Positions 1 through 64,000 of a stretch of 64,000 nucleotides of DNA are shown here, piece by piece; position 1 is the first letter of the stretch; every line of letters starts with the position of its first letter. This DNA comes from Caldilineae bacterium. Its GTDB lineage: Bacteria > Chloroflexota > Anaerolineae > DUEN01. The notes beneath the pieces were generated by a model, which saw only the letters and a program-made list of their open reading frames with translations, was not told the DNA's origin and ran no database searches. The position numbers were made by a program, and so were the translations under genes. The stretch covers positions 9,510 to 73,509 of the forward strand of contig DUEN01000009.1 in NCBI GenBank assembly GCA_011176545.1. Direction: 5' to 3'.

Positions 1-172
1 TAGTTTTAGAAAACTCCTTGCTTCCCCCGGAAGGCCTCGGAGACGGAGGGACTTTTCACCCACCCTGATCTTCGATGGCTTGTTCTCGAAGAGCGGCCGG
101 TATATGAGCTGGCGAACACTGGCTTTTGACGGATTGGCGGCGTTCAGTCCACGTCGCACGTAGATCACCCAT

Positions 173-3100
173 GTGAGCGCATCTATGACGCGTGAATTCC
201 ATGTGATCGTCTCAACCCTTCCGGGATTCCTGGAACCCTCGCCTGCCATCGCGGCCTGTCGAGCCGGCGAATGGGGGATCCTGAACCTGGAATACGTGGA
301 AGACGATGAAAGCGCTTTGCAGGCTGCGGCGACTCTGGCCCATTACGCTAGGGGAAAGTATGGCCTCACGCTGAGCTGTCATCAAGAGGCCTTGTTGTCT
401 AGGCTCCTCGGCGAAAGCCCCGCCCGCCCTGATATGATCCTGCTGACAGGCCACGATACCCACCTGCTGCGGCAGGCGATCGAGGCGATCCATCAAAAGG
501 GCCTGCGCGTGCTCTTGGAGGTTACCGACCTGGAGCACGCTCGCCTGGGAGAGGAACTGGGTGTCGAAGGCATCGTCGCCAAGGGGTATGAGGCCGGTGG
601 CCTGGTCGGCCGGGAGACCGCCTTCGTCCTGTTGCAACACCTGTTGAACCACATCTCCCTCCCCATCTATGTACAGGGGGGGATCGGGCTGCACACGGCG
701 GCCGCCTGTTACGTCGCGGGGGCCGCGGGTGTGCTCCTGGACGCCCAACTCGCTCTGACGCGTGAATCTCGGCTGCCCGACGCGGTACGAGAGCGCATCG
801 CGGCCATGGATGGCAGCGAGACGATATGCCTCGGTAACGACCTTGGGGAGGCTTACCGGGTTTACTTCAAGCCAGGGTTGAAGGCTGTCGATGAGTTACG
901 CCGCATCGAGGAGGAACTCATCGACGCCGATCTTCCTGCCGCGGAGAAGGTGGCCGCCTGGCGGTCAGCCGTCGAAGGACGCATCGGATGGGCGGCCCCG
1001 GGGCGGCATGTGTGGCCCCTGGGACAGGATGCCGCCTTCGCCGCATCGCTGGCGCGTCGCTTCGTCACCGTATCAGGTGTCCTCAGCGCGATCCGCGAGA
1101 CCATCGAGGCCCATTGTGAGGCTGCGGCGCGGCTCCGTCCCCTTGATGAGGGTTCCCCTCTCGCTCAATCGCATGGGACCCGATATCCCATCGTGCAGGG
1201 GCCGATGACCCGGGTGAGCGACAATGCCCCGTTTGCCCTGGAGGTCGCCAGAGCGGGCGGGCTGCCCTTCCTCGCCCTCGCCCTGATGAACGGAGAGGAC
1301 GCTCTGCTGCTGCTGGAGGAGACCCGACGAACGTTAGGCCAATATCCCTGGGGCGTGGGCATCCTGGGCTTCGTCCCGCCGCAGGTGCGTCAGGAGCAAT
1401 TCGAGGCCATCCGAGCGACCCGGCCCGCCTTCGCGCTGATCGCCGGGGGGCGTCCGGACCAGGCGCGCGAGTTGGAGCAGGAGGGGATCCCTACCTATCT
1501 GCATGTGCCTTCCCCCGAGCTGCTGCGGATGTTTCTGGCCGATGGCGCCACACGGTTCGTCTTCGAAGGCCGCGAATGCGGCGGCCATGTCGGCCCTCGC
1601 TCCAGCTTCGTCCTGTGGGAGATGCTGGTCGATGTGCTGCTGGCGCATCTCTCCTCAACCAATGTCGATGCCCAGAAGTTCCACGTGTTGTTCGCTGGGG
1701 GCATCCATGACGCTCTCTCCTCCTCTATGGTGGCGGCGTTAGCTGCTCCTCTGGCTGAACGAGGGGTTCGCGTGGGCGTACTGATGGGGACCGCCTACCT
1801 CTTCACGCGAGAGGTCGTATCCACCGGCGCGATCACACCTCGGTATCAGCAGGAGGCCCTGCGCGGCACGACGACGGTGGAGCTTGAGACTGGTCTGGGG
1901 CATGTCACGCGCTGCCTTCCCACGCCATACGTGCAAACCTTCATCGAGCGGAAGCGGAGCCTGTTGCGGGAGAACATCCCCGGCGATCGCCTGCGCCAGG
2001 AGCTGGAGGCCCTGAACCTGGGGCGGTTGCGCATCGCGGCCAAGGGGATCGCACGCCATCCGAGTGATCCGGGAGATCCGAAGACGCCCAGATACGTCTC
2101 CCTGGACGAGGACGAGCAGTATCGTCAGGGGATGTACATGATCGGCCAGGTGGCCGCGCTGCGAGATCGCGTCTGCACCATCGAAGAGCTCCATCGAGAT
2201 GTTTCGGTGAAAGGCACAGAGCGGTTGACGGCTCTGGTGGCTAGGCAATACGCAGAGCGCTCTCTGGAAGCCGCTGAGCCGGCCTCCCCGCGGCCCTCCC
2301 GCATCGCCATCATCGGCATGGCCTGCATTTTGCCGGGCGCGACCAACTTGCAAGCCTATTGGGAGAACATCCTGAACAAGGTGGACGCTATCACGGAGAT
2401 TCCTCCCGATCGCTTCGATTGGAGGCGCTATTTCGATCCGGATCGCCACGCGCGCGATAAGATCTACTCCCGATGGGGTGGCTTCATCGATGAGATCCCG
2501 TTCAACCCCCTCGATTATGGCATGCCCCCCAGCTCGATCCCCTCGATCGAACCAGCGCAGCTGTTGATGTTGGAGGTGGTTCGGGCAGCGCTGGCGGACG
2601 CCGGTTACCTGGAACGCCCCTTCCCGCGCGAGCGCACCGGCGTCATCGTCGCCGCGGGCGGCGGCCTGGGCGATCTGGGCTTCCTTTATTGTTTCCGTTC
2701 CTTCCTCCCCCACTTCCTGGACTCATCAAGGGAGGTCATCGAGCGGCTCAAGGAGATGTTACCCGAGTGGACCGAGGATTCCTTCCCTGGGATCCTGCTC
2801 AATGTGCTGGCCGGCCGCATCGCCAACCGCTTTGATCTGGGCGGCCCGAATTATGTAGTCGATGCGGCTTGTGGTTCTTCCCTGGCCGCCGTGGATGCCG
2901 CGGTGAAGGACTTGGAGACCCACCGCGTCGATATGGCTATCGTCGGCGCGGCCGATACCGTCCAGAGCCCGTTCGCCTTCCTGGCCTTCAGCAAAACCCA
3001 GGCTTTGTCACCCAGCGGGCGTAGTCGCCCCTTTGATGCGAACGCCGACGGCATCGCTATCAGCGAGGGGATCGCCGTCGTCATCCTCAAGCGGTTAGAG

Positions 3101-6100
3101 GATGCGGAGCGGGATGGCGATCGCATCTATGCCGTGATCCAGGGGATCGGAGCCTCCAGCGATGGTAGGGATCGAGGGTTAACCGCGCCGCGCCCTGCGG
3201 GACAGCTCCGGGCGTTGCGGCGTGCCTATACCAAGGCGGGTATCTCCCCCGCCACCGTCGGCCTCGTCGAGGCGCATGGGACGGGCACCCGGGTAGGGGA
3301 CGTGGTCGAGGTCGAGGCGCTGAATGCCCTGTTCCAGGAAGCTCAGTCCTTCCCTCGCAGTTGCGCCATCGGCTCCGTGAAGTCGATGATCGGCCACACG
3401 AAGAGCACCGCGGGGCTAGCCGGGTTGATCAAGACGGCCCTGGCGCTATATCACAAGATACTTCCCCCGACGCTGGTGGACGAGGTGAATCCCGATCTCT
3501 GCCACGAGGGTAGCCCCTTCTACGTGAACACCGCGCCGCGGCCTTGGCTGGTCGCTGGCGATGAGGTCCCACGGCGGGCCGGTGTCAGCGCCTTCGGCTT
3601 CGGCGGCACCAACTTCCACGCCGTGTTGGAGGAATACAGGGACGCCTACGGGTCCGAACTGGCCTGTCTCCAAACCTGGCCGGCCGAGCTGTTCATCCTG
3701 AGCGCCTCGGATCAGGAGGCGTTGCAGGCGGAGGTGGATCGCCTGATCGCCTGGCTGGCCGAGGGGAATGAGCCTCCCCTGCGAGACTTGGCGTACACGC
3801 TGTACACCCGATATCGCCAGATGTCCGACGCCGAGGGTGATGAAGGAGAATGGTGGACGGCGGCCGTTGTTGCGACGTCTCTGGCGGATCTACAGGAGAA
3901 GCTGGCCCAGCTCCAGGAGAGGATGCGCGCTGGTGAGGCGCAAGTCTGGGATGCGCGAGGCATCTATTTCTCACGGGAGCCGCTGGGCCGAGGGGGCAAA
4001 CGGGCCTTCCTGTTCCCCGGGCAGGGATCTCAATATCTCAACATGTTGCGCGATCTGGTCATGCAGTTCCCGCGGACGCGTGAGGCGTTTGAGGAGGCCA
4101 ATAGGGCGCTGGCGGGCCAATTCCCCAAACCCCTCAGCGATTACATCTTCCCGCCTCCCGCCTGCCGCCGCGACGAGTTGGAGGCTCAGCAGCAGGCCCT
4201 CACGGACACGCGCGTGGCCCAGCCCGCGTTGGGCGCGGCCGACCTGGCCGTCGCCGACCTGCTGCGGGAGATGGGGGTCTGCCCGGACTTCGTGGCTGGC
4301 CATAGCTACGGGGAGATCGTGGCGCTGTGTTGGGCCGGCGTGTTCGATCGCTATGATCTGTTCGCTATCTCCGAGGCTCGCGGGCGCTTCATGGCCGAGG
4401 CGACGGGGCTGGATTCCGGTGCTATGGCGGCCGTGTGGGCCGGCCGAGACGAGGTGGCCACGGCCATGGGCGGGATCGAAGGGGTGACCCTGGCCAATAT
4501 GAACTCGCCCAGACAGACGGTGATCTCCGGCGCCACGTCCGCCGTGGAGGAGGCGATGCGCCGCTTGGAGGCCCTGGGCATCCGGGCACGACGGTTGCCC
4601 GTCGCCTGCGCCTTCCACTCGCCATTGGTGGAACCAGCCCGGGATCGGCTGGCCCGATTCCTGCGCTCTGTGACCTTCCACGCGCCCCGTATCGCCGTCT
4701 TTTCAAACACCCTCGGCGATCTTTACCCCAATGAGCCGGAACACATACGCGAGATCCTGTCCCAACATCTGGCCCGTCCTGTGGAATTTCAGCAGGAGAT
4801 CGAGGCCATGTATGAGATGGGGGCCCGCGTCTTTATCGAGGCAGGCCCACGCGATATCCTGAGCGGGCTAGTGCGCCAGATCCTGGAGGGCCGGCCGCAT
4901 TTGGCCGTGGCCATCGATACCCGGGGGCCGGGATTGCTGTCGCTGCAGAAGGCGTTAGGGCAACTGATCGCCGCCGGGATCGACGTGCGTCTGGATCCCC
5001 TCTTCGAGGGTCGACGGGTGGCGCGACTGGACCTCGCCCGCCCATACGAGTCCCCGGAGCGGGCTCGCTATGGGCCTACCACCTGGCTTGTCAACGGCGG
5101 CCGCGCCCGTCCGTGGCGTGATGGCGAAGGAGGCGAATCGAGGCCAGCCGTGCAGCCATTGCAGGTCCGGCTTGTCGGCGAGGCTCCATCCTCATCCGAT
5201 CAGCCCGCGGCGCGACGGGAGGCGACGGAGACTTCTCCGGCCCAGGGCGACGTGCCCGCGGAAGGCCCGATTCCCGTCAACCCAGCTTCATCGACCTCAG
5301 CCCCGTCGGAGGTGGCCCCTGCTGATGGCGGCCAGACCGCATCGGTCGATGACGAAGTGGCCGGCGTGATGCTGCAGTATCAGCAACTGATGGGGCGCTT
5401 CCTGGAGATGCAGCAGAACATCATGTTGACGTATCTGGGAGATGCCTCGGCGGAAGGGGCGGGTTCGGCTCCTCCGATCCCCGATATCTCCGAGCGGCCG
5501 CCGGAGCTCGCGTCGGAAGGACCATCGCCCAAGCCCTCTTCGGCGCCGGAGAAGCAAGTGAAGGCGGCGTCGGAGCCCGAAGAGAGCAAGGGAACCGGGG
5601 CTCCCACGGCATCAGCGTTGGACGAGCCCTCGCTGGCGGAGATGCTCCTGACGTTGGTCAGCGAACGTACGGGCTATCCCAAGGAGATGCTGGACCTGGA
5701 CGCGAACCTGGAGGCAGACCTGGGCATCGACTCGATCAAGCGGGTGGAGATCCTGGGGGCGTTGCGCCAGCGCCATAGCGCCCTGGAGGAGCGGATCACC
5801 GGGCCTGTCATGGAGCGGCTTCAGGCGCAGCAGACCCTGCGCGGGATCATCGAAGCGGTCATGGCCGAGGCGCTATCGGCGTCCAAAGGAGCGACGGCTC
5901 AAAGTCAGCGCGCTCCGGGGAATGATCATAGCCTGGAGAACTCGGAGCGGCCCATAACGGCCTCCGCGGAGGGGGCAGCGCCCATCTCACGCTATATCTT
6001 AAGACCAGTGGAGGTGCCTCCAGCGGAGGCCGAGGCCGCGTTGGCGCCGGATCGTGTGATCCTGATCACCGACGATGGGAGAGGGATCGCTGGGGAGGTC

Positions 6101-7612
6101 GCTGGATTATTGCGTCAGCGCGGCCATCGTGCCGTGTTGATCGCCAATACCCCGGGTGCGGCGCGCGAGGCCGGTGATCAATATATGGCGGATCTCACCA
6201 GCCCGGAAAGGGTGCAGGCCCTGCTAGCCGAGATCCGTCAGGCTCATGGCCCGATCGGCGGCCTGCTGCATCTGGCGCCGTTGAAGGGAGCGCGCGCCTT
6301 TGATGATCTTGACCTGGCGAGCTGGCGGGCGGCGCTCCAAGGGGATTTGGTCTCCCTGTTCCTACTGATTCAAGGGCTCCACGATGATCTTGTGGCTGCG
6401 GCCCAGGCTGGGGGCGCCTGTCTGTTGGCGGCTACCGGCATGGGCGGCACCTTCGCCAGTGGCGGTCACGACCGGGGCATCGGCTTCTTCCCCGGGGATG
6501 GCGGCATCGCCGGCCTGATGAAGACGGCCGCTCACGAACTGCTCGCCGTCCGGGTCAAGGTGATCGACTTCAAGCCTGGAGACGATCACGCCGCCGTTGC
6601 CCAGGCCGTCCTGCATGAGCTTTTCGCCGGAGATGGGCTAGTGGAGGTGGGGTATGATGGCGCGTTGCGTCGGATCTTACAGCCGGTGTTGGCGCCGGTA
6701 GACGATGCCACCCCCAGCCTTGAGCTCGATCCCCAATCGGTGGTCCTGATCACCGGCGGCGCGCGGGGGATCACGGCGATGGTGGCACGGGAGTTGGCCG
6801 CCCGGTATCAGCCGACCTTGATCCTGGTTGGGCGCTCGCCCCTGCCGCCAGCGGAGGAGTCGCCGACCACGGCCGGGCTAACCACCGCGCGGGAGATCAA
6901 GGCGGCCCTGATCAAATCACTGGGTGGCGATGGCCGCAAAGTGCCGCTGGCCGAGGTCGAGGCAGCCTACGCGCGGCTCCTGCGGGAGCGCGAGATACGA
7001 GCGAACCTGGAGGCGTTGAGGGAGGCCGGATCACATGTCGAGTATCACCCAGTGGACGTGCGGGACGAGGAGGCGTTCAGCAGGCTCATCGATGACATCT
7101 ACCGCCGGTTCGGCCGCCTGGACGGCGTCATTCATGGCGCCGGGTTGATCGAGGACAAGTTGATCAAGGATAAGCCCGTGGCATCGTTCCGGAGGGTGCT
7201 CAGCACGAAGGTGGACGCAGCCTTCACCTTAAGTCGCAAGCTGCGCCCGGAGACGTTGAAGTTCCTGGCCTTCTTCTCCTCGGTCAGCGGGCGATTTGGC
7301 AATCGTGGACAGGGCGATTACGCGGCGGCCAACGAGATCCTGAACAAACTGGCTGTCTATCTGGACCAGCGCTGGCCCGCCCGCGTGATGGCGATCAACT
7401 GGGGGCCATGGGAGGGGCCGGGGATGGTGTCGGAGGCGTTGCGGCGGGAATTCGCCCGTCGCGGCGTTGACCTGATCCCACCTGAGGTGGGGGTGCGAAG
7501 GTTCATCGAGGAACTTCGCTATGGCCGTAAGGGCGAGGCCGAGGTGCTGGTCTGTGGCGAGGGCACTCTAGCGATGATCAAAACGTCCGTGAGAGAGGCG
7601 AGCGGTGCATGA
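173..7612 (+). CDS. Giant iterative type I PKS / PUFA-synthase-like protein: NMO-like, PfaD-like ER, KS, AT, ACP, KR
   Basis: 2479-aa ORF. ER motifs (nitronate monooxygenase / PfaD type): YPIVQGPMTRVSD and FEGRECGGHVG. KS Cys-His-His: DAACGSSL, EAHGTGT, GSVKSMIGHT. AT: FPGQGSQ, GHSYGE, AFHS. ACP: LGIDSIKRVE. KR: ITGGARGIT, YAAAN. Start may be GTG 173 or ATG 185. Confidence 0.9.
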   Translation: MSASMTREFHVIVSTLPGFLEPSPAIAACRAGEWGILNLEYVEDDESALQAAATLAHYARGKYGLTLSCHQEALLSRLLGESPARPDMILLTGHDTHLLRQAIEAIHQKGLRVLLEVTDLEHARLGEELGVEGIVAKGYEAGGLVGRETAFVLLQHLLNHISLPIYVQGGIGLHTAAACYVAGAAGVLLDAQLALTRESRLPDAVRERIAAMDGSETICLGNDLGEAYRVYFKPGLKAVDELRRIEEELIDADLPAAEKVAAWRSAVEGRIGWAAPGRHVWPLGQDAAFAASLARRFVTVSGVLSAIRETIEAHCEAAARLRPLDEGSPLAQSHGTRYPIVQGPMTRVSDNAPFALEVARAGGLPFLALALMNGEDALLLLEETRRTLGQYPWGVGILGFVPPQVRQEQFEAIRATRPAFALIAGGRPDQARELEQEGIPTYLHVPSPELLRMFLADGATRFVFEGRECGGHVGPRSSFVLWEMLVDVLLAHLSSTNVDAQKFHVLFAGGIHDALSSSMVAALAAPLAERGVRVGVLMGTAYLFTREVVSTGAITPRYQQEALRGTTTVELETGLGHVTRCLPTPYVQTFIERKRSLLRENIPGDRLRQELEALNLGRLRIAAKGIARHPSDPGDPKTPRYVSLDEDEQYRQGMYMIGQVAALRDRVCTIEELHRDVSVKGTERLTALVARQYAERSLEAAEPASPRPSRIAIIGMACILPGATNLQAYWENILNKVDAITEIPPDRFDWRRYFDPDRHARDKIYSRWGGFIDEIPFNPLDYGMPPSSIPSIEPAQLLMLEVVRAALADAGYLERPFPRERTGVIVAAGGGLGDLGFLYCFRSFLPHFLDSSREVIERLKEMLPEWTEDSFPGILLNVLAGRIANRFDLGGPNYVVDAACGSSLAAVDAAVKDLETHRVDMAIVGAADTVQSPFAFLAFSKTQALSPSGRSRPFDANADGIAISEGIAVVILKRLEDAERDGDRIYAVIQGIGASSDGRDRGLTAPRPAGQLRALRRAYTKAGISPATVGLVEAHGTGTRVGDVVEVEALNALFQEAQSFPRSCAIGSVKSMIGHTKSTAGLAGLIKTALALYHKILPPTLVDEVNPDLCHEGSPFYVNTAPRPWLVAGDEVPRRAGVSAFGFGGTNFHAVLEEYRDAYGSELACLQTWPAELFILSASDQEALQAEVDRLIAWLAEGNEPPLRDLAYTLYTRYRQMSDAEGDEGEWWTAAVVATSLADLQEKLAQLQERMRAGEAQVWDARGIYFSREPLGRGGKRAFLFPGQGSQYLNMLRDLVMQFPRTREAFEEANRALAGQFPKPLSDYIFPPPACRRDELEAQQQALTDTRVAQPALGAADLAVADLLREMGVCPDFVAGHSYGEIVALCWAGVFDRYDLFAISEARGRFMAEATGLDSGAMAAVWAGRDEVATAMGGIEGVTLANMNSPRQTVISGATSAVEEAMRRLEALGIRARRLPVACAFHSPLVEPARDRLARFLRSVTFHAPRIAVFSNTLGDLYPNEPEHIREILSQHLARPVEFQQEIEAMYEMGARVFIEAGPRDILSGLVRQILEGRPHLAVAIDTRGPGLLSLQKALGQLIAAGIDVRLDPLFEGRRVARLDLARPYESPERARYGPTTWLVNGGRARPWRDGEGGESRPAVQPLQVRLVGEAPSSSDQPAARREATETSPAQGDVPAEGPIPVNPASSTSAPSEVAPADGGQTASVDDEVAGVMLQYQQLMGRFLEMQQNIMLTYLGDASAEGAGSAPPIPDISERPPELASEGPSPKPSSAPEKQVKAASEPEESKGTGAPTASALDEPSLAEMLLTLVSERTGYPKEMLDLDANLEADLGIDSIKRVEILGALRQRHSALEERITGPVMERLQAQQTLRGIIEAVMAEALSASKGATAQSQRAPGNDHSLENSERPITASAEGAAPISRYILRPVEVPPAEAEAALAPDRVILITDDGRGIAGEVAGLLRQRGHRAVLIANTPGAAREAGDQYMADLTSPERVQALLAEIRQAHGPIGGLLHLAPLKGARAFDDLDLASWRAALQGDLVSLFLLIQGLHDDLVAAAQAGGACLLAATGMGGTFASGGHDRGIGFFPGDGGIAGLMKTAAHELLAVRVKVIDFKPGDDHAAVAQAVLHELFAGDGLVEVGYDGALRRILQPVLAPVDDATPSLELDPQSVVLITGGARGITAMVARELAARYQPTLILVGRSPLPPAEESPTTAGLTTAREIKAALIKSLGGDGRKVPLAEVEAAYARLLREREIRANLEALREAGSHVEYHPVDVRDEEAFSRLIDDIYRRFGRLDGVIHGAGLIEDKLIKDKPVASFRRVLSTKVDAAFTLSRKLRPETLKFLAFFSSVSGRFGNRGQGDYAAANEILNKLAVYLDQRWPARVMAINWGPWEGPGMVSEALRREFARRGVDLIPPEVGVRRFIEELRYGRKGEAEVLVCGEGTLAMIKTSVREASGA
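194..1102 (+). other. N-terminal NMO/TIM-barrel-like domain 1 (degenerate ER-like)
   Basis: IVAKGYEAGGLVG and PIYVQGGIG motifs resemble the FMN-binding nitronate monooxygenase fold. It lies upstream of a second, better-conserved copy. Confidence 0.55.
1175..2242 (+). other. PfaD-like enoyl reductase (NMO family) domain
   Basis: YPIVQGPMTRVSDNAPFALEVARAGGLPFLAL, WGVGILGF, FVFEGRECGGHVGP, LFAGGIHD, GVLMGTAYLFT. Confidence 0.8.
2300..3637 (+). other. Ketosynthase domain (PKS1)
   Basis: IAIIGMACILPGA start, active-site DAACGSSL, HGTGT and GHT motifs, GFGGTNFHAVLEE end. Confidence 0.9.
3995..4912 (+). other. Acyltransferase domain (PKS1), malonyl-type by motif
   Basis: FLFPGQGSQYLNM, GHSYGE, ACAFHSPLV. 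Confidence 0.85.
5630..5872 (+). other. ACP domain (PKS1)
   Basis: LEADLGIDSIKRVEILGA; phosphopantetheine Ser codon at 5732-5734. Flanked by Pro/Ser/Ala/Glu-rich linkers. Confidence 0.85.
5990..7609 (+). other. Ketoreductase didomain (structural plus catalytic subdomain)
   Basis: VILITDDGRGIAGEVA (pseudo-Rossmann), then VVLITGGARGITAMVARELA, HGAGL, GQGDYAAANEILNKLA. Confidence 0.8.
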
Positions 7613-7621
7613 GAGGTGGGC

Positions 7622-10600
7622 ATGACGGTCAAGGGTAAAGGCGACGTCGCCATCATCGGGATGGCCTGCATGTTCCCAGGGGCTCCCGATCTGCAGACGT
7701 ATTGGCATAACATCTTGCATAAGGTCGACGCGGTGACGGATCCGCCCCCGGAAGCTTGGGATTCGGACGTGTTCTATGATCCCGCCTCCGATGCCCCGGA
7801 CAGGGTCTATTGCAAGCGGGGAGGCTATTTGGGGCCTCTGGCGAAGTTCAACCCCCTGGACTATGGGATCATGCCGGCCGGCCTGGACGGCGGTGAGCCG
7901 GATCAATGGCTGGCGTTGAAGGTCGCCCACGACGCCCTGGCCGACGCTGGCTATCTGGAGCGGTTGAGGGAGCATCCGGAGGAGCGCCATCGCACCGCCG
8001 TGATCCTGGGAAAGGGGACTTACCTGAACCGGGGCAACCTCAACATGGTCCAGCATAGCCTGATAGTTGAGCAGACCCTACAGATCTTGCAGACGTTGCA
8101 CCCCGAATATAGCCGGGAGGATCTGGAGCGGATCCGGGACGAGCTGCGGCGGGGCCTTCCGCCTTTCAACGCCGAGACCGCGCCAGGATTGGTCCCCAAT
8201 ATCACCGCCGGCCGTATCGCCAACCGCCTGGATCTCATGGGGCCTTCGTATACGGTGGATGCGGCCTGCGCGTCCTCGCTCATCGCCGTGGAGATCGCCA
8301 TGCGGGAGTTGCTCACGGGGAGGTGTGACCTGGCTTTGGTCGGCGGCGCTCAGGTCACCACGCCGATTCCGATCCTGAGCCTGTTCTGCCAGCTCGGCGC
8401 GCTCTCCCGCCGTCAGGAGATCCGCCCCTTCGATAAGAACGCGGACGGCACGATCCTGGGCGAAGGCATCGGGATCATTGTGCTGAAACGCCGCGAGGAT
8501 GCGGAGCGCGATGGCGATCGCATCTATGCCTTCATCAAGGGGGTAGGGACTGCCAGCGATGGCCGAGGCATGAGTGTACTTACCCCGCGCGTCGAGGGCG
8601 AGGTCCTGGCGTTACGTCGGGCTTATGAGGACGCTGGGGTCCCACCGGATACCATCGAGCTGATCGAGGCCCATGGGACGGGCACGCCAGTGGGAGATCA
8701 GGCGGAGATCCAGGCATTGCGAGAGGTCTTCGGCGAGCGGGATGGGCATCCCCCGCGTTGCGCGCTGGGCTCGGTGAAGTCGATGATCGGGCACACGATG
8801 CCGGCCGCGGGGATCGCCGGGATCATCAAGGTGGCCCTGGCCTTATATTACAAAGTCCTGCCGCCCACGATCCACTGCGATGAGCCTCATCCCAAGTTGG
8901 AGTTGGAGAAGACGGTCTTCTATATCAATCGGGAGGCCCGTCCCTGGATCCACGGTGTTCAGGATATACCCCGGCGGGCTGGGGTGAACGCCTTCGGCTT
9001 CGGCGGCATCAACGCCCACGTGGTCATGGAGGAGGCCCCGGAGGCGATCTTGCCCGGCCCCATGCGTCGCTGGGAAAGCGAGGTCGTGATCCTGGCGGCT
9101 GGCTCGCGGCCAGAGCTGATCGAGAGGGCGCGCTCGGTGAGCGCGTACGTTGAGGCCGTGTCGGATGTGTCTCTCCTGGATCTGGCGTATACCCTCAACT
9201 CCCAGATCAACGGTCAACCCTTCCGGCTGGCGGTGGTCGCCGAGTCCCCTGAGGACCTGCTCCAGAAGCTCGCCCGGGCCATCGCCCGTCTGGAGAGGCC
9301 TCAGACCCGCCAGATCAAGGAGGTGAGCGGGATCTACTTCTTCGAGGAGCCGCTTTATCCGGAGGGCAAGCTCGCCTTCCTCTTCCCCGGCGAAGGATCC
9401 CAATATCCCAACATGTTAGCCGACCTGTGCCTGCATTTTCCGGAGGTACGCGCCTGCTTCGATCGAATTGACCGCCTCTTTGCCGATCACCCGCGCGGTT
9501 ATCGGCCCAGCGATTTCATCTTCCCTCGCTCCGTGGGCCCTGGGGAGGAAGATCTAAGCCGGCATTTGTGGGAGATCGACGGTGCGATTGAGGCCGTGCT
9601 CACCGCGAACTCGGCCTTGTTCACTCTGCTCAGCGAACTGGGGTTGCGAGCGGACGCCATGGTCGGCCATAGCACCGGGGAATACTCGGCCATGCTGGCG
9701 GCCGGGGCCATCCCAGTGAACGAGGATGAGTTCGTCGGCCGCTATCTGGCCACCCTCAACCGTATGTATGAGGAGGTCACCGCGGAGGCCCATATCCCTC
9801 AGGCGATGATGATCGCCGTGGGCGCGGGGCTGGATCGGGTCCTGCCCATCATCGAACAGGTCGAGGGCGAGATCTACGTGGGCATGGATAACTGTCCCCA
9901 TCAGTCGGTGATCGTGGGGGAGAGAGCCGCCGTGGAGTCCGCCATGGCGATCATGAAGGATCAGGGCTTGATCTATGAGGCGCTGCCGTTTGAGCGGGCC
10001 TATCATACGCCGCTGTTTGCCCCTTACATGCAGCTCTTCCGGGACTTTTACGATCAATTGCCCCTGGCCGTGCCCAAAGTACGGCTTTACTCGTGCGTGA
10101 CCGCCGCGGCCGTCGATGGCGATGTGGCCGAGATCCGCAGGCTGGCCGTAGAGACCTGGGCTCATCGAGTGCGCTTCCGGGAGACCATCCAGGCCATGTA
10201 TGAGGATGGCATTCGCATCTTCGTGGAGGTGGGTGCCCGCGGCAATCTGACCGCCTTCGTAGGGGATATCCTGCGCGGCAAACCCCACTTGGCGATCCCG
10301 GCCAACCTTCAGCAGCGTTCCGGCATCACGCAGCTTAACCACTTGATCGCCCAGCTTAGCGCGCAGGGCGTGCCCATGGAGTTCGATCCCCTTTACCGTC
10401 GGCGCGCCCCCCGGCGACTGGAGTTAAGCGCGGCCGAGATCGCCGAAGCCCGAAAGAAATCCATTGGCGTGATGAAGCTGGCCACCGGTTGGGCCAGTAT
10501 GAGCCTCTCACCGGAGGTGGCCGCTGACGTTCGCCGCCACGTTGCCCCGTCCTCACCCCGAGAGCGCGAGGAAGGCCCCTCACAGCCTGAAGTATACGGG

Positions 10601-13180
10601 GCCGCGGGGATCGAGAAGGCTACTACGAGGCCAGAGCATGACCGGGATGCCCAAGCCGCATCCTCGCCCTTGCCAGACGTAGAAGTCTCTCATCCGAGGC
10701 GATCATCCACGCGTGCCCAGGTGATGCAGGCGCACCTGCGGCTCATGGAGCAGTTCCTGCGCACCCAGGAGACGGTCATGCGACGGTTCCTGGCTGGCTC
10801 GTCCGTCGCGCCATCCTCCCTGATGCCCCAGGCCGAAAGACCAACCGCTGCGGAGCCCTCTGAACCTGATGTGCCCGCCGGAGCGCTTGTGGAAGAGACT
10901 CAGGAGGCGGAGCGAGCATCCGATTCTGAGGTGAGCCAGGGACCGTCGGAAGCTGCCATGGAGGAGACTTCGGCGGAAGAAAAAAGCATCCAAAAAATAT
11001 TATTACATCTCGTGAGTGCGCAGACGGGTTATCCCGAGGAGATGCTGGATCTCTCGGCTAACCTGGAGGCCGACCTGGGCATCGACTCCATCAAGCGCAC
11101 GGAGATACTGGGGGCCTTCAATCGGGAGACCGGCCTGTTGGCTCCGGAGGAGATGGAACAGGTCACCTCCATGAAGACGCTGGGAGAGATTATCGATTTT
11201 TTCGAGCGGCGACAGGGAACACGGCAGATGGGAGGAGACGAACCCCCTCTGAAATGTGAGCGAACGCCAGCCGGGAGTGCGGCGCCTGAATCCCCCATCC
11301 ATTCAGATGACGGGGGTTCGACCCTCGTCGCCCCAAGCAGGGGGATCTCCGAAGACACGACAGGGCACGCGGAGGGGGCGCGGCCGCCTTCCATGCCTTT
11401 TATCCGTACCGTGCGCGCCTACGTCCCAGGACAGGAGCTAGACGCCATCTGCGTCCTCGACCTGAACGAAGACCTCTTCATGCGGGATCACACCCTGGGA
11501 CGGGACGTCTCGCGATTGGATCCGGACCTGCTGGCGCTGCCGGTGGTCCCCCTCACCATCAGCATGGAGATCCTGGCCGAGGCGGCCGCATCCTTGTTGC
11601 CGGACCTGGTGCTGGTAGGCATGCGAGAGGTACGGGCGTATCGGTGGATTCTAATGGAGGAAGGATCCATTTCCCTGCGGGTGGTGGCTAAGCGCAGGCC
11701 GGCTCCACAGGATCATGAGGTCGAAGTGTTTTTGACGGAAGCTGAGGGGGACGTATCCCCCCGTAAGCATCCGATCATCGAGGGCGTCATGGTCTTCGCA
11801 TCGTCCTATCCCGCCTCGCCGCCGGTGAGTGCGTTCTCGCTAAAGGGAGAGCGCCCCTCGCGTTGGTCGCCTCAGCAGCTCTACGCCGAGGGGATGTTCC
11901 ACGGCCCGGCCTTTCGAGCTGTGGAATCGATAGACAGATGGGGGGAGGACGGCGCCGTCGCCACATTGCAGGCGTTGCCCGTCGATCGGTTCCTGCGCTC
12001 CCAAGCCAGTCCGACCTTCATCGCGGAGCCCATCGTGCTCGACGCGGTGGGACAGATCGTGGGCTTCTGGACGATGGAGCACCTGGAGAGGGGTTTCGTG
12101 GTCTTTCCTTATTTTCTGGAGCGGCTGGATTTTTATGGGCCACCCTTATCCCTGCGAGAGCAGATCCGGTGCCAGGCACGTATCCGCCTGCTCGATGCAG
12201 GGCTGGTCCGCTCGGATTTCGATCTTATCGATCAGGCCGGCCGTCTGCGCATACGGCTCCAGGGCTGGGAGGACAAACGGTTCGATCTCCCCCGGCGATT
12301 TTACCGGTTCATATTGGATCCTGGCTCGCGGCGGCTCAGCGAGCCCTGGACGAAGCCGCTGGCCGGGCTCTCGGATGAGGCGCCCTATCGATGCCGCCGC
12401 GTCCACGGCTTTGCCGAGGGCTTCTTCGAGGCCCATTATGGCTTCTGGGAGAAAGTATTGGCCCACTTGGCCCTCTCTCGGACGGAACGCCAGGTGTGGC
12501 GGCGGAGGGAAGGGCCAGCCAGGCGCCGGATCGAGTGGCTGCTGGGCCGGGTAACCGCAAAGGAGACCGTCCTCGATCTTTTGCAAGAGCGATACGGCCT
12601 GGCCCTGTGTCCGGCGGACATTGAGATCGTTCAGGACGAGAATGGCCGGCCTCTGGTAAAAAGCGTGCGGCCTATTGAGCAGATCGATCGTCCCTTGGAA
12701 CAGTTGATCGCCGTCTCCATCAGCCACGCGGGCGGCATGGCCGTCGCTGTTGCTGGGCCAGCCGATGAGCCCATCGGGGTCGGCATCGACATCGAGCCGA
12801 TCCGCCGGCAGGACGAGGCGTTCGCGGAAGTGGCCTTTACCCCGCAGGAGCGGGCCTTGCTGGCGACGGTGGAGGAGGGAGGGGAGGCGGCCTGGCCGTT
12901 GCGTCTCTGGTGTGCCAAGGAGGCGGCGGGCAAAGCCCTGGGGCGCGGCCTGGTTGGAGGGCCACATGGGATCATCGTGAGGCGGATTGATCCCCGCACG
13001 GGGATCATGCAGGCGAGCCTGGCCGATGAGATCGCTCGCTCGTTCCCGGGAGCCGACGGCCAGGAGATTACGGTGTACACCGCCCGTGAGGGCGATATCG
13101 TTGTAGCTAGCGTGCTGGGTGGAGGTAGTCGTGAAAGGAGCTATGAAGACAAGGCACGAGGTTATGCAGGAAGTGCTTAG
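7622..13180 (+). CDS. Giant type I PKS-like protein: KS, AT, ACP, DH, Sfp-type PPTase
   Basis: ORF 7616-13180. ATG 7622 lies 5 nt after GAGAGG and 9 nt after the PKS1 stop. KS: DAACASSL, EAHGTGT, GSVKSMIGHT. AT: FPGEGSQ, GHSTGE. ACP: LGIDSIKRTE. DH: DHTLGRD...P and LDAVGQ. PPTase: GVGIDIEPIR and LWCAKEAAGKA. Confidence 0.9.
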   Translation: MTVKGKGDVAIIGMACMFPGAPDLQTYWHNILHKVDAVTDPPPEAWDSDVFYDPASDAPDRVYCKRGGYLGPLAKFNPLDYGIMPAGLDGGEPDQWLALKVAHDALADAGYLERLREHPEERHRTAVILGKGTYLNRGNLNMVQHSLIVEQTLQILQTLHPEYSREDLERIRDELRRGLPPFNAETAPGLVPNITAGRIANRLDLMGPSYTVDAACASSLIAVEIAMRELLTGRCDLALVGGAQVTTPIPILSLFCQLGALSRRQEIRPFDKNADGTILGEGIGIIVLKRREDAERDGDRIYAFIKGVGTASDGRGMSVLTPRVEGEVLALRRAYEDAGVPPDTIELIEAHGTGTPVGDQAEIQALREVFGERDGHPPRCALGSVKSMIGHTMPAAGIAGIIKVALALYYKVLPPTIHCDEPHPKLELEKTVFYINREARPWIHGVQDIPRRAGVNAFGFGGINAHVVMEEAPEAILPGPMRRWESEVVILAAGSRPELIERARSVSAYVEAVSDVSLLDLAYTLNSQINGQPFRLAVVAESPEDLLQKLARAIARLERPQTRQIKEVSGIYFFEEPLYPEGKLAFLFPGEGSQYPNMLADLCLHFPEVRACFDRIDRLFADHPRGYRPSDFIFPRSVGPGEEDLSRHLWEIDGAIEAVLTANSALFTLLSELGLRADAMVGHSTGEYSAMLAAGAIPVNEDEFVGRYLATLNRMYEEVTAEAHIPQAMMIAVGAGLDRVLPIIEQVEGEIYVGMDNCPHQSVIVGERAAVESAMAIMKDQGLIYEALPFERAYHTPLFAPYMQLFRDFYDQLPLAVPKVRLYSCVTAAAVDGDVAEIRRLAVETWAHRVRFRETIQAMYEDGIRIFVEVGARGNLTAFVGDILRGKPHLAIPANLQQRSGITQLNHLIAQLSAQGVPMEFDPLYRRRAPRRLELSAAEIAEARKKSIGVMKLATGWASMSLSPEVAADVRRHVAPSSPREREEGPSQPEVYGAAGIEKATTRPEHDRDAQAASSPLPDVEVSHPRRSSTRAQVMQAHLRLMEQFLRTQETVMRRFLAGSSVAPSSLMPQAERPTAAEPSEPDVPAGALVEETQEAERASDSEVSQGPSEAAMEETSAEEKSIQKILLHLVSAQTGYPEEMLDLSANLEADLGIDSIKRTEILGAFNRETGLLAPEEMEQVTSMKTLGEIIDFFERRQGTRQMGGDEPPLKCERTPAGSAAPESPIHSDDGGSTLVAPSRGISEDTTGHAEGARPPSMPFIRTVRAYVPGQELDAICVLDLNEDLFMRDHTLGRDVSRLDPDLLALPVVPLTISMEILAEAAASLLPDLVLVGMREVRAYRWILMEEGSISLRVVAKRRPAPQDHEVEVFLTEAEGDVSPRKHPIIEGVMVFASSYPASPPVSAFSLKGERPSRWSPQQLYAEGMFHGPAFRAVESIDRWGEDGAVATLQALPVDRFLRSQASPTFIAEPIVLDAVGQIVGFWTMEHLERGFVVFPYFLERLDFYGPPLSLREQIRCQARIRLLDAGLVRSDFDLIDQAGRLRIRLQGWEDKRFDLPRRFYRFILDPGSRRLSEPWTKPLAGLSDEAPYRCRRVHGFAEGFFEAHYGFWEKVLAHLALSRTERQVWRRREGPARRRIEWLLGRVTAKETVLDLLQERYGLALCPADIEIVQDENGRPLVKSVRPIEQIDRPLEQLIAVSISHAGGMAVAVAGPADEPIGVGIDIEPIRRQDEAFAEVAFTPQERALLATVEEGGEAAWPLRLWCAKEAAGKALGRGLVGGPHGIIVRRIDPRTGIMQASLADEIARSFPGADGQEITVYTAREGDIVVASVLGGGSRERSYEDKARGYAGSA
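7640..9040 (+). other. Ketosynthase domain (PKS2); active-site Cys present, so not a CLF
   Basis: VAIIGMACMFPGA, TVDAACASSL, EAHGTGTPVGD, SMIGHTMPAAG, GFGGINAHVVMEE. Confidence 0.9.
9368..10315 (+). other. Acyltransferase domain (PKS2), atypical specificity motif
   Basis: LFPGEGSQYPNM, GHSTGEYSA. RAYHTPLF sits where HAFH/YASH normally lies. Confidence 0.8.
10988..11215 (+). other. ACP domain (PKS2)
   Basis: LEADLGIDSIKRTEILGA; Ser codon at 11087-11089. Confidence 0.85.
11387..12295 (+). other. Dehydratase (double hot-dog, PKS-type) domain
   Basis: FMRDHTLGRDVSRLDPDLLALPVVP (His motif), GMFHGPAF, PIVLDAVGQIVGFW (Asp-x3-Gln motif). Confidence 0.7.
12458..13120 (+). other. Sfp-type 4'-phosphopantetheinyl transferase domain fused to the PKS2 C-terminus
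   Basis: WLLGRVTAKETVLDL, ENGRPLV, SISHAGGMAVAVAG, GVGIDIEPIRR, FTPQERALL, LWCAKEAAGKALG. Confidence 0.75.
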
Positions 13181-13427
13181 CCTGCTGGCGCAACTGGCCA
13201 GCGACTGGGAATACGATGGGGAGATCACCGAGGAGACCTACCTGTTCGCCGATCTGGGGTTTCAATCCCTGGATGCCGTCGTGCTGGGGAATTCCCTGCA
13301 GGAGCGGTTCGGCAAGCCAATCCCCTATGCCGACCTGCTGGCCGAGATCGGTCAGCGCGAGGTTCAGGATGTCACCATCGGTGAGTGGGTGGAGTTTACC
13401 TATAGACATCTACAGGATGGAGATTAG
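13143..13427 (+). CDS. Discrete acyl carrier protein
   Basis: ORF 13119-13427. ATG 13143 is preceded by AAAGGAG. FADLGFQSLDAVVLGNSL is a carrier-protein Ser motif. Overlaps the PKS2 3' end by 38 nt in another frame. Confidence 0.7.
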   Translation: MKTRHEVMQEVLSLLAQLASDWEYDGEITEETYLFADLGFQSLDAVVLGNSLQERFGKPIPYADLLAEIGQREVQDVTIGEWVEFTYRHLQDGD

Positions 13428-13449
13428 GGATTAGAGATTGGAGATGAGG

Positions 13450-15060
13450 ATGGGTGTAAAGTCGCTGTTGATCGGCCTCGATGGGGCCACGTTCACCGTC
13501 CTGGACCCCTTGATGGAACAGGGCGTGCTGCCGTTTTTGCGATCGTTTATGGAGGAAGGCGTGCGTGCGGGGCTGCGCACGGTGGTGCCGCCTTTGACCC
13601 CGCCCGCGTGGACTTCGTTGCTGACGGGGCGCACGCCGGGCCATCATGGGATCTTTGATTTCTTTCAGCTGGATGCGCCAGGCAGCAAACAGATTCGCCT
13701 GACCACATCTCACGACCTCCGCTGTGAAACCATCGCCCAGCTGGTGAATCGCTATGGACTGCGGGCCACTGTGCTGAACTTTCCGGTGCACTTTCCACCG
13801 CCTGCACTGGATGGGTACGTGATCGCCGGCTGGATGCCCTGGCGTCAGTTGCGCCTGGGATGCCACCCAGCGGATCTCTACGACCGGCTGAAGCAGCTAC
13901 CTGGATTTCATCCCCGGGAGCTGGCCATGGATATGTCGCTGGAGGCCAAGGCGACCGAGGGCTGCTCTGAGGATGAGTATGTGGACTGGGCCGAGCTGCA
14001 CGCCCGTCGGGAGCGACACTGGCTGGCAGTGGCGCGCCATCTGATCCAGAAAGATCCCACCGAGCTGGTCGCGATCTTGCTCGATGGCCCGGACAAGATC
14101 CAACACCTATGCTGGCGCTTCCTGGATCCATCGCTGTGGCCCGAGCGCCCCACGCCGGAGGAACGGCGGATCCGGGAGGCCTGCCTGGCGTACTTCCGCC
14201 AGCTGGATGGGGTGCTGGAGGAGATGGTGGCGATGGCCGGCCCCGAGGCCACGGTGGTGATCGCGTCGGACCATGGGTTTGGTGCCACGACGGAGGTGTT
14301 CCACGTCAACACGTGGTTGGAGCAGGCGGGCTATCTGGCCTGGTCCACGGAGGCGCCGGTGGACGAAGAGCAGGATGGCCTCCTGGGGATGGGGCATCTC
14401 TCCCGTCATACGCGTTGGCTGGACTGGGAGCGTACCCGGGCCTACGCGGCCACCCCCACCAGCAACGGCATCCATATCGTGACGGCGGAGCACAACGATG
14501 GCCACGGGGTGCGGCCCGAGGAGTATGCCCGGTTCCGCGCGGAGCTGGCCGATGCGCTGCGCAACGTCACCGATCCCGTTACCGGCGAGCAGGTGGTCTC
14601 GCGCATTTGGACGCGAGAGGAGGCCTTCCCAGGAGAAGCGGCTGGCTGCGCACCGGACCTCACCCTGGAGCTGCGGGACGGAGGTCTGGTCTCCATCCTG
14701 CCCGCGGATATGCCCTTACGGCCGCGCCCTCGGCCGGCCGGTGCCCACCGCCCCGTGGGCGTCTTCATCGCGCGCGGCCCAGGCATTCGTCAGGGGATGG
14801 CCTTCAAAGAGCTATCGATCCTGGATATGGCGCCCCTGTTGCTATACAGCATGGCGTTACCCGTCCCGGCGGATCTGGAGGGCCGCGTCCCCCTGGAGAT
14901 CTTCGAACCGTCCTTCCGGGCTAAGCGCCGGGTGGAAACAGCTCCGGCCGTGGGCCAACGGGAGCAGCTGTCCACCGATTCGGCCAGGGAATCCGCCTAC
15001 GACGAGGAGGCGGAGGCTGTGTTGGTGGCTCGGCTGCGAGACCTGGGATATATCGAATAA
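13450..15060 (+). CDS. Alkaline-phosphatase-superfamily enzyme, type I phosphodiesterase / nucleotide pyrophosphatase (NPP)-like
   Basis: LIGLDGATF and PPLTPPAWTSLLTGRTPGHHGI (Thr nucleophile context), VVIASDHGF. Start may be 13438, 13444 or 13450. Confidence 0.7.
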   Translation: MGVKSLLIGLDGATFTVLDPLMEQGVLPFLRSFMEEGVRAGLRTVVPPLTPPAWTSLLTGRTPGHHGIFDFFQLDAPGSKQIRLTTSHDLRCETIAQLVNRYGLRATVLNFPVHFPPPALDGYVIAGWMPWRQLRLGCHPADLYDRLKQLPGFHPRELAMDMSLEAKATEGCSEDEYVDWAELHARRERHWLAVARHLIQKDPTELVAILLDGPDKIQHLCWRFLDPSLWPERPTPEERRIREACLAYFRQLDGVLEEMVAMAGPEATVVIASDHGFGATTEVFHVNTWLEQAGYLAWSTEAPVDEEQDGLLGMGHLSRHTRWLDWERTRAYAATPTSNGIHIVTAEHNDGHGVRPEEYARFRAELADALRNVTDPVTGEQVVSRIWTREEAFPGEAAGCAPDLTLELRDGGLVSILPADMPLRPRPRPAGAHRPVGVFIARGPGIRQGMAFKELSILDMAPLLLYSMALPVPADLEGRVPLEIFEPSFRAKRRVETAPAVGQREQLSTDSARESAYDEEAEAVLVARLRDLGYIE

Positions 15061-15087
15061 CTTCATTGAGCGGCTTGGAGGTGTTCT

Positions 15088-15939
15088 GTGTCGATGATCT
15101 CTGTGAACGGCATCCGGTTCCATTATTGGACGGTCGGCCAGGGACCGGATGTGATCCTGTTGCATGGCCTGGGAGGTAACCTGGCCATCTGGCACTTGAA
15201 GATGGTACCTCTGCTGCGAAACATGTACCGTGTGACGACCTACGATCTGCGCGGCCACGGCTATAGCGATATGCCGCCCACCGGCTACACCACGGGCGAC
15301 ATGGCCGACGACCTGCGAGGCCTCATGGACGGGCTGGGGATCGAGCGGGCCCACCTGGTGGGCCACAGCCTGGGGGCGGATATCGCGCTCCACTTTGCCC
15401 TGCGTTATCCTGATCGGGCGGGCAAATTGATCCTAATCGAGGCTGGGCTCCCGGCCATGGTCAGCGCACGCAAGGACGAGAATTGGATCGGTTGGACATA
15501 CTGGGCGGAGATGATCGAGCGCTTCACCGGACACAAGGTGCCGCCGGAAAAGCGCACGGACTACAAGTATTTGCTGCGTCAGAGCCTAGAGATCCCGATC
15601 CTCTTCGGCCCGGCCCGAGGTAAACCGCGTAAACAGGAGAAGTTCCTGAAGCTGTTGGAGACGACGACCCTGGTGCAGGATTACGAGGTCGTCGGGGAAC
15701 TCACGCTGGAGAACATCGCCACGATCCCACATCCTAAGCTACTGATCTACGATACGAACTCGCCGTATCTCGAGACATATCGGGCGCTTTGTGAGGTGGC
15801 CAAAAACTATACGGCAGTGCTCTTACCAGGCAGCTCCCTTCGGCACTTCTTCCCCCTTGAGGAGCCTGAGAAGCTGGCGGAACACATCAAGGCTTTCCTC
15901 TCGCCGGAGGAAGAAGCGCCTGAGGGCGGGGGCGAATGA
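15088..15939 (+). CDS. Alpha/beta-fold hydrolase
   Basis: GTG start 6 nt after GGAGG. VILLHGLGGN, nucleophile elbow GHSLGA. Confidence 0.8.
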   Translation: MSMISVNGIRFHYWTVGQGPDVILLHGLGGNLAIWHLKMVPLLRNMYRVTTYDLRGHGYSDMPPTGYTTGDMADDLRGLMDGLGIERAHLVGHSLGADIALHFALRYPDRAGKLILIEAGLPAMVSARKDENWIGWTYWAEMIERFTGHKVPPEKRTDYKYLLRQSLEIPILFGPARGKPRKQEKFLKLLETTTLVQDYEVVGELTLENIATIPHPKLLIYDTNSPYLETYRALCEVAKNYTAVLLPGSSLRHFFPLEEPEKLAEHIKAFLSPEEEAPEGGGE

Positions 15940-16796
15940 GCAAGAGTGTGCTGATCACCGGCGCCGGGATGGGACTCGGCCTAGAGACGGCGCTTTACTT
16001 GGCCCAGCGGGGATTCACCGTCTACGCCAGCGTGCCTGAGGCGGCCCATCGGGACCTCGTGATGACGCGGGCGGCCGAGCAGGGCGTAACGTTGCACGTT
16101 CCACGGCTCGATGTGACCGATGAGGCGAGCATCCGGGAGACGGTGGGCACGATTCTGGCCGAGACAGGACATGTGTACGGCGTGGTCCACAACGCCGGGA
16201 TCAGCCTGCGTGGTTATTTCGAGGATTGCGAGGAGGAGGAGATCCGGCGAGTCATGGAGGTGAATTTCTTCGGTACGTTGGCGGTCACGCGGGCGGTCTT
16301 GCCGTCCATGCGCCAGGCCGGACAGGGACGTTTGATCTTCATCAGCTCCATCGGAGGCCGTATCGCCTCCATGGCGCGGACTGCTTATTGTGCCAGCAAG
16401 TTCGCGATCGAAGGGTTCGCTGAGTCGTTGATGCAAGAAGTGGCTCCGTTGGGGTTGCACGTTAGCATCATCGAGCCGGCCATCATTCGCACGGAGCGCT
16501 GGACGGTACATCGCGGGATCGCCAGGCGGGCATTAGACCCGGATAGCCCCTATCGGGAGTGGTTCCAGAGGCAAGAAGAACTGGCCGACGTGCTGGTGCG
16601 TACCTCGCCGACGAAGCCGATGCACGTGGCTCGAGTGGTATATCGGGCGTTAACCGCCAGGCGGCCCCGGTTACGTTACATGGTAGGCTGGCGGGCGAAG
16701 TCGGTATTACTCTTGCGCCGTCTCCTCCCGGGGGAGCTCTTCGAGCGATTCTACTTTGGGGAGGCGATGCGACGAGTGGCAGGATCGTCATCATAG
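15936..16796 (+). CDS. Short-chain dehydrogenase/reductase (SDR) 1
   Basis: ATGA overlap with the upstream stop. VLITGAGMGLGLETA, NAGI, YCASKFA (YxxxK). Confidence 0.85.
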   Translation: MSKSVLITGAGMGLGLETALYLAQRGFTVYASVPEAAHRDLVMTRAAEQGVTLHVPRLDVTDEASIRETVGTILAETGHVYGVVHNAGISLRGYFEDCEEEEIRRVMEVNFFGTLAVTRAVLPSMRQAGQGRLIFISSIGGRIASMARTAYCASKFAIEGFAESLMQEVAPLGLHVSIIEPAIIRTERWTVHRGIARRALDPDSPYREWFQRQEELADVLVRTSPTKPMHVARVVYRALTARRPRLRYMVGWRAKSVLLLRRLLPGELFERFYFGEAMRRVAGSSS

Positions 16797-16815
16797 GCGG
16801 AGGCGGATCGAGAAG

Positions 16816-17853
16816 ATGAGCGCTCTGTATTGGCTGCTCCGCCAACTTGGGCTCCGCCATATCGTGAGGCTTAACAAGGCCAAGCGGCTCAGCGATCGCT
16901 TCATTCGAGGGTTCTATGTGACCCATGCGTTGCTGGGACTCGCCAGCGTGGGGTTTCTCCAGGAGCTAGGGGATCAGGGTTCTGTGGATCTAGCGGAGTT
17001 CGCTTCGCGGGAGGGGATCGATTTGGAGATCCTGACCCCGCTATGTGAGTACCTGTACGGCCTGAAGATCCTACGGTGGGAGGGACAGCGTTACGCCCTG
17101 GATACGACGGGTGAGCTCATCAGCGATATGCTGATGGGGGCGTTGCTCTCGGTGCAGGCTTACGCGAACATCCTCTATCACCTGGAACCCCTGCTCCGCG
17201 GGCAGGAACACTACGGCAGCGAGGTAAGGCGCAGGCCACGTCTCGTCGCCGAGGGGAGCGGCCTTTCAGCTCAATTGCTGGCCTTCCCGCTCGTAGCCAG
17301 CCTGCTCCGGAAGAAGGGAAGCCGGCATGTGTTGGATCTGGCCTGTGGTGACGGGACGTTTCTCGAGGTCCTGTGTTCTCACGATGATCGCATCACTGGC
17401 TATGGGTTGGACATCGCGCCGGAGGCGATCGAGCTGGGCAGGCGAAGGTTGGCGACGCGTGGCCTGGAGGATCGGATTCACCTGTTCGTGGCCGATATGT
17501 TTCGCATCGATGAGATCACGTATCCCTTGCCGGAGATCGATGCGATCACCTGCATCTACGCTTTGCATGAATTTCTGACAGAGAACGGGGAGCAGGTCGT
17601 GGAGCTGTTGAGGAAGCTGCGGGGGCGGTTCCCGCAGACTCCTCTGATCGTGTGCGAGGTCATCCGTCACTCGCCGGATGAGCTGCGGCGAAAGCCGGGC
17701 GGCTTGCTCGAAATCCAGCTAGTGCATGCGCTTTCCGGTCAACGCCTGGGCACGCGACAGGAGTGGCGGGAGATCTTCCGGCGTGCTGGGTTCACAGAGA
17801 TGGAGGAACGATACCTGGGATTCGTTCGGACCGACATCTTCACAGTCCGATGA
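16816..17853 (+). CDS. Class I SAM-dependent methyltransferase with an N-terminal dimerisation / winged-helix-like domain (O-methyltransferase-like)
   Basis: VLDLACGDGTF SAM motif I, IYALHEF. ATG 16816 chosen within ORF 16756-17853. Confidence 0.75.
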   Translation: MSALYWLLRQLGLRHIVRLNKAKRLSDRFIRGFYVTHALLGLASVGFLQELGDQGSVDLAEFASREGIDLEILTPLCEYLYGLKILRWEGQRYALDTTGELISDMLMGALLSVQAYANILYHLEPLLRGQEHYGSEVRRRPRLVAEGSGLSAQLLAFPLVASLLRKKGSRHVLDLACGDGTFLEVLCSHDDRITGYGLDIAPEAIELGRRRLATRGLEDRIHLFVADMFRIDEITYPLPEIDAITCIYALHEFLTENGEQVVELLRKLRGRFPQTPLIVCEVIRHSPDELRRKPGGLLEIQLVHALSGQRLGTRQEWREIFRRAGFTEMEERYLGFVRTDIFTVR

Positions 17854-18743
17854 AAAAGAGAGTAGACAGCTTGACGATGACGGATAGCGTGCTGGTAACG
17901 GGGGCATCGGTCGGGTTCGGCAAAGAGATCGCTTTGCTGTTGGCCGAGCGCGGGTTCACCGTCTACGCGACCATGCGTCATCTGGACCGACGCGGTCCGT
18001 TGGAGGAAGAAGCGGCCCGCCGCGGGGTCTCCGTGCGGATCCGGCGCCTGGATGTCACCGATCGGCCCAGCATCGAGGAGACGGTGCAGTCCATTGTGGA
18101 TGAGACCGGCGGCGTCTATGCCGCGGTCAACAACGCGGGTCTGTTCCTGCGGGGCTTCTTCGAGGATCTGACGGACGAAGAGATCCGTCGGGTCTTCGAG
18201 ACGAACCTGTTCGGCGCGATGGCCGTGACGCGGGCCGTGTTACCTCACATGCGGGCTGCCGGGCGAGGGCGGATCGTGGTGATCTCCTCGGTGGCCGGGC
18301 GAATCGGCTCTCCCTCCGGCAGCATCTACAGCGCCAGCCGATTCGCGCAGGAAGGCTTCGCCGAGGCGCTGCGGCAGGAGGTGGAGCCGCTGGGCATTTA
18401 CGTGAGCCTGGTGGAGCCGGGGATCACCAAGACGGAATCGTGGACCATCGATAAGGGAGCAGGCGTGCGGGCCCGAGACCCCAACAGCCCATACTATCCC
18501 TGGTTTAAGCGTGCCGAGGAACTCTTCGATCAGGCGATGCGGTCGTCGCCCATCACCACGCGAGACGTGGCCGAAGCGGTGTACAGGGCGATCACCGACA
18601 GGCGACCACGATGGCGTTATATGGTCGGATGGCGGGCTCGAATCGTGATAGGGCTCCGCCGTTACGTCCCCGAGGAGCTGTTCAATCGCCTGTACTTTGG
18701 AGAGGTCATGCGCCGCGTCACCGGAGGAGCGAGGGGGACATGA
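17850..18743 (+). CDS. SDR 2 (paralogue of SDR 1) with a YxxxR variant of the catalytic motif
   Basis: ATGA overlap at 17850-17853. VLVTGASVGFGKEIA, NAGL, YSASRFA. C-terminal RPRWRYMVGWRA...LYFGEVMRRV is shared with SDR 1. Confidence 0.8.
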   Translation: MKKRVDSLTMTDSVLVTGASVGFGKEIALLLAERGFTVYATMRHLDRRGPLEEEAARRGVSVRIRRLDVTDRPSIEETVQSIVDETGGVYAAVNNAGLFLRGFFEDLTDEEIRRVFETNLFGAMAVTRAVLPHMRAAGRGRIVVISSVAGRIGSPSGSIYSASRFAQEGFAEALRQEVEPLGIYVSLVEPGITKTESWTIDKGAGVRARDPNSPYYPWFKRAEELFDQAMRSSPITTRDVAEAVYRAITDRRPRWRYMVGWRARIVIGLRRYVPEELFNRLYFGEVMRRVTGGARGT

Positions 18744-20842
18744 AGGCTGCATCGCGGTCAGTGACAGCGTTGGCGGAGCAACTCCCCGGGCGGCTACGGT
18801 TTCATCCGATCAGCCAGCCGGGGTTCGGCGATCGGCATAACAGTTGGGCCTGGGCTATGTGCTGGTGGAAGGGACATCTCTATGTCGGCACGAATCGGGC
18901 CTTCCTCTGCGCCGAGCGGGCATCCATTCGCGCAGCGCTCCCCTGGCTCTCGCGCTTCCCTTTCGTGCGGTATCCGCCTGAGGACCCGGATGCAGAATGC
19001 GCTTCGGATTACACCGATCTGCCGTTGGAGGCGGAGATCTGGCGTTGGTCGCCCGATGACGGGCGTTGGGAGCGCGTGTTCCGGTCGCCTCGGGACGTCC
19101 CCATCCCGGGACATCCGGGTAAATACGTCGCCCGAGATATTGGGTTTCGGGACATGATCGCCTTCTCCGAACCGGATGGTATGGAGGCGCTATACGTCTC
19201 CGGCGTGAACAGCCGTTTCATTTACAGTAAGTACGGCAGGGTGCCGCCGCCGAGATTGTTGCGGACGACGGATGGCCTGCACTTCGAGGCGGTCCCCCAA
19301 GATCCCGGCACGTTCTTCGGCGATCTGGATCGCTCCACCCTACGCACCCTGGCGGTCTACAAGGGGCGACTGTTCGTGGTCGCCGGTGCTGTCCAGGGCG
19401 ATGGGGTCCTGTTGGAATCGGATCAGCCCGCCCTGGGTAATGATGCCTTCCGCCAGGTCAGCCCGGAAGGGATGCGGGTCTTCGAGATGGTCGTTTACAA
19501 CGGCTACCTGTATCTGGGTCTGCGCGATCCCCAACGCGGATATGCTGTGGTGAAGACGGACGCGGAGGGGACGCCCCCTTACACCTTTACGCCCGTGGTG
19601 ACCGATGGGGCTTATCTCCCCCGACCCAGCCTGAGCGTGATCAGCATGTATGTCTTCCGAGACAGATTATACGTGGGTACGGACCGGCCGGCGGAGCTGA
19701 TCCGTATCCATCCGGATGATAGCTGGGACCTGGTCATCGGTACGCCGCGGCAAACCCCGACGGGATGGAAGGAGCCGATCAGCGGCCTGGACGCCGGCTT
19801 CTACAACTGGCTCAATGGACATCTGTGGCGGATGGTCGAATACGAGGGGCGGCTTTACATTGGGACCATGAACATGAGCACCCACCTGCGCACCATCCCA
19901 GAGGCTGAGCGCGTGCTGGCGCCTAATTATGGGTTCGACTTGTTTGAAAGCGAGGATGGGGTCCACTTCACGCCGATCACCTTCAACGGCTTCGGGGACA
20001 TGTTCAACTTCGGGGCACGCACCTTCGCGGCCACGCCGCATGGGCTCTTCCTGGGCACCGCGAATAGCTGGTATGGGTTGCAGATCTGGCGAGGCGTATC
20101 CGCAGCTCGGCGATTTGAGGATGCATCCGAGGGGCATGGCGAGGAAGCCAGTGGGGATGAGACAGTGGGGTGGTTCCCAGCCCGGCTTCAGGCCGAACGC
20201 GTGGATAGGAAAGTCATCCTCTCCTGGGAGCCAGCAGCGCGCGCCCGCCGATATCGGATCTGGCGGGCGCGGGTATCGGACGAGCGACGCGCTGTCGAGC
20301 AGAATCCCTTCTTGCGGCGGCTGCTCAAGATCGCCCGCGCCGTATTGCCCACCTTACAGAACGTCTACCTGCCCCCACTGCCAGAGAAGTTGTGGATCCC
20401 GGGCGCGTATGAGGAGGTGGGGAGCACCGACCAGACCATCTTCGTCGATCCATCGGGCGGGGAAGGGGTCTTCCTCTACTACATCCAGGCGGAGGGCGCG
20501 GATGGAAAGGCATTGGGCTGTTCCAATCTGGTGGCCGTCCCCTCCCTGGCGCCCAGGGCCACCTTCGATCGGCTGATGAAGGCGTTCGATGAGCGAATGC
20601 ATGGGCAGGATCTCGAGGAAGACGCCCTCCGTGATGCGATCGAGCGGGCTCGCGCCGCCGCCCTGGCGGGGGACGTGTCGGAGGCGGATCGCATACTGGG
20701 GGAGATCATGCAGGGGTTGACGGAGGGACGTTTCGGGGTGGGCGATCCTATCGCCCTGGAGGATATCGCGTTGCTGGTCTCGCGTTTGCGACGTCGATTG
20801 AGCCTGATTGAGAGTGGATGGATCTCCCTGGAGGCGCTGTGA
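18740..20842 (+). CDS. Repeat (probably beta-propeller) protein, paralogue 1; no obvious signal peptide; Fn3-like plus helical C-terminal module
   Basis: ATGA overlap at 18740-18743. GFGDRHNSWAWAMCWWKGHLYVGTN, then recurring G-x-L-[YF]-[VIL]-G motifs: GRLFVVAG, GYLYLGLRD, DRLYVGTD, GRLYIGTMN, HGLFLGTAN. Confidence 0.6.
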   Translation: MKAASRSVTALAEQLPGRLRFHPISQPGFGDRHNSWAWAMCWWKGHLYVGTNRAFLCAERASIRAALPWLSRFPFVRYPPEDPDAECASDYTDLPLEAEIWRWSPDDGRWERVFRSPRDVPIPGHPGKYVARDIGFRDMIAFSEPDGMEALYVSGVNSRFIYSKYGRVPPPRLLRTTDGLHFEAVPQDPGTFFGDLDRSTLRTLAVYKGRLFVVAGAVQGDGVLLESDQPALGNDAFRQVSPEGMRVFEMVVYNGYLYLGLRDPQRGYAVVKTDAEGTPPYTFTPVVTDGAYLPRPSLSVISMYVFRDRLYVGTDRPAELIRIHPDDSWDLVIGTPRQTPTGWKEPISGLDAGFYNWLNGHLWRMVEYEGRLYIGTMNMSTHLRTIPEAERVLAPNYGFDLFESEDGVHFTPITFNGFGDMFNFGARTFAATPHGLFLGTANSWYGLQIWRGVSAARRFEDASEGHGEEASGDETVGWFPARLQAERVDRKVILSWEPAARARRYRIWRARVSDERRAVEQNPFLRRLLKIARAVLPTLQNVYLPPLPEKLWIPGAYEEVGSTDQTIFVDPSGGEGVFLYYIQAEGADGKALGCSNLVAVPSLAPRATFDRLMKAFDERMHGQDLEEDALRDAIERARAAALAGDVSEADRILGEIMQGLTEGRFGVGDPIALEDIALLVSRLRRRLSLIESGWISLEAL

Positions 20843-20849
20843 GGGCATC

Positions 20850-22133
20850 ATGGCTCGCTTCCTGATCACCGTGTGGCCCCTATCCGGCCATGTGTACCCT
20901 AACCTGGCCCTGGCGACCGCCTTGCGTGATCGCGGGCATACCGTCGCCTTCTATACCGGGGCCCGGGCCCGCGCCGCGATCGAGCGAGAGGGGTTCACCT
21001 ATCTGCCCTTTAAGGCGCTGGATGGGGAGATCCTCGAGGAGATCATGGCTCCTGGCTATCTCAGCGCTCCGACCCCCTGGCATCGGGTTCGCCGGCAGAA
21101 GGCCATCTATCGTGAATGGCTGGTAGGCACGCTCCCGGGCCAGCTGGTCGATCTGGAGGAGATACTGCGAACGTGGCAGCCTGATGCGATCATCTGCGAC
21201 CCGACCATGTGGGGGCCGATCCTCGTGCTGCACGAGGCGTTTCAGGCGCCCGTGGCCGTCTTCTCCTACACGGTGGGATGTCTCTTGCCTGGGCGTGATG
21301 TGCCGCCACCCGGTCCCGGGTTACCGCCCCCGCGAAACGCGAGGGATCGTCTGCGCGCTGCCGCTTATGGAATCGCTCAGCACTTGGCTACCGCGGATAT
21401 CCGGCGGGCCGCCAACGAGATACGACGACGCTACGGGCTCCCCCCTTTGCGTGTCACGGTCACCGAGCACGCGGGGACGATGCCTTTGTACCTGGTGACG
21501 AGCGTCCCGGAGCTTGATTATAACCGGGATGACCTGCCGCCGAACGTGCACTATGTCGGCCCATGCCTATGGTCCAGGCCGGCCTCGGAGCCCCCAACCT
21601 GGATGGACGAACTTCCCTCAGATCAGCCCTGGGTACACGTCACCGAGGGGACGCTTCATAACCAGCGCCCTCTGCTCCTGTGGGCGGCCGCGCAGGGCCT
21701 GGCCGATCTGCCCGTACAGGTGATCATGGCGACGGGTACCCATCGCCGGCCGGAGGATCTAGGACTGGGGCCGCTGGCGCCCAATATCCACGTCAAAGCG
21801 TGGGTGTCCTATCCGCATCTGCTGCCACGGACCGCCGTGGTGGTGACCGCCGGAGGCGCAGGCACGGTGTTGGCGACGTTGCAGGCGGGCGTGCCGATGG
21901 TCGTCGTGCCTACGGAGTGGGATAAGCCGGAGAACGCTCAGCGAGTGGTGGAGAGCGGGGCCGGGTTACGGCTGAACCCCAAACGTTGCACGCCGACGCG
22001 GTTACGCTCCGCCGTCGAACGGATCCTGCGAGATCCGTCGTTTCGGGAGAACGCTCAGCGGTTAGCCCGGCGGTTCACCCAATATGGGGGGCCGCGACGA
22101 GCCGCGCAATTGTTGGAAGAGATGGTGATATGA
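20850..22133 (+). CDS. GT1-family (MGT/UDP-glycosyltransferase-like) glycosyltransferase
   Basis: MARFLITVWPLSGHVYPNLALATALRDRGHTVAFYTG. C-terminal VVTAGGAGTVLATLQAGVPMVVVP nucleotide-sugar motif. Confidence 0.8.
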   Translation: MARFLITVWPLSGHVYPNLALATALRDRGHTVAFYTGARARAAIEREGFTYLPFKALDGEILEEIMAPGYLSAPTPWHRVRRQKAIYREWLVGTLPGQLVDLEEILRTWQPDAIICDPTMWGPILVLHEAFQAPVAVFSYTVGCLLPGRDVPPPGPGLPPPRNARDRLRAAAYGIAQHLATADIRRAANEIRRRYGLPPLRVTVTEHAGTMPLYLVTSVPELDYNRDDLPPNVHYVGPCLWSRPASEPPTWMDELPSDQPWVHVTEGTLHNQRPLLLWAAAQGLADLPVQVIMATGTHRRPEDLGLGPLAPNIHVKAWVSYPHLLPRTAVVVTAGGAGTVLATLQAGVPMVVVPTEWDKPENAQRVVESGAGLRLNPKRCTPTRLRSAVERILRDPSFRENAQRLARRFTQYGGPRRAAQLLEEMVI

Positions 22134-24301
22134 AACGTGTATCCTGGATTGTTCAGGTAAGCCTCATCTTATGGCTACTGGTCGGAGGGCTTAGTCCCTA
22201 CGGGACAGCCTGGGCTGAAGAGCCTCCCGACCAGGAGGAGTTCGTCCTGGCCGCGCCCCAGGGCTTCGGGGATCGCCACAACAGCTGGGCGTGGTCCATG
22301 CAGTGGTGGAATGGCCATCTCTATGTGGGGACCAATCGGGCCTTCCGCTGCGCGGAGTTCGCCTCGTTGAACCATATCGCCCCCAGCCTCTTTCCGTACC
22401 CGCCGGAGGACCCGGATATCGAGTGCACTCCCGATCCGACGGATCTGCCGTTGCAGGCTGAGATTTGGCGTTGGACTCCCGAGACGGATAGCTGGGAGAG
22501 GGTCTACCAGGCGCCCGCGGATGTGCAACTGCCCAACGGGAAGTGGGTAGCGCGGGATATCGGCTATCGGGGCATGACGGTCTTCCGCGAGCCGGATGGC
22601 ACCGAGGCGCTCTATGTGACCGGCGTCAGCCCTCAGTTCCTCGGCTTTGAAGGAGTGGAGGATCTGCCCGCCCGTATACTGCGATCGACCGATGGCGTGC
22701 ATTTCGAGCCGATCCCGCAGGATCCGGGGACGGCATTGGGGAATTTCCCCTTCGCCGCGTTCCGTAACCCCACCGGTTACAAGGGGAAGTTCTACGTCGT
22801 GGGAGGGATGGTACAGGGCAGCGGCGTGTTGCTGGAATCCGAGACTCCCGCCGAGGGCAATGATAGCTTCCGGGTCGTGAGCCCCTCCGATATGATCGTC
22901 TCCGCCGTGGCCGTCTACAACGGCTATCTGTACCTCGGGCTGCGTGATCTCCTCAGGGGCTACGCGGTCGCCAAGACGGACGCCTCCGGCGAGCCCCCGT
23001 ACACCTTCACCATCATTGTCGATCAGGGCGGTAACCTGGACCTCTGGCGGAATCCCGAGGTGCTGAGCATGCAGGTCTTCGACGGCCGCCTGTACGTTGG
23101 GGGGAACGGGCTCATCATCGGCCCGCTGGGCATCATGGGGCCAGCGGAGCTGATCCGTATCAACCCCGATGACTCATGGGATCTCATCGTCGGCTATCCG
23201 AGGCGCACGCCCGATGGATGGAAGTTCCCATTGAGCGGGCTGACCGCGGGCTTCGGGAACTTCCTCAACGGGCATATGTGGCGCATGGAAGTCTACGAAG
23301 GAGAGCTTTACGTGGGCACCTTCGACAGCAGTACGACCTTCAAGGATGACCCGGATGTGGCGCCCCTCGTTCAGTCGCTGATGGGCTTTGACCTTTACCG
23401 CACCGCCAACGGCGTCGATTTCATGCCCGTGAGCACGACCGGCTTCGGGGACCCGTTCAACTTCGGCGTCCGGACGATGGCGGCGACCCCGCATGGCCTG
23501 TTCATCGGCACGGCTAATCCCTACTATGGGCTGCAGATCTGGCTCAAGAGGCGTTACGGGATGTTCCTCCCCCTGCTGGTGACGTCCCCTGCCCCTTCGT
23601 TACGCTCCTACGCCCCACCTCAGGAGGAAACGGCTTGCAAGGTAGCATCAGGCGATCGAAGGGGAGCCAGCCTGTATGGTGAGCCCATTGGCGGGGCGGT
23701 CGTCCTCTCATGGCGTCCCTTGCGCGGTGCGGCGGCCTATCGCATCTGGCGATCCCAGGCTGGCCTAGCGACCTTTGCCCCGGAAGGCCCACGTGTCCAG
23801 GATGAGGATATGCTTACACTGGAAGTCCTCAAGGGGCAGCGGCCGTCTTTCACGGATATCGGGCAGACGTCAGGTTGCTATTATGTGGATCAGGGGGTAC
23901 ACTTATCTCAGAGATCGTACCTCTACCTGGTCGAAGGCATCGATGCCATGGGGCGGTCGGTCGGGTGGTCTCACTTGACGGCTGTCCCTGGCGCTGCTCC
24001 CTCAGTGACCTTTTCCTCGCTGATCATGAAAGCCACCGAGGCGCACGCCAAGGGATATCTATCCTCAGCGGGATTCGAAGAGCTCAGGCAGAGGCTAGAG
24101 GAGATCCGATGGCTGCTAAGGAATGCCCACGACGCAGCCGCTCGACAGCGACTAGCAGCCCTTCGGGAACGCCTCTCACAGCCTGGGGGGATCTTCCCGG
24201 CCTCATGGATGTCTGAGGATTTCCTCTATCTTGTGGACAAGTTAGAGAGGCGGGTGGATTTGATGGAGAAGGGGTTTATAGAGCCGATGGATCTGGAGTG
24301 A
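22130..24301 (+). CDS. Repeat (probably beta-propeller) protein, paralogue 2; signal peptide; Fn3-like plus helical C-terminal module
   Basis: ATGA overlap at 22130-22133. MKRVSWIVQVSLILWLLVGG signal, GFGDRHNSWAWSMQWWNGHLYVGTN, same repeat series as paralogue 1. Confidence 0.6.
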   Translation: MKRVSWIVQVSLILWLLVGGLSPYGTAWAEEPPDQEEFVLAAPQGFGDRHNSWAWSMQWWNGHLYVGTNRAFRCAEFASLNHIAPSLFPYPPEDPDIECTPDPTDLPLQAEIWRWTPETDSWERVYQAPADVQLPNGKWVARDIGYRGMTVFREPDGTEALYVTGVSPQFLGFEGVEDLPARILRSTDGVHFEPIPQDPGTALGNFPFAAFRNPTGYKGKFYVVGGMVQGSGVLLESETPAEGNDSFRVVSPSDMIVSAVAVYNGYLYLGLRDLLRGYAVAKTDASGEPPYTFTIIVDQGGNLDLWRNPEVLSMQVFDGRLYVGGNGLIIGPLGIMGPAELIRINPDDSWDLIVGYPRRTPDGWKFPLSGLTAGFGNFLNGHMWRMEVYEGELYVGTFDSSTTFKDDPDVAPLVQSLMGFDLYRTANGVDFMPVSTTGFGDPFNFGVRTMAATPHGLFIGTANPYYGLQIWLKRRYGMFLPLLVTSPAPSLRSYAPPQEETACKVASGDRRGASLYGEPIGGAVVLSWRPLRGAAAYRIWRSQAGLATFAPEGPRVQDEDMLTLEVLKGQRPSFTDIGQTSGCYYVDQGVHLSQRSYLYLVEGIDAMGRSVGWSHLTAVPGAAPSVTFSSLIMKATEAHAKGYLSSAGFEELRQRLEEIRWLLRNAHDAAARQRLAALRERLSQPGGIFPASWMSEDFLYLVDKLERRVDLMEKGFIEPMDLE

Positions 24302-24381
24302 CGGCTTTCGTTCCAAGACGCTTGGCTTTATGAGCAGGGTCGTTTTCTTTCGCCGCTCCCGTCTAGTGCAGAAGGAGGTTC

Positions 24382-26388
24382 ATGATGGAGAGCCGTGGTA
24401 TACACATAGGGGCACGTTATCGTAGGCTGGCTCCGATTGCTTTGGTCCTGATGATCGGCCTGCTGACTGCTTTGGCGGTACCCGGGCAGGCCTCGAGCCC
24501 GCAGGCGACGCCGATCCCGCTCACACAGGATGAGTTCTCCTCTATCGCGCCCCAGGGGTTCGGAGATCGTCACAATAGCTGGGCATGGTCGATGCAGTGG
24601 TGGAACGGTTACCTGTACGTAGGCACCAACCGGGCGTGGCATTGCGCCGAGGTCGCTGCCCTGACGAACATCTTCCCTGGGCTGGTGACATATCCACCGG
24701 ACGATCCGGACGTGGAATGTACCCCGGATCCTGAAGATCTCCCCTTACAGGCGGAGATCTGGCGCTGGTCGCCGGCGACTGGATGGGAGCGAGTGTATCA
24801 GGCGCCCGCGGATGTTCCGCTACAAAGCGGCAAGATGGTGGCCAGAGACGTCGGCTACCGGGGTATGACGGTCTTCCGCGAGCCGGATGGCACCGAGGCG
24901 CTTTACGTCACCGCCGTCAGCCCTCAGTTCATCTTCGAGGAGCTGACCGATGTGCCAGCCCGCATCCTGCGGTCAACCGATGGAGTGCACTTCGAGCCGA
25001 TCCCACAAGATCCGGGCACAGCTCTGGGGAACTTCCCCTTCAGCGTCTTCCGCAATCCTACCAGCTACAACGGACGGTTTTACGTCACGGGAGGCACGGT
25101 CCAGGGAAGTGGCGTGTTGCTGGAATCCGACGATCCGGCCGCGGGCAACGATAGCTTCCGCATCGTCTCGCCTCCAGGCATGATCGTCTCCGCGCTGAAG
25201 CCCTACAATGGGTACCTCTACGTGGGCGTGCGGGGGCTCTGGCGTGGCTACTCCATCGTTAAGACGGACGCCAGCGGAGATCCTCCCTATACCTTCACGC
25301 TGGTGGTGGAGAAGGGCGGATATCTCCGGCATGGTCGGAACCCCGAGGTGCTGAGCATGGAGATCTTCGACGGCTACCTGTACGTGGGTGGCAACGGTAT
25401 CTCCGTCGGCTCGATCGGCCCCGGCGCCGCTGCCGAGCTGATCCGCATCCATCCTGATGATTCCTGGGATCTCATCGTCGGCTATCCACGACTGACCCCT
25501 GATGGGTACAAATATCCGCTCAGCGGCCTGGAGGCTGGCTTCGGGAACCCGTTTAACGCCCATATGTGGCGAATGGCGGTGTATGATGGCGTGCTGTACG
25601 TGGGGACCTTTGACACCAGCACCACGCTCCGCAACGATCCTCAGCTCGGCGGATACGCGCAGCGATTCGCGGGGTTTGACCTGTATGCTTCTACGGACGG
25701 CATGCACTTCACGCCGGTGACCATGGACGGGTTTGGGGATGAGTTTAACTTCGGCGTACGAACCATGGCCTCCACGTCTGAGGGGCTATTCATAGGTACG
25801 GCTAATTACTACTATGGCCTGCAAATCTGGCGCGGCCAGAGCGGAGCTCCCCCAGCGTCAACCGAGACTCCAACCCCGACGCAGACCCCTGTCGCGGGAG
25901 AGGTCGCTGGGTGGGTCTTCCTTGACCTGAATGGGGATGGCCGTCGCGATCCGTATGCCGGGGAGACGACCGGTATCCCTGGTGTGACCCTGATCCTCCG
26001 TGATGCGGAGGGGAACGCCTTCACCACGCGAAGCACAAATCCCTCCGGGTGGTACGCATTCTCCAACGTGCCGCCCGGCATGTATACCGTGGAGGAGCAA
26101 CAGCCGCCTGGATACGTCAGCACCAGCCCGGATGTCGTCGCCATCGAGGTGCTTGCCGGAGGACAGCATATCGTGAACTTCGGCGAGATGCTCACCACCT
26201 CCACACCGACGGCGACGCCGCGCGATACGCCTACCGCGACGCCAACGCTGACACCAACGGCGACGCCAAGCAACACGCCCACCGCGACGCCGTCACCGAC
26301 GCCGACGGATACGCCCACACTTACCCCCACTGCCGGGCCCGTGGGAGAGGTCGGCTATGTGGTATACCTGCCGCTGCTGGCGAAGTGA
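24382..26388 (+). CDS. Repeat (probably beta-propeller) protein, paralogue 3; signal peptide; C-terminal SdrD-B/Cna-B-like domain, Thr/Pro-rich tail, terminal YLPLLAK
   Basis: GAAGGAGG RBS before ATG 24382. GFGDRHNSWAWSMQWWNGYLYVGTN. GWVFLDLNGDGRRDP...GWYAFSNVPPGMYTVEE. TPTATP repeats. Confidence 0.65.
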   Translation: MMESRGIHIGARYRRLAPIALVLMIGLLTALAVPGQASSPQATPIPLTQDEFSSIAPQGFGDRHNSWAWSMQWWNGYLYVGTNRAWHCAEVAALTNIFPGLVTYPPDDPDVECTPDPEDLPLQAEIWRWSPATGWERVYQAPADVPLQSGKMVARDVGYRGMTVFREPDGTEALYVTAVSPQFIFEELTDVPARILRSTDGVHFEPIPQDPGTALGNFPFSVFRNPTSYNGRFYVTGGTVQGSGVLLESDDPAAGNDSFRIVSPPGMIVSALKPYNGYLYVGVRGLWRGYSIVKTDASGDPPYTFTLVVEKGGYLRHGRNPEVLSMEIFDGYLYVGGNGISVGSIGPGAAAELIRIHPDDSWDLIVGYPRLTPDGYKYPLSGLEAGFGNPFNAHMWRMAVYDGVLYVGTFDTSTTLRNDPQLGGYAQRFAGFDLYASTDGMHFTPVTMDGFGDEFNFGVRTMASTSEGLFIGTANYYYGLQIWRGQSGAPPASTETPTPTQTPVAGEVAGWVFLDLNGDGRRDPYAGETTGIPGVTLILRDAEGNAFTTRSTNPSGWYAFSNVPPGMYTVEEQQPPGYVSTSPDVVAIEVLAGGQHIVNFGEMLTTSTPTATPRDTPTATPTLTPTATPSNTPTATPSPTPTDTPTLTPTAGPVGEVGYVVYLPLLAK

Positions 26389-26441
26389 TGGCATGCGTGG
26401 TCCTGCATCGCCCGGTGTCCTCATATACCAGAGGCGCCTCA

Positions 26442-26487
26442 GGGCAAGGTGCCGCCCGGGGATCAGGCAGCACCTTGCCCTTGTTTT
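26442..26487 (+). terminator. Intrinsic terminator ending the PKS/propeller operon
   Basis: 11-bp perfect stem GGGCAAGGTGC / GCACCTTGCCC (26442-26452 and 26470-26480) followed by TTGTTTT. Confidence 0.7.
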
Positions 26488-26512
26488 CCAACATCGTTAA
26501 CGAGGAATGCGT

Positions 26513-27847
26513 ATGACCGAACGCCCTAATATCATCGTGTTAGCTGTGGATACTTTACGCGCCGATCATCTCGGGTGTTATGGATACGCGCGCCCTACCA
26601 GCCCGAACATCGATGCCCTGGCTGAGGAGGGTGTCCTGGCGGAGAGGATGCTCTGCCCGGCCATCCCGACTTTCCCCTCCTTCACCACGTTCTACACCGC
26701 CCAGCATCCCCTGACCCATGGGATCATCGCCCATGGTGGGGACGCACGATTGGCTCGCGAGGCGCCTCATCTTGTCCCGCTCTTGTTGGAGGCGGGCTAT
26801 ACGACCTGCGCCGTGGACAACCTCATCCGGGAGAGGATATGGTTCGGCCGCGGCTACGAGTTTTGCATCGATCCAGGGCTACGACGCCCCCTGTCCATGA
26901 TGGTGACCTGCGAGGAACTGAACGCCCGGGCCATCTCCTGGTTGCGCCATTATCATCACGAGCCCTTTTTCCTTTTCATCCATTATTGGGACCCCCATAC
27001 GCCGTACACGCCTCCGGAGCAATATCGAGAGCTCTTCTACGAGGGGGGCAATCCGACCGATCCCGAGAACCGCTCGCTGGAGAAGATGTGGGAGCACCCC
27101 AATGGGATGATCGCCCGGGATAGCTGGCTGCGGACCCCCGAGGGCCTGATCACGGATGCCGACTACGTCGCTGCCCTCTACGACGCGGAGATCCGCTACC
27201 TGGACGATGGGATTGGCCAGATTATCACGGCCGTTGATGAGTTGGGGTTGACCGAGAACACGCTGATCATCCTCATGGCGGATCACGGGGAGAGCATGAC
27301 CGAGCATGGCATCTACTTCGATCACTTCGGGCTCTACGAATGCACGATCCATGTGCCCTTCATCGCGCGCTGGCCCGGCCGTCTCCCGGCTGGAGTGCGG
27401 TTGTCCCACATGTTACAGCTCAGCGACATCGCGCCGACGTTGCTGGAGGCCATTGGGCTGGTGATCCCAGGCGCTATGGAGGGCAAGAGCTTCTGGCCCT
27501 TGCTGACGGGCGCGTCGAACAGCGGGGGATGGGATCGGGTGATCAGCGTGGAGGCGACCTGGCAGGCCAAGTGGAGCCTGCGGACCGAGCGTTATAAGTT
27601 CATCCTCGACCGGGATCTGGGAGAGGACGGGAGTCCAGCTCACGAGCTTTATGATCTGGTCGCCGACCCGGGGGAGACGGTGAATCTGGTTGAAGCCCAA
27701 CCACAATTGGCCGCGGAGATGGAAGCCGAGCTGGAAAGCTGGATCGCGCGCCGGCTCCATGAGCTGGGCAAGCAGGAGGATCCATTGATCACGGAGGGCG
27801 CGATCCTAAAATCGACATGGCTGATGCATCAGGGAGTAAGCGCATGA
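26513..27847 (+). CDS. Sulfatase-fold (alkaline phosphatase superfamily) hydrolase/transferase, apparently Thr-type rather than formylglycine-type
   Basis: NIIVLAVDTLRADHLGCYGY, PTFPSFTTFYTAQHPLTHGI, MADHGESMTEHG. ATG 26513 lies 6 nt after GAGGA. Confidence 0.7.
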   Translation: MTERPNIIVLAVDTLRADHLGCYGYARPTSPNIDALAEEGVLAERMLCPAIPTFPSFTTFYTAQHPLTHGIIAHGGDARLAREAPHLVPLLLEAGYTTCAVDNLIRERIWFGRGYEFCIDPGLRRPLSMMVTCEELNARAISWLRHYHHEPFFLFIHYWDPHTPYTPPEQYRELFYEGGNPTDPENRSLEKMWEHPNGMIARDSWLRTPEGLITDADYVAALYDAEIRYLDDGIGQIITAVDELGLTENTLIILMADHGESMTEHGIYFDHFGLYECTIHVPFIARWPGRLPAGVRLSHMLQLSDIAPTLLEAIGLVIPGAMEGKSFWPLLTGASNSGGWDRVISVEATWQAKWSLRTERYKFILDRDLGEDGSPAHELYDLVADPGETVNLVEAQPQLAAEMEAELESWIARRLHELGKQEDPLITEGAILKSTWLMHQGVSA

Positions 27848-28236
27848 TGGACATGAACACAGCGCAGCAGTCCGATCTGGCTTCTCTCCTGCAGGAATAT
27901 CTTGCAGCCGTGGAAGCGCGGGATCTGGATCGGTGTCTCGACTTTTATACCGATGATGCCATCATCCACTTCGCGATGGGCGTCTACAAAGGCCGTCAGG
28001 CTATCACGGACTGGCATCGCGAGCGGTTCAACGCGGACTTGCGTGTGCTCCAACTCGACAGGGTCTCCTCTCAAGGCGACGAGCTGACCTGCGAGTTGGT
28101 GATCACCTCGAAACGCTTGAAGGCCTGGCGGATCAACACCCTACGGGGTAAGGGGACGTTTCGTTTCGAGAATGGGAAGATCAAGGAGGCTCGATTCTCG
28201 TTGGCGGGAGCGAATCCCCTGGAAGGCTGGCGATAG
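27844..28236 (+). CDS. SnoaL-like / NTF2-fold protein
   Basis: ATGA overlap at 27844-27847. YLAAVEARDLDRCLDFYTDDAIIHF. About 130 aa. Confidence 0.6.
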   Translation: MMDMNTAQQSDLASLLQEYLAAVEARDLDRCLDFYTDDAIIHFAMGVYKGRQAITDWHRERFNADLRVLQLDRVSSQGDELTCELVITSKRLKAWRINTLRGKGTFRFENGKIKEARFSLAGANPLEGWR

Positions 28237-28266
28237 TTGAAAGCGAACGGCGAGTTTGCTCATCCC

Positions 28267-29202
28267 ATGCGAGTGCTGTTGACGGGCGGGACCGGGTTAT
28301 TGGGATGGACGTTGTTGCAGAAGATGCCCCCGGAATGGGAGGTCGTCGTTGCCGTTCACCGGAACCACATCCCTCCCCTGGGCGCTCATATCCGTCCTAT
28401 CCTCATGGATCTGACCTCCCGCCAGCAGGTGCGGGAGGCCGTGCGATGGGCGCGGCCGGACGTGATCATCCACACCGCGTCCATTGGAGATCTCGACGCT
28501 AACGAGAGAAGGCAGGAGGAAGCCTGGCAGGTCAATGTGGAAGGCACGCGGTTCCTGCTAGAGGAGTCGCTGCCGTATGAGCCCCTCTTCGTCTTCTGTT
28601 CGACGATCTACGTCTTCGACGGCACCGAGCCGCCTTATGCTGAGGACGCGGTGCCCAACCCGATCAACTTCTACGCCAGGTGTAAGCTCGCCGGGGAGCG
28701 GCTCGCCCAGCGCTTGGCGCATCGGTTGCTCCTGTTACGCCCGAACACGACCTATGGCTGGCACCTGCCCGGCCAGCGTCCCAACTGGGTCACCTGGCTA
28801 CTTGCCAAACTGAGCGCAGGCCAGCCGGTCAAGGTCGTCGATGATGTGCATAACAACTATGTCTGGGTGGGCGATGTCGCCGATATCATCCTGGCTGGCA
28901 TCATCCAGGGGGTGACAGGGGTCTTTCACGTCGGTGGCCCGGAGTCGATGAGCCGATACGTGTTTTCGCTTCATATCGCTGACGTCTTCGGCTATCCCCG
29001 TGATCTGATCTCGCCGGTGTCCAGCGATTACTTTGCCAGCCTGGCCCCGCGGCCGAGAAGCGCCATATGCTCGATCGAGAAGATGGTGAGGGTTCTGGGG
29101 ATTCGGCCCCTGACCGTCCTCGAAGGGCTGGAGCTCATGAAGCGGCAGGAGGAGATGCGGGTCCGGCTGGGACGGGAGTATCATGAACTGGTCTCGGCCT
29201 GA
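28267..29202 (+). CDS. NAD(P)-dependent sugar-nucleotide reductase/epimerase (RmlD-like)
   Basis: MRVLLTGGTGLLG Rossmann motif, YARCK (YxxxK). Alternative TTG start at 28237. Confidence 0.7.
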   Translation: MRVLLTGGTGLLGWTLLQKMPPEWEVVVAVHRNHIPPLGAHIRPILMDLTSRQQVREAVRWARPDVIIHTASIGDLDANERRQEEAWQVNVEGTRFLLEESLPYEPLFVFCSTIYVFDGTEPPYAEDAVPNPINFYARCKLAGERLAQRLAHRLLLLRPNTTYGWHLPGQRPNWVTWLLAKLSAGQPVKVVDDVHNNYVWVGDVADIILAGIIQGVTGVFHVGGPESMSRYVFSLHIADVFGYPRDLISPVSSDYFASLAPRPRSAICSIEKMVRVLGIRPLTVLEGLELMKRQEEMRVRLGREYHELVSA

Positions 29203-30538
29203 GGATCGGCTCGCCGGCCTAAGCCGACGCCGATTTCTCCAGGGCGCGCTGGCGGGCCTGGCGAGCTCTCTGTTGCCCAGGCGGGTCATGACGGCCTCGC
29301 GATATCGGGTCGGCGTGGGCAAGGACGCGGATCCTTATGTCGCCACCTTGCGGGCCCTGGATGCCTGTAGCGAGTGGCCGCCGCCGGAACTCTTCGGCCG
29401 TCAGGTCATCATCAAGCCCAACCTCGTCGTGCAGGCTTCCCCGGAGACAGGGGCCGTCACAGATCCACAAGTCGTGCGGGCGATCGTGGATACGGCTCTG
29501 GCGGCCGGAGCGGCCGAGGTGTTGATCGCGGAGGGAGCGAAGGGGGGTGAGTATTTTTCGGCATGTGGCTATGATTTCTTCCAGAGTTATGATCCCGCGG
29601 GACGCGTTGCCCTGGTCAATCTGGATGAGCAGCCCGCTACGCTGGTGGCGGTACCCGATGGATTGGCCTATCGTCAGATCTACCTGCCAGAGCTGGTGCT
29701 GGATGCCGAGGCGTACCTGATCAGCGTGGCTAAGCTGAAATGCCACGTGGAGACGCTGGTCACGCTGTCGATGAAGAACCTGTTTGGGCTGCCACCCCTT
29801 CAAAGATACCAACATGCTGAGGCTACGGTGCAGAGCCGCTTCGCCATGCACGAGCGTGGCGTGAATCAGGCCATCGTGGATCTGAATCTGGCGCGTCCCA
29901 TCGATTTCGCCGTGGTGGATGGGATCTGGGGAATGGAAGGAGATGGCCCCTGGGAGGGAGATCCCGTGCGGATGGATATGGTCATCGCGGGGCGCAACGC
30001 GCTGGCGGTGGACCTGGTTTGCCTGCAGGCCATGGATGTCCCTCAAAGCCAGGTGCAGCATCTCGCGTACGCTGTAGAGAAGGGGTTGGGACCAGCCGAC
30101 GCGAGCTCGATTGACGTCTTGGGGGATCCCTTCTCTCCGAAGACTTTTCGCCTGCCCACGATCCCGCCGTTCATTGAGCGCCCGCGGGCCATCCCGTCCG
30201 TCTTCGCCCCGGACAGGGGCGAAGGGACTGCCATCGTTTATTGGGTGGACCGTCCCTGCTGGACTCGGGTAGAGATCATCCGCACCTCCGACCTCACATC
30301 TGATGTGACGGCCGTTCGCCTGTTACGCGGGTGGACCCTCCGCCTTGCCGGAAGGGACATCCTGATCTGGGATGGTCGCGATGACCAGGGCCAGCTCGTG
30401 CCAGAGGGCGAGTACACGATTCACATCGAGGCTACCGGGGGGGAGGTCTCGCGTAACCACGCTCACGCGACCGGTTGGGTCTCGGTGGTGGCGGAGGAGA
30501 TGAGCCAGCGGGCTTACCTGCCCGCCGTGCTCCGATGA
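29183..30538 (+). CDS. DUF362-domain protein with a twin-arginine signal and a C-terminal FlgD-Ig-like domain
   Basis: LSRRRFLQGALAGLASSLL, VIIKPNLV (DUF362 hallmark), ILIWDGRDDQGQLVPEGEYTIHIEA. Ends AYLPAVLR. Confidence 0.6.
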   Translation: MNWSRPEDRLAGLSRRRFLQGALAGLASSLLPRRVMTASRYRVGVGKDADPYVATLRALDACSEWPPPELFGRQVIIKPNLVVQASPETGAVTDPQVVRAIVDTALAAGAAEVLIAEGAKGGEYFSACGYDFFQSYDPAGRVALVNLDEQPATLVAVPDGLAYRQIYLPELVLDAEAYLISVAKLKCHVETLVTLSMKNLFGLPPLQRYQHAEATVQSRFAMHERGVNQAIVDLNLARPIDFAVVDGIWGMEGDGPWEGDPVRMDMVIAGRNALAVDLVCLQAMDVPQSQVQHLAYAVEKGLGPADASSIDVLGDPFSPKTFRLPTIPPFIERPRAIPSVFAPDRGEGTAIVYWVDRPCWTRVEIIRTSDLTSDVTAVRLLRGWTLRLAGRDILIWDGRDDQGQLVPEGEYTIHIEATGGEVSRNHAHATGWVSVVAEEMSQRAYLPAVLR

Positions 30539-31818
30539 GGGACATCAGGCATAAAGAGGAGCTGATGCATATCCGAGATCCGAGGGCGATTGGGGAAGCG
30601 CGACGCGCTATGTTTCCACGATGGGTATACATTCTACAGGTGAGCGTCGTCCTTATCGTGATGGTGGGAGCCTGCGCGCCCCGGAAACGCCCGGTGAAGA
30701 CACCCACCCCAGCGGCCCTGGAGGTTCGGACACCTCCGCCGGTAGAGGAGGTCCCTGTGGGAGAGGGTGCTTGCGCTGTGGAAGAGATCCGCTATTTTGG
30801 GCTGGGCGGGGAGAACGACTGGTCACCCGATGGAGAGCTTTTGGTCTTTCAGCGCCGGGATGCCTCGGGCATCTATCAACTTTACATCGCGCGCCCTGAC
30901 GGCTCCGACGAGCGCTGTATCACCTGTGAGCCGGTGCCTGGCGGTCCCTCCCAGGATCGACACAAGGGATTCCCCGCCTGGCATCCGAGCGGGAAGTACA
31001 TCGTGGCTCAGGTGGAAATGGAAAGCCATCCGCCATTGAAGCGGCTGACCGAGCCAGGACGCGGGGCGTGGAATAACCTCTGGGTGCTGACCCCGGACGG
31101 CAAACAGTGGTTTCAACTCACCGATTATCCCTCCCTGGCGCCCTCTGGGGTGTTGAACCCTCGCTTCTCTCACGACGGCAGGAAGCTGTTCTGGGCTGAG
31201 AAGATCGGTCGGGCGACCAAGGAGAGCCCGTTCGCCCAGTGGCAACTCGTCATAGCGGACTTCGTCGTGGAGGCGGGACAGCCGCGGTTGGAGAACGTCC
31301 AGGCGTTTCGCCCGGGTGATGGGCGTTTCTTCGAGGCCCATGGCTTCACCGCGGACGATTCGAAGGTCCTTTTCTCTTCGGATATCGGCCTATCCACCCC
31401 CTTCGCCATGGATATCTTCACTTATGATCTGGCTACTGGAGAGCTGCGAAATCTCACGAACTCTCCCGACGAATGGGAGGAACATGCCGCCTATTCGCCC
31501 AACAACCATAAGATCGCTTTCATGTCGAGTCAATGCTGTCCCGGATATGACCCAACCCAGTTTAACGTGAGGAATTTACAGATCTTGCAGACGGAAGAGT
31601 ATATAATGGACGCTGATGGGAAGAATTGGGTACAGTTGACCCACTTCAACACACCGGGATTCCCCGAATATACGCCTGAGCACAGCGTGGCAGCCGTGGC
31701 TAGCTGGCATCCCGATGGGACACAGTTGGCCGTGGCCCAATTCCTGGTGGGCGAAAGCTACGACAGCGTGGAGGCCCATCGGCTCTGGATCGTGAAATTC
31801 AAGGGACGGTGTGGTTGA
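30535..31818 (+). CDS. PD40/TolB-like beta-propeller repeat protein (exported or lipoprotein)
   Basis: ATGA overlap at 30535-30538. Hydrophobic VLIVMVGAC. Repeats SPDGELLVF, HPSGKYIV, SHDGRKLFW, TADDSKVLF, SPNNHKIAF, HPDGTQLAV. Confidence 0.7.
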   Translation: MRDIRHKEELMHIRDPRAIGEARRAMFPRWVYILQVSVVLIVMVGACAPRKRPVKTPTPAALEVRTPPPVEEVPVGEGACAVEEIRYFGLGGENDWSPDGELLVFQRRDASGIYQLYIARPDGSDERCITCEPVPGGPSQDRHKGFPAWHPSGKYIVAQVEMESHPPLKRLTEPGRGAWNNLWVLTPDGKQWFQLTDYPSLAPSGVLNPRFSHDGRKLFWAEKIGRATKESPFAQWQLVIADFVVEAGQPRLENVQAFRPGDGRFFEAHGFTADDSKVLFSSDIGLSTPFAMDIFTYDLATGELRNLTNSPDEWEEHAAYSPNNHKIAFMSSQCCPGYDPTQFNVRNLQILQTEEYIMDADGKNWVQLTHFNTPGFPEYTPEHSVAAVASWHPDGTQLAVAQFLVGESYDSVEAHRLWIVKFKGRCG

Positions 31819-31823
31819 TCACG

Positions 31824-33308
31824 ATGGCATGGCAAGGAGAAATCGCCAGGAGGTCCATATCCTCGCGGGGGATGACGTCGACGAGTGCCGGCCGCGTGGC
31901 TCACCATGCCGGGCTGCCTCTGAAGACGAAGGTCCTCTATGGCCTCGGCGAGGCGAGCAACGCCATTAAAGCATTCACCTTCGGCCTGTTCCTGCTGTTC
32001 TTTTACACCACCGTCCTGGGCCTGCCCGGGACCTGGGTAGGCATCGCCACCTCCATCGGCCTGATCTGGGACGCGGTCATCGATCCGTTCATCGGGCATC
32101 TCTCCGATCGCATCCATCCTCGGCTGGGACGCCGCCACGCGCTCATGTTGGTAGGGGCCATCGGCATGGGCGTGGCTTTCTTCGCCATCTTCCGCCCGCC
32201 TCGCGGCCTCTCCAGCACGGCGCTCTTCGCCTGGCTGGTGGCGACGAGTCTGCTCTTGCGCACGACCAACTCTATATTCATGGTACCTTACCACGCCCTG
32301 GGCGCGGAGCTGAGCCGAGACTACCATGAGCGCACCGCGGTGACCAGCGCACGGGCGGCCTTCGCCCTCGTGGGCACGCTGGTGGCGGCAGGGCTCTCCT
32401 TCTCTGTCTTCTTCCCCGATCGCACGCCCAGCGTGGATCCCAAGCTCGATCCCTCCGGTTATGCTACGATGGGCCTGGCCTTTGGACTGGCTATGACGGC
32501 GTTGGGCCTGGTGGCCACTCTGGGAACGTTGTCGCATCGCGCATCTGAGGAGCCGGAGCCCCGCGCCCGACAGGAGGAGCGCCTCGGCTTCGTTCGAGGG
32601 TTGCTCATCTGTCTCCACAACCCGGCGTTCCTGTTGCTGACCCTCTCCGCCTCGCTATTCTTCCTGGCCAGCGTGATCAACGCGACCGTGGCGATCCACT
32701 ATCTCGTCTATTACGCGGGCATCACGAAGAGCAATGCTCTCAGCCTCTTCCAACTCTCTTTCTATGTCGGCGCACTGGCGGGCGTGGCCCTTTGGCTACG
32801 CGTCGCCCGTCGTTGGGAGAAGCAACATCTCTATTTCGTGGCCACCCTCGCGGTCGCCGCGTTGATGGTCGCCGCCTATAGGCTGGTGGGGGAGGGGCGC
32901 CTGTTCGGCACCGGGAACCTGTCGGCCCTGTTGATTGGGCATGGGACTGCGGGCCTCTTTGCCAGTGCCCTCTGGGTGTTGCCGCCGTCGATGATCGCCG
33001 ATGTGACGGATTGGGACGCGCTGATCACCGGACAGCGCCGCGAGGGGGTCTTCTTCGGCATTTATTCCTTCAGCCAGCAGGTGGCGGCCAGCCTGGCCAT
33101 CCTCATCACTGGCGTATTGGTGGATCGCTTCGCGGGCCTGGTGCCTGGCCAGGCCACACAGTCTCCCCTGACGATCGAGCGCCTGGCGATGCTCTTCAGC
33201 TTATTGCCGGCCATGATCGTGTTGGTGGCCGCCCTCCTGATCCTCGGCTATCGCCTCACCAGGGGACGTCTCCAGCAGATCCAGGCGGAGCTTGGGGGGT
33301 GGGTATGA
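31824..33308 (+). CDS. MFS transporter, glycoside-pentoside-hexuronide (GPH/MFS_2)-like
   Basis: LYGLGEASNAIK, WDAVIDPFIGHLSDRIHPRLGRRHA. Multiple hydrophobic helices. Start uncertain (31809-31872). Confidence 0.75.
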   Translation: MAWQGEIARRSISSRGMTSTSAGRVAHHAGLPLKTKVLYGLGEASNAIKAFTFGLFLLFFYTTVLGLPGTWVGIATSIGLIWDAVIDPFIGHLSDRIHPRLGRRHALMLVGAIGMGVAFFAIFRPPRGLSSTALFAWLVATSLLLRTTNSIFMVPYHALGAELSRDYHERTAVTSARAAFALVGTLVAAGLSFSVFFPDRTPSVDPKLDPSGYATMGLAFGLAMTALGLVATLGTLSHRASEEPEPRARQEERLGFVRGLLICLHNPAFLLLTLSASLFFLASVINATVAIHYLVYYAGITKSNALSLFQLSFYVGALAGVALWLRVARRWEKQHLYFVATLAVAALMVAAYRLVGEGRLFGTGNLSALLIGHGTAGLFASALWVLPPSMIADVTDWDALITGQRREGVFFGIYSFSQQVAASLAILITGVLVDRFAGLVPGQATQSPLTIERLAMLFSLLPAMIVLVAALLILGYRLTRGRLQQIQAELGGWV

Positions 33309-33336
33309 GTTCGACATGGGAGGTGAGGAAGCCGCG

Positions 33337-35169
33337 ATGAGGGAGAAGCGCCTCGTCATCTATGGGATGATCCCTTTCCTCCTCGCATATGCGCTCTTGC
33401 TTCTGAACGGGAAGCTGATCATGGCCTCTCCGCATCCGCACGCGAAGATGGATCTGGTCTTGCCTCCTACGCCTCAGCCGTTGCCACCCACGGGCGATTG
33501 CACGCTGGATAACATCTTCTATGGCGCCGTGCCGCCGGGCGGCGAACAGGGTGACGTGCTGGTCTTCGTGCATGGGCTCTCCGGCCTGGCTGAGGATTGG
33601 TGGGCCGAGAACACGACGGCGGGGCTGAATGATATGTACATCCTGGCGTACAACGCGGGCTATCGGACGGCCTTCGTCAACCTGAACGTCGCCGCGGCGA
33701 CCCCGCCGGAATGCCATGTGAAACGCCGGCCCGCCAATGATATGATGGGGAACGGGAAGGTACTCAGCCAGCAGCTCGACGCGATCACGCAACACTACGG
33801 AGTCAGCCAGGTTGATATCATCGCCCATTCCAAAGGAGGCGTCGACGCGCAGGCCGCGACCGTCTGGTGGGGCGCGTGGCCTAAGGTTCGCAACGTGTTC
33901 ACGTTAGGGACGCCTCATCAGGGCTCGCTGCTGGCCGACCTCCTCTGGAGCCCCGAGGGATTCTGGGTGAGCATCCTCCTGGGACAGCGAGATCAGGCGA
34001 CGTTCAGCATGCGGACCGGCTCGATGCAGTTATTCCGATCGCTGACGGATCCCGCCACGGTGGATGACAATATACATTACTATTCGGGCGCCGGGAATCA
34101 CTGGAACACGCCGGGGACGATATATGAGATCACGGGGGAATGGCTTCAGAACCATCCTGAGGGCGGCGACAACGATGGCGCGGTCACCGTGGCGAGCACG
34201 TCCCTGGCCGGGGCGGAGACCCTCTTCCTGGAGCCGTGGAACCATGCCGAAGTATACCTGGGGAGGAACGCCTTCCCCTATATCCTCCAGGTCCTAGAGG
34301 GACCTCCTCCAAGCTTTCACGCCTACCTGCCCTTGTTGTACCGCGAAGGAGGGGCTGCCGCAAGCAAGCCCGAAGGGACCGCTCCTGACGGTGAGAGGGC
34401 TTCGGGCCTCGCGCTTCATCGGGCGGGGCCGATGTCTGGCGTGCTGACCTCCAGCTATGTCCTCCGTGGAGGCCGGCTGGTCGGTTCCATCTGGGAGACG
34501 TTGCCCATCGAGGATCAGGTGCGAACGGCCAGGTTCACCCTGATCACCACGGCGGAGGAAGTTACAGCTACCCTGATAGATCCTCAGGGGAACGAGCTCC
34601 CGATGCGGTGGGTGGGCCGCGGGGATCAACAAGGGCTCTTCGCGTCGGCGTCCTGGCTGACCAGGAGGATGGATCGGCCGGCGCCAGGGGAGTGGAGCGT
34701 ACAGATGGATGGCCCGTCGGGAGCCGGATATCTCTTGATCGTCACGCTGGATAGCCCATTGCGTGTGGGGCTGAGGGGCCTTCCCCGCCAGCCCGTGGCG
34801 CCAGGGCAGGCGGTGCGTTTGCAGGCCTGGGCCCATGATCCGCTGAGCATCACGCGCATCGAGCACGTCCGGGTGCGATGGGAAGCTCCTCCCTGGCTCA
34901 CCTCCCAGGGATGCGCGATGGACGGTGATATGACGTGCAACGTCGCCACTGCGAACACGATGTCCTTTGAAGAGGCGACGGCGGTAGGTGAAGAGATCCT
35001 GAGCCGCGCCTTCGTCGAAGAAGGGGTATATGGGATCTCCGTTAGGGTGAGGGGACATACCGGGGCCGGATGGTCCTTTGAGCGATCCTTCGTTTATTCG
35101 TTCGCCGTCGCGCCCGCGCGGCGAGACCGCGATGTGTGGAAAGCGCAGGCCCTATGGCCTGGGAGGTGA
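33337..35169 (+). CDS. Secreted lipase/esterase (alpha/beta fold) with a C-terminal beta-rich extension
   Basis: GGAGGTGAGG RBS. Signal-like MIPFLLAYALLLL. VLVFVHGLSGL, IIAHSKGGVD (A-H-S-x-G-G lipase elbow), GTPHQGS. Confidence 0.7.
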   Translation: MREKRLVIYGMIPFLLAYALLLLNGKLIMASPHPHAKMDLVLPPTPQPLPPTGDCTLDNIFYGAVPPGGEQGDVLVFVHGLSGLAEDWWAENTTAGLNDMYILAYNAGYRTAFVNLNVAAATPPECHVKRRPANDMMGNGKVLSQQLDAITQHYGVSQVDIIAHSKGGVDAQAATVWWGAWPKVRNVFTLGTPHQGSLLADLLWSPEGFWVSILLGQRDQATFSMRTGSMQLFRSLTDPATVDDNIHYYSGAGNHWNTPGTIYEITGEWLQNHPEGGDNDGAVTVASTSLAGAETLFLEPWNHAEVYLGRNAFPYILQVLEGPPPSFHAYLPLLYREGGAAASKPEGTAPDGERASGLALHRAGPMSGVLTSSYVLRGGRLVGSIWETLPIEDQVRTARFTLITTAEEVTATLIDPQGNELPMRWVGRGDQQGLFASASWLTRRMDRPAPGEWSVQMDGPSGAGYLLIVTLDSPLRVGLRGLPRQPVAPGQAVRLQAWAHDPLSITRIEHVRVRWEAPPWLTSQGCAMDGDMTCNVATANTMSFEEATAVGEEILSRAFVEEGVYGISVRVRGHTGAGWSFERSFVYSFAVAPARRDRDVWKAQALWPGR

Positions 35170-35174
35170 CTTTC

Positions 35175-36470
35175 ATGTGGATAATCTCTTCTCCGTTGGG
35201 ACGGCGGGTCAGCGTGTTCTGTCTCGCCACAGCGCTCCTGTTGGGGCTTGTGGCCCCCGCTGGCCTGGCCCAAGCGGCCCCGCCAATGGAGGCGACCGCC
35301 CTGACCAGGGATTTTGAGCCCATCATCGTTCGAGGGGGTCAGGCTCCCCTATTATCCGGCGCCCCGCTGGATCAGATCTTCGTCTACCGGGAGGTCGGAG
35401 GCATCTGGGAACAGATCCCGTTTCAGATCGACGAGCTCACGGCGTCAGGCACCTACACGGCTACCGAGGATGGGGTCTGGGATGCCAATGACGAGGTTGT
35501 CTTCATGGCCGGCGATCTGGGAGATCGAGCGACGACCTCCATCGTTGCTGCTCTGCCGATTACCGGGCTGTGGTACGAGGTGGAAGTCAGAGATCCCACC
35601 AACCCGTCGCAAAGGGGATGGGCTTACATCGTCCGTTCGACGGTGCTGACGGATAGTGTCGCCACAGATTACGTGGATTACCTCGCCCCGAATCGACGGG
35701 TGCGGGCGCGGAGCTACGAGGTCGGTTGGGCCGCGTCTCACGCGGGGCTGGACTATATGACCCTGTTCGGCGGTGATGATATCCTCGATCGCACGAAGCT
35801 GCGCGTGAAGTACCGCATATGGCCGCTGCCCCAGCGATGGGTGTTGACGGAGGACAACCTGCCGGCCCCCGAGCTTCGGCTGGTCAAGGACGGCCCCGTC
35901 CGCGTGATCGTCCAGCGCGGCGGGGCGACGACGCTGGCTTATGCATCGCTGTTGCAGACGACGAGCCTGATTGACCTCTCCGGGCTGCCCGGGAACGTCA
36001 TCATCGATGAGATCCGTGTCTCCTCCGATCTGACCGGGACCATCACGAACGCCACTTTTTACAATGAGAACGTCCCGGCTGGGGTGACCATCGACGGCAC
36101 GCCGGATGCGGTGCCGACTACGCCGTTCACCCATCCCTGGCGTCAGATCAGCCTGGACGATGGCACGATCGTTCAGGTCGTCAGCCTGGGGGAGACGGGG
36201 GGCACGCTGAGCCACTACTACAAGGATGACGCGACGGTGGATCCCGATGACACGGGCGACCATCAATCGTTTGGCGATTCCGGCGTATTGGTGGTCGGCC
36301 CAACGGAGCGGATCTTCTCCGTCAAGAGCGTCCAGTACATCCTGCCGGGCCGGCAGAGTAACCGAGGTGCCGAGTTCTATGGGATATTCCAAAGTCCGCT
36401 CCAGGTCACCGTTCGCGCTCAGGCGCGGTACCATCTCTTCGCCCCATCCGTGCTCAGGGGGCAGGGATAA
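35175..36470 (+). CDS. Secreted protein of unknown function
   Basis: GGGAGGTG RBS. Signal peptide VFCLATALLLGLVAPAGLAQA. I recognised no family motif. Coding strand chosen over antisense ORF 35445-36434. Confidence 0.55.
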   Translation: MWIISSPLGRRVSVFCLATALLLGLVAPAGLAQAAPPMEATALTRDFEPIIVRGGQAPLLSGAPLDQIFVYREVGGIWEQIPFQIDELTASGTYTATEDGVWDANDEVVFMAGDLGDRATTSIVAALPITGLWYEVEVRDPTNPSQRGWAYIVRSTVLTDSVATDYVDYLAPNRRVRARSYEVGWAASHAGLDYMTLFGGDDILDRTKLRVKYRIWPLPQRWVLTEDNLPAPELRLVKDGPVRVIVQRGGATTLAYASLLQTTSLIDLSGLPGNVIIDEIRVSSDLTGTITNATFYNENVPAGVTIDGTPDAVPTTPFTHPWRQISLDDGTIVQVVSLGETGGTLSHYYKDDATVDPDDTGDHQSFGDSGVLVVGPTERIFSVKSVQYILPGRQSNRGAEFYGIFQSPLQVTVRAQARYHLFAPSVLRGQG

Positions 36471-36644
36471 GGCGTTCGCTCATTAGGAACACGCGATGTG
36501 GTAGGGGCGAGGCCATAGGCTTCCTCTTCCGGGTGTGGCCGCCTTTGGAGGGGGAAAGATGGCAGGAGAGGGCCTCACCCGTGCGGTTAAGAGTGGGCAC
36601 AGCGTCGCCGTGTCTCTACGAAAGTCGAGTCTATGTCGCGTGTA

Positions 36645-36653
36645 TGCTAATAT
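36645..36653 (+). promoter_or_regulatory. Candidate extended -10 promoter element (TGcTAATAT) for the efflux operon
   Basis: TGCTAATAT at 36645-36653, about 65 nt upstream of ATG 36716. No good -35 seen. Confidence 0.35.
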
Positions 36654-36662
36654 GGAAGTGAA

Positions 36663-36678
36663 GCGCAGCATGCTGCGC
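36663..36678. repeat. 16-bp perfect palindrome GCGCAGCATGCTGCGC just downstream of the candidate -10
   Basis: Read directly from the sequence. Candidate operator or 5'-UTR hairpin. Confidence 0.5.
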
Positions 36679-36715
36679 CCCTACCATGGGCATGCGTTCC
36701 GTTAAGGGGTAAGAC

Positions 36716-38275
36716 ATGTGCAAGGGCTTGCTGTCCGTCCGGTATGTGATCGTGATCGCCATCATCGTCGTGATCGCGATCGGATGTCAGCGCGTGAGCG
36801 ATGGCCAGAGCCTGGGGAAGGCGCCGGACGATTTGCAGATCGCCCGGGTGCAACGGGGCACCATCGTGGCCACGGTATTCGCCGTGGGCAACGTCGCCCC
36901 GGACCGGGAGGCGCATCTGGCCTTTCCCATCATGGGGACGGTGCGGAGCGTCGATGTGTCCGTGGGTGATCGCGTTGAGGCGGGACAGGTCCTGGCCTCG
37001 CTGGATACGACCGACCTGGAGCGCGAGCTCGCCAACGCCGAGCTCAACCTGGCGATCCGTGAGGCGGAGCTGGCTCGGTTGAAGGCGGGACCATCTGAGA
37101 CGGATCTGGCGGCCGCCCAGGCGGCTCTGAAGGCCGCCCAGGAGGCCCTGGCGGCGATCCAGGCGGGTCCCAGCGAGGCGGAGGTGGCCGTGGCCAGGTC
37201 CGCGCTTAGGATGGCGCGGGAACGCTATGAGCGATTGAAGTCTCAGCCTGATCCGGAGGCCGTTCGACAGGCTGAACTACAATTGGAGCAGGCGAGAAAC
37301 AGCCTGTGGCATGCCCAGGCACAACGCGATGCGATCTGCGGCATGGAAGGGATGAAGTCCCTGTGTGAGGCCTTCGAGGCCGAAGTGGGCAACAGGCACG
37401 TCGCTGTGCAGATGGCTGAGTTGGCCTTAGAGCAAGCCAAGACGCCCGCGAGCGAGACCGAGTTGCAGGAGGCGTGGGCACAGGTGCAGTTAGCTCAGGA
37501 GAGGCTGGACAAGCTCCTGGCAGGACCGGATCCGGCGGAACTGGCGGCGGCCGAGGAGCGGGTCGCTCAAGCGCGGGCGCGGCTCGAGGCGTTGACGTCA
37601 GGCCCCTCACCGGAGGAGCTGCGGATCGCTGAAGCGCGAGTGCAGCAGGCCCAATTGGCGTTGCAACAGGCTCGGGAGAATCTGGCGGATGCCAGGCTGA
37701 TCGCCCCCTTCGCGGGACTCATCACCTCGGTCAATTATCGGGTGGGCGATGCGGTCAGGCCGAACCTGGCTGGCATCACGCTGGTCGATCCATCGACATT
37801 GAACATCAAGGTCAACGTCGCCGAGGTGGATGTCGCTCGGGTCCAGATCGGACAGGAGGCGGAGGTCATCCTGGACGCCATGCCGGACCGCCCGATTAAA
37901 GGAGAGGTGATCAGCATCGCGCCGGCAGCGCGTTCCGAGCAGGGCGTGGTGAACTACCCGGTCACCGTCCGGCTCATGGAAGCTCTCCCGGAGGTTAAGC
38001 CAGGCATGACGGGTAACGTAAGGATCATGGTCGGACAGCGCGAGGATGTCCTCCTCGTGCCCAATCGTGCTATCCGTCGCATCCGGGGACAACACGTGGT
38101 GATCGTGCTGAAGGGGGATGAGCTGATCGAGACCCCCATACGCATCGGCCTGAGCAACGATACCGTCACCGAGGTTCTGGAGGGGCTTAAGGAAGGGGAT
38201 CGCGTCGTACTTAACCCCACAACGATCCGCTCGGGCCTGGGAAGCGGACTGCTCCAGGGTGGGGCTGGAGATTAA
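36716..38275 (+). CDS. HlyD/MacA-like periplasmic adaptor (membrane fusion protein)
   Basis: N-terminal transmembrane helix VIVIAIIVVIAIGC. Long coiled coil with repeated GPSE/GPDP-x-EL-x-AA units. C-terminal beta-barrel region ending VTEVLEGLKEGDRVVLNP. Confidence 0.8.
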   Translation: MCKGLLSVRYVIVIAIIVVIAIGCQRVSDGQSLGKAPDDLQIARVQRGTIVATVFAVGNVAPDREAHLAFPIMGTVRSVDVSVGDRVEAGQVLASLDTTDLERELANAELNLAIREAELARLKAGPSETDLAAAQAALKAAQEALAAIQAGPSEAEVAVARSALRMARERYERLKSQPDPEAVRQAELQLEQARNSLWHAQAQRDAICGMEGMKSLCEAFEAEVGNRHVAVQMAELALEQAKTPASETELQEAWAQVQLAQERLDKLLAGPDPAELAAAEERVAQARARLEALTSGPSPEELRIAEARVQQAQLALQQARENLADARLIAPFAGLITSVNYRVGDAVRPNLAGITLVDPSTLNIKVNVAEVDVARVQIGQEAEVILDAMPDRPIKGEVISIAPAARSEQGVVNYPVTVRLMEALPEVKPGMTGNVRIMVGQREDVLLVPNRAIRRIRGQHVVIVLKGDELIETPIRIGLSNDTVTEVLEGLKEGDRVVLNPTTIRSGLGSGLLQGGAGD

Positions 38276-38298
38276 GCTCGTCGAGAGGGAGATGCGGC

Positions 38299-39585
38299 AT
38301 GGTGAGGGCTATGATCGTGAGGCTGGAGAGGCCGGAGATCGCCAAACTGGTGACGATCACGCTGGTCGCCGGGCGTAGCCTGTCTGCCAACAAGTTACGA
38401 TCAGCCCTGACCATGTTGGGGATCATCATCGGCGTCGCGGCGGTGATCACGATGCTCTCTATCGGGCGTGGCGCCCAGGAGGCGATCCATTCGCAACTGC
38501 GCGGCCTGGGCACGAACCTGCTCTTCGTGTTGCCGGGCAGCGCGTCCGTCGGCGGCATTCGGGCGGAGACCGGCACCGCAGGGACGCTCACGCTGGAGGA
38601 TGCCTACGCGCTGATGGATCCCATCAACGTCCCCGCCGTGCTCGCGGTGGCTCCCACCTGGAGCGGCATAGGCCAGGTGGTGTATCAGGGCGCGAACCTG
38701 CGTACCCGTATCCTGGGGGTGACCCCTGAGTTCGAGACGGTGCGCAACGCTCGCGTGTCAACTGGCGAGTTCATTCAGCCCGCCCATGTGGCCAGCCGCA
38801 GCAACGTCGTGTTGTTAGGCAGCGTGGTACAAGAGCGGCTCTTCGGCGATCAGGATCCGATCGGACAATGGATTCGCATCAATAACCTGCCTTTTCGCGT
38901 CATCGGCACGCTGGAGAGTAAGGGGGTGACCGGTTTCATCAATCAGGATGACGTGGTGCTGGTTCCCATCACGACCGCCTTGAGCCGCTTGGACCCGGGG
39001 AGATCCTATCGTGGAGCGAACGTCATCACGGGGATCAACGTCCAGGTCGTCAGCGCCGATCTGTTGGATGAGGCGACGGAGCAAATCAGCGCCGTGCTTC
39101 GGAGGCGCCATCATGTGCTTTACGAGGATGACTTCGCCGTCATCGGCCAGAACGAGCTTATGAAGACGGCCAATCAGATCATCGCGATCTTCACGTTCTT
39201 CCTGGGCGGTGTGGCCGCCATCTCCCTGATCGTCGGCGGTATCGGCATCATGAACATCATGTTGGTCTCGGTCACGGAGCGGACCAGGGAGATCGGAATT
39301 CGCAAGGCGGTGGGGGCCACGCGGAGGGACATCCTGGTGCAATTTCTCATGGAAGCGATCACCTTGACCCTGGTGGGCGGGGTCATCGGCGTGCTGCTGG
39401 GCAGCGGCGTGACGGCCCTCGTCTCCGAGGTGGACCTCGGAGGGGTGACGTTAAATCCGACCATTGGCCTGGACGCGGTGCTGCTGGCCATAGGGTTCTC
39501 CGCGGCCGTAGGTATCATATTCGGCTTATATCCCGCCAGACGAGCCGCCTATCTTAACCCCATCGAGGCGCTGCGTTACGAGTGA
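38299..39585 (+). CDS. MacB/FtsX-type ABC transporter permease (no nucleotide-binding domain)
   Basis: LRSALTMLGIIIGVAAVI, periplasmic MacB-core region, C-terminal FtsX helices with REIGIRKAVGA. Confidence 0.8.
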   Translation: MVRAMIVRLERPEIAKLVTITLVAGRSLSANKLRSALTMLGIIIGVAAVITMLSIGRGAQEAIHSQLRGLGTNLLFVLPGSASVGGIRAETGTAGTLTLEDAYALMDPINVPAVLAVAPTWSGIGQVVYQGANLRTRILGVTPEFETVRNARVSTGEFIQPAHVASRSNVVLLGSVVQERLFGDQDPIGQWIRINNLPFRVIGTLESKGVTGFINQDDVVLVPITTALSRLDPGRSYRGANVITGINVQVVSADLLDEATEQISAVLRRRHHVLYEDDFAVIGQNELMKTANQIIAIFTFFLGGVAAISLIVGGIGIMNIMLVSVTERTREIGIRKAVGATRRDILVQFLMEAITLTLVGGVIGVLLGSGVTALVSEVDLGGVTLNPTIGLDAVLLAIGFSAAVGIIFGLYPARRAAYLNPIEALRYE

Positions 39586-39591
39586 ATCGAT

Positions 39592-39612
39592 GCGGTGATC
39601 CCATGTCACCGC
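39592..39612. terminator. Weak hairpin between convergent genes
   Basis: GCGGTGA / TCACCGC 7-bp stem, 7-nt loop, no clear U-tract. Confidence 0.25.
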
Positions 39613-39670
39613 AGAGATGTCGAGGGCGCAGAGGGCCCTTCTATTCTCTTCCTCCTTCCTCCTCGCATGC

Positions 39671-40867
39671 CTACCAGTCCACGTGGCGGCGTTCCTCCAC
39701 GACGCGCCTGTACACATCCACCGTCAGGCCGGCGATGCGATCCCAGTTATACAGCTCGAGCACCATCCGGTAGGCGTTCTCCGCTCGTTGGCGCGCCCAA
39801 TCCGGCCGGGAGAGGGTGTGCACGATCCCCCAGGTCAGCGAATCCGGGTTATCCGGGTAAACGGTGATCCCCGTCTCCGCGTGTTTGACTACTTCCTTCA
39901 ATCCGCCCACCTCGGAGACCACCACGGGGCACTTCGCGGCCATGGCCTCCAACGCCACGATCCCGAACGGCTCGTACAAAGAGGGGAATACGGCACAGGC
40001 CGCCAGATGGAAAAGGCGATTGCGGTCCTCATCGGAGATGAAACCGGTGAACAGGACCTTCTCGCCGACGTTGAGCTCCCAGGCCCGATGGCGGAGCTGA
40101 TCGAGCAGGGGACCGCGGCCGGCGATCACGAACTTGGCGGACGGCTCCTGCGCTAGCACGCGAGGTACAGCCTCCACCAGGACATGAACGCCCTTTTCAT
40201 ACACGATCCGTCCCACGTTGAAGACGATCTGCTCCTCGGGGAGGGCGTACATGGCGCGGAAGCCCGTCAGGTCCTCGTGGGCGACGGCCTGGAAGGGCGT
40301 CGGATCCACCCCGTTGGGGATGACGTCGATCTTGTCGGCCGGGCAGTTGAAGAACTCCCGTATCTCGCCCGCCATGTACTCGGAGCAGGCGATGACCCGC
40401 CACGCCTCATAGGTCAGCCACCACTCCACGTGATGGATCGCGCGGGCCTGGTCGCTGTTGAGTTGCCCCCGGCCGCGTCCTTTCTCCGTGGCGTGGATCG
40501 TCGCGATCAGCGGCGTCTTATGTGTACGCTTGAGCGCGTTCGCGGTGAAGGCCACCAGCCAGTCGTGAGCATGGATCAGGTCGAAAGGCCCGGCTTGGCG
40601 CCACAGCGTCTCCGCGTATCGCTCCAGCTCCAGATTGGTCTGCCAGGCTGAGGTGTAGATATCACCGCTCACAGGCGGAGGATCGACGCGGTGAATCGTC
40701 ACGCGATCCATGGATTCCGTCGGCGCGCCGCCAGCCCAGCGCGGGGTGATGAGATGAACCTCCATATCCCCGCGGCGGGCCATGGCAGGGAGCAACTCCA
40801 TGACATGCTTGCCCAGTCCCCCTACCACGTGAGGGGGATATTCCCATGAAAGCATCAAAACGCGCAC
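39671..40867 (-). CDS. GT4-family glycosyltransferase (glycogen-synthase / GlgM-like)
   Basis: MRVLMLSWEYPPHVVGGLGKHVMEL. C-terminal EPFGIVALEAMAAKCPVVVSEVGGLKEVV. Confidence 0.8.
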   Translation of the reverse strand: MRVLMLSWEYPPHVVGGLGKHVMELLPAMARRGDMEVHLITPRWAGGAPTESMDRVTIHRVDPPPVSGDIYTSAWQTNLELERYAETLWRQAGPFDLIHAHDWLVAFTANALKRTHKTPLIATIHATEKGRGRGQLNSDQARAIHHVEWWLTYEAWRVIACSEYMAGEIREFFNCPADKIDVIPNGVDPTPFQAVAHEDLTGFRAMYALPEEQIVFNVGRIVYEKGVHVLVEAVPRVLAQEPSAKFVIAGRGPLLDQLRHRAWELNVGEKVLFTGFISDEDRNRLFHLAACAVFPSLYEPFGIVALEAMAAKCPVVVSEVGGLKEVVKHAETGITVYPDNPDSLTWGIVHTLSRPDWARQRAENAYRMVLELYNWDRIAGLTVDVYRRVVEERRHVDW

Positions 40868-40911
40868 AGTCGCCTGTCCTCCGTAAGATCAAACTCATTC
40901 ATATCACCGCG

Positions 40912-40953
40912 GAGAACGCAGAGGAGGAAAAAATAGAGAGGCTCTGCGTTCTC
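40912..40953 (-). terminator. Stem-loop downstream of the substrate-binding-protein gene
   Basis: 12-bp perfect stem GAGAACGCAGAG / CTCTGCGTTCTC with an 18-nt loop. No clean U-tract. Confidence 0.4.
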
Positions 40954-41005
40954 GGCGTCTCTGCGATGGGTTAACGTAAGGCGCGCCTCATGGCCGATCG
41001 CCGGT

Positions 41006-42124
41006 TCACGGCACCGGGCCGAAGCGTTCTCCGCCGATGACTTGATATAGATACACTGGGGCGCGGATCCAACTGCCGTCTACGTCGAAGGCGAAAGAGC
41101 CGTTCAGGCCGTCCCAATGGGTCGCGTTGACGGCCGCCATGACGCCTGCTCTGGTGGGGCTCCCATTCTGTCTGATATCCCAGGCGATCGCGTCCAGCAG
41201 CACGTTCGCCGCGTCATAGGCCAGAGCAGCCTCCGGTCCTGGCGGCCCACTCGCCAGCTCTCGATAGCCGTGCACAAAGGCATCCGGCCACACAACGACT
41301 CGCAGGCTGGTCACCCATACCAGGCCCATCGCGGCCGGCCCCGCCCGTTGGAGCACCACCATATGGGCCGCCTCTGGCCCCCCGATGATCGGCCCCTGAT
41401 ACACAGTTCTATCCAGCGATGGTAAGATTTCAGCTACCTGCTCGGGATCTCCTCCCAGCGCGAGGGCCACGCGCGTCGGTGTGGGCTCATCCTGAGGCGC
41501 GAGCTCCAGAACCCCTAGCCGCTCCGCGGCCGCGCGCAACGGCGCGGCGAACGGACCATCTTCCACCACCCTCACTCGTCCATTTCCGCCAGGCGTCGTC
41601 ATCGCCCACCGCACCACGGCCTCGGCCAACGTCTGATCCGAGGCGAAGAGGCGGAACGCGTTGGCATACTCGCGCACCACCTCGTCCGGCACCGAGACCG
41701 GAGCGATCCACGCCAGCCCCGCCTCCGCCAAGGCCGGCGCGGCCGCGGCCGCCGTGGAGCGGCTCAGCGGGCCGATCACCCCGACCACATCGGGATCGAC
41801 GGCCAACTTGCGCGCCTGGAGGGCGGCCTCCTTTGGATCCCCATCATCGTTCAAGGCTACTAGCATCACCCCGTAGCCCGCGACCCCGCCCGCTGCGTTA
41901 CGCTCGCGCAGGGCCAGCTTCACCGCGTATAGGGCCGCGTACCCATCAGGTCGATATAAGCCCTCAAACGGAGCGATCATGCCGATCTTGACGATCGGCG
42001 GGGTAGATCGCGGCAGCGTGCAACCCAGCAGGGATAACGAAAGCAATAAGGCGGGGAGCATGTGTATCAAGCCCTCTGTGAAGCCCACGAGGGCTTTCCC
42101 TGCCAGGCGAGCCCGGGCATCCAT
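41006..42124 (-). CDS. LivJ-like (type I periplasmic binding fold) lipoprotein, orphan
   Basis: Lipobox LSLLGC. VKIGMIAPFEGLYRPDGYAALYAVKLALRERN, VMLVALNDDGDP. Start may be 42124 or 42061. Confidence 0.7.
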   Translation of the reverse strand: MDARARLAGKALVGFTEGLIHMLPALLLSLSLLGCTLPRSTPPIVKIGMIAPFEGLYRPDGYAALYAVKLALRERNAAGGVAGYGVMLVALNDDGDPKEAALQARKLAVDPDVVGVIGPLSRSTAAAAAPALAEAGLAWIAPVSVPDEVVREYANAFRLFASDQTLAEAVVRWAMTTPGGNGRVRVVEDGPFAAPLRAAAERLGVLELAPQDEPTPTRVALALGGDPEQVAEILPSLDRTVYQGPIIGGPEAAHMVVLQRAGPAAMGLVWVTSLRVVVWPDAFVHGYRELASGPPGPEAALAYDAANVLLDAIAWDIRQNGSPTRAGVMAAVNATHWDGLNGSFAFDVDGSWIRAPVYLYQVIGGERFGPVP

Positions 42125-42125
42125 G

Positions 42126-43379
42126 TCACCGTCCCTGGTAGCGCTTGATGTTGGCCTGGTGCTCTTCCAACGTGCGAGCGAAGACGTGGCCGCCATCGCC
42201 AGTAGCGACGAAGTAGAGGTAATCCGTATCCGCGGGGCGTATGACGGCCTCGATGGCCGAGAGCCCTGGGCTGCAGATGGGGCCAGGGGGGAGCCCCGGG
42301 TTCAAATACGTGTTATAGGGGGAGATCACGCTGCGATACTCTTCGAGCGTCACCGGGCTCTTCCACCACTGGCCCGTGTCCGGCTGATACCCCATCGCAT
42401 ACTGCACCGTGGGGTCGGCGTTAAGGTGCATCCCCTTCGCCAGGCGATTGAAATAGACGCTGGCGACGATAGGGCGTTCCTCGGGCAGGGCGGTCTCCCT
42501 CTCTACGATGGAAGCCAGGGTGAGCACCGTATACAGCGAGAGGCCGCGGGCCGCGGCTTCCTGGCGCAGTTCCGGCGTGACCCGACGATCGAAGTTGTCC
42601 AGGAAGATGCGCAGGATCTCGGCCGGCTGGGCGTTCACAGGGAAGCGATAGGTGTCCGGGAACAGGTAACCCTCCAGGGAGGCCCCCTCGGGTCGGTCAG
42701 TGAGGAAGTCATACCCGCTCAGCCCAACGCTGCTGAGATCGCCGCTCCGCACCAGCGCCAGGAAGGCGTCGCCGTCCGTGACCTCTGCCTGCTCTAACAA
42801 TTCAGCGACCTCCTCCGCGCGCAATCCCTCCGGGATGGTGACGACGACCTCTCGGGCCCGGGCCTGCAGCAGAGCCTGAGCGATCTCGGGGATGGTCATG
42901 CCGGGGGAAAGCTCAAACTCCCCAGCCTCCAGCCTGGCGTCGATCCCCTCGTGACGGATATATAATCGGAACAGGTCGGCGTCAGTGATGAGCCCCTCCT
43001 GCTCCAGGCGATCCGCGATCTGAGCCGCGGTCTCCCCTGGTGACACCGTAAATCGCACTCGCGTGGTCGTCTCCGCGGCGGGACGCATCAGATCCGCCTC
43101 ACGAAAACGGAGGTAAAGCTCGATGACATAATCCTCAAGAGTCGCCAGCGTGAGGGGGCGCGGCGTGCCGGGCTGAGCGAGAGCCAGCGCGCGCTCAGGA
43201 TCGGGCTTATCCGCCCATTGCTCCTGAAGGTGTGCCCAGGCGATCGCGCCCGAGCCGATGACGGTGCCGATGGTCAAGAGAAACACCAGGGAGCGCAGGA
43301 TTAAGCCCAACAGGATCAGCGATCGAGACCCAGAGGGCGTGGCTTGTGACGCTCGTGATGGGCGTGGCATCGGCTGCAT
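42126..43379 (-). CDS. mltG: Endolytic murein transglycosylase MltG (YceG family)
   Basis: N-terminal transmembrane helix. LEGYLFPDTYRF, LASIVERE, YNTYLNPGLPPGPICSPG. ATG 43379 chosen to avoid overlap with ruvX. Confidence 0.85.
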   Translation of the reverse strand: MQPMPRPSRASQATPSGSRSLILLGLILRSLVFLLTIGTVIGSGAIAWAHLQEQWADKPDPERALALAQPGTPRPLTLATLEDYVIELYLRFREADLMRPAAETTTRVRFTVSPGETAAQIADRLEQEGLITDADLFRLYIRHEGIDARLEAGEFELSPGMTIPEIAQALLQARAREVVVTIPEGLRAEEVAELLEQAEVTDGDAFLALVRSGDLSSVGLSGYDFLTDRPEGASLEGYLFPDTYRFPVNAQPAEILRIFLDNFDRRVTPELRQEAAARGLSLYTVLTLASIVERETALPEERPIVASVYFNRLAKGMHLNADPTVQYAMGYQPDTGQWWKSPVTLEEYRSVISPYNTYLNPGLPPGPICSPGLSAIEAVIRPADTDYLYFVATGDGGHVFARTLEEHQANIKRYQGR

Positions 43380-43386
43380 GAATCCC

Positions 43387-43845
43387 TCACTCCTCGTCCG
43401 GTTCCGGAGGTTCAGGCAGGAGTGCTGGGCCTCGCCTGGCCTCCAGCCACTCCTCCAGGATAACGGCCGCTGCGGTCGCGTCCAGGCCAGCGCGACCCGA
43501 GCTGCCCACGGCGCGGAGCCGCTCCTCCGCGATCTGCGTGGACAGGCGTTCGTCCCACAGCTCCACCGGCGGCCCATCCGGACCCAGGGCTTCCGCCAGA
43601 CGTTGTGCGAACCGTTCACTGACTCGTGCCTGCGCACTTACGCTGCCGTCCATATGCACAGGGTGACCGACGATGATGCGGGTCACGCCGCGCTCGCGCG
43701 CCAATTGCATGATGGCCGCGAGGTCCCTGGCCAGGGAGCGACGCTTTAGGGTCACCACAGGGGTCGCCAGGATACCCAGCGCGTCGGAAATGGCCACCCC
43801 TATGCGGCGCTCACCCACATCTAGAGCCATCACAGGGCCGATCAT
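43387..43845 (-). CDS. ruvX: Holliday-junction resolvase-like nuclease RuvX (YqgF)
   Basis: MALDVGERRIGVAISD, IIVGHPVHMDGS. Start/stop overlap with the upstream gene at 43842-43845. Confidence 0.8.
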   Translation of the reverse strand: MIGPVMALDVGERRIGVAISDALGILATPVVTLKRRSLARDLAAIMQLARERGVTRIIVGHPVHMDGSVSAQARVSERFAQRLAEALGPDGPPVELWDERLSTQIAEERLRAVGSSGRAGLDATAAAVILEEWLEARRGPALLPEPPEPDEE

Positions 43846-45380
43846 CTCGTCCAATCGATTTGTACGCGAATGCGGAAGGGAATCCATGGGACTCGCCCAA
43901 TCCAGTCAGGTTCCAGGGATATCTCGGGTGGCGCCGCCAGCGGCCATTCCCGGGCCAACAGTTCTTGGGCCTCATCTAACGGTAGCCCGGCGATGGCCGC
44001 ACGTATGGCCGCCCGGTCGATGTCGCTGATCATCTCGCCGGTCGCCGTCAACGAGTACATCACCCGATCCTCGCGCACGGTCACGGGGCCGCGCTGGTAA
44101 CGGACGCTATCGGCCAGGACGCGGGCCCGTTTGGGGATCTGGGCCTGCATCCGCCGCAGGGCGATCTGTTCACCGGCCGCACCGTTCACCGCAATGCCGC
44201 GAGCTAATACGCGCAGACGTAGTCCTAACATATCAGCCGGTTCGTCCACGAAGTGATCGAACGTCTCCGCCAAGATCAACGTCCGCACGGATTCCTGCGG
44301 TAGAAACTCGCCCTCTTCTAACAGTTCGCCGAGGCGTTGATATGCGGTCTGTCGCACCTGACGTAGCACGGCCTCCCGCAGACGATCCTTATCCGCCTCG
44401 GTCACCACGCTGATCTGCCGCACGGTGCCGCCTGTCGTCGGCTGTTCGTTGATGACGCGCACCGCCGGGGCCAGCGGCCCATCCACGTGAGCGATCGTAC
44501 CGCTGCGCACGTTCCCGGCTGGTCCAGGGTCGATCGCCTCGATGGGGACTTCCACTCTAGATCCGATCCCCGCCGGCAGTGTCCCCGTCACCGTCGTACG
44601 GAAACGGACGTTCGTCCCCGTTGATGTACGCACGACCGTGCCCATAGGGATCTCCAGCTGAGCCGTCTGCCGGTTGATGAAGATCACCGTGCCCGTCGCC
44701 CTCTGGTCAGGGGCATCACGGCGCCCGGTCGTCGGCAGGGAACCATTCCCTTCTATTTGAATCTCCACCCAGCGGGCTGGGACGAGGCCCCGCTCGGCGT
44801 CGGGATAGTCCACGCCGGTGGTCGCCGTCAGATCGACGGTGACCGCGGCCGTCTCCCGGGCCGGTACGAGCCGGACGTAGGCCACCGGGACGATGAGGGC
44901 GGCGGCCAGGACGACGATGGAGAGCAATGTGGCCAACGCCAGCGTCCATCCGACGATCTGCGTCCAGACGGAGGAAGGCCGGGGACGCGCCCGATCGATC
45001 ACCCTGGCGCGCTCCGTCGCGCGTTGCGCTCGCCATCGCGCCAGCTCAGCGCGGAGCCCCCGAGAAGGATCCTCGCCCAGATGGCCATCAGGAGGTGGCG
45101 GCGGCATGGATGCCAGCTGGGCCGCTTCCTCCACGCTGTGAAACACAGGAAGGCCCTCTTCCTGAGCCAGCCGGCGCGTGACCGGGTCGGCTGTGACCAG
45201 GCCCACGCGCAACTTCCGACGGGCCGCTCGTCGGCGGATGAGGCGCAGACGTACTGGGTTCGCCAACACCTGACTGTGCGCAGGCAACACGAGCACAACC
45301 GCGCTGTCCCGTATCGCGTCCAGCTGGGCCAGCAGCCCGGATGTTCGCCAGTTATCCGTCAGATGGATAACTCGTGCCAT
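43842..45380 (-). CDS. Single-pass membrane protein of unknown function (beta-rich ectodomain, faintly baseplate-J-like)
   Basis: 512 aa. Cytoplasmic N-terminal domain, transmembrane helix IVGWTLALATLLSIVVLAAALIV, then repeated GT-x-V / PAG-x-G-x-V beta-rich segments. Confidence 0.5.
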   Translation of the reverse strand: MARVIHLTDNWRTSGLLAQLDAIRDSAVVLVLPAHSQVLANPVRLRLIRRRAARRKLRVGLVTADPVTRRLAQEEGLPVFHSVEEAAQLASMPPPPPDGHLGEDPSRGLRAELARWRAQRATERARVIDRARPRPSSVWTQIVGWTLALATLLSIVVLAAALIVPVAYVRLVPARETAAVTVDLTATTGVDYPDAERGLVPARWVEIQIEGNGSLPTTGRRDAPDQRATGTVIFINRQTAQLEIPMGTVVRTSTGTNVRFRTTVTGTLPAGIGSRVEVPIEAIDPGPAGNVRSGTIAHVDGPLAPAVRVINEQPTTGGTVRQISVVTEADKDRLREAVLRQVRQTAYQRLGELLEEGEFLPQESVRTLILAETFDHFVDEPADMLGLRLRVLARGIAVNGAAGEQIALRRMQAQIPKRARVLADSVRYQRGPVTVREDRVMYSLTATGEMISDIDRAAIRAAIAGLPLDEAQELLAREWPLAAPPEISLEPDWIGRVPWIPFRIRVQIDWTR

Positions 45381-45574
45381 GTCCCCTCAAATGGAAGCCG
45401 CGGCACCTCCGAGAGGGCCACGGCTTCACCAAAGATTTCAGGAAATGAACTTTTCCCTCTGCGCCCTCGAGGTCTCAGAGCGTATCCGAGCGTGGTTCTG
45501 CTTGAGGCGGCGATCGAAAACACGCCGCCTGGATCCATCATTCGAACACGTTCTCAGTGGATTCCCAGGTTCTC

Positions 45575-48301
45575 CTAAGAGCTGGGATGCAACTTGCGCG
45601 CCACCCACTGCGGGACCAGCTTCAACGCCTCGTTCATGCGGCTCAGGTCACGGCCGCCTGCCTGGGCGAGCGTGGGACGGCCGCCGCCGCCTCCGCCCAC
45701 CGCCTCCGCTACGACCTTAACGAGCTGCCCGGCATGGAAGCCGCGCTCTACCAGATCCGGTGTGACAGCCGCTACGAAACTGGGGCGGTTCCTGATCGCC
45801 GCGCCGAGGACGATCACCCCTGAGCCCAGACGCTCGCGGAACCAGTCGCTCATACGCCGCATGGTCTCCATATCCTCGGCATCGACGGAAGCCGCCAGCA
45901 CTTTCACGCCCTCGATATCCTGGACCTGCTGAAGCAGGGATTCGAAGTCACGACGGGCCAGCGCCTGTTTCAGCCGGTTCGTCTCCTTCTGTAGCCTCTG
46001 GACCTCATCCAGCAGACTGAGCACCCTGCGATCCACTTCCTCATCCTGGCATCCCAGGAAAGTGGCCGCGCGATGCAACAAGGCCAACTGCCGTTGCACC
46101 AAACGATGAGCCCACCGCCCGGTGACCGCCTCGATGCGGCGGATACCCGCTGCCACGCTTCCCTCAGAAGTAATGTGAAAGAAGCCGATCTCGGCCGTGT
46201 TGTTCACATGGGTACCACCGCACAGCTCCTGGCTGAAGGGCTCATCCGGCGGCCCCACCCGGATGACGCGTACCTCCTCACCGTACTTCTCTCCGAAGAG
46301 GGCGATGGCCCCCTCATTCACGGCCTGCCGATAGGTGGTCCAATGGGCCTCCACCGGATAGGCGGCCAGGATGGCGTCGTTGACGCCCTGCTCGATGGCG
46401 GCCAATTCCTCCTCGGTCAGCATGGCGCTATGCGTGAAGTCAAACCGCAGGCGATCAGGGGCGACCAGCGAGCCCGCCTGGTGGACGTGCTCCCCCAGCA
46501 CCCGGCGAAGTGTGATGTGTAGCAGGTGGGTCGCCGTGTGGTTGCGCATGATGTCTTTCCGACGCTCCCAATCGACCGCAGCCCGTGCCACATCGCCGAC
46601 GCGCACGGTCCCCATGACGACCTCGCCGATGTGGACGATGAGGCCGGGAACGGGCTGGCGCGCTTCGTCGACGCGCACCTCCCAGACCGGCGCGCCTCGC
46701 TCATCATAGCGAGCGATGATGCCTGTATCGCTCACCTGACCGCCGCTTTCCACGTAGAACGGCGTCTGCGGGAGCACGATCTCCACTACGTCGCCAGCCC
46801 GCGCGGCCGAGACGGTATTTCCTTTCTTGATGATGGCCAGGATGGGGGCCTCGACCTCGGCCGCTTCGTAACATATGTGGCGGACGGTCCCCTCGGGCAG
46901 CAGACTCGCCGAGCGCAGCTCCTCCAGGATTTTGGCGTAGCGCGCCACGCGATCCTCCTGATCCGCCGCGAAGCGCGAGGCCGCTCGCGCCCGCTCGCGT
47001 TGCTCCGCCATCGCCCGCTGATAGCCCGCCTCATCAATCGTGAGCCCATGTTCGCGGGCGACGTCGCGCGTCAGATCCAGGGGGAATCCATACGTGTCGT
47101 ACAGGCGGAAGACAGCCTCGCCCGGCAACACTCGCGTTTCCTGCACCTTCGGATCGGCGATGAGCTCCTCCAGGACGGCCAGGCCGGCGGCCAGCGTCTG
47201 CGAGAAGCGCTCCTCCTCTGCGGTGATCGTTTTATAGATGAAGGCTTCCCGCTCACGCAGCTCGCGGTAATGGTGCCCCATGATTTCGATGACCTTCTCC
47301 GCGATCTTGGCCAGGAAGGGGCCTTCAAACCCGGCCTTATGGCCGTATCGCGCCGCGCGTCGGAGGATGAGGCGGAGCACGTACCCCCGGCCCTCACTGC
47401 TGGGGATGACCCCATCGCCGATGAGGAAGGTGATGGCGCGACTATGATCGGCGATGACGCGATAGGCGACCTGCTTCTTCGCCGCCTCCTCGTCGCTATC
47501 TCCCAGCAGCTCCTGGATATGGGCCAGGATAGGCGTGAACAGGTCCGTCTCGTAGTTCGATCGCTTGTTCTGTACGACGGAGGTGATGCGCTCCAACCCC
47601 ATGCCGGTGTCTACGCCATGTCGAGGCAGAGGCATTCGTGTGCCGTCAGCCGCCTGGTTATACTGCATGAAAACTAGATTCCAGATCTCCAGCCAGCGTT
47701 CACACCCATTGTCCAGCGCCACGCTACAATGCGGATCGCCGCACGTGCACGCCTCCGGCCCCCAATCGTAGTGGATCTCCGAGGTCGGGCCGCATGGGCC
47801 GATGTCCCCCATCATCCAGAAGTTCGTCTTCTCCCCCATGCGCAGGACGCGCTCCGGGGGCACCCCGATCTCCTGAGTCCAGACGTTGTACGCCTCGTCA
47901 TCATCCTCGAAGACGGTGAAGACCAGGCGATTCGGGTCAACACCGTAAACCTGCGTCACCACCTCATAGGCGTAATGGATGGCCTCCCGCTTAAAATAAT
48001 CACCGAACGAGAAGTTGCCCAGCATCTCGAAAAAAGTGTGGTGACGCGGCGAGGGCCCGACGTTTTCCAGATCGTTATGCTTGCCGGACACGCGCATGCA
48101 TTTCTGAACCGTGGTCGCGCGGGTGTACGGCCGGCGCTCCAGGCCCAGGAACACATCCTTAAATTGCACCATGCCCGCGTTGGTGAACAACAGGGTGGGA
48201 TCGCCGACCGGGATCAGAGAGGAGCTTTCTACCACGGTATGTCCGTGTTTGGCGAAGTAATCCAGAAAGCGCTGCCTGATCTCCTGGCTGCTCATCGTCA
48301 T
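45575..48301 (-). CDS. alaS: Alanine--tRNA ligase
   Basis: LFTNAGMVQFK, HHTFFEMLGNFSFGDYFK, editing domain HTATHLL, C-terminal GGGGGRP (DHHA1). ATG 48301 is preceded by GGGGAG. Confidence 0.95.
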   Translation of the reverse strand: MTMSSQEIRQRFLDYFAKHGHTVVESSSLIPVGDPTLLFTNAGMVQFKDVFLGLERRPYTRATTVQKCMRVSGKHNDLENVGPSPRHHTFFEMLGNFSFGDYFKREAIHYAYEVVTQVYGVDPNRLVFTVFEDDDEAYNVWTQEIGVPPERVLRMGEKTNFWMMGDIGPCGPTSEIHYDWGPEACTCGDPHCSVALDNGCERWLEIWNLVFMQYNQAADGTRMPLPRHGVDTGMGLERITSVVQNKRSNYETDLFTPILAHIQELLGDSDEEAAKKQVAYRVIADHSRAITFLIGDGVIPSSEGRGYVLRLILRRAARYGHKAGFEGPFLAKIAEKVIEIMGHHYRELREREAFIYKTITAEEERFSQTLAAGLAVLEELIADPKVQETRVLPGEAVFRLYDTYGFPLDLTRDVAREHGLTIDEAGYQRAMAEQRERARAASRFAADQEDRVARYAKILEELRSASLLPEGTVRHICYEAAEVEAPILAIIKKGNTVSAARAGDVVEIVLPQTPFYVESGGQVSDTGIIARYDERGAPVWEVRVDEARQPVPGLIVHIGEVVMGTVRVGDVARAAVDWERRKDIMRNHTATHLLHITLRRVLGEHVHQAGSLVAPDRLRFDFTHSAMLTEEELAAIEQGVNDAILAAYPVEAHWTTYRQAVNEGAIALFGEKYGEEVRVIRVGPPDEPFSQELCGGTHVNNTAEIGFFHITSEGSVAAGIRRIEAVTGRWAHRLVQRQLALLHRAATFLGCQDEEVDRRVLSLLDEVQRLQKETNRLKQALARRDFESLLQQVQDIEGVKVLAASVDAEDMETMRRMSDWFRERLGSGVIVLGAAIRNRPSFVAAVTPDLVERGFHAGQLVKVVAEAVGGGGGGRPTLAQAGGRDLSRMNEALKLVPQWVARKLHPSS

Positions 48302-48353
48302 AGGCTCGAACTCCCCACCGTCTATGACGGTGACTTGCTCAAGGCTAACGGAG

Positions 48354-48382
48354 ATTGTAAGGCAAGTCCAGGCAAAAGTCAA
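48354..48382 (-). promoter_or_regulatory. Near-consensus sigma-70-type promoter for alaS (TTGACT-17-TACAAT)
   Basis: Minus-strand reading: TTGACT (48382-48377), 17-nt spacer, TACAAT (48359-48354). About 50 nt upstream of the start. Confidence 0.6.
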
Positions 48383-48408
48383 AGCAGTTTATGTCAGGAA
48401 CAGGGGGG

Positions 48409-48439
48409 TGCGACGGTGCAGCTCTGCTGCACCGTCGCA
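48409..48439. repeat. 14-bp perfect inverted repeat (3-nt spacer) centred between the divergent alaS and tyrS promoters
   Basis: TGCGACGGTGCAGC tct GCTGCACCGTCGCA. Confidence 0.7.
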
Positions 48440-48471
48440 AAACCCTTCTGATTAACACCCTTCGCGATCGA

Positions 48472-48500
48472 TTGACACCCCTACCTAACGCGATTACAAT
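48472..48500 (+). promoter_or_regulatory. Consensus-like sigma-70-type promoter for tyrS (TTGACA-17-TACAAT)
   Basis: TTGACA 48472-48477, 17-nt spacer, TACAAT 48495-48500. Confidence 0.6.
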
Positions 48501-48549
48501 ACGGGCACCTTTGCTGAATGGCGATCTTCGCGCAAAGACGAGGTGGTTC

Positions 48550-49776
48550 ATGGAGCTCACCATTGACGAACAGATGGCGATCTTGATGCGCGGCGTCGAT
48601 TACGGCGACCCGCAGATCAAAGAGAATATGGAAAAGGAGCTACGCGAGCGGTTGATCGAATCGCAGGAGACCGGTCGGCCGTTGCGCGTTTACTTGGGCG
48701 TCGATCCCACGGCCCCCGATTTGCATCTCGGGCATACCGTCCCCATGCGGAAGCTGCGCCAGTTCCAGGACCTGGGGCACGAATGCATCTTCCTGATCGG
48801 CAACTTCACGGGCCTCATTGGCGACCCCAGCGATAAAGATAGCGCCCGTCGGCAGATGACGCCGGAAGAGTTGGAGGAGAACGCCCGCACGTACGTGGAG
48901 CAGGCGTTCCGTATCCTGGATCCTGAGCGCACGATCATCAAGTACAACGCGGAGTGGCTGGCGCCGCTGACCTTCGCGGACATTATCAAGCTGGCCTCCA
49001 ACTTCACGGTGCAACAGTTCCTGGCCCGGGAGAACTTCGCCAAGCGGATAGAGCGTGGGGACCCGATCTGGCTGCACGAGTTCCTCTATGGCTTGATGCA
49101 GGGGTACGACGCGGTAGCTCTGCAAACCGATGTCCAGATCGGGGGGGTCGATCAGCTATTCAACCTGTTGGCCGGCCGCAAGCTCCAGGAGTATTTCGGG
49201 CAACGGCCGCAGGTGATCATTACGCTGCCTATCCTGGTGGGCACCGATGGCAAGCTGCGCATGTCCAAGACCACCGGCAACGCCATCGGCATCAACGAAC
49301 CGCCCGAAGAGATGTACGGGAAGATCATGAGCATCCCAGATTCAGCCATGCTCAACTACTTCAACCTGTTGACCCGGTACACGCCAGCTCAGATCGCCGA
49401 GATCGAGGAGGGGTTGCAGACGGGGCAACTCCATCCGCGTGATGTGAAGATGCAACTGGCGCGCGAGATCGTAAGCATCTTCCACGGCGAGGAGGCGGTA
49501 GGGCCAGCGGAGGAGCACTTCAAGCGGGTGTTCCAGCAGCGTCAACTCCCGGAGGAGATGCCCGAGTATCGGCTAAGCCAGCCAGAGATGGTCCTTGATG
49601 TGCTCGTAGGGGCCGGATTAGTCTCCTCCCGCAGCGAAGGTCGTCGCCTCATCCGACAGGGGGGCGTGCGGCTGGACGGACAAGTCGTCCAGACGATCGA
49701 CACGGCGATCAACCCGGATAGGGAGCACATCCTTCAGGTGGGGCGTCGGCGGTTCGTTCGTATCGTCAGCGAGTAA
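48550..49776 (+). CDS. tyrS: Tyrosine--tRNA ligase
   Basis: [18 protein letters not shown] (HIGH), KMSKTTGN (KMSKS), C-terminal S4-like domain [13 protein letters not shown]. Confidence 0.9.
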
Positions 49777-49809
49777 GTGACCGGTACTACACAAGTTGAC
49801 TTTGCATCA

Positions 49810-49841
49810 CTGTAGGGGCGACCGGCCGGTCGCCCCTACAG
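49810..49841 (+). terminator. 32-nt perfect palindrome (REP-like) / terminator hairpin after tyrS
   Basis: CTGTAGGGGCGACCGG / CCGGTCGCCCCTACAG, 34 nt after the tyrS stop. No U-tract. Confidence 0.5.
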
Positions 49842-50073
49842 TAGATCCGCTTCCATAAAATATATCGGCGAAGCGAACAGGTGCGGATTCTTGTCTTCCA
49901 TCTTCTGAATCAGGTTAGTCACAGGGGATGCCTCTAAGATGCCGCGTCCTTACCGCCATAGAGAAAGGTCTCAACCTGTGCCGCTAACTTGATACGCATG
50001 GGGCGACGTATGCGTCATCTTTACAAGATGTTGTGCCCTTCGCCCCTATCGGGTGTGATCTGAGGTGATCGAG

Positions 50074-51033
50074 ATGGGAGAGATATCCCTTCAAAGCGAG
50101 ACCCTGCGGCGGCGGTGGCCATGGGTGGCTGGCATCGGTCTAGCCGTCATCTTGCTATGCGGGTTATGCGTGATCATCGGCCTGTCCGTCGTTGTGGCGA
50201 GACAGGGGATCTCCACGGGTGCGGCCATCGCCCTGATCCGGGTGGAGGGGGTCATCCTCAGCGGCTCGCCGCCCAGTCCATGGGTGAGTGGTGCATACAG
50301 CGAACGCATCATCAAGCAACTCGAGAGGGCCGATGAGGACGGCCGTGTCAAGGCGATCATCCTGTACATCAACAGCCCTGGTGGCAGCGTGGTTGGATCC
50401 GACGAGATCTATCGCGCCCTGCGGCGGGTTCGCAAGCCTATCGTCGCCGCCATGGGGGACGTCGCCGCTTCTGGCGGTTATTACATCGCCTGCGGGGCCG
50501 ACTACATCTACGCCAATCCCAACACGTTCACCGGGAGCATCGGAGTCGTGGCCACGATCCCCAACGCGGCCGAACTCCTAGACAAACTGGGCATCGAGGC
50601 GGTCATCCTGCGCAGCGGGCCTCGTAAAGCTGAGGGGAACATCTTTGAGAAGTTGAGCCCAGAGGCACGGGAGATCCTGCAACGCCTGATTGAAGACGCC
50701 TACGAGACCTTCGTGAGCGTCGTCGCCGAGGGGCGCGGCATGGACGAGGAGGACGTGCGAGCGCTGGCGGACGGCCGCGTGTATAACGGCCGACAGGCGC
50801 TAGAGCTAGGGCTGATCGACGCCCTGGGGGATCTGGATGCGGCCATCGAGAAGGCGAAGGAACTGGGCAAGATCCGCGGCGAACCGCGCATCATCGAGTA
50901 CCGCCGCCCACCCAGCCTGTGGGAGGCCCTGCTCTCGGGCTTGGCTCAAGTCCCTCGAATAGAGCACCTGTGGCCCCAGATGTTGGAGGTCCCCAGTGGC
51001 CCCGTTCTGGAGTATCGTTACGTCGTGCCTTGA
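50074..51033 (+). CDS. sppA: Signal peptide peptidase SppA (36K type)
   Basis: Transmembrane helix WVAGIGLAVILLCGLCVIIGL. INSPGGSVVGSDEIY, AAMGDVAASGGYYIA, GSIGV. Confidence 0.85.
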   Translation: MGEISLQSETLRRRWPWVAGIGLAVILLCGLCVIIGLSVVVARQGISTGAAIALIRVEGVILSGSPPSPWVSGAYSERIIKQLERADEDGRVKAIILYINSPGGSVVGSDEIYRALRRVRKPIVAAMGDVAASGGYYIACGADYIYANPNTFTGSIGVVATIPNAAELLDKLGIEAVILRSGPRKAEGNIFEKLSPEAREILQRLIEDAYETFVSVVAEGRGMDEEDVRALADGRVYNGRQALELGLIDALGDLDAAIEKAKELGKIRGEPRIIEYRRPPSLWEALLSGLAQVPRIEHLWPQMLEVPSGPVLEYRYVVP

Positions 51034-51078
51034 GGCTCATTAGTGCCTGGTGGTCTCCTTCCGTGCTCCGACATGGTC

Positions 51079-51843
51079 TTAGACCTTGACCAGCATACCG
51101 TCATAAGCTACCTGGACGTTTTCGAACTCCTCGACGTAAGCTTCGAGCTCATCATGTGGGCGATTGTGGTGGTTGATGTGGGTCAGAATCAGGCGCTTCA
51201 CCCCTAGGTCGTCCTTCAAATGCAGCGCGTCGAGGACGTTGAGATGCTCGTTCCCCGATCTGTCGAAGAAGGGAGTATTGGCGATCAGTAAGTCAGCTCC
51301 CCGGATCAGACAGCGCGCCTGATGCGTGAGCTCCACGCTGCTATCGGAAAGGTAGATGACCTTAAAATCCTCGTAGTAGATGGCGAGCCCGAAGCAGGGT
51401 ACGCCGTGCAGGACAGCAAACGGGGTGATGAAGAAGCCGTCAAATCGGACGGCGACGCCCTGACGGCAGACTAGATGGAACCCCACCTGCTTTAAGCCCG
51501 CCAGTAATCCCTGCCGCTTCAGCCGCTGATGAAGCCCCTGCTCCACCAACAAGTCGACGCGCTCACCCCAGTACGCGAAGTCTACGATCCCGTTCACGTG
51601 GTCATAGTGTTCGTGGGTCAGGAAGATCCCATCGATATGCTCCACGCCATGCCTGGCCAGGAGCTCTCCGATGTGGGGAGGGGTATCCACCAGCAGCTCG
51701 TAATCCTGTAGCGAGAAGAGGATCGCGTTGCGCTCACGGATTAACTTGCCCCCCTGGGTCCGGGCCCGTACACAATGGGCACATCGACAGTTAATGGCAG
51801 GAATGCCCTCTGCGGCGCCTGTTCCTAAGAAGTGGATATACAT
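51079..51843 (-). CDS. PhnP-like MBL-fold phosphodiesterase, paralogue A (motifs intact)
   Basis: MYIHFLGTGAAEGIPAINCRCAHCVRAR (CxCxxC), FLTHEHYDHVNG (HxHxDH). Confidence 0.7.
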   Translation of the reverse strand: MYIHFLGTGAAEGIPAINCRCAHCVRARTQGGKLIRERNAILFSLQDYELLVDTPPHIGELLARHGVEHIDGIFLTHEHYDHVNGIVDFAYWGERVDLLVEQGLHQRLKRQGLLAGLKQVGFHLVCRQGVAVRFDGFFITPFAVLHGVPCFGLAIYYEDFKVIYLSDSSVELTHQARCLIRGADLLIANTPFFDRSGNEHLNVLDALHLKDDLGVKRLILTHINHHNRPHDELEAYVEEFENVQVAYDGMLVKV

Positions 51844-51942
51844 GATGGCATCCCCATATCGGCTGCCGAAGCCGTCCTTTGGATGACGCTGTAAAGGAGC
51901 CATGGTGACCGAGAAGATCTCATGCCAATCCCAAAGGGCTGC

Positions 51943-52707
51943 TCAGATCTCGACGGTCATCCCGTCGTACGCGACGCGCACCCCGTCGAAATTCTGCACG
52001 TAGGCTTGAAGCTCATCATGGGGCTTATTGCGATGGTTGATGTAGGTCAGGATCAGCTCGCCGGCCTGCACCTCTTCTTTAAGGGCGATGGCCTCCACCA
52101 CGGTGATGTGATCCTCCTTGGGCGGCTGGAACACCGGGGTGTTGACGATGAGCAGGTCGGCATACCGCATGAGACAGCGAGCGTAATTCGTCAGGCGCGC
52201 CGGCGTATCCGATGTGTAAACCACGCGCCGATCCCCTTCCTTGAGGGAGAACCCGAAGATAGGGACGTTCCGACGCACGGCGAAAGGTAGGATGGAGAAC
52301 TCACCGAAGTAGAGCGCCGCCCCAGGATAATAGGGGATATGGAACATCACCCGTTCCAGCCGGGCGGTCCAATGTTCCCGCTTGACGATCTTGAACAGGC
52401 GCTCCTCGGCCAGGAGGTCTAGCCGGTCCTGCCAGTACTCGAACTCCTTAATGCCGCCGACATGCTCATAGGCCGCGTGGGTGATCCAGATGCCCTCCAG
52501 CCGGCTCACCTCATAGCGGTTGATCATGTCGCGCACATCGGGGGGCGTGTCAACCAGCAGGTTGTAGCCCGGCAGTTCAAAGAGGATCGCATTGCGCTCA
52601 CGCGTTAACGGCGGGCCTTCCTTCCTCGCCCGCCGACAATGTTCACACTGACAGTTAATGGCCGGGATGCCTTCCGCGGCACCGGTGCCAAGAAAGGTGA
52701 TCTTCAT
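51943..52707 (-). CDS. PhnP-like MBL-fold protein, paralogue B (degenerate metal motif)
   Basis: MKITFLGTGAAEGIPAINCQCEHCRRAR. WITHAAYEHVGG stands in place of HxHxDH. Confidence 0.7.
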   Translation of the reverse strand: MKITFLGTGAAEGIPAINCQCEHCRRARKEGPPLTRERNAILFELPGYNLLVDTPPDVRDMINRYEVSRLEGIWITHAAYEHVGGIKEFEYWQDRLDLLAEERLFKIVKREHWTARLERVMFHIPYYPGAALYFGEFSILPFAVRRNVPIFGFSLKEGDRRVVYTSDTPARLTNYARCLMRYADLLIVNTPVFQPPKEDHITVVEAIALKEEVQAGELILTYINHRNKPHDELQAYVQNFDGVRVAYDGMTVEI

Positions 52708-52763
52708 CCCTGTTCGTCCTTGACCCGGGGTCGCTGACGCAAGCCCCTGTTATTGTGAGTGCC

Positions 52764-52791
52764 AGTATACATCAAGGACCGGACCTGTCAA
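52764..52791 (-). promoter_or_regulatory. Strong sigma-70-type promoter for the MBL gene pair (TTGACA-16-TATACT)
   Basis: Minus-strand reading: TTGACA (52791-52786), 16-nt spacer, TATACT (52769-52764). Confidence 0.55.
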
Positions 52792-53102
52792 CATCTCGCG
52801 ACAACTTACGCATAAAAGGGAGGAGGATATGTAGGCCAGCATACACTTCTGATCAACAGACTCCTCACCGCTCGCCTAGCCCACGTTCAGGAGTCGTACC
52901 CCTTTCGGCCGGATTCAGGCGGGCGGTGCCCTCAGGGGGCGGTTATAATGTTCTATAGGATGTGCCTTTGCCATCCCGATTTGCAAATATTCATTATTTG
53001 AAGGCTCTCACGGCTCCCTTGGTGGGCAGGCTTGGGACGCAGGTATAAGCCCGGACGATTGGGTGGATATGGAAGCGCTACGAGGCTCTGTCGGCAGTCC
53101 CA

Positions 53103-53129
53103 TAGGGGTTCAGCGCCGCTGAACCCCTA
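53103..53129. repeat. TAGGGG...CCCCTA hairpin 33 nt upstream of the VWA gene
   Basis: TAGGGGTTCAGC gcc GCTGAACCCCTA; 12-bp stem, 3-nt loop. Confidence 0.5.
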
Positions 53130-53161
53130 CCTCTGACGAATATGCTACAGGGATAGAAGGC

Positions 53162-56100
53162 ATGAAGTCCGCGTATAGCCGCATTTGGGTCCTCATACTT
53201 CTGGTGATGATGCTCCTCATCCCGAGCGGGCGGGCCTCCGCTTCGCCCGACGTGCAGGCTGGCGCCTCGGCCCCCGTGGATATCGTGCTGCTCATCGACG
53301 ACTCGGGCAGCATGAGCGACTGGTGGGCGGATGGGCGACGGCCGCCGAATGATCCCGAGGGACTGCGTCATAGCGCCGCGCGGCTGTTCATCGATCTGGC
53401 CCGCCCCGGAGATCGCATCGCCGTGATCTCCTTCCATACCACGGCAACCGGCTATGGCGCTGCTGCAGAGGGCGAATTTGACGTCATCTCCGATCAGGCC
53501 TCCCGGGATCAGCTCAAGGCCGCCATCGTGCAGCCCACGGAGCCGGAAGACCCCATGGAGCGGCTGACCGATATGCGCCGAGGGCTGCGCATGGCGCAGG
53601 ATCTCCTGAAGCGTAATCTTTCAGGTAATCGACAGTTCATCATCTTCCTGACGGATGGCCGCCCCTATCCCACCGACCAGCGGCCGGAATTATTCCAGGT
53701 CATCTCCGAGCTCGGCCAGGCGGGGATTCCCATCTTCCCCATCCTCCTGGGAGGCGATGCCGACACTAAAGTCGCGAACCGGATGGCGCTGGAGACCCAT
53801 AGCGTCGTTCAGCAGGTCGATAGCCCTTCCGACCTGTTGCGCGCTTATGCCACGATCTATTCCTATATCCAGCCTAACCGATACGTGGACGTCCTTGATC
53901 TGATAGGCGGTCAGATCGGCACGGTGAAGACCAGCGAGGAACAAGGTGTCACGGAGCTCAGCATCGTCCTGCCCAAGGCCCGCGATGCCTCCGCCGCCTT
54001 CGCCGACTTAACCCATGACGGCACGTCGATCCTGGGAAGCGATCGGCTGGACAACGGGGCCACCATCACCCGCGTCGTTGATGAGCATTATGAGATGATC
54101 ACCATCTCGCATAACAGTCCGCTCGTGGGGGAATGGGTGGCTCGCGCGCTGCAGGCGGTGGGCTCTAGTGGCCTGGTCGTCGCTGAATCGATGACCACCA
54201 TTCAGCTCCTCTATCCCCAACCCGCCGCGGACGCCGATTCCACGGCCGCCCCTCGGTATTATCCGGTGGGTAAGCCGGTCTTCCTGGGCGCGACCGTGCA
54301 GAGCGCCGATGTCCTGATGACGGGTCTGCCCCTCGTGGCGCGGGTCGGGGGCGTGCAGTACCCGATGACCACCGAGGGGCTGACGAAGGATGGCTCCCTG
54401 TATTGGGCCATCATCCCCGCACAACCGGGGACGGAGCCTGGATCGCGTACGCGCGTGCAGATCCAGATCGGCGATCAGATCACGCCCCTGCGGTTGCGTA
54501 AGGAATTCGTCCTGGAGGCGGGCGAGTTCCCGCCCCTGATCGTTGACAGCCCTACGGAACGATCGGATGGGGTGTTGGAAGAGGGCAGGCTGCTCCTGCG
54601 TGTCCACTTCGAAGGGGCTGAGCCTCCCCAGGATGCCCGGGTGGAGGCCATCATACAGGACATGAATACGGGGGATATCGCCCGTATCCTCCTCGCCTGC
54701 GCCGGCGGTGTGTGTGAGGACAAGAGCTTCACGCCGACGCAAGGGCGGCAGTATCACGTCCTCTTCCTCGCCACGGCTACCACCGCCGATGGCATCGTAT
54801 ACAACGACTTCGCGGAGGGCAGCCTGACCATGCGGGACGCGCTGCGTCTGGAGTCGCTGCCCTCCATCCTCGATCTGGGCCGTGTCCCTCTTTACCAGGA
54901 CACCGTCGAGCGCGAGTTGACGTTATCCGCCTACACCGAGCAGCCCTTCCAGCTTAAGGCGCGCGTGGAGCTCCAGTCAGCCACGCCAGGGGTGCGGCCT
55001 GGACAGTTAACGGTCAGCCTGGCGCGACCCACCCACGTGGGCGGCAACCGATACAAGACGCTGCTCACCCTCAGCGGCTTTGACCAGCTAGCGCCTGGGC
55101 AATACGCTGGCACGGTCACTTTCGATGCCGGGAAGGACCTGGACGTGCAGCCGTCCAACGTGCCGCTCAAGTTCAGCATCCCCGAGCCGGAGATCCGCCT
55201 GACGATGCCGGGCTCCGTTGACCTGGGCGAGATCCGACAGCCGCGTGAGCCGCGGGAGTTCCAGATCACGGCGGAATTCACCGAAGGCACGGCGTCGGAG
55301 ATCGAGGGGACATTGACCAACTTGACGTTGAACGGCCAGCCGGTGGGCACCGATCACTTCACCGTGCTGGTCGGTCAGCCTATCCCGCGGGGGGAGGAGG
55401 GGCACACTTTCACGATCCCCGTACGGCTCACTGCCATCGCCCGGCCGCCCGCAGGTGTCTATCGCGGAGACATCATCTTCACCTCGCCTTCCGGGCTTTC
55501 TATTGAGCCGCGCCGGATCCAGGTCGTGTTCAACGTCCCCCAGCCCAAGGTGATCCTCTCCCTCGAAGGGGACGTGTTGGACTTCGGCGATGTCACCGAT
55601 CTGAGCCAGCCGACCAGCGTGCCGATCTACATGGAGCTCAAATATATCGATGGCCCACCGCGCATCGACGTCGCGCTCTCGGATGTGCGGCATTCCGGCG
55701 GCAGCGTCCAGGCCGCGAGCGCCTTGGGTGTTCGCACGGGCGTGATCCAGCAGGAAGGGGAGGGCTATCGGATGCCCCTGCTGCTCAGCGCTGAGGGGAA
55801 GGTCCCTCCCGGGGTATATCAGGGCACCATCGTCCTGCGTGCCGCTGAAGGGGTGGTGATTCAGCCGTCCAAGATCAGCTTCACCGTCCGTCAGTTGACC
55901 ACGATGCAGGCGCTGGGCAAGTGGCTAGCCCCTGTAGGGTCGTTCTTCCGCACCTGGTTCTGGCCGTTACCCCCGATTCGGATCACCGGCTTTGTGGGTT
56001 GGCTAGTCTTGCTGGTGCTCATCAACACGGGACTGCGTTTGCGGCCCGCGGCGCCCCAGGAAGGCGGCGTGGTCATAGCTGACGCGTCGGGTGAGATGGC

Positions 56101-56431
56101 CACGGTGCCCCGCGATCGGCCCTTATACCTGGTGATGGGGAGCGAGGGCGTCGGCTTCAGCACCAGGCAACAGGATCGGGTGCGCGCGCTGGCCATCGTC
56201 GATATGGAGCAGAGGGTCACTGGGAGTTCCACCCGGGCGAGCTGGCGGGCCGTCCTGAAGAGCAACCCCATCGCGCCGACGCAGGTGCGCGTGTCCTACT
56301 GGCGTCCGGAGACCGGGCGTTGGCGCCTGGTGGGCGAACAGGGGCACGTGCTGAGCCCGGGGACACGCTTCCGTGTTCGACTGGTTGAGAGCGGAGACAA
56401 GTACTACTTCCGGTACATGGATGAGGGATGA
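53162..56431 (+). CDS. Exported von Willebrand factor A (VWA) domain protein with a long beta-rich region, C-terminal transmembrane anchor and ~130-aa cytoplasmic tail
   Basis: Signal peptide IWVLILLVMMLLIPSGRASA. MIDAS motif VLLIDDSGSM (53297-53311), FLTDGRP. Transmembrane helix ITGFVGWLVLLVLINTGL (about 55981-56034). Confidence 0.8.
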   Translation: MKSAYSRIWVLILLVMMLLIPSGRASASPDVQAGASAPVDIVLLIDDSGSMSDWWADGRRPPNDPEGLRHSAARLFIDLARPGDRIAVISFHTTATGYGAAAEGEFDVISDQASRDQLKAAIVQPTEPEDPMERLTDMRRGLRMAQDLLKRNLSGNRQFIIFLTDGRPYPTDQRPELFQVISELGQAGIPIFPILLGGDADTKVANRMALETHSVVQQVDSPSDLLRAYATIYSYIQPNRYVDVLDLIGGQIGTVKTSEEQGVTELSIVLPKARDASAAFADLTHDGTSILGSDRLDNGATITRVVDEHYEMITISHNSPLVGEWVARALQAVGSSGLVVAESMTTIQLLYPQPAADADSTAAPRYYPVGKPVFLGATVQSADVLMTGLPLVARVGGVQYPMTTEGLTKDGSLYWAIIPAQPGTEPGSRTRVQIQIGDQITPLRLRKEFVLEAGEFPPLIVDSPTERSDGVLEEGRLLLRVHFEGAEPPQDARVEAIIQDMNTGDIARILLACAGGVCEDKSFTPTQGRQYHVLFLATATTADGIVYNDFAEGSLTMRDALRLESLPSILDLGRVPLYQDTVERELTLSAYTEQPFQLKARVELQSATPGVRPGQLTVSLARPTHVGGNRYKTLLTLSGFDQLAPGQYAGTVTFDAGKDLDVQPSNVPLKFSIPEPEIRLTMPGSVDLGEIRQPREPREFQITAEFTEGTASEIEGTLTNLTLNGQPVGTDHFTVLVGQPIPRGEEGHTFTIPVRLTAIARPPAGVYRGDIIFTSPSGLSIEPRRIQVVFNVPQPKVILSLEGDVLDFGDVTDLSQPTSVPIYMELKYIDGPPRIDVALSDVRHSGGSVQAASALGVRTGVIQQEGEGYRMPLLLSAEGKVPPGVYQGTIVLRAAEGVVIQPSKISFTVRQLTTMQALGKWLAPVGSFFRTWFWPLPPIRITGFVGWLVLLVLINTGLRLRPAAPQEGGVVIADASGEMATVPRDRPLYLVMGSEGVGFSTRQQDRVRALAIVDMEQRVTGSSTRASWRAVLKSNPIAPTQVRVSYWRPETGRWRLVGEQGHVLSPGTRFRVRLVESGDKYYFRYMDEG

Positions 56432-56447
56432 GGTAGGGGAGTGTCCT

Positions 56448-59045
56448 ATGGCAGGACTGACACGCATTTCACCCAATGGTGATCAACCGACGAAGCCCAC
56501 GCTTCGTCCGACCCTGGTGTTGGGACTGGGGGGTACGGGCGTAGACGTGCTGCGCTTCTTTAAGCGGCGACTGCGGGAGGCTTGGGGGCTTGGCTCCGCG
56601 GAGGAGATCCCCGGGATCATCCAGCTCCTGGGCGTGGATACCATGCCCTGGGCGAATCTGCCCGGCCAGGAGTACCTGCATCGGCATGAATACGCGTACA
56701 TCGGCGGCTATAACGCCTCTCAGGTCCTGCGCCATCTGGACAATCACCCTACCATCAAAGCCTGGTGGAACTGGCCACCGGAGATGGTGCCCCTGGGGCA
56801 GATCCATAGTGGCGCCCGGCAGATCCGGTGCATCGGCCGGCTTTCCTTCTTCCGCCGCTATCGCACGTTCTGGAGCCATCTGGAGCCTAAGCTAAGCCGT
56901 ATGGCGGCCGTGGCCACCATCGAGGAGACGGAGAATCGCGGCTATCCGGTCATCCGGGAAGGCGGTATCCGCCACATCTACATCGTCACCTCGCTCTGTG
57001 GCGGCACCGGCAGCGGCATCTTCCTGGACGTGGCACACAAGCTCCGCCATCTCTTCGGCGAACAGGCCATCATCACTGGCATCCTGGGCATGCCTTCCAT
57101 CTTCCTGGAAGAGTTGGATAGCGATCTCCAGAAGCGGCGCATCCAGGCGAACGCCTACGCGGCGTTAAAGGAGCTAGACGCGTTCCAGAGCGGTCGCGAT
57201 TTCGTGGTCCAGTACCCCGGCGAAGATCCCATCACGGTCAGCCGTCCGTTCGACCGCATCTATCTCATCGAGCGACGCAACATCGCTGGCGAGGTCCTGG
57301 ACACGCTGGACGATGTCAAGCAGATGATCGCCCACCAGATCTTCCTGGAGACCGTTTCCCACATTGGGTCCCGGATATGGTCGTACGACGTCAACATCTC
57401 CCAGGAACGACACCGCGACGGGACCAGCATGTTGGCCTATAGCTCCTTCGCCACGTCTGCATTGGTGGTGCCAAAGGAGCGGATGCTGGAGTATTGTGCG
57501 CTTAAGTATGCCGAGCGGCTGCTCGACCTGGGGTTGCTGCGCGAGTTGAAGCCCGAGGATAAGAACGCCCTGATGGCGGAAGCCCAGTTGGTGATCACCT
57601 TCGTGCGGGATACGATCATGGGACGTCGGGAGCGTCAGACCCCCGCAACGACGTACCCGGGGAGCGACATGGAGGAGTCGTTCGAAGAGGAAGAGGAGCT
57701 GTTCGAGGAGTTTGAGGACGAGGAAGAGGAGGAGACCTGGGAGCAGGAGGAACAGCAGCCGCTGGCGACCTGGAACGAGGCCGCATATGATCGGCTGTTG
57801 TTAGACCTGCGCGATCAGATCCATCAGATCGTGCGCCAATATGGCCTGCGCGGCGCGCACTTCTTCGTGGACACCCTGTATCAGTCGCTCCTGGCGCAGC
57901 GCGAGCAGGCGCGGGAGGATGAGGATAACCTGACGCGGCGTATCGAGGCGTTGGAGATCAACCTCGCCCGGGTGCGCGATCCATTCATCGTCAACCTCCT
58001 CAACTTCTGGCCCTTCGACATGCTCTTTGTGGACAACCTCAAGAGGGCGACCCGACGCGAGCGGGCGCTCTTGAGCGAGCAGATGATGCGCCTGAGCCGT
58101 GCCCGTACCCGGGTGCGGACCATGCATGATGTATGGGATCAGCTCATCCCCGTCGCTGAAGGGCTGCGTTGGGAGATCGAGAACCGCATCGGCGATATGG
58201 AGGCCGCGCGCGAGAAGGGGATCATCGAGCCGTTGGGCCTCTTCTTCCGCCTAGGCGGGCGGGATACCTGGGAGAACGCCTACGCCTTGACCAGCGAGGC
58301 CGTGGACGATCGGTATATCGTCAACGATTTCGAGCGGCGCAACTGGGATCGCGTGCTGCGACATCGCCTGGAGGAGTCTTTAAGTCGGCTCGCCGAGGAT
58401 CCGGTGATCTTCCGCGTTGAGGTTGAGACCAGTGAGCAGCGGGCGTTCGGCGAGACGGTGTACGCCAAGTCGCTTAAGCTCGTGTCTCACCTTCCGGATC
58501 ATGAGGATCAGCCGCTCACCTGGTTTGACATCCGCGATCGGCTCCTGCGGCATAGTCGCTATGAGGTGGTAGATGTCTCGATTCAGGATGAGGAGTTCCA
58601 CTTCGCCCGCATCCTGGCGACCAATCGGGCGCTCCTGCAAGAGCGGGTCAAGCAGTTGTTCGCCCGGTGCCATCCCTTCTGGCGATACGACCTGGACCGG
58701 GGCGGGTTGGACGAACAGGATCTGGAGCATACCATCCTGGTGGGCGTAGACGATGCCGTTCGCCATATGAAGCTCTACGATGACCTGTTGCGGGATTACA
58801 GCGAATATGAGCGGGTCTCCACGGGGGATCCGTTGCGCATCGAAGCGTGTAAGATCAGTCACGGCTTGCCGATCATGTACGTCGAAAATATCGAGGTCCT
58901 TTATCGTCACTATCGGGAGTTCGTGACGCGTGGCCCCGTCCACCTTCGGATGGATTGGCAGGATCTACCCGAGATCGTCCTGGCCGAGGCCGTAGCTCGT
59001 CCCGCGGATGGTCCCCATGAGCCGCAACGTCCAGGCCTGGCCTGA
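56448..59045 (+). CDS. Tubulin/FtsZ-superfamily-like GTPase (Tubulin_2-type), cytoplasmic, with an internal poly-acidic insert
   Basis: GLGGTGVDV (56523-56540, T1-like loop), LLGVDT, SLCGGTGSGIFLD (tubulin signature GGTGSG at 57000-57017). ATG 56448 follows GAGGTAGGGGA. Confidence 0.65.
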   Translation: MAGLTRISPNGDQPTKPTLRPTLVLGLGGTGVDVLRFFKRRLREAWGLGSAEEIPGIIQLLGVDTMPWANLPGQEYLHRHEYAYIGGYNASQVLRHLDNHPTIKAWWNWPPEMVPLGQIHSGARQIRCIGRLSFFRRYRTFWSHLEPKLSRMAAVATIEETENRGYPVIREGGIRHIYIVTSLCGGTGSGIFLDVAHKLRHLFGEQAIITGILGMPSIFLEELDSDLQKRRIQANAYAALKELDAFQSGRDFVVQYPGEDPITVSRPFDRIYLIERRNIAGEVLDTLDDVKQMIAHQIFLETVSHIGSRIWSYDVNISQERHRDGTSMLAYSSFATSALVVPKERMLEYCALKYAERLLDLGLLRELKPEDKNALMAEAQLVITFVRDTIMGRRERQTPATTYPGSDMEESFEEEEELFEEFEDEEEEETWEQEEQQPLATWNEAAYDRLLLDLRDQIHQIVRQYGLRGAHFFVDTLYQSLLAQREQAREDEDNLTRRIEALEINLARVRDPFIVNLLNFWPFDMLFVDNLKRATRRERALLSEQMMRLSRARTRVRTMHDVWDQLIPVAEGLRWEIENRIGDMEAAREKGIIEPLGLFFRLGGRDTWENAYALTSEAVDDRYIVNDFERRNWDRVLRHRLEESLSRLAEDPVIFRVEVETSEQRAFGETVYAKSLKLVSHLPDHEDQPLTWFDIRDRLLRHSRYEVVDVSIQDEEFHFARILATNRALLQERVKQLFARCHPFWRYDLDRGGLDEQDLEHTILVGVDDAVRHMKLYDDLLRDYSEYERVSTGDPLRIEACKISHGLPIMYVENIEVLYRHYREFVTRGPVHLRMDWQDLPEIVLAEAVARPADGPHEPQRPGLA

Positions 59046-59062
59046 ACCGGGAGAGAGGAATC

Positions 59063-62000
59063 ATGGGGGTGGCTAGAAGTAATCGGGCGGCGCTCATCGG
59101 TCTGGGGGGATGGGGATGCCGGGTATTGGCCCACCTCTGGCCTCGGCTTCGTCAGGCTGATGAGCGTCGATCGCTCGTCACGCCTAACCTCACCCCGATC
59201 CATTATACGGTCAGCTTTGCCCTCGTCATGCCAGATGGCGAGGGCTCTCTTGCCATCGCGCGGCCTCGCCCGGGACGTTGGGATACCCCCTCATTCTCCG
59301 AGACGCCCTGGCACGCTTTATCCGACCTCTCCGATGGTGATCGCCATAGCCGCGCCTGGTGCCAGGACACGTATCGGCGCCTTCAGGAGACGATAGAGAC
59401 CCTGGAAACGTATACGGCGCCGCTGGATAAATCCCCGGTCGATCGCCAGGGCATGCTGCACATCCTGGCCGCCCACGAGTCGGCCATCGCCCGGCAGTTG
59501 GCTTGGATCATGGACCAGGCGCGCGTGGATCGCGGAGAGCCCACGGCGGAGATCGCCAAGCTCACCGTGTACATCCTGGCTTCGTTGGCTGAGGATTTGG
59601 CCTCAGCCCTGGTCTGGCCGTTGGCCGCGATGATCCGGCAGGCGGTGGGGAACTACACTCCTATCGAGGTGATCGGCCTCTTTCAGGTGGATACCTTCGC
59701 CGCATCGCCGGAGCGAGCGTATGAGTTAGCGAGCATCCATCTGGCCCTGCAGGAGATGGCCGCCTTCGAGTCGAGCGATCCGGAGCAGCAGAAGGCCATC
59801 CGCGCGGCGCTCCCCCGGGCTCAATGGCTGGAGGCCCTGGGTACGCACCCGTTGGACTTTCGTTATCTCCTCGGCCGCGAGAAAGTAGGGGGGACGATCG
59901 CCGGGGGTGAGGGCGAGATCATCACTATGGTGGGTAACGCGCTGGAGGCGTTCCTGCTCTCGGATGCTGATCGCTTCCTCAGCGAGCGATTGGCGCCGGA
60001 TCTGCCCATGCTGCAGGAGTCGGCGGGATACAGCAGCCTGGGGGCCGCATCCGTTTACGTCCCCGTCGAGCAGATGCGCGCTCGCAGTCGCGATCAGGTA
60101 CGGCTGCGGCTTCTACGCGACCGGCTGTTGGCTCCGTTAACGCCCGAGCAGGTGCAGCAGATCGACGAGCTGGCCCAGACGTTGGCTGAGGATGTGCTCT
60201 CCGTGGTACGGCTGGAGCAGGCCCTGATCGGCAGCGGACCTATCGAGTTAGACACAGGGATCGCCAGCCTGCGCGGGAGGACATCCGGCCCCTTCGTTCC
60301 CGTCCGCCTGAGCGAGAGCGAGCTCCGACCGCCGCTTAGCGGCACCGAGGGTCTGGGTCCCATCGCGCGAGTGGAGTTCATCCAGCAACATTTTGATCAA
60401 CTGGAGGGTGCGCGCCTTCCCCGCTGGCGACAGGAGCTGCTGGCCCGGGCCGGGGTGATCCCCATAGAGCCCCCGGAGGAGGACCTGCAGGAGGCGTTAG
60501 GAGAGGAGCCGGAAGGTGATCAGCCGTTATCTCCCAAAGCCTATGTCCCCAGGCAGACAGCGGTGAACCATCTTCTGGAAGAGTTAGACCGTTTCCTGCT
60601 GGATTTGATGCGGGAGGGGGAGCGTGGGGGGATCCGCATGGCGCTGCGTTGCGCGGAGCGGGTGGCGGACCTGGTGCAACGGGCCAGCACGGGGCTTGCC
60701 TCGCAACGCAGTGAGATGGCCATCCCGCCGGCTTTGCGCAATCTCAGCACCTCGACCGAGGTGAACCGCCTGACCCGCATCATGGGGTGGTGGAGTCAGG
60801 TCCAGGGCCATCCGGGTTGGGTTTTCCTGTTCTCGCTGATGCTCACCCTGGTAGCGGCGACTGCGAGCGTCCGGGCGACCGGCATGGGGCCCGGAGAGCT
60901 GCAAGCCGCTGGCTTGGTGCGCTTGGTCATCAGCGCGGTGATCGTAGGCGTGGCCATCGGGGCGGGCGTTATGTCCCTCGCCCGACGCCAGCTTGACCAG
61001 TTGGCCGATCGGCTTCTGCGTGCCAAGGCCGCCGTGATCAATCGGCATCTCAACGATCTCGTGTACGAGCTGGTCGTGAACGCTCATACCTCGCTTCATG
61101 AGCAGGTCCTGGCCCGGGTTCACTCCCTACAACAGACGTTGATGGAGCTGGAACGTGAGCAGGCGCAGTTAGCGCGCGCGCTGGCGCGGCCTATGATCAC
61201 GGACGCCTCCTTTGTACGGGCGGCCATTCCGGATCGCACCATTTATGATGGCATCTGGGCGCGAGCGCAGCGATGGATCAGCGGCAGCGTATCCCCTCGC
61301 TTGTGGACCAATGGAAATGGCCCTCAGGACGAGCTGCAAGCGGCTTGGTGGGATACGCTAGAAGGCGTTCCCGCCGAACCGACGCTGGCTCATCTGGATC
61401 GGCGCCCCGCTCTGAGCTATACCGAGGATGCGGGCACCCGCACGCCGCTCACGGAGGCAATCTCGGGGGCCATCGCTCGCTACGCGGCGATGGTGTCTCA
61501 GCCCTATCTACCCTCCGGCACCAACGTGGAGTCCTCGTTGGAACGATTGGCCCGCTCCCGCGATGGTGAAGGGCTGCGGGTGGATGCTGGATGGCAGTTG
61601 GACGATCTGTGTGTGCGCGCTCGTCCCTTCATCGGCCTCGAGGAGACGGAGCGAGAGCTTGTCAATATAGTGAGCATTGACCTCGCGGCGGTGCCACATA
61701 CCATGAGCCAGTGGCTGGAGCGGGAAACGGGCGCGGCGTTACACGTCCATCCGGTCCCGTCGTCGGACCCGTTCTCGATCATCGTGGTGCGCACACTGCA
61801 TGGTCTGCCGGTGGAGTGCCTGCCTCAACTGCGTCATTGCGCGGCCGCGTTTGAGGAGCTGAGCCCTGAGGAGCGCAGTCGGCTGGTTGTCAGTCCGACG
61901 CTGGCAGGCGAGCCTCCCGCGCTGGAGGCTGAGGGGCTGGCGGACGGGGAGACGACGTTGATCGCAGAGGTTGAGCCTGCCGCCTCGGAATCGGCGGGTA

Positions 62001-62104
62001 GCGAGGAAGGGACACAATCGTCAGCCGATGTTGAGGTGTCCCCGCGGCAACCGGTAGAGGATGAGGCCCCCACTGAGACGACTTCTCCATCGTCAGAGGT
62101 TTAA
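59063..62104 (+). CDS. Degenerate paralogue of the tubulin-like protein, with two transmembrane helices and an acidic Ser/Glu-rich tail
   Basis: GLGGWG (59099-59116). VYILASLAEDLASALVWPLAAMIR aligns gap-free with IYIVTSLCGGTGSGIFLDVAHKLR of the upstream protein. Transmembrane helices at about 60814-60870 and 60911-60982. Confidence 0.55.
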   Translation: MGVARSNRAALIGLGGWGCRVLAHLWPRLRQADERRSLVTPNLTPIHYTVSFALVMPDGEGSLAIARPRPGRWDTPSFSETPWHALSDLSDGDRHSRAWCQDTYRRLQETIETLETYTAPLDKSPVDRQGMLHILAAHESAIARQLAWIMDQARVDRGEPTAEIAKLTVYILASLAEDLASALVWPLAAMIRQAVGNYTPIEVIGLFQVDTFAASPERAYELASIHLALQEMAAFESSDPEQQKAIRAALPRAQWLEALGTHPLDFRYLLGREKVGGTIAGGEGEIITMVGNALEAFLLSDADRFLSERLAPDLPMLQESAGYSSLGAASVYVPVEQMRARSRDQVRLRLLRDRLLAPLTPEQVQQIDELAQTLAEDVLSVVRLEQALIGSGPIELDTGIASLRGRTSGPFVPVRLSESELRPPLSGTEGLGPIARVEFIQQHFDQLEGARLPRWRQELLARAGVIPIEPPEEDLQEALGEEPEGDQPLSPKAYVPRQTAVNHLLEELDRFLLDLMREGERGGIRMALRCAERVADLVQRASTGLASQRSEMAIPPALRNLSTSTEVNRLTRIMGWWSQVQGHPGWVFLFSLMLTLVAATASVRATGMGPGELQAAGLVRLVISAVIVGVAIGAGVMSLARRQLDQLADRLLRAKAAVINRHLNDLVYELVVNAHTSLHEQVLARVHSLQQTLMELEREQAQLARALARPMITDASFVRAAIPDRTIYDGIWARAQRWISGSVSPRLWTNGNGPQDELQAAWWDTLEGVPAEPTLAHLDRRPALSYTEDAGTRTPLTEAISGAIARYAAMVSQPYLPSGTNVESSLERLARSRDGEGLRVDAGWQLDDLCVRARPFIGLEETERELVNIVSIDLAAVPHTMSQWLERETGAALHVHPVPSSDPFSIIVVRTLHGLPVECLPQLRHCAAAFEELSPEERSRLVVSPTLAGEPPALEAEGLADGETTLIAEVEPAASESAGSEEGTQSSADVEVSPRQPVEDEAPTETTSPSSEV

Positions 62105-62301
62105 CCGCTTGAGACGCAGCGATTGAGCATATTCCTCAGACATTGCGCTGCTTCGTACACACGCCCGAGAGTCAGCCCGGAGGAGGACCTCCAGGCCGTT
62201 GTGAATACCGCAGTTTACCGAAAACGATTTGACTTCGCAGGCGAAAACCCCGTAGCTCGCACCTTCCGTCGGGTCGTTGGCTCTATCAACCCGTTATCAA
62301 G

Positions 62302-62330
62302 TTGCTCCGCGCCCCTCGCCGTGGTATAAT
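62302..62330 (+). promoter_or_regulatory. Sigma-70-type promoter with extended -10 (TTGCTC-17-TGgTATAAT) for crp-pyrK-pyrD
   Basis: TTGCTC 62302-62307, 17-nt spacer ending in TGG, TATAAT 62325-62330. Confidence 0.6.
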
Positions 62331-62393
62331 CCCCTCTGATTGAGCTGGCCAGGCTATATTCGCCGTGAGGCGTGTACATAACCGGGGGAGGGA

Positions 62394-63095
62394 ATGGATA
62401 AGCTGCAGTTTGATATGGTACAGATTGTCAAATCTGTACCATTGTTTATGTCGCTCACCAAGAAAGACTGGGAAGATGTGGCACATATGCTGGTCGGCCG
62501 ATGCTATCCCAAGGACGCTTACATCTTCCACGCAGGCGATCCCCCCGATGCCCTGTACATCGTCTGGACAGGCCAGGTCAAGATCCTCCGTCATTCCGAG
62601 GAGGGACGGGATATCGTCCTAGATGTGATCGGCCCTGGTCACATGTTCGGCGAGATGGCCGTGTTCGATGGCATGCCCTATAGCGCCAGCGCCCAGGCCA
62701 TGGAGGATGTAGCCCTCGTGGCCATCTCCCGCCCCGATTTCTTCCGTCTGTTGGAGCGCTACCCCGGCGTCTCCTTGGCCGTGATCAGCGAGCTAAGCCG
62801 GCGCTTACGTAACGCCAGTGACCTGGTACATAGCCTCGCCGTCGAGCGCGTGGAACGCCGCATCGCCCGTATGCTCCTCAAACTGGCGGCCAATAGCGCC
62901 AGATATCGGGATAATGGCTTGGTCATCGACCTCCCGTTGACCAGGCAGGACATCGCTGATATGACCGGCACCACGGTGGAGACGGCGATCCGGGTCATGA
63001 GCCGGTTCCGCAAGGAAGGGCTCATCACCACCGAGCGCGGCCGCGTGGTCGTCCTCGACCCGGAGGGGCTTCGCGCCGTCGCAGAGGAGCGTTGA
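62394..63095 (+). CDS. Crp/Fnr-family transcriptional regulator
   Basis: cNMP-binding-like N-terminus (FHAGDPPDALYIVWTGQVKI, FGEMAVFDG). HTH RQDIADMTGTTVETAIRVMSRFRKEGLI. Confidence 0.85.
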   Translation: MDKLQFDMVQIVKSVPLFMSLTKKDWEDVAHMLVGRCYPKDAYIFHAGDPPDALYIVWTGQVKILRHSEEGRDIVLDVIGPGHMFGEMAVFDGMPYSASAQAMEDVALVAISRPDFFRLLERYPGVSLAVISELSRRLRNASDLVHSLAVERVERRIARMLLKLAANSARYRDNGLVIDLPLTRQDIADMTGTTVETAIRVMSRFRKEGLITTERGRVVVLDPEGLRAVAEER

Positions 63096-63104
63096 GGCCG
63101 CGAT

Positions 63105-63884
63105 GTGAAAGCCTTCCAGGGGTTCATAGAAGGTCGCCACCCCCTAGGCCCCGGCCTTTTGCTTCACCTAAGATGCCCATCCCTTGAGCCTCCCTGCTCC
63201 GCGGGGCAGTTCTTTCTGGTACGTTGCACCCCTTCACCCGATATCTGGGATCCCTATCCCCGTCGAGCGTTATTCCCTGCCCTGATCGAACCCGAGCGTC
63301 TGACCTTGTGGCTGGCCGACGCGAACGATCGCGGCTTGGCGTGGCTCGTGACCCAGCCGGAGGGTACTCGACTGGACCTGCTGGGGCCGGGCGGGCGAGG
63401 ATTCGAACTCCCCCCATCCCGGGCTCGCGTGCTCATCCTGGCTCAGGATGAAGGCTTGGGGCCCGTGTGGCCGCTCCTGCGCCGCGCGCTGACCGAAGGG
63501 CATCAGGTGACGTTGGCCCTGGGCGTCAGGCGCGGCGATCTGGCCGTGTCGCCGGAGTGGGTACCCGTCGCCGTCGAATACAGGTTAGCCACGAAGGACG
63601 GGAGGGCGGGCAGGGAGGGCGACGTGTTCGACCTCTTAAGTGGCTTGGAGGAATGGCCGGACCGTATCTACGCAGCCTTGCCGCGGGCGCAATGGTCGCG
63701 ATTACGGGCCTGGATTGAAAGCTGGCGTCCGATGATAGAGCCAGGATTCGCCCAGGTGTTGGTGCTGGGTGACATCTTGTGTGGCATCGGTGCCTGTCTG
63801 ACCTGTATCATTGAACGGCGTGATGGTCGGCTGACGCGAACCTGCGTCCATGGGCCAGTCATGGACTTGACAACGCTGGCCTAA
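63105..63884 (+). CDS. pyrK: Dihydroorotate dehydrogenase electron-transfer subunit (PyrK)-like flavoprotein with a C-terminal 2Fe-2S motif
   Basis: GTG start. QFFLVRC, LILAQDEGLGP. C-terminal CGIGACLTC...C cluster motif. Confidence 0.6.
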   Translation: MKAFQGFIEGRHPLGPGLLLHLRCPSLEPPCSAGQFFLVRCTPSPDIWDPYPRRALFPALIEPERLTLWLADANDRGLAWLVTQPEGTRLDLLGPGGRGFELPPSRARVLILAQDEGLGPVWPLLRRALTEGHQVTLALGVRRGDLAVSPEWVPVAVEYRLATKDGRAGREGDVFDLLSGLEEWPDRIYAALPRAQWSRLRAWIESWRPMIEPGFAQVLVLGDILCGIGACLTCIIERRDGRLTRTCVHGPVMDLTTLA

Positions 63885-63897
63885 CCAGGATCGTCCG

Positions 63898-64000
63898 ATG
63901 TCCATCGAGCTCGCTCCTGACCATAAAACGGGACTGGTTCTGCGGTCTCCGAGGATCCTGGCCGCGGGGATGATCGGTTACGGCGACGCGCGCTCGCGAG
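63898..64000 (+). CDS. 5' fragment of a probable dihydroorotate dehydrogenase catalytic subunit (truncated by the window end)
   Basis: ATG 63898; MSIELAPDHKTGLVLRSPRILAAGMIGYG. Position directly after the pyrK-like gene. Only 34 codons are visible. Confidence 0.4.
   Translation, partial: MSIELAPDHKTGLVLRSPRILAAGMIGYGDARSR

Follow-up and report, generated by a model that had tools for sequence, protein, structure and literature searches.

Near the start of the window, the 64,000-nucleotide stretch of a Caldilineae bacterium contig analysed here (DUEN01000009.1, positions 9,510 to 73,509), a run of closely spaced genes opens with two large polyketide synthase (PKS)-type proteins, raising the question of what their products make together. 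Judged from sequence families and gene neighbourhood, the cluster most likely makes and exports a long-chain, sugar-bearing lipid. As the sequence-only reading had reported, the window contains 12 ORFs between 173 and 26388, all on the + strand:

173-7612, +: PKS1, 2479 aa, ER (FabK/NMO-type)-KS-AT-ACP-KR, 'fused PfaD-PfaA' type (Pfam and NCBIfam)
7622-13180, +: PKS2, 1852 aa from the ATG at 7622, KS-AT-ACP-DH (PS-DH)-PPTase (Sfp type, WxxKEAxxK)
13143-13427, +: discrete ACP, 94 aa from the ATG at 13143 (95-102 aa in the domain annotation), PF00550, serine in GFQSLD
13444-15060, +: cytoplasmic NPP-type phosphodiesterase of the alkaline-phosphatase (AP) superfamily, PF01663
15088-15939, +: alpha/beta hydrolase (ABH), candidate for chain release, GHSLG nucleophile
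15936-16796, +: SDR1, classical, closest to 17beta-HSD and KdsR
16816-17853, +: SAM methyltransferase (MT), closest to MppJ and 2-ketoarginine C-methyltransferases
17850-18743, +: SDR2, classical, by sequence families
18740-20842, +: UnkA, beta-propeller, FN3-like domain and helical bundle, a paralogue without signal peptide
20850-22133, +: GT1 natural-product-type glycosyltransferase, closest to MGT, CalG and OleD
22130-24301, +: UnkB, secreted, beta-propeller (~38-475), FN3-like sandwich (516-620) and C-terminal helical bundle (pLDDT 89)
24382-26388, +: UnkC, secreted or anchored, beta-propeller paralogue with an SdrD_B/prealbumin-like domain and a Thr/Pro-rich tail

The ATGA start/stop overlaps read earlier at 15936, 17850, 18740 and 22130 are all exact, and the two short gaps described with them were recovered, one of 9 nt between the PKS1 stop (7612) and the PKS2 ATG (7622) and one of 7 nt between the UnkA stop (20842) and the GT ATG (20850). 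The ACP start codon at 13143 is immediately preceded by GGAG and the gene overlaps the end of PKS2 by 38 nt, while spacers of 16, 27, 19 and 80 nt separate ACP from NPP, NPP from ABH, SDR1 from MT (ATG 16816) and UnkB from UnkC, respectively. These ORFs and junctions support reading the locus as a biosynthetic cluster whose genes are co-directional and translationally coupled. The gene arrangement is far beyond chance, as the same order recurs in independently fetched loci (numbered with L below). The order PKS1-PKS2-ACP-NPP-ABH spans nine or more phyla or orders, among them Anaerolineae, Dehalococcoidia, Desulfobacterales, Thermoanaerobaculia, Gammaproteobacteria, Solirubrobacteraceae, Burkholderiales, Myxococcota and, minus NPP, Gemmataceae, as well as on metagenome contigs. 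In many phyla the synthase pair is followed by the ACP-NPP-ABH(-SDR) module with its gene order unchanged, usually together with SDRs, GT1 and members of the 700-aa beta-propeller family, and ACP-NPP-ABH is kept in Bryobacteraceae L039, which has a stand-alone KS in the PKS2 position. Directly upstream of NPP in the relatives stands the ACP gene; in several of them the two genes overlap by stop and start, in others they lie within 12-30 nt of each other, and ABH directly follows NPP in all NPP-containing relatives that were inspected. Full-length PKS2 relatives are present in many phyla, and across genomes the KS1 tree is congruent with the KS2 tree.

HMM annotation confirmed the domain set listed earlier for the two synthases (NMO-like, ER, KS, AT, ACP, KR; KS, AT, ACP, DH, PPTase) and the free ACP. 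The ER of PKS1 consists of two tandem FabK/NMO-type TIM barrels (residues ~1-300 and 330-623) with PDB matches to FabK; though FabK/NMO-like, it gave no match to the NCBIfam PfaD family model at E <= 1e-3. It is followed by a KS (709-1101; triad C900/H1035/H1075), an AT (1279-1569; GHSYG), a single ACP (Ser 1851 within LGIDSIK; motif LGIDSIKRVEILG) and a KR (2190-2414). PKS2 comprises a KS (10-421; triad C218/H353/H392), an AT (588-887), a single ACP (1129-1194), a PS-DH (1420-1554) and an in-cis Sfp-type PPTase (1617-1792; WCAKEAAGK). The iterative PKS pair proposed earlier has a PfaA-like core, PKS1 passing the NCBIfam PfaA subfamily model (1124 bits, cutoff 1010) and PKS2 likewise having PfaA as its best NCBIfam model. 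Neither synthase is complete alone, as the domain search found no DH in PKS1 and no KR or ER in PKS2, where just ~80 residues between the ACP and the DH region leave no KR. Together, their domains make up one complete iterative FAS/PKS cycle with two KS, both with the active-site triad. The absence of a chain-length-factor (CLF) KS was thus borne out, as were those of a tandem-ACP array and a FabA-type DH in the domain search of both proteins.

A polyunsaturated or polyene chain, as made by Pfa PUFA synthases or PKSE-like enzymes, would be in keeping with the PfaA-like KS-AT and ACP sequences, with the motif LGIDSIKR(V/T)EILG, which we take to be that of PUFA-type ACPs, and with the PKSE-like order KS-AT-ACP-...-DH-PPTase of PKS2. 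It is nevertheless improbable, as a FabA-type DH/isomerase, a CLF and tandem ACPs are all absent here, PKS1 carries a fused ER, PKS2 lacks a KR, no enediyne cassette genes were found in the cluster and the best PDB sequence matches include neither DynE8 nor CalE8. A second alternative is an Ars-type very-long-chain fatty acid synthase, whose saturated C20+ chain would enter a bulk membrane or storage lipid and leave the tailoring genes unrelated. PKS1 and PKS2 presumably resemble ArsA and ArsD of Azotobacter in domain order, and the full KR, DH and ER set, the one ACP per protein and the PPTase in the second protein agree with such an enzyme; single-ACP ars-type clusters are classed among the secondary lipid synthases by Shulse & Allen, and a WS/DGAT gene lies close to the cluster in L039. 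A type III PKS partner is missing, however, and ACP-NPP-ABH-SDR, usually with GT1, MT and propellers, stay with the synthases across phyla, joined by start/stop overlaps, which points to one pathway and makes the Ars-type explanation unlikely.

The earlier conclusion that the pair is no canonical Pfa synthase, Hgl synthase or enediyne PKSE stands, whereas its layout, then thought to be unmatched, has been described before. PMC13291983 describes an uncharacterised type of secondary-lipid synthase in which a fused pfaD-pfaA stands with a pfaBC-like gene that has a PPTase domain but no CLF. This corresponds to Type M of Shulse & Allen (fused pfaDA plus pfaBC with PPTase), exemplified by Renibacterium and S. 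avermitilis SAV_7361, with uncharacterised product (PMC3098273). The same arrangement is carried by SAV_7361/SACE_2343 (PMC6042109). Loci of Streptomyces, Amycolatopsis and Kutzneria share the two-gene architecture and ABH, and mostly GT1, with the MT confirmed only in S. filipinensis. No product has been reported for any member of this cluster kind, and every step past 'iterative FAS/PKS' is therefore drawn from homology and neighbourhood.

No protein of the cluster is more conserved than NPP, which has more than 2800 homologues (55-75% identity among the 120 best listed), a complete catalytic set of invariant residues (D13, T52, D214/D217/H221, D276-H277 and H435) and an AF2 model (pLDDT 89) whose fold matches NPP/PhnA. 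To our knowledge, PKS or FAS chemistry offers no earlier example of such an enzyme. The claim that no thioesterase domain is present held, ABH reaching PF00975 only below threshold (E 2.4e-4; 21.8 bits, cutoff 26.4). The MT, fused to an SDR in L043 and L044, had been called O-methyltransferase-like; it is nearer to C-methyltransferases acting beside a keto group (MppJ, 2-ketoarginine MT). With this correction, ABH, two SDRs, MT and GT1 fit the reduced, methylated, glycosylated long-chain lipid envisaged earlier. No thioester reductase was found in the cluster, so that only mid-chain or beta-hydroxyls are accounted for as the origin of the glycosylatable hydroxyl.

The cluster does not end at 26487. 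The hairpin previously taken as its terminator (26442-26487) is real and its intergenic stretch folds at -52 kcal/mol (z = -3.2), but the boundary placed there is not, since ten further + strand genes follow (26513-39585) and homologues of the AP-superfamily, SnoaL_2, PD40, MFS_2, PGAP1-like and secreted unassigned proteins lie within the clusters of other genomes:

26441-26490, +: strong hairpin (26441-26481) with U-rich tail, ~25 nt ahead of the next gene
26513-27847, +: second AP-superfamily protein, Pfam Sulfatase, without CxPxR, Thr-type motif PTFPSFTT; in-cluster homologues in L019, L032 and L043
27817-28236, +: SnoaL_2-like small protein, conserved in L001, L019 and L043
28237-29202, +: g14, RmlD-type NDP-sugar reductase/epimerase by sequence family, putative deoxysugar supply
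29183-30538, +: DUF362 protein, twin-arginine signal, C terminus AYLPAVLR; homologue in L019
30535-31818, +: PD40/Tricorn_N-type beta-propeller, membrane-anchored or secreted; homologues in L001, L003, L008, L019, L043 and L044
31809-33308, +: MFS_2 transporter, candidate lipid/glycolipid flippase; MFS_2 in-cluster in L039, L040 and L043
33292-35169, +: g18, PGAP1-like alpha/beta hydrolase (AHSKGG), secreted or anchored; homologues upstream of PKS1 in L003 and L019
35136-36470, +: secreted protein without family assignment; in-cluster homologues in L043 and L044
36716-39585, +: HlyD-family membrane-fusion protein and MacB/FtsX-type permease (DevB/DevC-like export pair)

The genes from 26513 to 36470 mostly overlap one another. 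The hairpin is a terminator or attenuator dividing two putative sub-operons, and together with the 245-nt gap at 36470-36716 within the gene run it allows for separate transcription units. Epimerase-family, NTP-transferase and dTDP-sugar-isomerase genes occur in-cluster in L001, L037, L040, L042 and L044, and tblastn found no direct g14 orthologue in the relatives' loci. In L011, HlyD and two MacB-like genes follow the cluster; here no ATPase gene adjoins the permease, and the membership of the pair is therefore tentative.

Of the 'three unknown repeat proteins' of the sequence-only reading, the number stands, and they are now identified as paralogous beta-propeller, FN3-like and helical-bundle proteins. 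Their 700-aa family matches no Pfam model, and every member with inspected context lies inside such a cluster. The lipid might instead be bound covalently to these secreted propellers as a GPI-like or lipoprotein-like anchor processed by the AP-superfamily and PGAP1-like enzymes, given that one to three paralogues per cluster are conserved along with the synthase and that a C-terminal YLPLL(R/K)-type motif (YLPLLAK at the end of the UnkC tail) is common to several secreted cluster proteins. Pointing the same way, NPP with its PF01663 fold and g18 with its PGAP1-like domain fall in the families of the GPI ethanolamine-phosphate transferases and the GPI inositol deacylase of eukaryotes. With support that is circumstantial throughout, no transamidase-like or Lgt/Lnt-like gene, no signal peptide on UnkA and the motif missing from UnkA and UnkB, such an anchor is very improbable.

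The preferred explanation, that PKS1 and PKS2 supply an iteratively built long chain for subsequent tailoring, glycosylation and export, and that 173-26388 is the biosynthetic half of a ~36-39 kb co-directional secondary-lipid gene cluster, is given a probability of roughly 0.6. The two synthases would act as one complex, with carrier domains primed by the PPTase domain of PKS2, and iteratively condense malonyl units into a long, mostly saturated chain, of a length and saturation not readable from sequence. As in heterocyst-glycolipid and Ars-type synthases, skipped reductions would leave a few keto or hydroxy positions in the chain. The chain would be handed to, or released via, the discrete ACP and ABH, with NPP possibly working on a phosphodiester or pyrophosphate bond at this step; the SDR-MT-SDR trio would tune keto and hydroxy groups and probably C-methylate beside a carbonyl. 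GT1 would then attach a sugar, and the RmlD-type gene makes a 6-deoxyhexose probable. MFS_2, perhaps with the HlyD/MacB-type pair, may carry the amphiphile outward, where the propeller paralogues, PD40 protein, PGAP1-like hydrolase and other secreted proteins would handle it at the cell envelope. In its long chain, its tailoring and glycosylation and its export to the envelope, the proposed product would resemble heterocyst glycolipids.

The head group may alternatively be phosphate- or sulfate-based rather than sugar alone, installed, transferred or trimmed by the two AP-superfamily enzymes (13444-15060 and 26513-27847). Both are conserved, NPP most of all and with its catalytic residues kept, the second is weakly similar to phosphoethanolamine transferases, and among the relatives L039 encodes ATP-sulfurylase/APS-kinase and TauE and L040 and L044 sulfotransferases. 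Kinase, sulfotransferase and PAPS genes are absent from the window, however, both enzymes lack a signal peptide and TM segments, and hydrolases are no obvious head-group donors; such a head is unlikely. The accessory genes are found again in many phyla of uncultured bacteria, and in some relatives sulfotransferase or PAPS-synthesis genes stand beside or replace the glycosyltransferase, suggesting that this family may produce long-chain alcohols or hydroxy lipids whose polar heads can be exchanged.

The feature, which the sequence-only reading had described as an operon of 12 genes at 173-26487, is real, conserved and larger than first reported. The ORF listing agrees with 12 ORFs on the + strand from 173 to 26388, and reading of every junction located the ATGA overlaps at exactly the proposed positions (15936, 17850, 18740 and 22130), as well as the PKS1 stop (7612) and PKS2 ATG (7622), separated by 9 nt, and the UnkA stop (20842) and GT1 ATG (20850). 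The discrete ACP most likely starts at ATG 13143, judging from the GGAG upstream, and would thus overlap the end of PKS2, MT starts at ATG 16816, and no gap within the 12 genes is wider than the 80 nt between 24301 and 24382. The hairpin claimed at 26442-26487 is confirmed, with a stem of 12 bp, rich in G+C, at 26441-26481 and a U-rich tail behind it. Scanning the whole window for Rfam families and tRNAs returned no match, and no riboswitch leader was therefore detected 5' of PKS1. The promoter scan gave fewer matches than were found in shuffled sequence, the window begins 172 nt 5' of PKS1, which limits the view of the upstream edge, and the G+C content is ~63% throughout.

Genes of the first run, in order
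173-7612, +, PKS1, ER-KS-AT-ACP-KR synthase
7622-13180, +, PKS2, KS-AT-ACP-DH-PPTase synthase
13143-13427, +, ACP, discrete carrier protein (most likely start)
13444-15060, +, NPP, NPP-type phosphodiesterase
15088-15939, +, ABH, alpha/beta hydrolase
SDR1, +, classical SDR
16816-17853, +, MT, closest to the C-methyltransferases MppJ and 2-ketoarginine MT
SDR2, +, classical SDR
UnkA, +, ending at 20842, paralogue of UnkB without family assignment
20850-22133, +, GT1, natural-product-type glycosyltransferase
UnkB, +, without family assignment; UnkA and UnkC are 47-56% identical to it
UnkC, +, ending at 26388, paralogue of UnkB without family assignment

Domains were called by Pfam and NCBIfam scans, plus PDB sequence searches, and the scans agree with the domain set first proposed for PKS1, PKS2 and the free ACP. 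PKS1 (2479 aa) comprises two tandem FabK/NMO-type TIM barrels at residues 1-623, a KS, an AT, a single ACP and a KR with its structural subdomain, while its ER gave no match to the PfaD family model. PKS2 comprises a KS, an AT, a single ACP, a PS-DH (PKS-type) dehydratase and an Sfp-type PPTase (ACPS match). The motif LGIDSIKR(V/T)EILG, which we take to be a hallmark of PUFA-synthase ACPs, is present in the ACP domains of both proteins, and tandem ACPs were not found in PKS1, which has one PP-binding match and one LGIDSIK motif. The Cys-His-His triad is intact in both KS domains (Cys218 in the KS of PKS2), so that neither is a chain-length factor (CLF), a candidate role that was considered for both and rejected on this ground. 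The domain scans detected no KR in PKS2, where the spacer between the ACP (ending at residue 1194) and the DH (from ~1272) is a short low-complexity linker, and no FabA-type DH or TE domain in either synthase, the PS-DH being the sole dehydratase. The absence of a TE, a CLF KS, tandem ACPs and a FabA-type DH pair, noted from the sequence, is thus confirmed by scans and active-site reading. Jointly, PKS1 and PKS2 hold exactly one set of activities (KS/AT/ACP twice, KR, DH, ER and PPTase), and each is incomplete without the other. The two KS domains are old paralogues whose trees are congruent among the fetched loci, indicating that PKS1 and PKS2 evolved together.

Apart from a PfaA-type KS-AT...KR sequence in PKS1, the domain sets that define canonical Pfa, Hgl and PKSE systems and the type III PKS genes that mark Ars systems were tested for and not found; for the first three, a mismatch had been proposed from the sequence. 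The KS-AT and KR of PKS1 exceed the cutoff of the PfaA subfamily model TIGR02813 (1124 bits; cutoff 1010.1), PKS2 scores below it (705 bits) with PfaA still its best model, and the cluster further shares the PUFA-type ACP motif and an NMO-superfamily ER, like PfaD, with PfaABCDE. It differs from Pfa in having one ACP rather than 4-6 or more, and no KS-CLF pair, FabA-type DH pair or separate PfaB. PKS2 resembles PKSE (KS-AT-ACP-KR-DH-PPTase) in its order KS-AT-ACP-...-DH-PPTase and in having an in-cis PPTase that would allow self-priming, but lacks a KR and needs a second synthase with an ER. No match to the enediyne cassette (TE, E3/E4/E5 genes) was found among the 22 + strand genes, and a PKSE identity for PKS2 was ruled out by the missing KR, by its best-scoring models being PfaA and by the absence of DynE8/CalE8 from its top PDB matches.

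With the Hgl system of the Nostocales (HglE/C/D/B, HglT, DevBCA) the cluster would share a PfaA-like iterative synthase producing a very long hydroxy/keto chain, followed by a glycosyltransferase and perhaps a HlyD/MacB-type exporter leading to an envelope layer. DevBCA is the exporter in heterocyst glycolipid deposition. Unlike Hgl, the cluster has no KS-CLF protein (HglC) or thioester-reductase protein (HglB), no NAD_binding_4/TER-type reductase attached to an ACP being found among the genes scanned, and it has a fused ER and an in-cis PPTase; Hgl islands, in turn, have no NPP or propeller proteins. The predicted pathway works by analogy with that of the heterocyst glycolipids, but the cluster itself does not belong to this family; antiSMASH would probably class it as 'hglE-KS'. 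The ArsA/ArsD pair of Azotobacter vinelandii (Type P; C22-C26 alkylresorcinol chains) likewise belongs to the Pfa lineage of iterative type I FAS/PKS pairs, has a single ACP and a PPTase associated with it, and keeps a long saturated chain on the ACP until hand-over; its domain order, as compared here with PKS1/PKS2, is presumed. The ars synthase genes, however, flank two type III PKS genes, whereas the cluster contains none and PKS1 and PKS2 are adjacent, and the downstream chemistry predicted here comprises glycosylation, methylation and an NPP.

The closest published layout is found among the 20 secondary-lipid synthase types of Shulse & Allen 2011 (PMC3098273), where Type M (Frankia, Renibacterium salmoninarum, Actinosynnema and S. 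avermitilis SAV_7361) and Type P (Azotobacter ars) belong to the branch with PKS-type PPTase motifs. In PKS1 the ER is fused to KS-AT-ACP-KR in the first gene, and PKS2 carries KS-AT-DH with a C-terminal PPTase and no KS-CLF pair in the second, so that the pair resembles Type M (ER-KS-AT-ACP-KR plus KS-AT-DH-PPTase, single ACP, no CLF) by architecture; the types are defined in part by KS phylogeny. This layout has been described as 'fused pfaDA + pfaBC with PPTase domain' (PMC13291983). The initial claim that the layout matches nothing published was therefore too strong: the synthase layout is known but orphan (PMC13291983, PMC3098273, PMC6042109), PKSs that end in a PPTase domain (SAV_7361, SACE_2343) have no identified products (Kim et al. 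2018, PMC6042109), and no product is known for either Type M or the cluster. The window clade differs from Type M in that its PKS2 also has an ACP domain and in having a discrete ACP, an NPP, a beta-propeller family and a secreted-protein block. In the open-access papers searched no characterised homologue of the cluster was found, and neither the conserved ACP-NPP-hydrolase module nor the propellers nor the block of secreted proteins is described there.

Relatives were found with PKS2 as probe against one genome per GTDB species, propeller and NPP homologues were located on their contigs, and all window proteins were mapped onto 44 loci from genomes and metagenome contigs. The order PKS1-PKS2-ACP (100 aa)-NPP-ABH is kept in the Anaerolineae, Dehalococcoidia, Desulfobacterales, Thermoanaerobaculia, Gammaproteobacteria, Solirubrobacteraceae, Burkholderiales (Caldimonas, Rubrivivax, Ideonella) and Myxococcota. 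It is also conserved, minus the NPP, in the Gemmataceae, and locus L039 of the Bryobacteraceae keeps the ACP-NPP-ABH module with a stand-alone KS in the place of PKS2. The ACP stop overlaps the NPP start in several relatives, with gaps of 12-30 nt in others. One to three propeller paralogues lie alongside the synthases in most loci of sufficient length, and all four metagenome contexts reached via a propeller protein are clusters of this kind. KS trees of the fetched loci resolve three clades, two with NPP and a third without, the latter comprising Streptomyces, Amycolatopsis, Kutzneria and a few others, and the window falls outside it. These actinomycete loci of Type M architecture share the ABH and mostly a GT1, with an MT confirmed only in S. 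filipinensis (L029), where the ER-KS-AT-ACP-KR / KS-AT-DH-PPTase pair is followed by hydrolase, GT1 and MT; unlike the window, those examined have no NPP or propellers. Between PKS1 and PKS2 several relatives, though not the window, have an additional stand-alone ORF that is DH-like and 24-28% identical to PKS2 residues ~1272-1552.

Positions of the extra DH-like ORF in relatives
L003, 8373-9140
L008, 12022-12771
L009, 1913-2677
L011, 12143-12913
L019, 10001-10780

The NPP is the best-conserved protein of the set, with 55-75% identity among the 120 best of more than 2800 homologues, these 120 spanning at least four phyla. Its binuclear-metal and nucleophile residues are all invariant in the homologue alignment, and its predicted structure matches NPP and PhnA folds. 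Among PLSDB plasmids only distant haloarchaeal homologues (~27% identical) were found.

The three repeat proteins first recorded as unknown are beta-propeller paralogues. No Pfam or NCBIfam match was obtained even at E <= 1, the propeller family being without a Pfam model, and a PDB sequence search was equally negative. The AlphaFold2 model of UnkB (80-sequence alignment; mean pLDDT 89) comprises an N-terminal signal peptide, a beta-propeller at ~38-475, an FN3-like sandwich at 516-620 and a C-terminal helical bundle, and Foldseek returned only generic propellers (LGI1 EPTP, designed Kelch-like proteins, sialidases and GH43). An arylsulfate sulfotransferase-like or any other named propeller enzyme was accordingly rejected on the absence of Pfam, NCBIfam and PDB matches and the generic Foldseek result. 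The signal peptide is present in UnkB and UnkC and absent from UnkA, and UnkC carries an SdrD_B-type domain and a Thr/Pro-rich tail in place of the UnkB-like C-terminal modules. The family has more than 867 members at 90% clustering and 403 clusters at 50% identity with E <= 1e-30, and the named homologues are mostly from Chloroflexota.

The cluster does not end at 26487, as was first thought. Ten more + strand genes extend to 39585, the first beginning within ~25 nt of the hairpin (ATG 26507 or 26513), and these mostly overlap each other as far as 36470, where a 245-nt gap follows.

Genes past the hairpin, in order
26513-27847, +, second AP-superfamily protein, Pfam 'Sulfatase', without formylglycine motif
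Gene 2, +, SnoaL_2 protein
Gene 3, +, RmlD-type sugar reductase
Gene 4, +, TAT-exported DUF362 protein
Gene 5, +, PD40 propeller
Gene 6, +, MFS_2 transporter
Gene 7, +, secreted PGAP1-like hydrolase
Gene 8, +, secreted unknown protein
Gene 9, +, after the 245-nt gap, HlyD-family protein
Gene 10, +, MacB/FtsX-type permease

A true sulfatase at 26513-27847 was ruled out by the absence of the CxPxR motif. Homologues of the AP-family, SnoaL_2, PD40, MFS_2, PGAP1-like and secreted unknown proteins occur in or beside the clusters of nine relatives (L001, L003, L008, L019, L032, L039, L040, L043 and L044), so that the cluster is larger and 173-26487 covers its first sub-operon only. The HlyD and MacB-type permease genes lie 10 kb downstream without an ATPase, and their association with the synthases is kept only in L011. 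A GT4-family glycosyltransferase gene (39671-40867, -) converges on the end of the + strand run and likely marks the downstream limit of the cluster. Secreted cluster proteins have in common the motif YLP(L/A)(L/V)(L/Y)(R/K), exactly C-terminal in two (VVYLPLLAK, AYLPAVLR), which in this lineage may act as a signal for sorting or processing.

Sites of the YLP-type motif
26368-26385, +, C terminus of UnkC
30515-30535, +, C terminus of the DUF362 protein
34324-34347, +, inside the PGAP1-like protein

Elsewhere in the window, a Baseplate_J-like protein (PF04865, E 4e-10) is encoded at 43842-45380 (-), alone between the YceG and alanyl-tRNA synthetase housekeeping genes. The genes at 53162-62104 (+) encode a VWA-domain protein of 1089 aa and, behind it, two large proteins with Tubulin_2 (PF13809) domains (890 aa, E 4e-63; 1013 aa, E 5e-7), an arrangement resembling a bacterial three-gene set of tubulin-like and VWA proteins.

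Synteny between the synthases and the tailoring and export genes extends across phyla, and sugar-nucleotide genes are additionally present in some loci (NTP transferase, 4,6-dehydratase or epimerase, dTDP-sugar isomerase). Sulfotransferases are encoded beside the ACP-NPP-hydrolase module in L040 (2754-3757) and L044 (8984-9964), and ATP-sulfurylase/APS-kinase and TauE (PAPS synthesis) in L039 (4955-7573), which suggests sulfated versions of the product. In two metagenome relatives (L043, 1-988; L044, 4634-6601) SDR and MT are fused in a ~655-aa protein, which argues that both act at the same substrate position. In L041 (12551-21608) large modular PKS genes that carry full reducing loops come immediately after the PKS1-PKS2-ACP-NPP-hydrolase block, a possible lipid-polyketide hybrid. 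This variation is consistent with a conserved long-chain scaffold whose polar decorations are interchangeable, and with a coupled redox and methylation step.

In the proposed pathway, PKS1 and PKS2 would form a self-priming heteromeric iterative FAS/PKS producing a long, largely saturated chain with few keto/hydroxy positions. Off-loading would proceed via the discrete ACP and the hydrolase, with a phosphodiester step catalysed by the NPP, followed by SDR/MT tailoring and then glycosylation by GT1. The lipid may be flipped or exported by MFS_2, perhaps also by the HlyD/MacB pair, and the secreted proteins would handle it outside the cell. The general model is given a probability of about 60%, and any specific product a much lower one. 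A bolder and distinctly tentative proposal is that clusters combining ACP-NPP-ABH and propellers make chemically undescribed envelope lipids, with long methyl-branched hydroxy/keto chains and interchangeable glycosyl/sulfate heads, in which the NPP might act in off-loading or head-group chemistry and the secreted propellers might handle the lipid, and that these are widespread in uncultured Chloroflexota, Acidobacteriota, Burkholderiales and others.

Pfa-lineage secondary lipid synthases are common in genomes, and PUFAs, heterocyst glycolipids and alkylresorcinol chains are the few products known; since 2011 none has been assigned to the Type M-like layout. As hglE-KS-type orphan clusters are common, the cluster would not astonish a specialist. 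A concrete lead that can be tested is the cross-phylum linkage of an orphan kind of secondary-lipid synthase to an NPP and a dedicated propeller family. One branch of the Type M-like layout is locked to these two, and also occurs with export and secreted proteins, and in the window a Chloroflexota-like organism shows it in compact and complete form. This makes testable both the envelope lipid of abundant, mostly uncultured bacteria and the role of a phosphodiesterase in a PKS pathway. If the proposals are true, the NPP-type phosphodiesterase would be a new step in PKS/FAS biochemistry and the propellers a new family of secreted lipid-handling proteins, and a long-chain glyco- or sulfolipid, should this be what the cluster makes, could be a so far unrecognised source of the long-chain hydroxy/keto biomarkers in sediments and soils.

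What the first reader, a model, noticed from the sequence alone, without database searches (positions are those of the whole stretch)
11387..13180. In-cis Sfp-type PPTase at the end of a KS-AT-ACP-DH protein (PKSE-like layout with the KR moved to the partner protein)
A C-terminal phosphopantetheinyl transferase fused to a PKS is characteristic of enediyne PKSE, whose established order is KS-AT-ACP-KR-DH-PPTase. Fungal FAS also carries one.

PKS2 has KS-AT-ACP-DH-PPTase. The only KR sits on PKS1. None of the enediyne accessory genes is nearby.

The PPTase motifs (GVGIDIEPIR, LWCAKEAAGKA) look intact. The system therefore appears self-activating for its three carrier domains: two in cis and one discrete.
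Basis: partly seen in the sequence, partly recalled or inferred. Interest (0 to 1): 0.65.

Follow-up and report, generated by a model that had tools for sequence, protein, structure and literature searches.

The report
ArsD-type dehydratase–PPTase tail on lipid synthase
The C-terminal carrier-protein-activating enzyme (PPTase) fused to this polyketide synthase is real and looks active, but it is the conserved end-piece of a very widespread, fatty-acid-synthase-like "secondary lipid" gene cluster related to the Azotobacter ArsA/ArsD system, not a rearranged enediyne synthase.

Summary
Observation confirmed. ORF 7616-13180 encodes KS-AT-ACP-DH-PPTase. The PPTase folds as a full two-lobed Sfp-type enzyme and keeps every catalytic residue (H1704, D1725, E1727, E1769, K1773).

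The enediyne (PKSE) framing is not supported:
- The partner protein (173-7612) is ER-KS-AT-ACP-KR, so the pair holds a complete fully reducing FAS-like set.
- No enediyne genes were recognised nearby.
- Both KS-AT units score best as PfaA-type.

The DH-PPTase didomain is colinear with ArsD orthologues of the phenolic-lipid ars operon: 30-31% identity over about 530-580 aa, E 2e-57 to 2e-60. PKS1 is 43% identical to an ArsA orthologue over about 2000 aa. PKS2's KS-AT-ACP is a paralogue of PKS1's.

The same gene order recurs widely: ER-KS-AT-ACP-KR | KS-AT-(ACP)-DH-PPT | ACP | phosphodiesterase | α/β-hydrolase. It has at least 507 relatives in GTDB species genomes across many phyla, and 1,666 protein clusters at E≤1e-30. 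DH and PPT lie in one ORF in all 82 loci examined.

A layout of fused pfaDA plus a PPTase-bearing second synthase is already described in the literature. Verdict: a new member of a known, product-uncharacterised kind. Self-priming of the three carrier domains is plausible but inferred.

The parts
173..7612 (+). PKS1, an ArsA-type megasynthase of 2479 aa. Domains: NMO/FabK-like enoyl reductase (aa ~100-623, nt 470-2041), KS (709-1218, nt 2297-3826), AT (1279-1569, nt 4007-4879), ACP (1825-1868, nt 5645-5776) and KR (2190-2414, nt 6740-7414).
   Evidence: Pfam. NCBIfam: TIGR02813 PfaA 1124 bits, FabK 335-623. KS Cys/His/His, AT GHSYG and ACP LGIDSIK motifs are present. It is 43% identical over 1992 aa to the B. 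indica ArsA-like protein.
7616..13180 (+). PKS2, 1854 aa: KS (aa 10-421, nt 7643-8878), AT (588-887, nt 9377-10276), ACP (1129-1194, nt 11000-11197), DH and PPTase.
   Evidence: Pfam. Catalytic motifs DAACASS, EAHGTG, KSMIGHT, GHSTG and LGIDSIK are present. The KS-AT-ACP part is 38.7% identical to PKS1 aa 711-1938.
11408..12295 (+). PKS-type double-hotdog dehydratase domain, PKS2 aa ~1265-1560. Catalytic His1292 lies in DHTLG; Asp1476 and Gln1480 lie in LDAVGQ.
   Evidence: Pfam PS-DH. AF2 model pLDDT 88.9. Foldseek matches PksJ DH1 8qk4 (E 8e-17, TM 0.74), CurF/J/K and the MAS-like DH. His is conserved in 82/85 and Asp in 85/85 relatives.
12431..13120 (+). Sfp-type (two-lobed) 4'-phosphopantetheinyl transferase domain, PKS2 aa ~1606-1835. 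Key residues: R1645, K1649, H1704, D1725, E1727 (motif at nt 12776-12805), E1769 and K1773 (motif at nt 12905-12937).
   Evidence: Pfam ACPS E 1.9e-18. TIGR00556 in two stretches. PptT alignment. AF2 pLDDT 90.4. Foldseek matches Sfp, PptAb and PptT over the full length. Residue conservation.
13119..13427 (+). Discrete acyl carrier protein (ACP3). This is the maximal ORF of 102 aa. The true start is probably a few codons downstream, overlapping or abutting the PKS2 stop.
   Evidence: Pfam PP-binding E 1.1e-5. NCBIfam ACP PRK05350. A gene of about 100 aa sits in the same position in L001 and L002 and in 48/64 loci.
13438..15060 (+). Alkaline-phosphatase-superfamily phosphodiesterase (NPP / phosphonoacetate-hydrolase-like), a conserved cluster member.
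   Evidence: Pfam PF01663 E 9e-38. PDB 3szy phosphonoacetate hydrolase and NPP match the N-terminal metal/nucleophile region. Present in 50/64 related loci.
15088..15939 (+). α/β-hydrolase, a candidate chain-release thioesterase or acyltransferase.
   Evidence: Pfam Abhydrolase_1/6, with a weak Thioesterase hit. Present in 55/64 related loci.
15936..18743 (+). Tailoring genes: SDR (15936-16796), SAM methyltransferase (16756-17853) and SDR (17763-18743).
   Evidence: Pfam and NCBIfam. The same order occurs in L001 and L002.
18611..24301 (+). U743 (18611-20842), a GT1/MGT-family glycosyltransferase (20808-22133) and U771 (21986-24301). U743 and U771 are paralogues of unknown function.
   Evidence: U743/U771 homologues occur in 39/64 related loci and the GT in 22/64.
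31809..39585 (+). Possible export functions that may belong to the cluster: MFS_2 transporter (31809-33308), HlyD-type adaptor (36716-38275) and MacB/FtsX permease (38299-39585).
   Evidence: Pfam. An MFS_2 gene also follows the cluster in L002. ABC/MacB-FtsX genes follow arsD in Azotobacter salinestris and B. indica. Membership of the cluster is inferred.

Best explanation
PKS1 (ER-KS-AT-ACP-KR) and PKS2 (KS-AT-ACP-DH-PPTase) together form a two-protein, iterative, fully reducing type I FAS/PKS of the PfaA-related 'secondary lipid synthase' kind. It is built from an ArsA-type protein and an ArsD-type DH-PPTase didomain. A duplicated KS-AT-ACP unit has been fused in front of that didomain.

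KR and ER lie on PKS1 and DH lies on PKS2. The two proteins must therefore act as a complex and share these activities in trans while extending malonyl units into a long, mostly saturated acyl chain.

The C-terminal domain is a catalytically competent Sfp-type PPTase. It uses CoA and Mg2+ to convert the apo carrier domains into their holo forms: ACP1 on PKS1, ACP2 on PKS2 and probably the adjacent discrete ACP3. This makes the cluster independent of a host PPTase.

The chain is then handed to or released via ACP3, the α/β-hydrolase and the phosphodiesterase. It is modified by the SDRs, the methyltransferase and the glycosyltransferase, and probably exported as an envelope (glyco)lipid.

Shown: domain content, fold, catalytic residues, homology to ArsA/ArsD orthologues, and conservation of the gene order. 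Inferred: PPTase activity and its targets, the trans-complex, the chain type, the release mechanism and the product.
For: - Domain content: Pfam and NCBIfam. Both KS-AT units score best against TIGR02813 PfaA.
- Catalytic motifs of both KS, both AT and all ACPs are intact.
- The PPTase is Sfp-type by fold and has the full H/D/E/E/K set.
- The DH is a PKS double hotdog with His/Asp.
- The DH-PPT model has pTM 0.88, which suggests a fixed didomain.
- ArsD link, Beijerinckia: the B. indica pBIND02 cluster encodes ER-KS-AT-ACP-KR, two type III PKS and a 629-aa DH+PPT protein. B. indica is listed with A. vinelandii as the phenolic-lipid 'Type P' cluster in PMC3098273. The window's DH-PPT is 31% identical to that protein over 534 aa, colinear, E 2e-60.
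- ArsD link, Azotobacter: an A. salinestris orthologue sits in an arsABCD-like operon and matches at 30% over 581 aa, E 2e-57.
- PMC4824345 calls ArsD the PPTase that would modify ArsA.
- PKS1 is 43% identical to the B. indica ArsA-like protein.
- Synteny ER-KS-AT-ACP-KR | KS-AT-(ACP)-DH-PPT | ACP | PDE | ABH holds across 82 loci from many phyla. DH and PPT are always in one ORF.
- 1,666 representative clusters match at E≤1e-30, and the didomain is C-terminal in all of the best 150.
[quoted passage not shown] It likens this to the uncharacterised Renibacterium secondary lipid synthase.
Against: - No biochemical evidence exists for this protein.
- Sequence similarity of the PPTase to solved PPTases is weak: best PDB phmmer E 0.003.
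- 12 of 85 relatives have lost catalytic residues yet keep the domain. The domain therefore also has a non-catalytic (structural) role, and priming in trans by another PPTase is possible in this family.
- The rest of the genome is unseen, so another PPTase may exist.
- PKS2 has no CLF and its DH is PKS-type, not FabA-type. The equation with 'pfaBC' in the literature is therefore only approximate.
- The original papers on A. vinelandii ArsA/ArsD domain structure could not be read. The ArsD link therefore rests on orthologues in Beijerinckia and other Azotobacter species.
Confidence: 0.8

Rival explanations
1. One reading: PKS2 is an enediyne-PKSE-like iterative synthase whose KR has moved to the partner protein. 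It would make a polyene-type product and self-phosphopantetheinylate as SgcE/CalE8 do.
For: It shares a C-terminal DH-PPTase and a PfaA-like KS-AT. From established knowledge, PKSE enzymes are themselves related to PUFA synthases, so a distant common origin of the DH-PPT tail is possible and was not tested.
Against: - The partner carries a PfaD/FabK-type ER and its own KS-AT-ACP.
- No KR lies on PKS2.
- Pfam recognised no enediyne cassette or hotdog thioesterase among the ORFs scanned between 13.4 and 62 kb.
- The closest characterised-system relatives found are ArsA/ArsD orthologues.
- The DynE8 KS-AT structure is not among the best 60 PDB matches, either for the whole protein or for the AT domain alone.
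- The gene neighbourhood conserved in 82 loci consists of lipid-type genes: ACP, hydrolase, SDR, GT.
Confidence: 0.04
2. The PPTase domain is mainly a structural or docking module. It might hold the DH, or bind the ACP or the phosphopantetheine arm. The carrier domains would be primed by a separate genomic PPTase.
For: - 12 of 85 relatives keep the domain although catalytic residues are replaced: SGKQN in Bryobacterales, MHEKK in Paludisphaera, and E to Q in several others.
- R1645 and K1649 remain invariant in 85/85.
- The DH-PPT model is a rigid didomain, pTM 0.88.
- The fusion is never broken in the 82 loci.
Against: In the window, and in 73 of 85 relatives, all catalytic residues are intact. 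The fold is a complete Sfp-type enzyme. ArsD is regarded as the PPTase for ArsA (PMC4824345).
Confidence: 0.12
3. The PPTase works repeatedly rather than once. Together with the adjacent discrete ACP3 and the conserved phosphodiesterase it would form a load-and-cleave cycle. In that cycle the PDE cuts the acyl-phosphopantetheine (or a mis-loaded arm) off the carrier protein and the PPTase re-primes it.
For: An ACP gene, a PF01663 phosphodiesterase with its nucleophile motif, and an α/β-hydrolase follow the PPTase in 48, 50 and 55 of 64 loci respectively. The three Bryobacterales loci with a degenerate PPTase (L043, L046, L070) show no downstream ACP3, PDE or ABH hits.
Against: - This is purely contextual.
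- Several clusters with an intact PPTase lack the PDE: Streptomyces L084 and the Isosphaeraceae loci L074, L076, L079 and L080.
- Paludisphaera L057 has a degenerate PPTase but keeps the PDE.
- PF01663 enzymes have many other substrates.
Confidence: 0.04

Closest known systems
ArsA/ArsD type I fatty acid synthase of the arsABCD phenolic-lipid operon (Azotobacter vinelandii; 'Type P' of Shulse & Allen 2011). Compared here through the orthologues in Beijerinckia indica pBIND02 and Azotobacter salinestris.
   Same: - ArsA-type ER-KS-AT-ACP-KR protein: 43% identity over about 2000 aa.
- ArsD-type PS-DH + Sfp-type PPTase didomain, colinear at 30-31% identity, E 2e-57 to 2e-60.
- KR/ER on one protein and DH on the other.
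- PPTase encoded in cis with the synthase.
- A glycosyltransferase and ABC/MacB-type export genes lie nearby.
   Different: - Here the DH-PPT carries an extra N-terminal KS-AT-ACP, a paralogue of PKS1's. In the ars operons it is a stand-alone protein of about 630 aa.
- There are no type III PKS genes here.
- A discrete ACP, a phosphodiesterase and an α/β-hydrolase follow instead, so chain hand-off and the product must differ.
Uncharacterised 'secondary lipid synthase' clusters with fused pfaD-pfaA and a PPTase-bearing second synthase. Examples: Shulse & Allen Type M (Renibacterium salmoninarum, Frankia, Streptomyces avermitilis) and the Aquimarina/Flavobacterium clusters in PMC13291983.
   Same: The layout described in the literature is the same: a fused ER+PfaA-like protein and a second multidomain protein ending in a PPTase. 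A Streptomyces plasmid cluster (L084) was checked directly. It encodes ER-KS-AT-ACP-KR, then KS-AT-DH-PPT, then ACP, α/β-hydrolase, GT and MT.
   Different: Sequences of the named Type M organisms were not compared directly. The window's PKS2 has no CLF and a single PKS-type DH, so it is not a literal PfaB-PfaC fusion. It also carries an in-line ACP and the PDE gene, which the Streptomyces version lacks.
Enediyne PKSE (SgcE, CalE8, DynE8)
   Same: An iterative type I synthase with a PfaA-like KS-AT and a C-terminal DH followed by an integrated PPTase that self-primes. The PKSE side of this comparison rests on established knowledge. The window side rests.
   Different: - PKSE is a single protein, KS-AT-ACP-KR-DH-PPT, with no ER domain in that order. 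It sits with the enediyne cassette.
- Here there are two proteins, an ER, two KS-AT-ACP units and a lipid-type neighbourhood.
- Direct sequence comparison was not possible.
Stand-alone Sfp-type PPTases (Sfp, PptT/PptAb, PcpS, PfaE, HetI)
   Same: Same two-lobed fold (TM to target 0.65-0.74) and the same catalytic residues.
   Different: This one is fused to the C-terminus of a DH. Sequence similarity is very low (phmmer E≥0.003). The N-terminal lobe is preceded by extra helices that pack against the DH (model).

Membership tests
Sfp-type (group II) phosphopantetheinyl transferase | Two-lobed pseudo-dimeric α/β fold of about 230 aa, as opposed to the ~120-aa AcpS unit. | tested here: met
   The AF2 model (pLDDT 90.4) aligns over 216-239 columns with Sfp, PptAb, PptT and PcpS (E 2e-10 to 1e-7). 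AcpS and the fungal FAS PPT cover only about 120 columns. NCBIfam TIGR00556 matches in two stretches.
Sfp-type (group II) phosphopantetheinyl transferase | Mg2+/CoA-binding and catalytic residues, equivalent to Sfp H90, D107, E109, E151 and K155. | tested here: met
   H1704, D1725, E1727, E1769 and K1773 are present. They align with the GIDxE and CAKEA motifs of mycobacterial PptT-type enzymes.
Sfp-type (group II) phosphopantetheinyl transferase | Transfers 4'-phosphopantetheine from CoA to an apo carrier protein. | not testable with these tools
   Needs an in vitro assay.
ArsA/ArsD-type (Type P) phenolic-lipid FAS | ArsA-like ER-KS-AT-ACP-KR megasynthase. | tested here: met
   Pfam. 43% identity over 1992 aa to the B. 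indica ArsA-like protein, which has the same domain order.
ArsA/ArsD-type (Type P) phenolic-lipid FAS | ArsD-like PS-DH + PPTase didomain. | tested here: met
   Colinear BLASTP: 31% over 534 aa, E 2e-60 (B. indica); 30% over 581 aa, E 2e-57 (A. salinestris).
ArsA/ArsD-type (Type P) phenolic-lipid FAS | Type III PKS genes (arsB/arsC) lie between or next to the FAS genes and receive the acyl chain. | tested here: not met
   No Chal_sti_synt or FabH-like hit among the ORFs scanned between 13.4 and 62 kb. None appears in the called genes of L001 and L002. The window is therefore a relative of the ars system, not a member of it.
Enediyne PKSE | One polypeptide with KS-AT-ACP-KR-DH-PPTase. | tested here: not met
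   PKS2 has no KR. The KR lies on PKS1 together with an ER and a second KS-AT-ACP.
Enediyne PKSE | Neighbouring enediyne cassette: a hotdog thioesterase plus the conserved accessory genes. | tested here: not met
   The neighbours are an ACP, PDE, α/β-hydrolase, SDRs, MT, GT and transporters. Caveat: some cassette genes may have no Pfam model.
Enediyne PKSE | Sequence and phylogenetic affinity of KS, DH and PPT to SgcE/CalE8/DynE8. | tested here: inconclusive
   No PKSE sequence could be fetched. The only indirect evidence is that DynE8 KS-AT is absent from the 60 best PDB matches of PKS2 and of its AT domain.
PfaA-related 'secondary lipid synthase' with fused pfaD-pfaA and a PPTase-bearing second synthase (Type M-like) | PfaA-type KS-AT, an ER fused N-terminally to the first synthase, and a second synthase ending in a PPTase. 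| tested here: met
   TIGR02813 is the best NCBIfam match for both proteins. Domain orders. Literature description. The same layout occurs in 82 loci.
PfaA-related 'secondary lipid synthase' with fused pfaD-pfaA and a PPTase-bearing second synthase (Type M-like) | Direct orthology to the named Type M clusters (Renibacterium, Frankia, S. avermitilis). | not tested
   Those sequences were not retrieved. A Streptomyces plasmid cluster of the same layout matches at 38% (KS-AT) and 30% (DH-PPT) identity.

The most novel reading that the evidence does not exclude
The family has 1,666 or more protein clusters and relatives in at least 507 GTDB species genomes across many phyla. Its conserved quartet of in-cis PPTase, discrete ACP, PF01663 phosphodiesterase and α/β-hydrolase may not be a one-off priming device. 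It could be a catalytic phosphopantetheine cycle. In that cycle the phosphodiesterase would release the finished chain as an acyl-phosphopantetheine, or edit a stalled arm, and the fused PPTase would re-prime the carrier each turnover. That would be a chain-release logic not known for FAS/PKS systems, making an as yet unidentified widespread envelope lipid.
Probability: 0.07. Interest if true: 0.75.

Novelty: new member of a known kind. Interest (0 to 1): 0.3.

Why it matters
For the finding as posed, the result is mostly deflationary. The fused PPTase is not a sign of an unusual enediyne-like synthase. It is the standard C-terminal module of ArsD-type proteins.

It is still useful to know three things.
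1. The DH-PPTase didomain is an evolutionarily inseparable unit. DH and PPT lie in one ORF in every locus examined here.
2. It defines one of the more widespread orphan lipid or polyketide gene clusters in uncultured Chloroflexota, Acidobacteriota, Planctomycetota, Actinomycetota and others.
3. The product and the roles of the conserved ACP, phosphodiesterase, hydrolase and U743/U771 genes were not identified in the literature searched.

A self-priming synthase is also practically convenient for heterologous expression of such clusters.

Tried and rejected
- PKSE comparison. No SgcE, CalE8 or DynE8 sequence could be obtained. The plasmid tblastn hits H6-H13 were a stand-alone PPTase in a type II PKS cluster. 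The PDB lists did not show DynE8 among the best 60.
- Original ArsA/ArsD papers. PNAS 2006, PNAS 2008 and the PPTase review are not held. I replaced them with direct analysis of the Beijerinckia and Azotobacter orthologues.
- The first locus search, with a 29-sequence alignment, failed because no stretch was conserved enough. It was redone with 15 sequences.
- A literature search on 'hglE-KS' was uninformative.
- Idea: the cluster makes the 1,2-diol membrane lipids of Thermomicrobia. The cluster is present in Nitrolancea and in Thermomicrobiales MAGs. However, it also occurs in many other phyla, and no paper links it to diols. It remains speculation only.
- U743 has no Pfam, NCBIfam or PDB sequence match.
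- Idea: the PPTase is AcpS-type or fungal-FAS-type. Rejected by the fold comparison.

Full report
**Observation**

The window holds two adjacent large ORFs on the + strand, 173..7612 (2479 aa, PKS1) and 7616..13180 (1854 aa, PKS2).
- PKS1 Pfam hits: an NMO/FabK-like enoyl reductase (aa ~100-623), KS (709-1218), AT (1279-1569), ACP (1825-1868) and KR (2190-2414).
- PKS2 Pfam hits: KS (10-421), AT (588-887), ACP (1129-1194), PS-DH (1420-1554) and ACPS/PPTase (1721-1792, E 1.9e-18).
- NCBIfam's PPTase-domain model TIGR00556 matches in two stretches, the best at aa 1617-1712. With the Pfam ACPS hit at 1721-1792 this indicates both halves of a two-lobed enzyme.
- The quoted motifs are present: GVGIDIEPIR at aa 1721-1730 and LWCAKEAAGKA at aa 1764-1774.
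- The finding's coordinates, 11387-13180, are aa 1258-1854, which is DH plus PPTase.
- The 'discrete' third carrier is ORF 13119-13427 (PP-binding).

**Is the PPTase real and intact?**

A phmmer search of the PDB gives only weak hits, but they are correctly aligned. The best are mycobacterial PptT-type enzymes at E 0.003. In those alignments the GIDxEP and CAKEA motifs line up.

An AlphaFold model of aa 1601-1854 is confident (pLDDT 90.4).
- Foldseek matches Sfp (4mrt, E 1.9e-10, 228 columns), PptAb (TM to target 0.74), PptT and PcpS over the full length.
- AcpS and the fungal FAS PPT domain cover only about 120 columns.

The domain is therefore a genuine Sfp-type, two-lobed PPTase.

In an alignment of 85 family members:
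- H1704, D1725, E1727, E1769 and K1773 are all present in the window and in 73 of the 85 sequences.
- R1645 and K1649 are invariant.

The DH is also convincing.
- The model of aa 1258-1854 has pLDDT 88.9 and pTM 0.88.
- Its N-terminal half matches PKS double-hotdog dehydratases: PksJ DH1 at E 8e-17, plus CurF/J/K and MAS-like DH.
- The catalytic His1292 and Asp1476 are conserved in 82/85 and 85/85 sequences.

**What family is it?**

I searched the protein collection with the DH-PPT region. It returned 90 hits, almost all with the PS-DH + ACPS pair. Many are stand-alone DH-PPT or ACP-DH-PPT proteins from Chloroflexota, Deltaproteobacteria and Planctomycetota MAGs.

They span Chloroflexota, Acidobacteriota, Planctomycetota, Actinomycetota, Nitrospirota, Desulfobacterota, Proteobacteria, Verrucomicrobiota and others. 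The best matches are Anaerolineae MAGs at 54-63% identity.

I mapped the window's domains and neighbouring genes onto the 82 loci held at that point. The gene order is strikingly constant: ER-KS-AT-ACP-KR (sometimes followed by DH) | KS-AT-(ACP)-DH-PPT | ACP | PF01663 phosphodiesterase | α/β-hydrolase. Variable SDR, MT, GT and U743/U771 genes follow.
- Among 64 loci with at least 4 kb downstream, 48 have the ACP, 50 the phosphodiesterase and 55 the hydrolase.
- DH and PPT lie in the same ORF in every locus. KS-AT is fused upstream in most loci and split off in about twenty.
- An exhaustive profile search finds 1,666 representative clusters (50% identity) at E≤1e-30. The didomain is at the extreme C-terminus in all of the best 150.

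The in-cis PPTase is thus a family trait, not a peculiarity of this window.

**Link to a characterised system**

A tblastn of the DH-PPT against plasmids hit Beijerinckia indica pBIND02. That locus encodes:
- a 2674-aa ER-KS-AT-ACP-KR protein;
- two type III PKS genes;
- a 629-aa protein made of PS-DH + ACPS;
- then a glycosyltransferase and ABC export genes.

B. indica is listed with Azotobacter vinelandii as the phenolic-lipid 'Type P' (ars) cluster by Shulse & Allen. They describe the two type III PKS genes as flanked by the FAS/PKS genes (PMC3098273).

The window's DH-PPT aligns colinearly with this ArsD-like protein: 31% identity over 534 aa, E 2e-60. PKS1 is 43% identical to the ArsA-like protein over about 2000 aa.

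Searching with the Beijerinckia protein returned 636-aa orthologues in Azotobacter chroococcum, A. salinestris, A. armeniacus and Azorhizophilus. The A. salinestris gene sits in an arsABCD-like operon: ArsA-like, two chalcone-synthase-like genes, DH-PPT, then ABC/MacB-FtsX. It matches the window at 30% over 581 aa, E 2e-57.

PMC4824345 states that ArsD is the PPTase that would modify ArsA. PMC6274091 summarises that ACP-bound fatty acids on ArsA are passed directly to the type III PKSs. I could not read the original PNAS papers.

PKS2's KS-AT-ACP is 38.7% identical to PKS1's over 1274 aa. The simplest reading is therefore an ArsA-type protein plus an ArsD-type didomain that has acquired a duplicated KS-AT-ACP.

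A Streptomyces plasmid carries the same layout: ER-KS-AT-ACP-KR, KS-AT-DH-PPT, ACP, hydrolase, GT, MT. [quoted passage not shown] It likens this to the uncharacterised Renibacterium secondary lipid synthase (PMC13291983). Renibacterium is in Type M of Shulse & Allen. An integrated PPTase in PfaC of Pseudoalteromonas DS-12 is also on record.

**The PKSE interpretation**

PKS2 lacks a KR. The partner is not a mere KR donor but a complete ER-KS-AT-ACP-KR synthase. The pair together has KS, AT, ACP, KR, DH and ER, which is a fully reducing FAS-like set.

Both KS-AT units score best against PfaA (TIGR02813). Pfam scans of the ORFs between 13.4 and 62 kb found no hotdog thioesterase or other candidate enediyne genes, and no type III PKS. 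DynE8 KS-AT is not among the 60 best PDB matches of PKS2 or of its AT domain.

I could not obtain a PKSE sequence. A distant common origin of the PKSE and ArsD-type DH-PPT tails therefore remains untested. Membership of the PKSE family fails on architecture and context.

**How it most likely works**

Both KS domains have Cys/His/His. Both AT domains have GHSxG. All three carriers have the serine motif.

I infer the following sequence.
1. PKS1 and PKS2 form a complex that shares KR/ER (PKS1) and DH (PKS2) in trans, and iteratively builds a long, largely saturated chain.
2. The PPTase primes ACP1, ACP2 and probably ACP3 from CoA.
3. ACP3, the hydrolase and the phosphodiesterase mediate hand-off or release.
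4. The SDRs, methyltransferase and GT1 glycosyltransferase tailor the product.
5. The MFS and HlyD/MacB-FtsX genes export it. Similar export genes follow arsD.

None of these steps is shown experimentally.

Two caveats apply.
- 12 of 85 relatives have lost PPTase catalytic residues but keep the domain, so it also has a structural role.
- The rest of this genome is unseen and may encode another PPTase.

**Novelty and score**

The fused Sfp-type PPTase after a DH is the hallmark of ArsD-type proteins. The two-protein layout is already described for uncharacterised secondary lipid synthases. This window is a new member of a known kind. Interest is 0.3.

What remains open belongs to the family rather than to this finding: the product, the role of the second KS-AT-ACP, and the conserved ACP, phosphodiesterase, hydrolase and U743/U771 genes. 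The most novel reading not excluded is a catalytic phosphopantetheine load-and-cleave cycle. I rate it unlikely, at about 7%.

Noticed in passing
window 13119-15939 (+): A discrete ACP, a PF01663 alkaline-phosphatase-family phosphodiesterase (nucleophile region conserved) and an α/β-hydrolase follow the PPTase here. They also follow it in 48, 50 and 55 of 64 related loci respectively. Their role (release, hand-off or head group) is unknown.
   Followed up: partly
window 18611-20842 and 21986-24301 (+): Two paralogous proteins of about 750 aa (45% identical), with repeated 'LYVGT'-type motifs that suggest a β-propeller. Neither has a Pfam or NCBIfam match, and the first has no PDB sequence match. 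Homologues lie downstream of the synthase in 39 of 64 related loci across phyla.
   Followed up: partly
related loci L043, L046, L070 (Bryobacterales), L057 (Paludisphaera soli), L016, L040, L071, L073, L082, L042, L012, L035: In these loci the PPTase domain is retained but catalytic residues are replaced (e.g. SGKQN or MHEKK instead of HDEEK; E1727 to Q). R1645 and K1649 stay invariant. The three Bryobacterales loci also show no downstream ACP, PDE or hydrolase hits.
   Followed up: partly
window 173-2041 (+), N-terminus of PKS1: The enoyl-reductase region gives two separate NMO/FabK-like stretches (about aa 100-212 and 335-623). There may therefore be an extra partial TIM-barrel ahead of the PfaD-like ER. 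The same two-stretch pattern appears in the Beijerinckia and Streptomyces homologues.
   Followed up: no
window 31809-33308 and 36716-39585 (+): An MFS_2 transporter and a HlyD-type adaptor plus MacB/FtsX permease. From memory, this resembles the DevBCA glycolipid exporters of cyanobacteria. ABC/MacB-FtsX genes also follow arsD in Azotobacter salinestris and Beijerinckia indica.
   Followed up: no
window 53162-62104 (+): A VWA-domain protein (1089 aa) followed by two large proteins with the bacterial tubulin-like domain PF13809 (E 4e-63 and 5e-7). This is an uncommon trio, unrelated to the synthase.
   Followed up: no
window 43842-45380 (-): A 512-aa ORF with a Baseplate_J-like domain (E 4e-10), lying between the YceG/MltG gene and alaS. 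Only these two neighbours were scanned, and no other phage-like gene was seen among them.
   Followed up: no
window 26507-27847 and 24382-26388 (+): A sulfatase-family enzyme and an SdrD_B/SpaA-fold surface-type protein lie just downstream of the lipid cluster. Whether they belong to it is unknown.
   Followed up: no

What the first reader, a model, noticed from the sequence alone, without database searches (positions are those of the whole stretch)
18740..26388. Three paralogous repeat/propeller proteins with an invariant GFGDRHNSWAW-M-WW-G-LYVGTN motif embedded in a PKS operon
Three ORFs of 668-743 aa share the same architecture. Each begins with a nearly invariant 25-aa motif:
- Paralogue 1: nt 18821-18895.
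- Paralogue 2: nt 22262-22336.
- Paralogue 3: nt 24556-24630.

The motif is followed by six or seven blade-like units ending in G-x-L-[YF]-[VIL]-G. I do not recognise the family.

The genes are interleaved with the GT1 gene and start/stop-coupled to it. Paralogue 1 has no signal peptide, while paralogues 2 and 3 have clear ones. Paralogues 1 and 2 share an Fn3-like plus helical C-terminal module (ending LIESGWISLEAL and LMEKGFIEPMDLE). Paralogue 3 replaces that module with an SdrD-B/Cna-B-like domain and a Thr/Pro tail.

Inference: one intracellular and two extracellular versions of one fold inside a lipid-biosynthesis operon suggests a lipid-handling, carrier or assembly role. Nothing in the sequence proves this.
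Basis: partly seen in the sequence, partly recalled or inferred. Interest (0 to 1): 0.8.

Follow-up and report, generated by a model that had tools for sequence, protein, structure and literature searches.

The report
Unnamed propeller proteins of a lipid operon
Three neighbouring genes encode members of a large, unnamed family of seven-bladed propeller proteins, mostly secreted, that sits in the same PKS-plus-sugar-transferase operon in at least seven bacterial phyla and is often fused to a lipase-like enzyme; its biochemical function is still unknown.

Summary
There are three paralogues (46-59% identical): 18740-20842, 22130-24301 and 24382-26388. Each opens with GFGDRHNSWAW-M-WW-G-LYVGTN.

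AlphaFold2 (pLDDT 90) gives a closed seven-bladed beta-propeller. In paralogues 1 and 2 it is followed by an Fn3 domain and a four-helix tail. In paralogue 3 it is followed by an SdrD_B domain and a Thr/Pro tail.

The propeller matches no Pfam or NCBIfam model and no PDB sequence. Foldseek finds only generic propellers. The family is large: 747 clusters at 50% identity with E<=1e-30.

Across Chloroflexota, Acidobacteriota, Thermodesulfobacteriota and other phyla it sits in one stereotyped operon: PfaA-like PKS, PKS, phosphodiesterase-like, alpha/beta-hydrolase, SDR, GT1, propeller, sulfatase-like, MFS_2.

Almost all members carry signal peptides. The signal-less paralogue 1 belongs to a Chloroflexota-only clade that keeps all conserved residues.

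Many relatives are fused to a PGAP1-like serine esterase homologous to window gene 33292-35169.

Best reading (inferred): an extracytoplasmic binding or gating partner for processing an anionic PKS-derived glycolipid. An enzymatic role is not excluded.

The parts
18740..20842 (+). Paralogue 1 (700 aa), no signal peptide. Propeller at about nt 18797-20089, Fn3-like at about 20177-20554, helical tail to 20839. Belongs to the signal-less Chloroflexota-only clade.
18821..18895 (+). 25-aa opening motif of paralogue 1 (GFGDRHNSWAWAMCWWKGHLYVGTN). It forms the D-to-A loop plus strands A and B of blade 1.
20850..22133 (+). GT1 (MGT/EryCIII-like) glycosyltransferase, cytoplasmic. Its stop overlaps the paralogue 2 start.
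22130..24301 (+). Paralogue 2 (723 aa). It occupies the ancestral GT1-propeller-sulfatase position.
- Signal peptide: nt 22130-22216.
- Seven-bladed propeller: aa 38-474, nt 22241-23551.
- Fn3: aa 515-619, nt 23672-23986.
- Four-helix tail: aa 628-722, nt 24011-24295.
22262..22336 (+). 25-aa opening motif of paralogue 2.
24382..26388 (+). Paralogue 3 (668 aa).
- Signal peptide: about nt 24382-24492.
- Propeller: about nt 24532-25830.
- SdrD_B domain: nt 25909-26133.
- Thr/Pro-rich tail: from about nt 26194.
- The protein ends ...VYLPLLAK.
24556..24630 (+). 25-aa opening motif of paralogue 3.
33292..35169 (+). Exported PGAP1-like alpha/beta-hydrolase with nucleophile elbow AHSKG. Its hydrolase domain (aa ~55-335) is homologous to the N-terminal domain fused to the propeller in many relatives, so it is the inferred functional partner.
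173..13180 (+). Two iterative PKS genes.
- 173-7612: ER-KS-AT-ACP-KR, passes the PfaA model TIGR02813.
- 7616-13180: KS-AT-ACP-DH-PPTase.
13143..13427 (+). Small free-standing ACP-like ORF (94 aa, LGFQSLD motif). A PP-binding gene sits at the same position in L001 and L004.
13438..18743 (+). Conserved cytoplasmic tailoring block.
- Phosphodiest/NPP-like: 13438-15060.
- Alpha/beta-hydrolase: 15088-15939.
- SDR: 15936-16796.
- Methyltransferase: 16756-17853.
- SDR: 17763-18743.
26507..27847 (+). Sulfatase-family (alkaline-phosphatase superfamily) protein with no signal peptide. It is the conserved downstream neighbour of the propeller. It has PTFPS where the CxPxR formylglycine motif would be.
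29183..33308 (+). Other recurrent cluster genes.
- DUF362 with a twin-arginine signal: 29183-30538.
- PD40 propeller lipoprotein: 30475-31818.
- MFS_2 transporter: 31809-33308.

Best explanation
The three genes encode members of one uncharacterised, widespread family of closed seven-bladed beta-propellers. The family is a signature component of a conserved operon: PfaA-like PKS, PKS, (ACP), phosphodiesterase-like, alpha/beta-hydrolase, SDR, GT1, propeller, sulfatase-like, MFS_2, PD40. That operon most likely makes a glycosylated long-chain lipid, probably sulfated or phosphorylated.

Shown:
- The fold and the family's size.
- The absence of any named relative.
- The cross-phylum synteny.
- The family is ancestrally secreted.
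- Paralogue 2 holds the ancestral slot and paralogue 3 is its tandem duplicate with a surface-spacer tail.
- Paralogue 1 belongs to a Chloroflexota-only signal-less clade that keeps every conserved residue.
- Relatives are repeatedly fused to a PGAP1-like serine esterase.

Inferred mechanism:
- After the cytoplasmic enzymes build and glycosylate the lipid and it is exported (MFS_2, possibly the HlyD/MacB-type genes), the secreted propeller binds its anionic head group.
- Binding would occur at the top-face entrance of the central channel. That entrance is lined by the invariant or near-invariant residues that open the A strands (N51, R147, R212, H382, R448 in paralogue 2 numbering) and by a conserved cap (C74...YPPxDPDxEC99...AEIW).
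- The propeller would present or gate the lipid for the PGAP1-like esterase, or hold it in the envelope.
- The signal-less paralogue 1 would do the same binding job at the cytoplasmic glycosylation stage.
For: Fold:
- The AlphaFold2 model has pLDDT 90.4 and pTM 0.90, with seven four-stranded blades and an N-terminal closing strand.

Family with no name:
- At least 964 hits, all 'hypothetical' or named only for the Fn3 domain.
- 747 50%-identity clusters at E<=1e-30.
- No Pfam or NCBIfam hit. PDB profile hits fall only in the Fn3 part.

Synteny:
- The same operon occurs in Caldilineales, Desulfobacteraceae-labelled and other metagenome contigs.
- Among 39 GTDB loci of at least 19 kb, 22 have the PKS, 27 have GT1 and 35 have some cluster gene.
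- Gene order is fixed in loci labelled Chloroflexota, Acidobacteriota, Thermodesulfobacteriota, Isosphaeraceae and Solirubrobacteraceae.

Secretion:
- Most members have a hydrophobic signal segment. The 13 signal-less members with a complete core form one Chloroflexota clade.
- That clade keeps all key residues, including both cysteines.

Fusion:
- 22 of 31 N-terminally extended representatives carry a domain homologous to window gene 33292-35169, at phmmer E 1e-29 to 1e-92.
- Pfam calls PGAP1/DUF676 or Abhydrolase_1 on two of them.
- One fusion gene lies in the same kind of cluster.
- A family gene overlaps a PGAP1 gene start in L003.

Position of conserved residues relative to the strands.
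Against: - No ligand, activity or localisation has been measured for any member.
- I could not read model coordinates. The 'top-face pocket' is deduced from strand order, not seen.
- Conservation is very high and asymmetric: about 28 invariant and about 100 near-invariant positions out of about 440, with E111, D188, R212, R358, H382, R448 and a Cys pair. This pattern is more typical of an enzyme than of a passive binder.
- PGAP1-like genes are within 10 kb in only 14 of the 80 loci in the table, 76 of them from the genome scan. The canonical operon often has no PGAP1 gene nearby.
- Four of the 39 large loci show none of the cluster genes within 10 kb (L056, L058, L062, L074). The shorter Micromonospora qiuiae locus (L076, about 12 kb, cut at a contig end) also shows none on the side that could be read.
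- The product of the operon is unknown. The 'sulfatase' lacks the CxPxR motif.
Confidence: 0.4

Rival explanations
1. The propeller is itself an enzyme. It would be a hydrolase, lyase or group transferase acting on the sugar, sulfate or phosphate head group, or on the lipid chain. Its active site would be at the central top-face pocket, formed by the invariant Glu, Asp, His and Arg residues and perhaps the Cys pair or a bound metal. The cytoplasmic and secreted copies would catalyse the same chemistry in two compartments.
For: - Conservation of unique polar residues is very strong and asymmetric across at least seven phyla.
- All three paralogues and the signal-less clade keep every such residue, so there are no pseudo-enzyme-like losses.
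- The two cysteines are 100% conserved even in the signal-less clade, which argues for more than a disulfide.
- Foldseek neighbours include propeller enzymes: sialidases, GH43, GH74, GH145/PL42 and the sulfotransferase Cpz4.
- The gene sits inside the biosynthetic block, between GT1 and the sulfatase-like gene.
Against: - No catalytic family matches by sequence.
- Structural matches are generic, with 7-16% identity, TM-score on the target at most 0.69 and high rmsd.
- Fusions are to an esterase and to surface or binding modules (BACON, PKD, CARDB, dockerin, Ig-like). These are typical of binding or display proteins.
- A separate arylsulfotransferase gene exists in L081.
Confidence: 0.3
2. The proteins are general cell-surface structural or adhesive proteins (envelope, sheath or S-layer-associated). 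They would be co-transcribed with the lipid genes because both build the same surface layer, with no specific contact with the lipid.
For: - Signal peptides are present.
- Fn3, SdrD_B, Thr/Pro spacer, CARDB, PKD, BACON, dockerin and Ig-like extensions occur, and there are giant multi-domain relatives.
- Some members lie outside any PKS context.
Against: - A conserved signal-less clade retains all conserved residues.
- The fixed position inside the operon across phyla and the fusion to an esterase point to a specific molecular job.
- Surface or structural proteins rarely keep 45-50% identity across phyla.
Confidence: 0.12
3. The propeller is a ligand sensor or regulator module, like the Reg_prop propellers of hybrid two-component systems, reporting on the envelope lipid.
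For: Weak single-repeat Reg_prop (PF07494) matches: 14.0 and 14.8 bits in paralogues 2 and 3, and 19.1-22.2 bits in three relatives, against a cut-off of 20.4.
Against: - No transmembrane, kinase, HTH or other signalling domain is present in the window proteins or in any fusion examined.
- The matches cover only the GxLYVGT strand.
Confidence: 0.03

Closest known systems
Asp-box (BNR) beta-propellers: sialidases, Sortilin/Vps10, GH74, Ycf48 (PSII_BNR)
   Same: - Beta-propeller fold.
- Several blades carry an Asp-box-like turn between strands C and D (LRSTDGVHFEP, YRTANGVDFMP, AKTDASGEPPYTF).
- Foldseek lists Sortilin, GH74 and sialidases among its hits.
   Different: - No BNR, BNR_2, Sortilin-Vps10 or PSII_BNR Pfam match even at E<=1.
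- Seven blades, with its own GFGD-x2-N-x5-M / G-x-L-Y-V-G-T signature.
- A conserved Cys-containing cap inserted in blade 1.
- No evidence of sialidase catalytic residues.
Prolyl-oligopeptidase-type architecture (seven-bladed propeller gating an alpha/beta-hydrolase)
   Same: - A seven-bladed propeller is physically coupled to an alpha/beta-hydrolase in many relatives.
- Two peptidases appear among the Foldseek hits (7ep9, 7c72). That they belong to the prolyl-oligopeptidase family is my recollection, not a test.
   Different: - The hydrolase is a PGAP1/DUF676-like lipase-type esterase, not an S9 peptidase.
- It is N-terminal to the propeller.
- In the window the two are separate genes about 7 kb apart.
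- No sequence similarity. Gating is an analogy, not a test.
Kelch and LGI1-EPTP seven- or six-bladed propellers (best Foldseek matches)
   Same: Overall propeller geometry. E values are 1e-8 to 4e-7, and TM-score on the target is 0.53-0.69.
   Different: 10-16% identity and rmsd of 5-7 A. No Kelch Pfam match. These are eukaryotic protein-interaction modules with no link to lipid operons.
Heterocyst glycolipid (hgl) islands of cyanobacteria with the DevBCA exporter
   Same: At the operon level:
- PfaA-like iterative PKS genes plus a glycosyltransferase make a long-chain glycolipid destined for the envelope. The hgl system is described in PMC11804610, PMC3098273 and PMC13291983.
- HlyD and MacB-type genes lie downstream in the window.
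   Different: - hgl islands are not reported to contain this propeller, the two alkaline-phosphatase-superfamily genes, PD40, MFS_2 or PGAP1-like genes.
- No ABC ATPase lies next to the MacB-type gene here.
- Orthology to hgl genes was not tested.
Arylsulfate sulfotransferases (ASST, e.g. Cpz4 of caprazamycin biosynthesis)
   Same: A beta-propeller enzyme encoded in a natural-product cluster that involves sulfation. Cpz4 appears among the Foldseek hits.
   Different: - TM-score 0.33-0.37 and rmsd about 20 A.
- No PF05935 or PF14269 match.
- A separate ASST gene is present in the related cluster L081.

Membership tests
Beta-propeller fold (general) | Closed ring of four-stranded antiparallel blades | tested here: met
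   The AlphaFold2 model has pLDDT 90.4 and seven blades, with N-terminal strand 38-40 completing blade 7. There are 374 Foldseek PDB matches at E<=0.001. The top 50 listed are nearly all proteins known to contain propeller domains.
BNR/Asp-box propellers (Pfam BNR, BNR_2, Sortilin-Vps10, PSII_BNR) | Significant match to a family HMM | tested here: not met
   No such family is listed for any paralogue at E<=1.
BNR/Asp-box propellers | Asp-box S-x-D-x-G-x-T-W in the C-D turn of the blades | tested here: inconclusive
   Degenerate versions occur in blades 2, 4 and 6 (STDGVHF, TDASGEPPYTF, TANGVDF). They were read from the sequence against the model's strands and do not follow the strict consensus.
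Reg_prop (PF07494, two-component regulator propeller) | Score above the curated cut-off of 20.4 bits | tested here: not met
   Paralogue 2 scores 14.0 bits, paralogue 3 scores 14.8 bits, and paralogue 1 has no hit. Relatives score 19.1-22.2 bits for a single repeat only.
Kelch | Match to Kelch repeat HMMs | tested here: not met
   No Kelch family. There is only fold-level Foldseek similarity at 12-16% identity.
Arylsulfate sulfotransferase (PF05935/PF14269) | HMM match and superposable six-bladed catalytic propeller | tested here: not met
   No HMM match. Cpz4 gives TM 0.33-0.37 and rmsd about 20 A.
Any protein with a solved structure (sequence homology) | phmmer or profile match to the propeller region | tested here: not met
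   phmmer gives nothing below E=1. A 100-sequence profile hits only the Fn3 region, profile positions 509-633.
Fibronectin type III (C-terminal module of paralogues 1 and 2) | Fn3 beta-sandwich | tested here: met
   The domain model has pLDDT 88. Foldseek Fn3 hits reach TM on target of about 0.66. The profile hit to the Fn3 of 8pn5 has E 2e-4. The Pfam fn3 model itself scores only 16.7-24.5 bits in relatives, below its cut-off of 25.
SdrD_B (PF17210) in paralogue 3 | Score above the curated cut-off of 29.7 bits | tested here: met
   54.7 bits, E 1.4e-14, aa 510-584.
PfaA-type PUFA-synthase-like PKS (operon context) | TIGR02813 above its cut-off of 1010.1 bits | tested here: met
   ORF 173-7612 scores 1124 bits. 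ORF 7616-13180 scores 704.9 bits, below the cut-off.
Prolyl-oligopeptidase-like propeller/hydrolase pair | Propeller covalently joined to an S9 peptidase alpha/beta-hydrolase domain | tested here: not met
   The fusion partner is a PGAP1/DUF676-like esterase, not S9. In the window the genes are separate. The resemblance is functional analogy only.
Heterocyst glycolipid island | Orthologues of hglB, hglC, hglD, hglE and hglT plus devBCA | not tested
   Only domain-level resemblance was seen. No orthology analysis was run.

The most novel reading that the evidence does not exclude
The propeller is a new kind of extracytoplasmic enzyme or assembly factor. Together with the PGAP1-like esterase, it would mature and deposit a PKS-made anionic glycolipid layer in the envelopes of Chloroflexota, Acidobacteriota and Thermodesulfobacteriota. 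That would be an uncharacterised counterpart of the heterocyst glycolipid layer, and this family would be its diagnostic marker.
Probability: 0.2. Interest if true: 0.8.

Novelty: new variant of a known kind. Interest (0 to 1): 0.55.

Why it matters
Only a handful of products of PUFA-synthase-like 'secondary lipid' pathways are known (PMC13291983, PMC3098273). This operon is widespread in abundant but mostly uncultured soil, sediment and hot-spring lineages, and I found no description of it in the papers I searched.

The propeller family is large: 747 clusters at 50% identity. It has no Pfam, NCBIfam or PDB relative. It is the operon's most distinctive gene, so it could serve as a search handle for the whole pathway.

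The esterase fusion and the secreted/cytoplasmic split give concrete, testable hypotheses about how a polyketide glycolipid is handled outside the cell.

At minimum the family deserves a domain model and a name.

Tried and rejected
1. Enediyne idea.
- The second PKS ends in a PPTase domain like enediyne PKSE, and enediyne cassettes contain a secreted unknown protein (UNBV). Both points are from my memory.
- PDB sequence matches of the PKS are generic and not enediyne-specific.
- No paper with 'UNBV' is in the library.
- The only cultured carrier, Micromonospora qiuiae, has no PKS beside its copy on the side that could be read. Its neighbours there are Ig-like, LuxR, PD40-VWA and Pvc16/AAA genes.
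- Dropped without a direct sequence test.

2. Arylsulfotransferase membership. Rejected.

3. Hidden fourth paralogues.
- The other unknown or propeller proteins of the cluster were compared with the family profile by hhalign: 35136-36470, the PD40 protein 30475-31818 and the PGAP1-like protein.
- Probabilities were 0.3%, 0.2% and 1.3%. They are not related.

4. PF25833, listed as precomputed for some relatives, did not reappear in direct scans.

5. The helical tail gives only E~0.03 hits to FIMAH (PF22888) in two relatives and no Foldseek match.

6. Literature searches found nothing about the family or the operon.

7. Search for cultivated hosts. A second genome scan seeded with an acidobacterial member returned only MAGs.

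8. The conserved residues could not be mapped in 3D because model coordinates are not exposed to scripts.

9. The ORF 39617-40156 (+) is probably spurious. The minus-strand ORF 39671-40867 reads like a GT4-type glycosyltransferase, judged by eye. No ABC ATPase motif lies near the MacB-type gene.


Full report
**Observation**

The window carries three same-strand ORFs at 18740-20842, 22130-24301 and 24382-26388. They are 46-59% identical to each other.

The genes are tightly packed with their neighbours:
- The upstream SDR stop overlaps the paralogue 1 start (ATGA).
- The GT1 ATG lies 7 nt after the paralogue 1 stop.
- The GT1 stop overlaps the paralogue 2 start (ATGA).

Paralogues 2 and 3 have classical signal peptides. 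Paralogue 1 has none, even in its longest reading.

**Anatomy**

I made a 100-sequence alignment (A1) and an AlphaFold2 model of paralogue 2 (pLDDT 90.4, pTM 0.90). The model shows:
- A closed seven-bladed propeller at residues 38-474. The N-terminal strand 38-40 completes blade 7.
- A disordered linker.
- An Fn3 sandwich at residues 515-619.
- A four-helix tail at residues 628-722.

A separate model of the C-terminal module (pLDDT 88) confirms the Fn3 fold by Foldseek. It leaves the helical bundle without any match. Paralogue 3 replaces this module with an SdrD_B domain (Pfam 54.7 bits) and a Thr/Pro spacer.

I read the conservation against the modelled strands:
- The GFGD-x2-N-x5-M element is the loop entering strand A. 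It recurs in blades 1, 6 and 7.
- G-x-L-Y-V-G-T is strand B.
- The residues opening the A strands are invariant or nearly so: N51, R147, R212, H382 and R448.
- A long insertion between strands B and C of blade 1 carries two cysteines (C74, C99) and YPPxDPDxEC...LQAEIW.

By the usual propeller topology these elements lie on one face around the channel entrance. This is my inference, because I could not read the coordinates.

**Is it a known family?**

No.
- Pfam and NCBIfam give nothing for the core.
- phmmer and a family profile against all PDB sequences hit only the Fn3 part.
- Foldseek against the PDB returns generic propellers at 7-16% identity. These include designed and natural Kelch proteins, LGI1-EPTP, Sortilin, GH74, sialidases, lectins, GH145/PL42 and Cpz4. 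The best TM-score on the target is 0.69.
- Some blades have Asp-box-like turns. Single repeats graze the Reg_prop model below its cut-off.

The fold class is ordinary. The family is not described.

**Size and spread**

- A word-seeded search found at least 964 relatives, all 'hypothetical' or named only for the Fn3 domain.
- An exhaustive profile search of 1.84 billion representatives found 747 clusters at E<=1e-30 and 2494 at E<=1e-10.
- In one genome per GTDB species, 257 stretches encode a relative.
- Organism labels include Chloroflexota (Anaerolineae, Caldilineae, Ardenticatenales, Chloroflexia, Dehalococcoidia), Acidobacteriota, Thermodesulfobacteriota, Gammaproteobacteria, Isosphaeraceae, Nitrospira and Actinomycetota.
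- Nearly all are MAGs. The one cultured carrier seen is Micromonospora qiuiae.

**Context**

The window genes lie in a long same-strand cluster:
- A PfaA-type PKS (ER-KS-AT-ACP-KR), which passes TIGR02813.
- A second PKS (KS-AT-ACP-DH-PPTase).
- A small ACP.
- An NPP/Phosphodiest-like protein.
- An alpha/beta-hydrolase.
- SDR, methyltransferase, SDR.
- Paralogue 1, GT1, paralogue 2, paralogue 3.
- A sulfatase-family protein.
- An RmlD-like reductase.
- A twin-arginine DUF362 protein.
- A PD40 lipoprotein.
- An MFS_2 transporter.
- A PGAP1-like exported hydrolase.
- A secreted unknown protein.
- HlyD and MacB-type genes.

The same block recurs on unrelated contigs. I searched the fetched loci with the window's proteins by tblastn. 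Of 39 species-representative loci of at least 19 kb:
- 22 have the PKS.
- 26 have the PKS or the tailoring block.
- 27 have GT1.
- 35 have at least one cluster gene.

The order is nearly invariant across phyla: PKS_B, Phosphodiest, alpha/beta-hydrolase, SDR, GT1, propeller, sulfatase, MFS_2. PAPS-type sulfotransferases, and in one case an arylsulfotransferase, occur in several versions. The window's 'sulfatase' lacks the CxPxR motif and looks phosphodiesterase-like. The likely product is therefore a glycosylated long-chain lipid carrying sulfate or phosphate. This is inferred; no product is known.

**The three copies**

A hydrophobicity scan of 78 family ORFs shows that most have a signal peptide.

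In a neighbour-joining tree of 68 cores, the clearly signal-less members form one clade confined to Chloroflexota. A few borderline or truncated cases fall outside it. The clade includes paralogue 1 and its positional counterparts next to the SDR in L001, L008 and L010.

Paralogues 2 and 3 fall together in the secreted group with counterparts in L005 and L007. Paralogue 2 holds the ancestral GT1-propeller-sulfatase slot.

The signal-less clade keeps every conserved residue, including both cysteines, at 100%. Whatever the propeller does, it does the same thing on both sides of the membrane.

**A new functional link**

Many representatives have an N-terminal extension of about 290 residues. In 22 of the 31 I tested, this extension is homologous to the hydrolase domain (aa ~55-335, AHSKG elbow) of the window's PGAP1-like protein 33292-35169. 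The phmmer E values run from 1e-29 to 1e-92.
- Pfam labels two of the fusions PGAP1/DUF676 or Abhydrolase_1.
- One such fusion sits in the same kind of cluster.
- In L003 the family gene overlaps a PGAP1 gene start.

This Rosetta-stone fusion is the best available clue. The propeller works with an exported lipase-type serine esterase. Other fusions are to BACON, PKD, CARDB, Ig-like, dockerin and BNR modules, all extracellular.

**Mechanism**

I commit, at about 0.4, to a binding or gating partner role. The secreted propeller would bind the anionic head group of the exported glycolipid at its Arg/His-lined face. It would then present the lipid to the PGAP1-like esterase, or hold it in the envelope. 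The signal-less copy would do the same at the cytoplasmic GT1 stage.

The main rival, at about 0.3, is that the propeller is itself an enzyme. The strong, asymmetric conservation and the invariant cysteines favour that view. A merely structural surface role (about 0.12) and a sensor role (about 0.03) fit the data less well.

**Comparison and novelty**

At operon level the nearest known system is the heterocyst glycolipid island (PMC11804610, PMC3098273). At protein level the nearest analogy is the propeller-plus-hydrolase design of prolyl oligopeptidases. Neither is a membership.

I rate the finding a new variant of a known kind: a known fold, but an unnamed, large family with a distinctive and conserved genomic role. 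Interest is moderate to good (0.55). It is a clean lead into an uncharacterised, widespread secondary-lipid pathway, but no surprising mechanism has been demonstrated.

Noticed in passing
window 26365-26385; 30517-30535 (end of ORF 29183-30538); 23564-23578; about 34324-34338: The peptide [YF]LP[LAVIM][LVIM] occurs four times in about 20,150 residues of the window's main ORFs, and all four are in exported cluster proteins. Two are at the extreme C-terminus: paralogue 3 (...VYLPLLAK*) and the DUF362 protein (...AYLPAVLR*). Two lie just after a folded domain: paralogue 2 (GMFLPLLVTSP) and the PGAP1-like protein (HAYLPLLYREGG). This may be a Chloroflexota sorting or processing signal.
   Followed up: partly
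window 13143-13427 (+): A 94-aa free-standing ACP-like ORF (LGFQSLD) lies between the second PKS and the Phosphodiest gene, overlapping the PKS stop. The 150-aa ORF list missed it. A PP-binding gene sits at the same place in L001 and L004.
   Followed up: partly
window 26507-27847 (+): The 'sulfatase' (PF00884) has no signal peptide. It has ...CPAIPTFPSFTT... where sulfatases carry C/S-x-P-x-R, which resembles the Thr-nucleophile motif of NPP-type phosphodiesterases. It may act on phosphate rather than sulfate esters.
   Followed up: no
window 7616-13180 (+) and 173-7612 (+): The PKS domain fusions are unusual. The first PKS has a PfaD/FabK-like enoyl reductase (NMO) fused N-terminally. The second ends in a PPTase domain, an arrangement I recall from enediyne PKSE. 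PDB matches are not enediyne-specific.
   Followed up: partly
window 35136-36470 (+): A secreted 444-aa protein with no Pfam match recurs near family members in L003, L004, L011, L012, L013 and L023. It is unrelated to the propeller family (hhalign probability 0.3%).
   Followed up: partly
window 53162-62104 (+): A 1089-aa VWA protein is followed by two large Tubulin_2 (PF13809) proteins of 890 and 1013 aa. This is an unexplained three-gene set outside the lipid cluster.
   Followed up: no
window 43842-45380 (-): A lone Baseplate_J-like protein (PF04865, E 4e-10) lies between the MltG/YceG and alanyl-tRNA synthetase genes. No other phage or contractile-system gene was seen nearby.
   Followed up: no
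window 39617-40156 (+) vs 39671-40867 (-): The plus-strand ORF of 179 aa is probably spurious. The overlapping minus-strand ORF (398 aa) reads like a GT4-type glycosyltransferase, judged by eye only. No Walker-A or ABC signature lies next to the MacB-type permease gene.
   Followed up: partly
L081 13328-17428; L056 from about 9863; protein P0223: Some relatives are giant. One is a 1366-aa gene product directly downstream of the fusion gene in L081; it may be P0125, a 1366-aa representative that matches the family profile in four stretches. Others are a roughly 2400-aa ORF in L056 and the 2506-aa protein P0223; P0223 combines the family propeller with Ycf48/Sortilin-type BNR propellers.
   Followed up: no
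L076 (Micromonospora qiuiae NBRC 106684): The only cultured carrier found has a divergent copy (35% identity) at a contig end. It lies beside Ig-like, LuxR and PD40-VWA genes and a Pvc16/AAA contractile-injection-like set, with no PKS on the side that could be read.
   Followed up: partly
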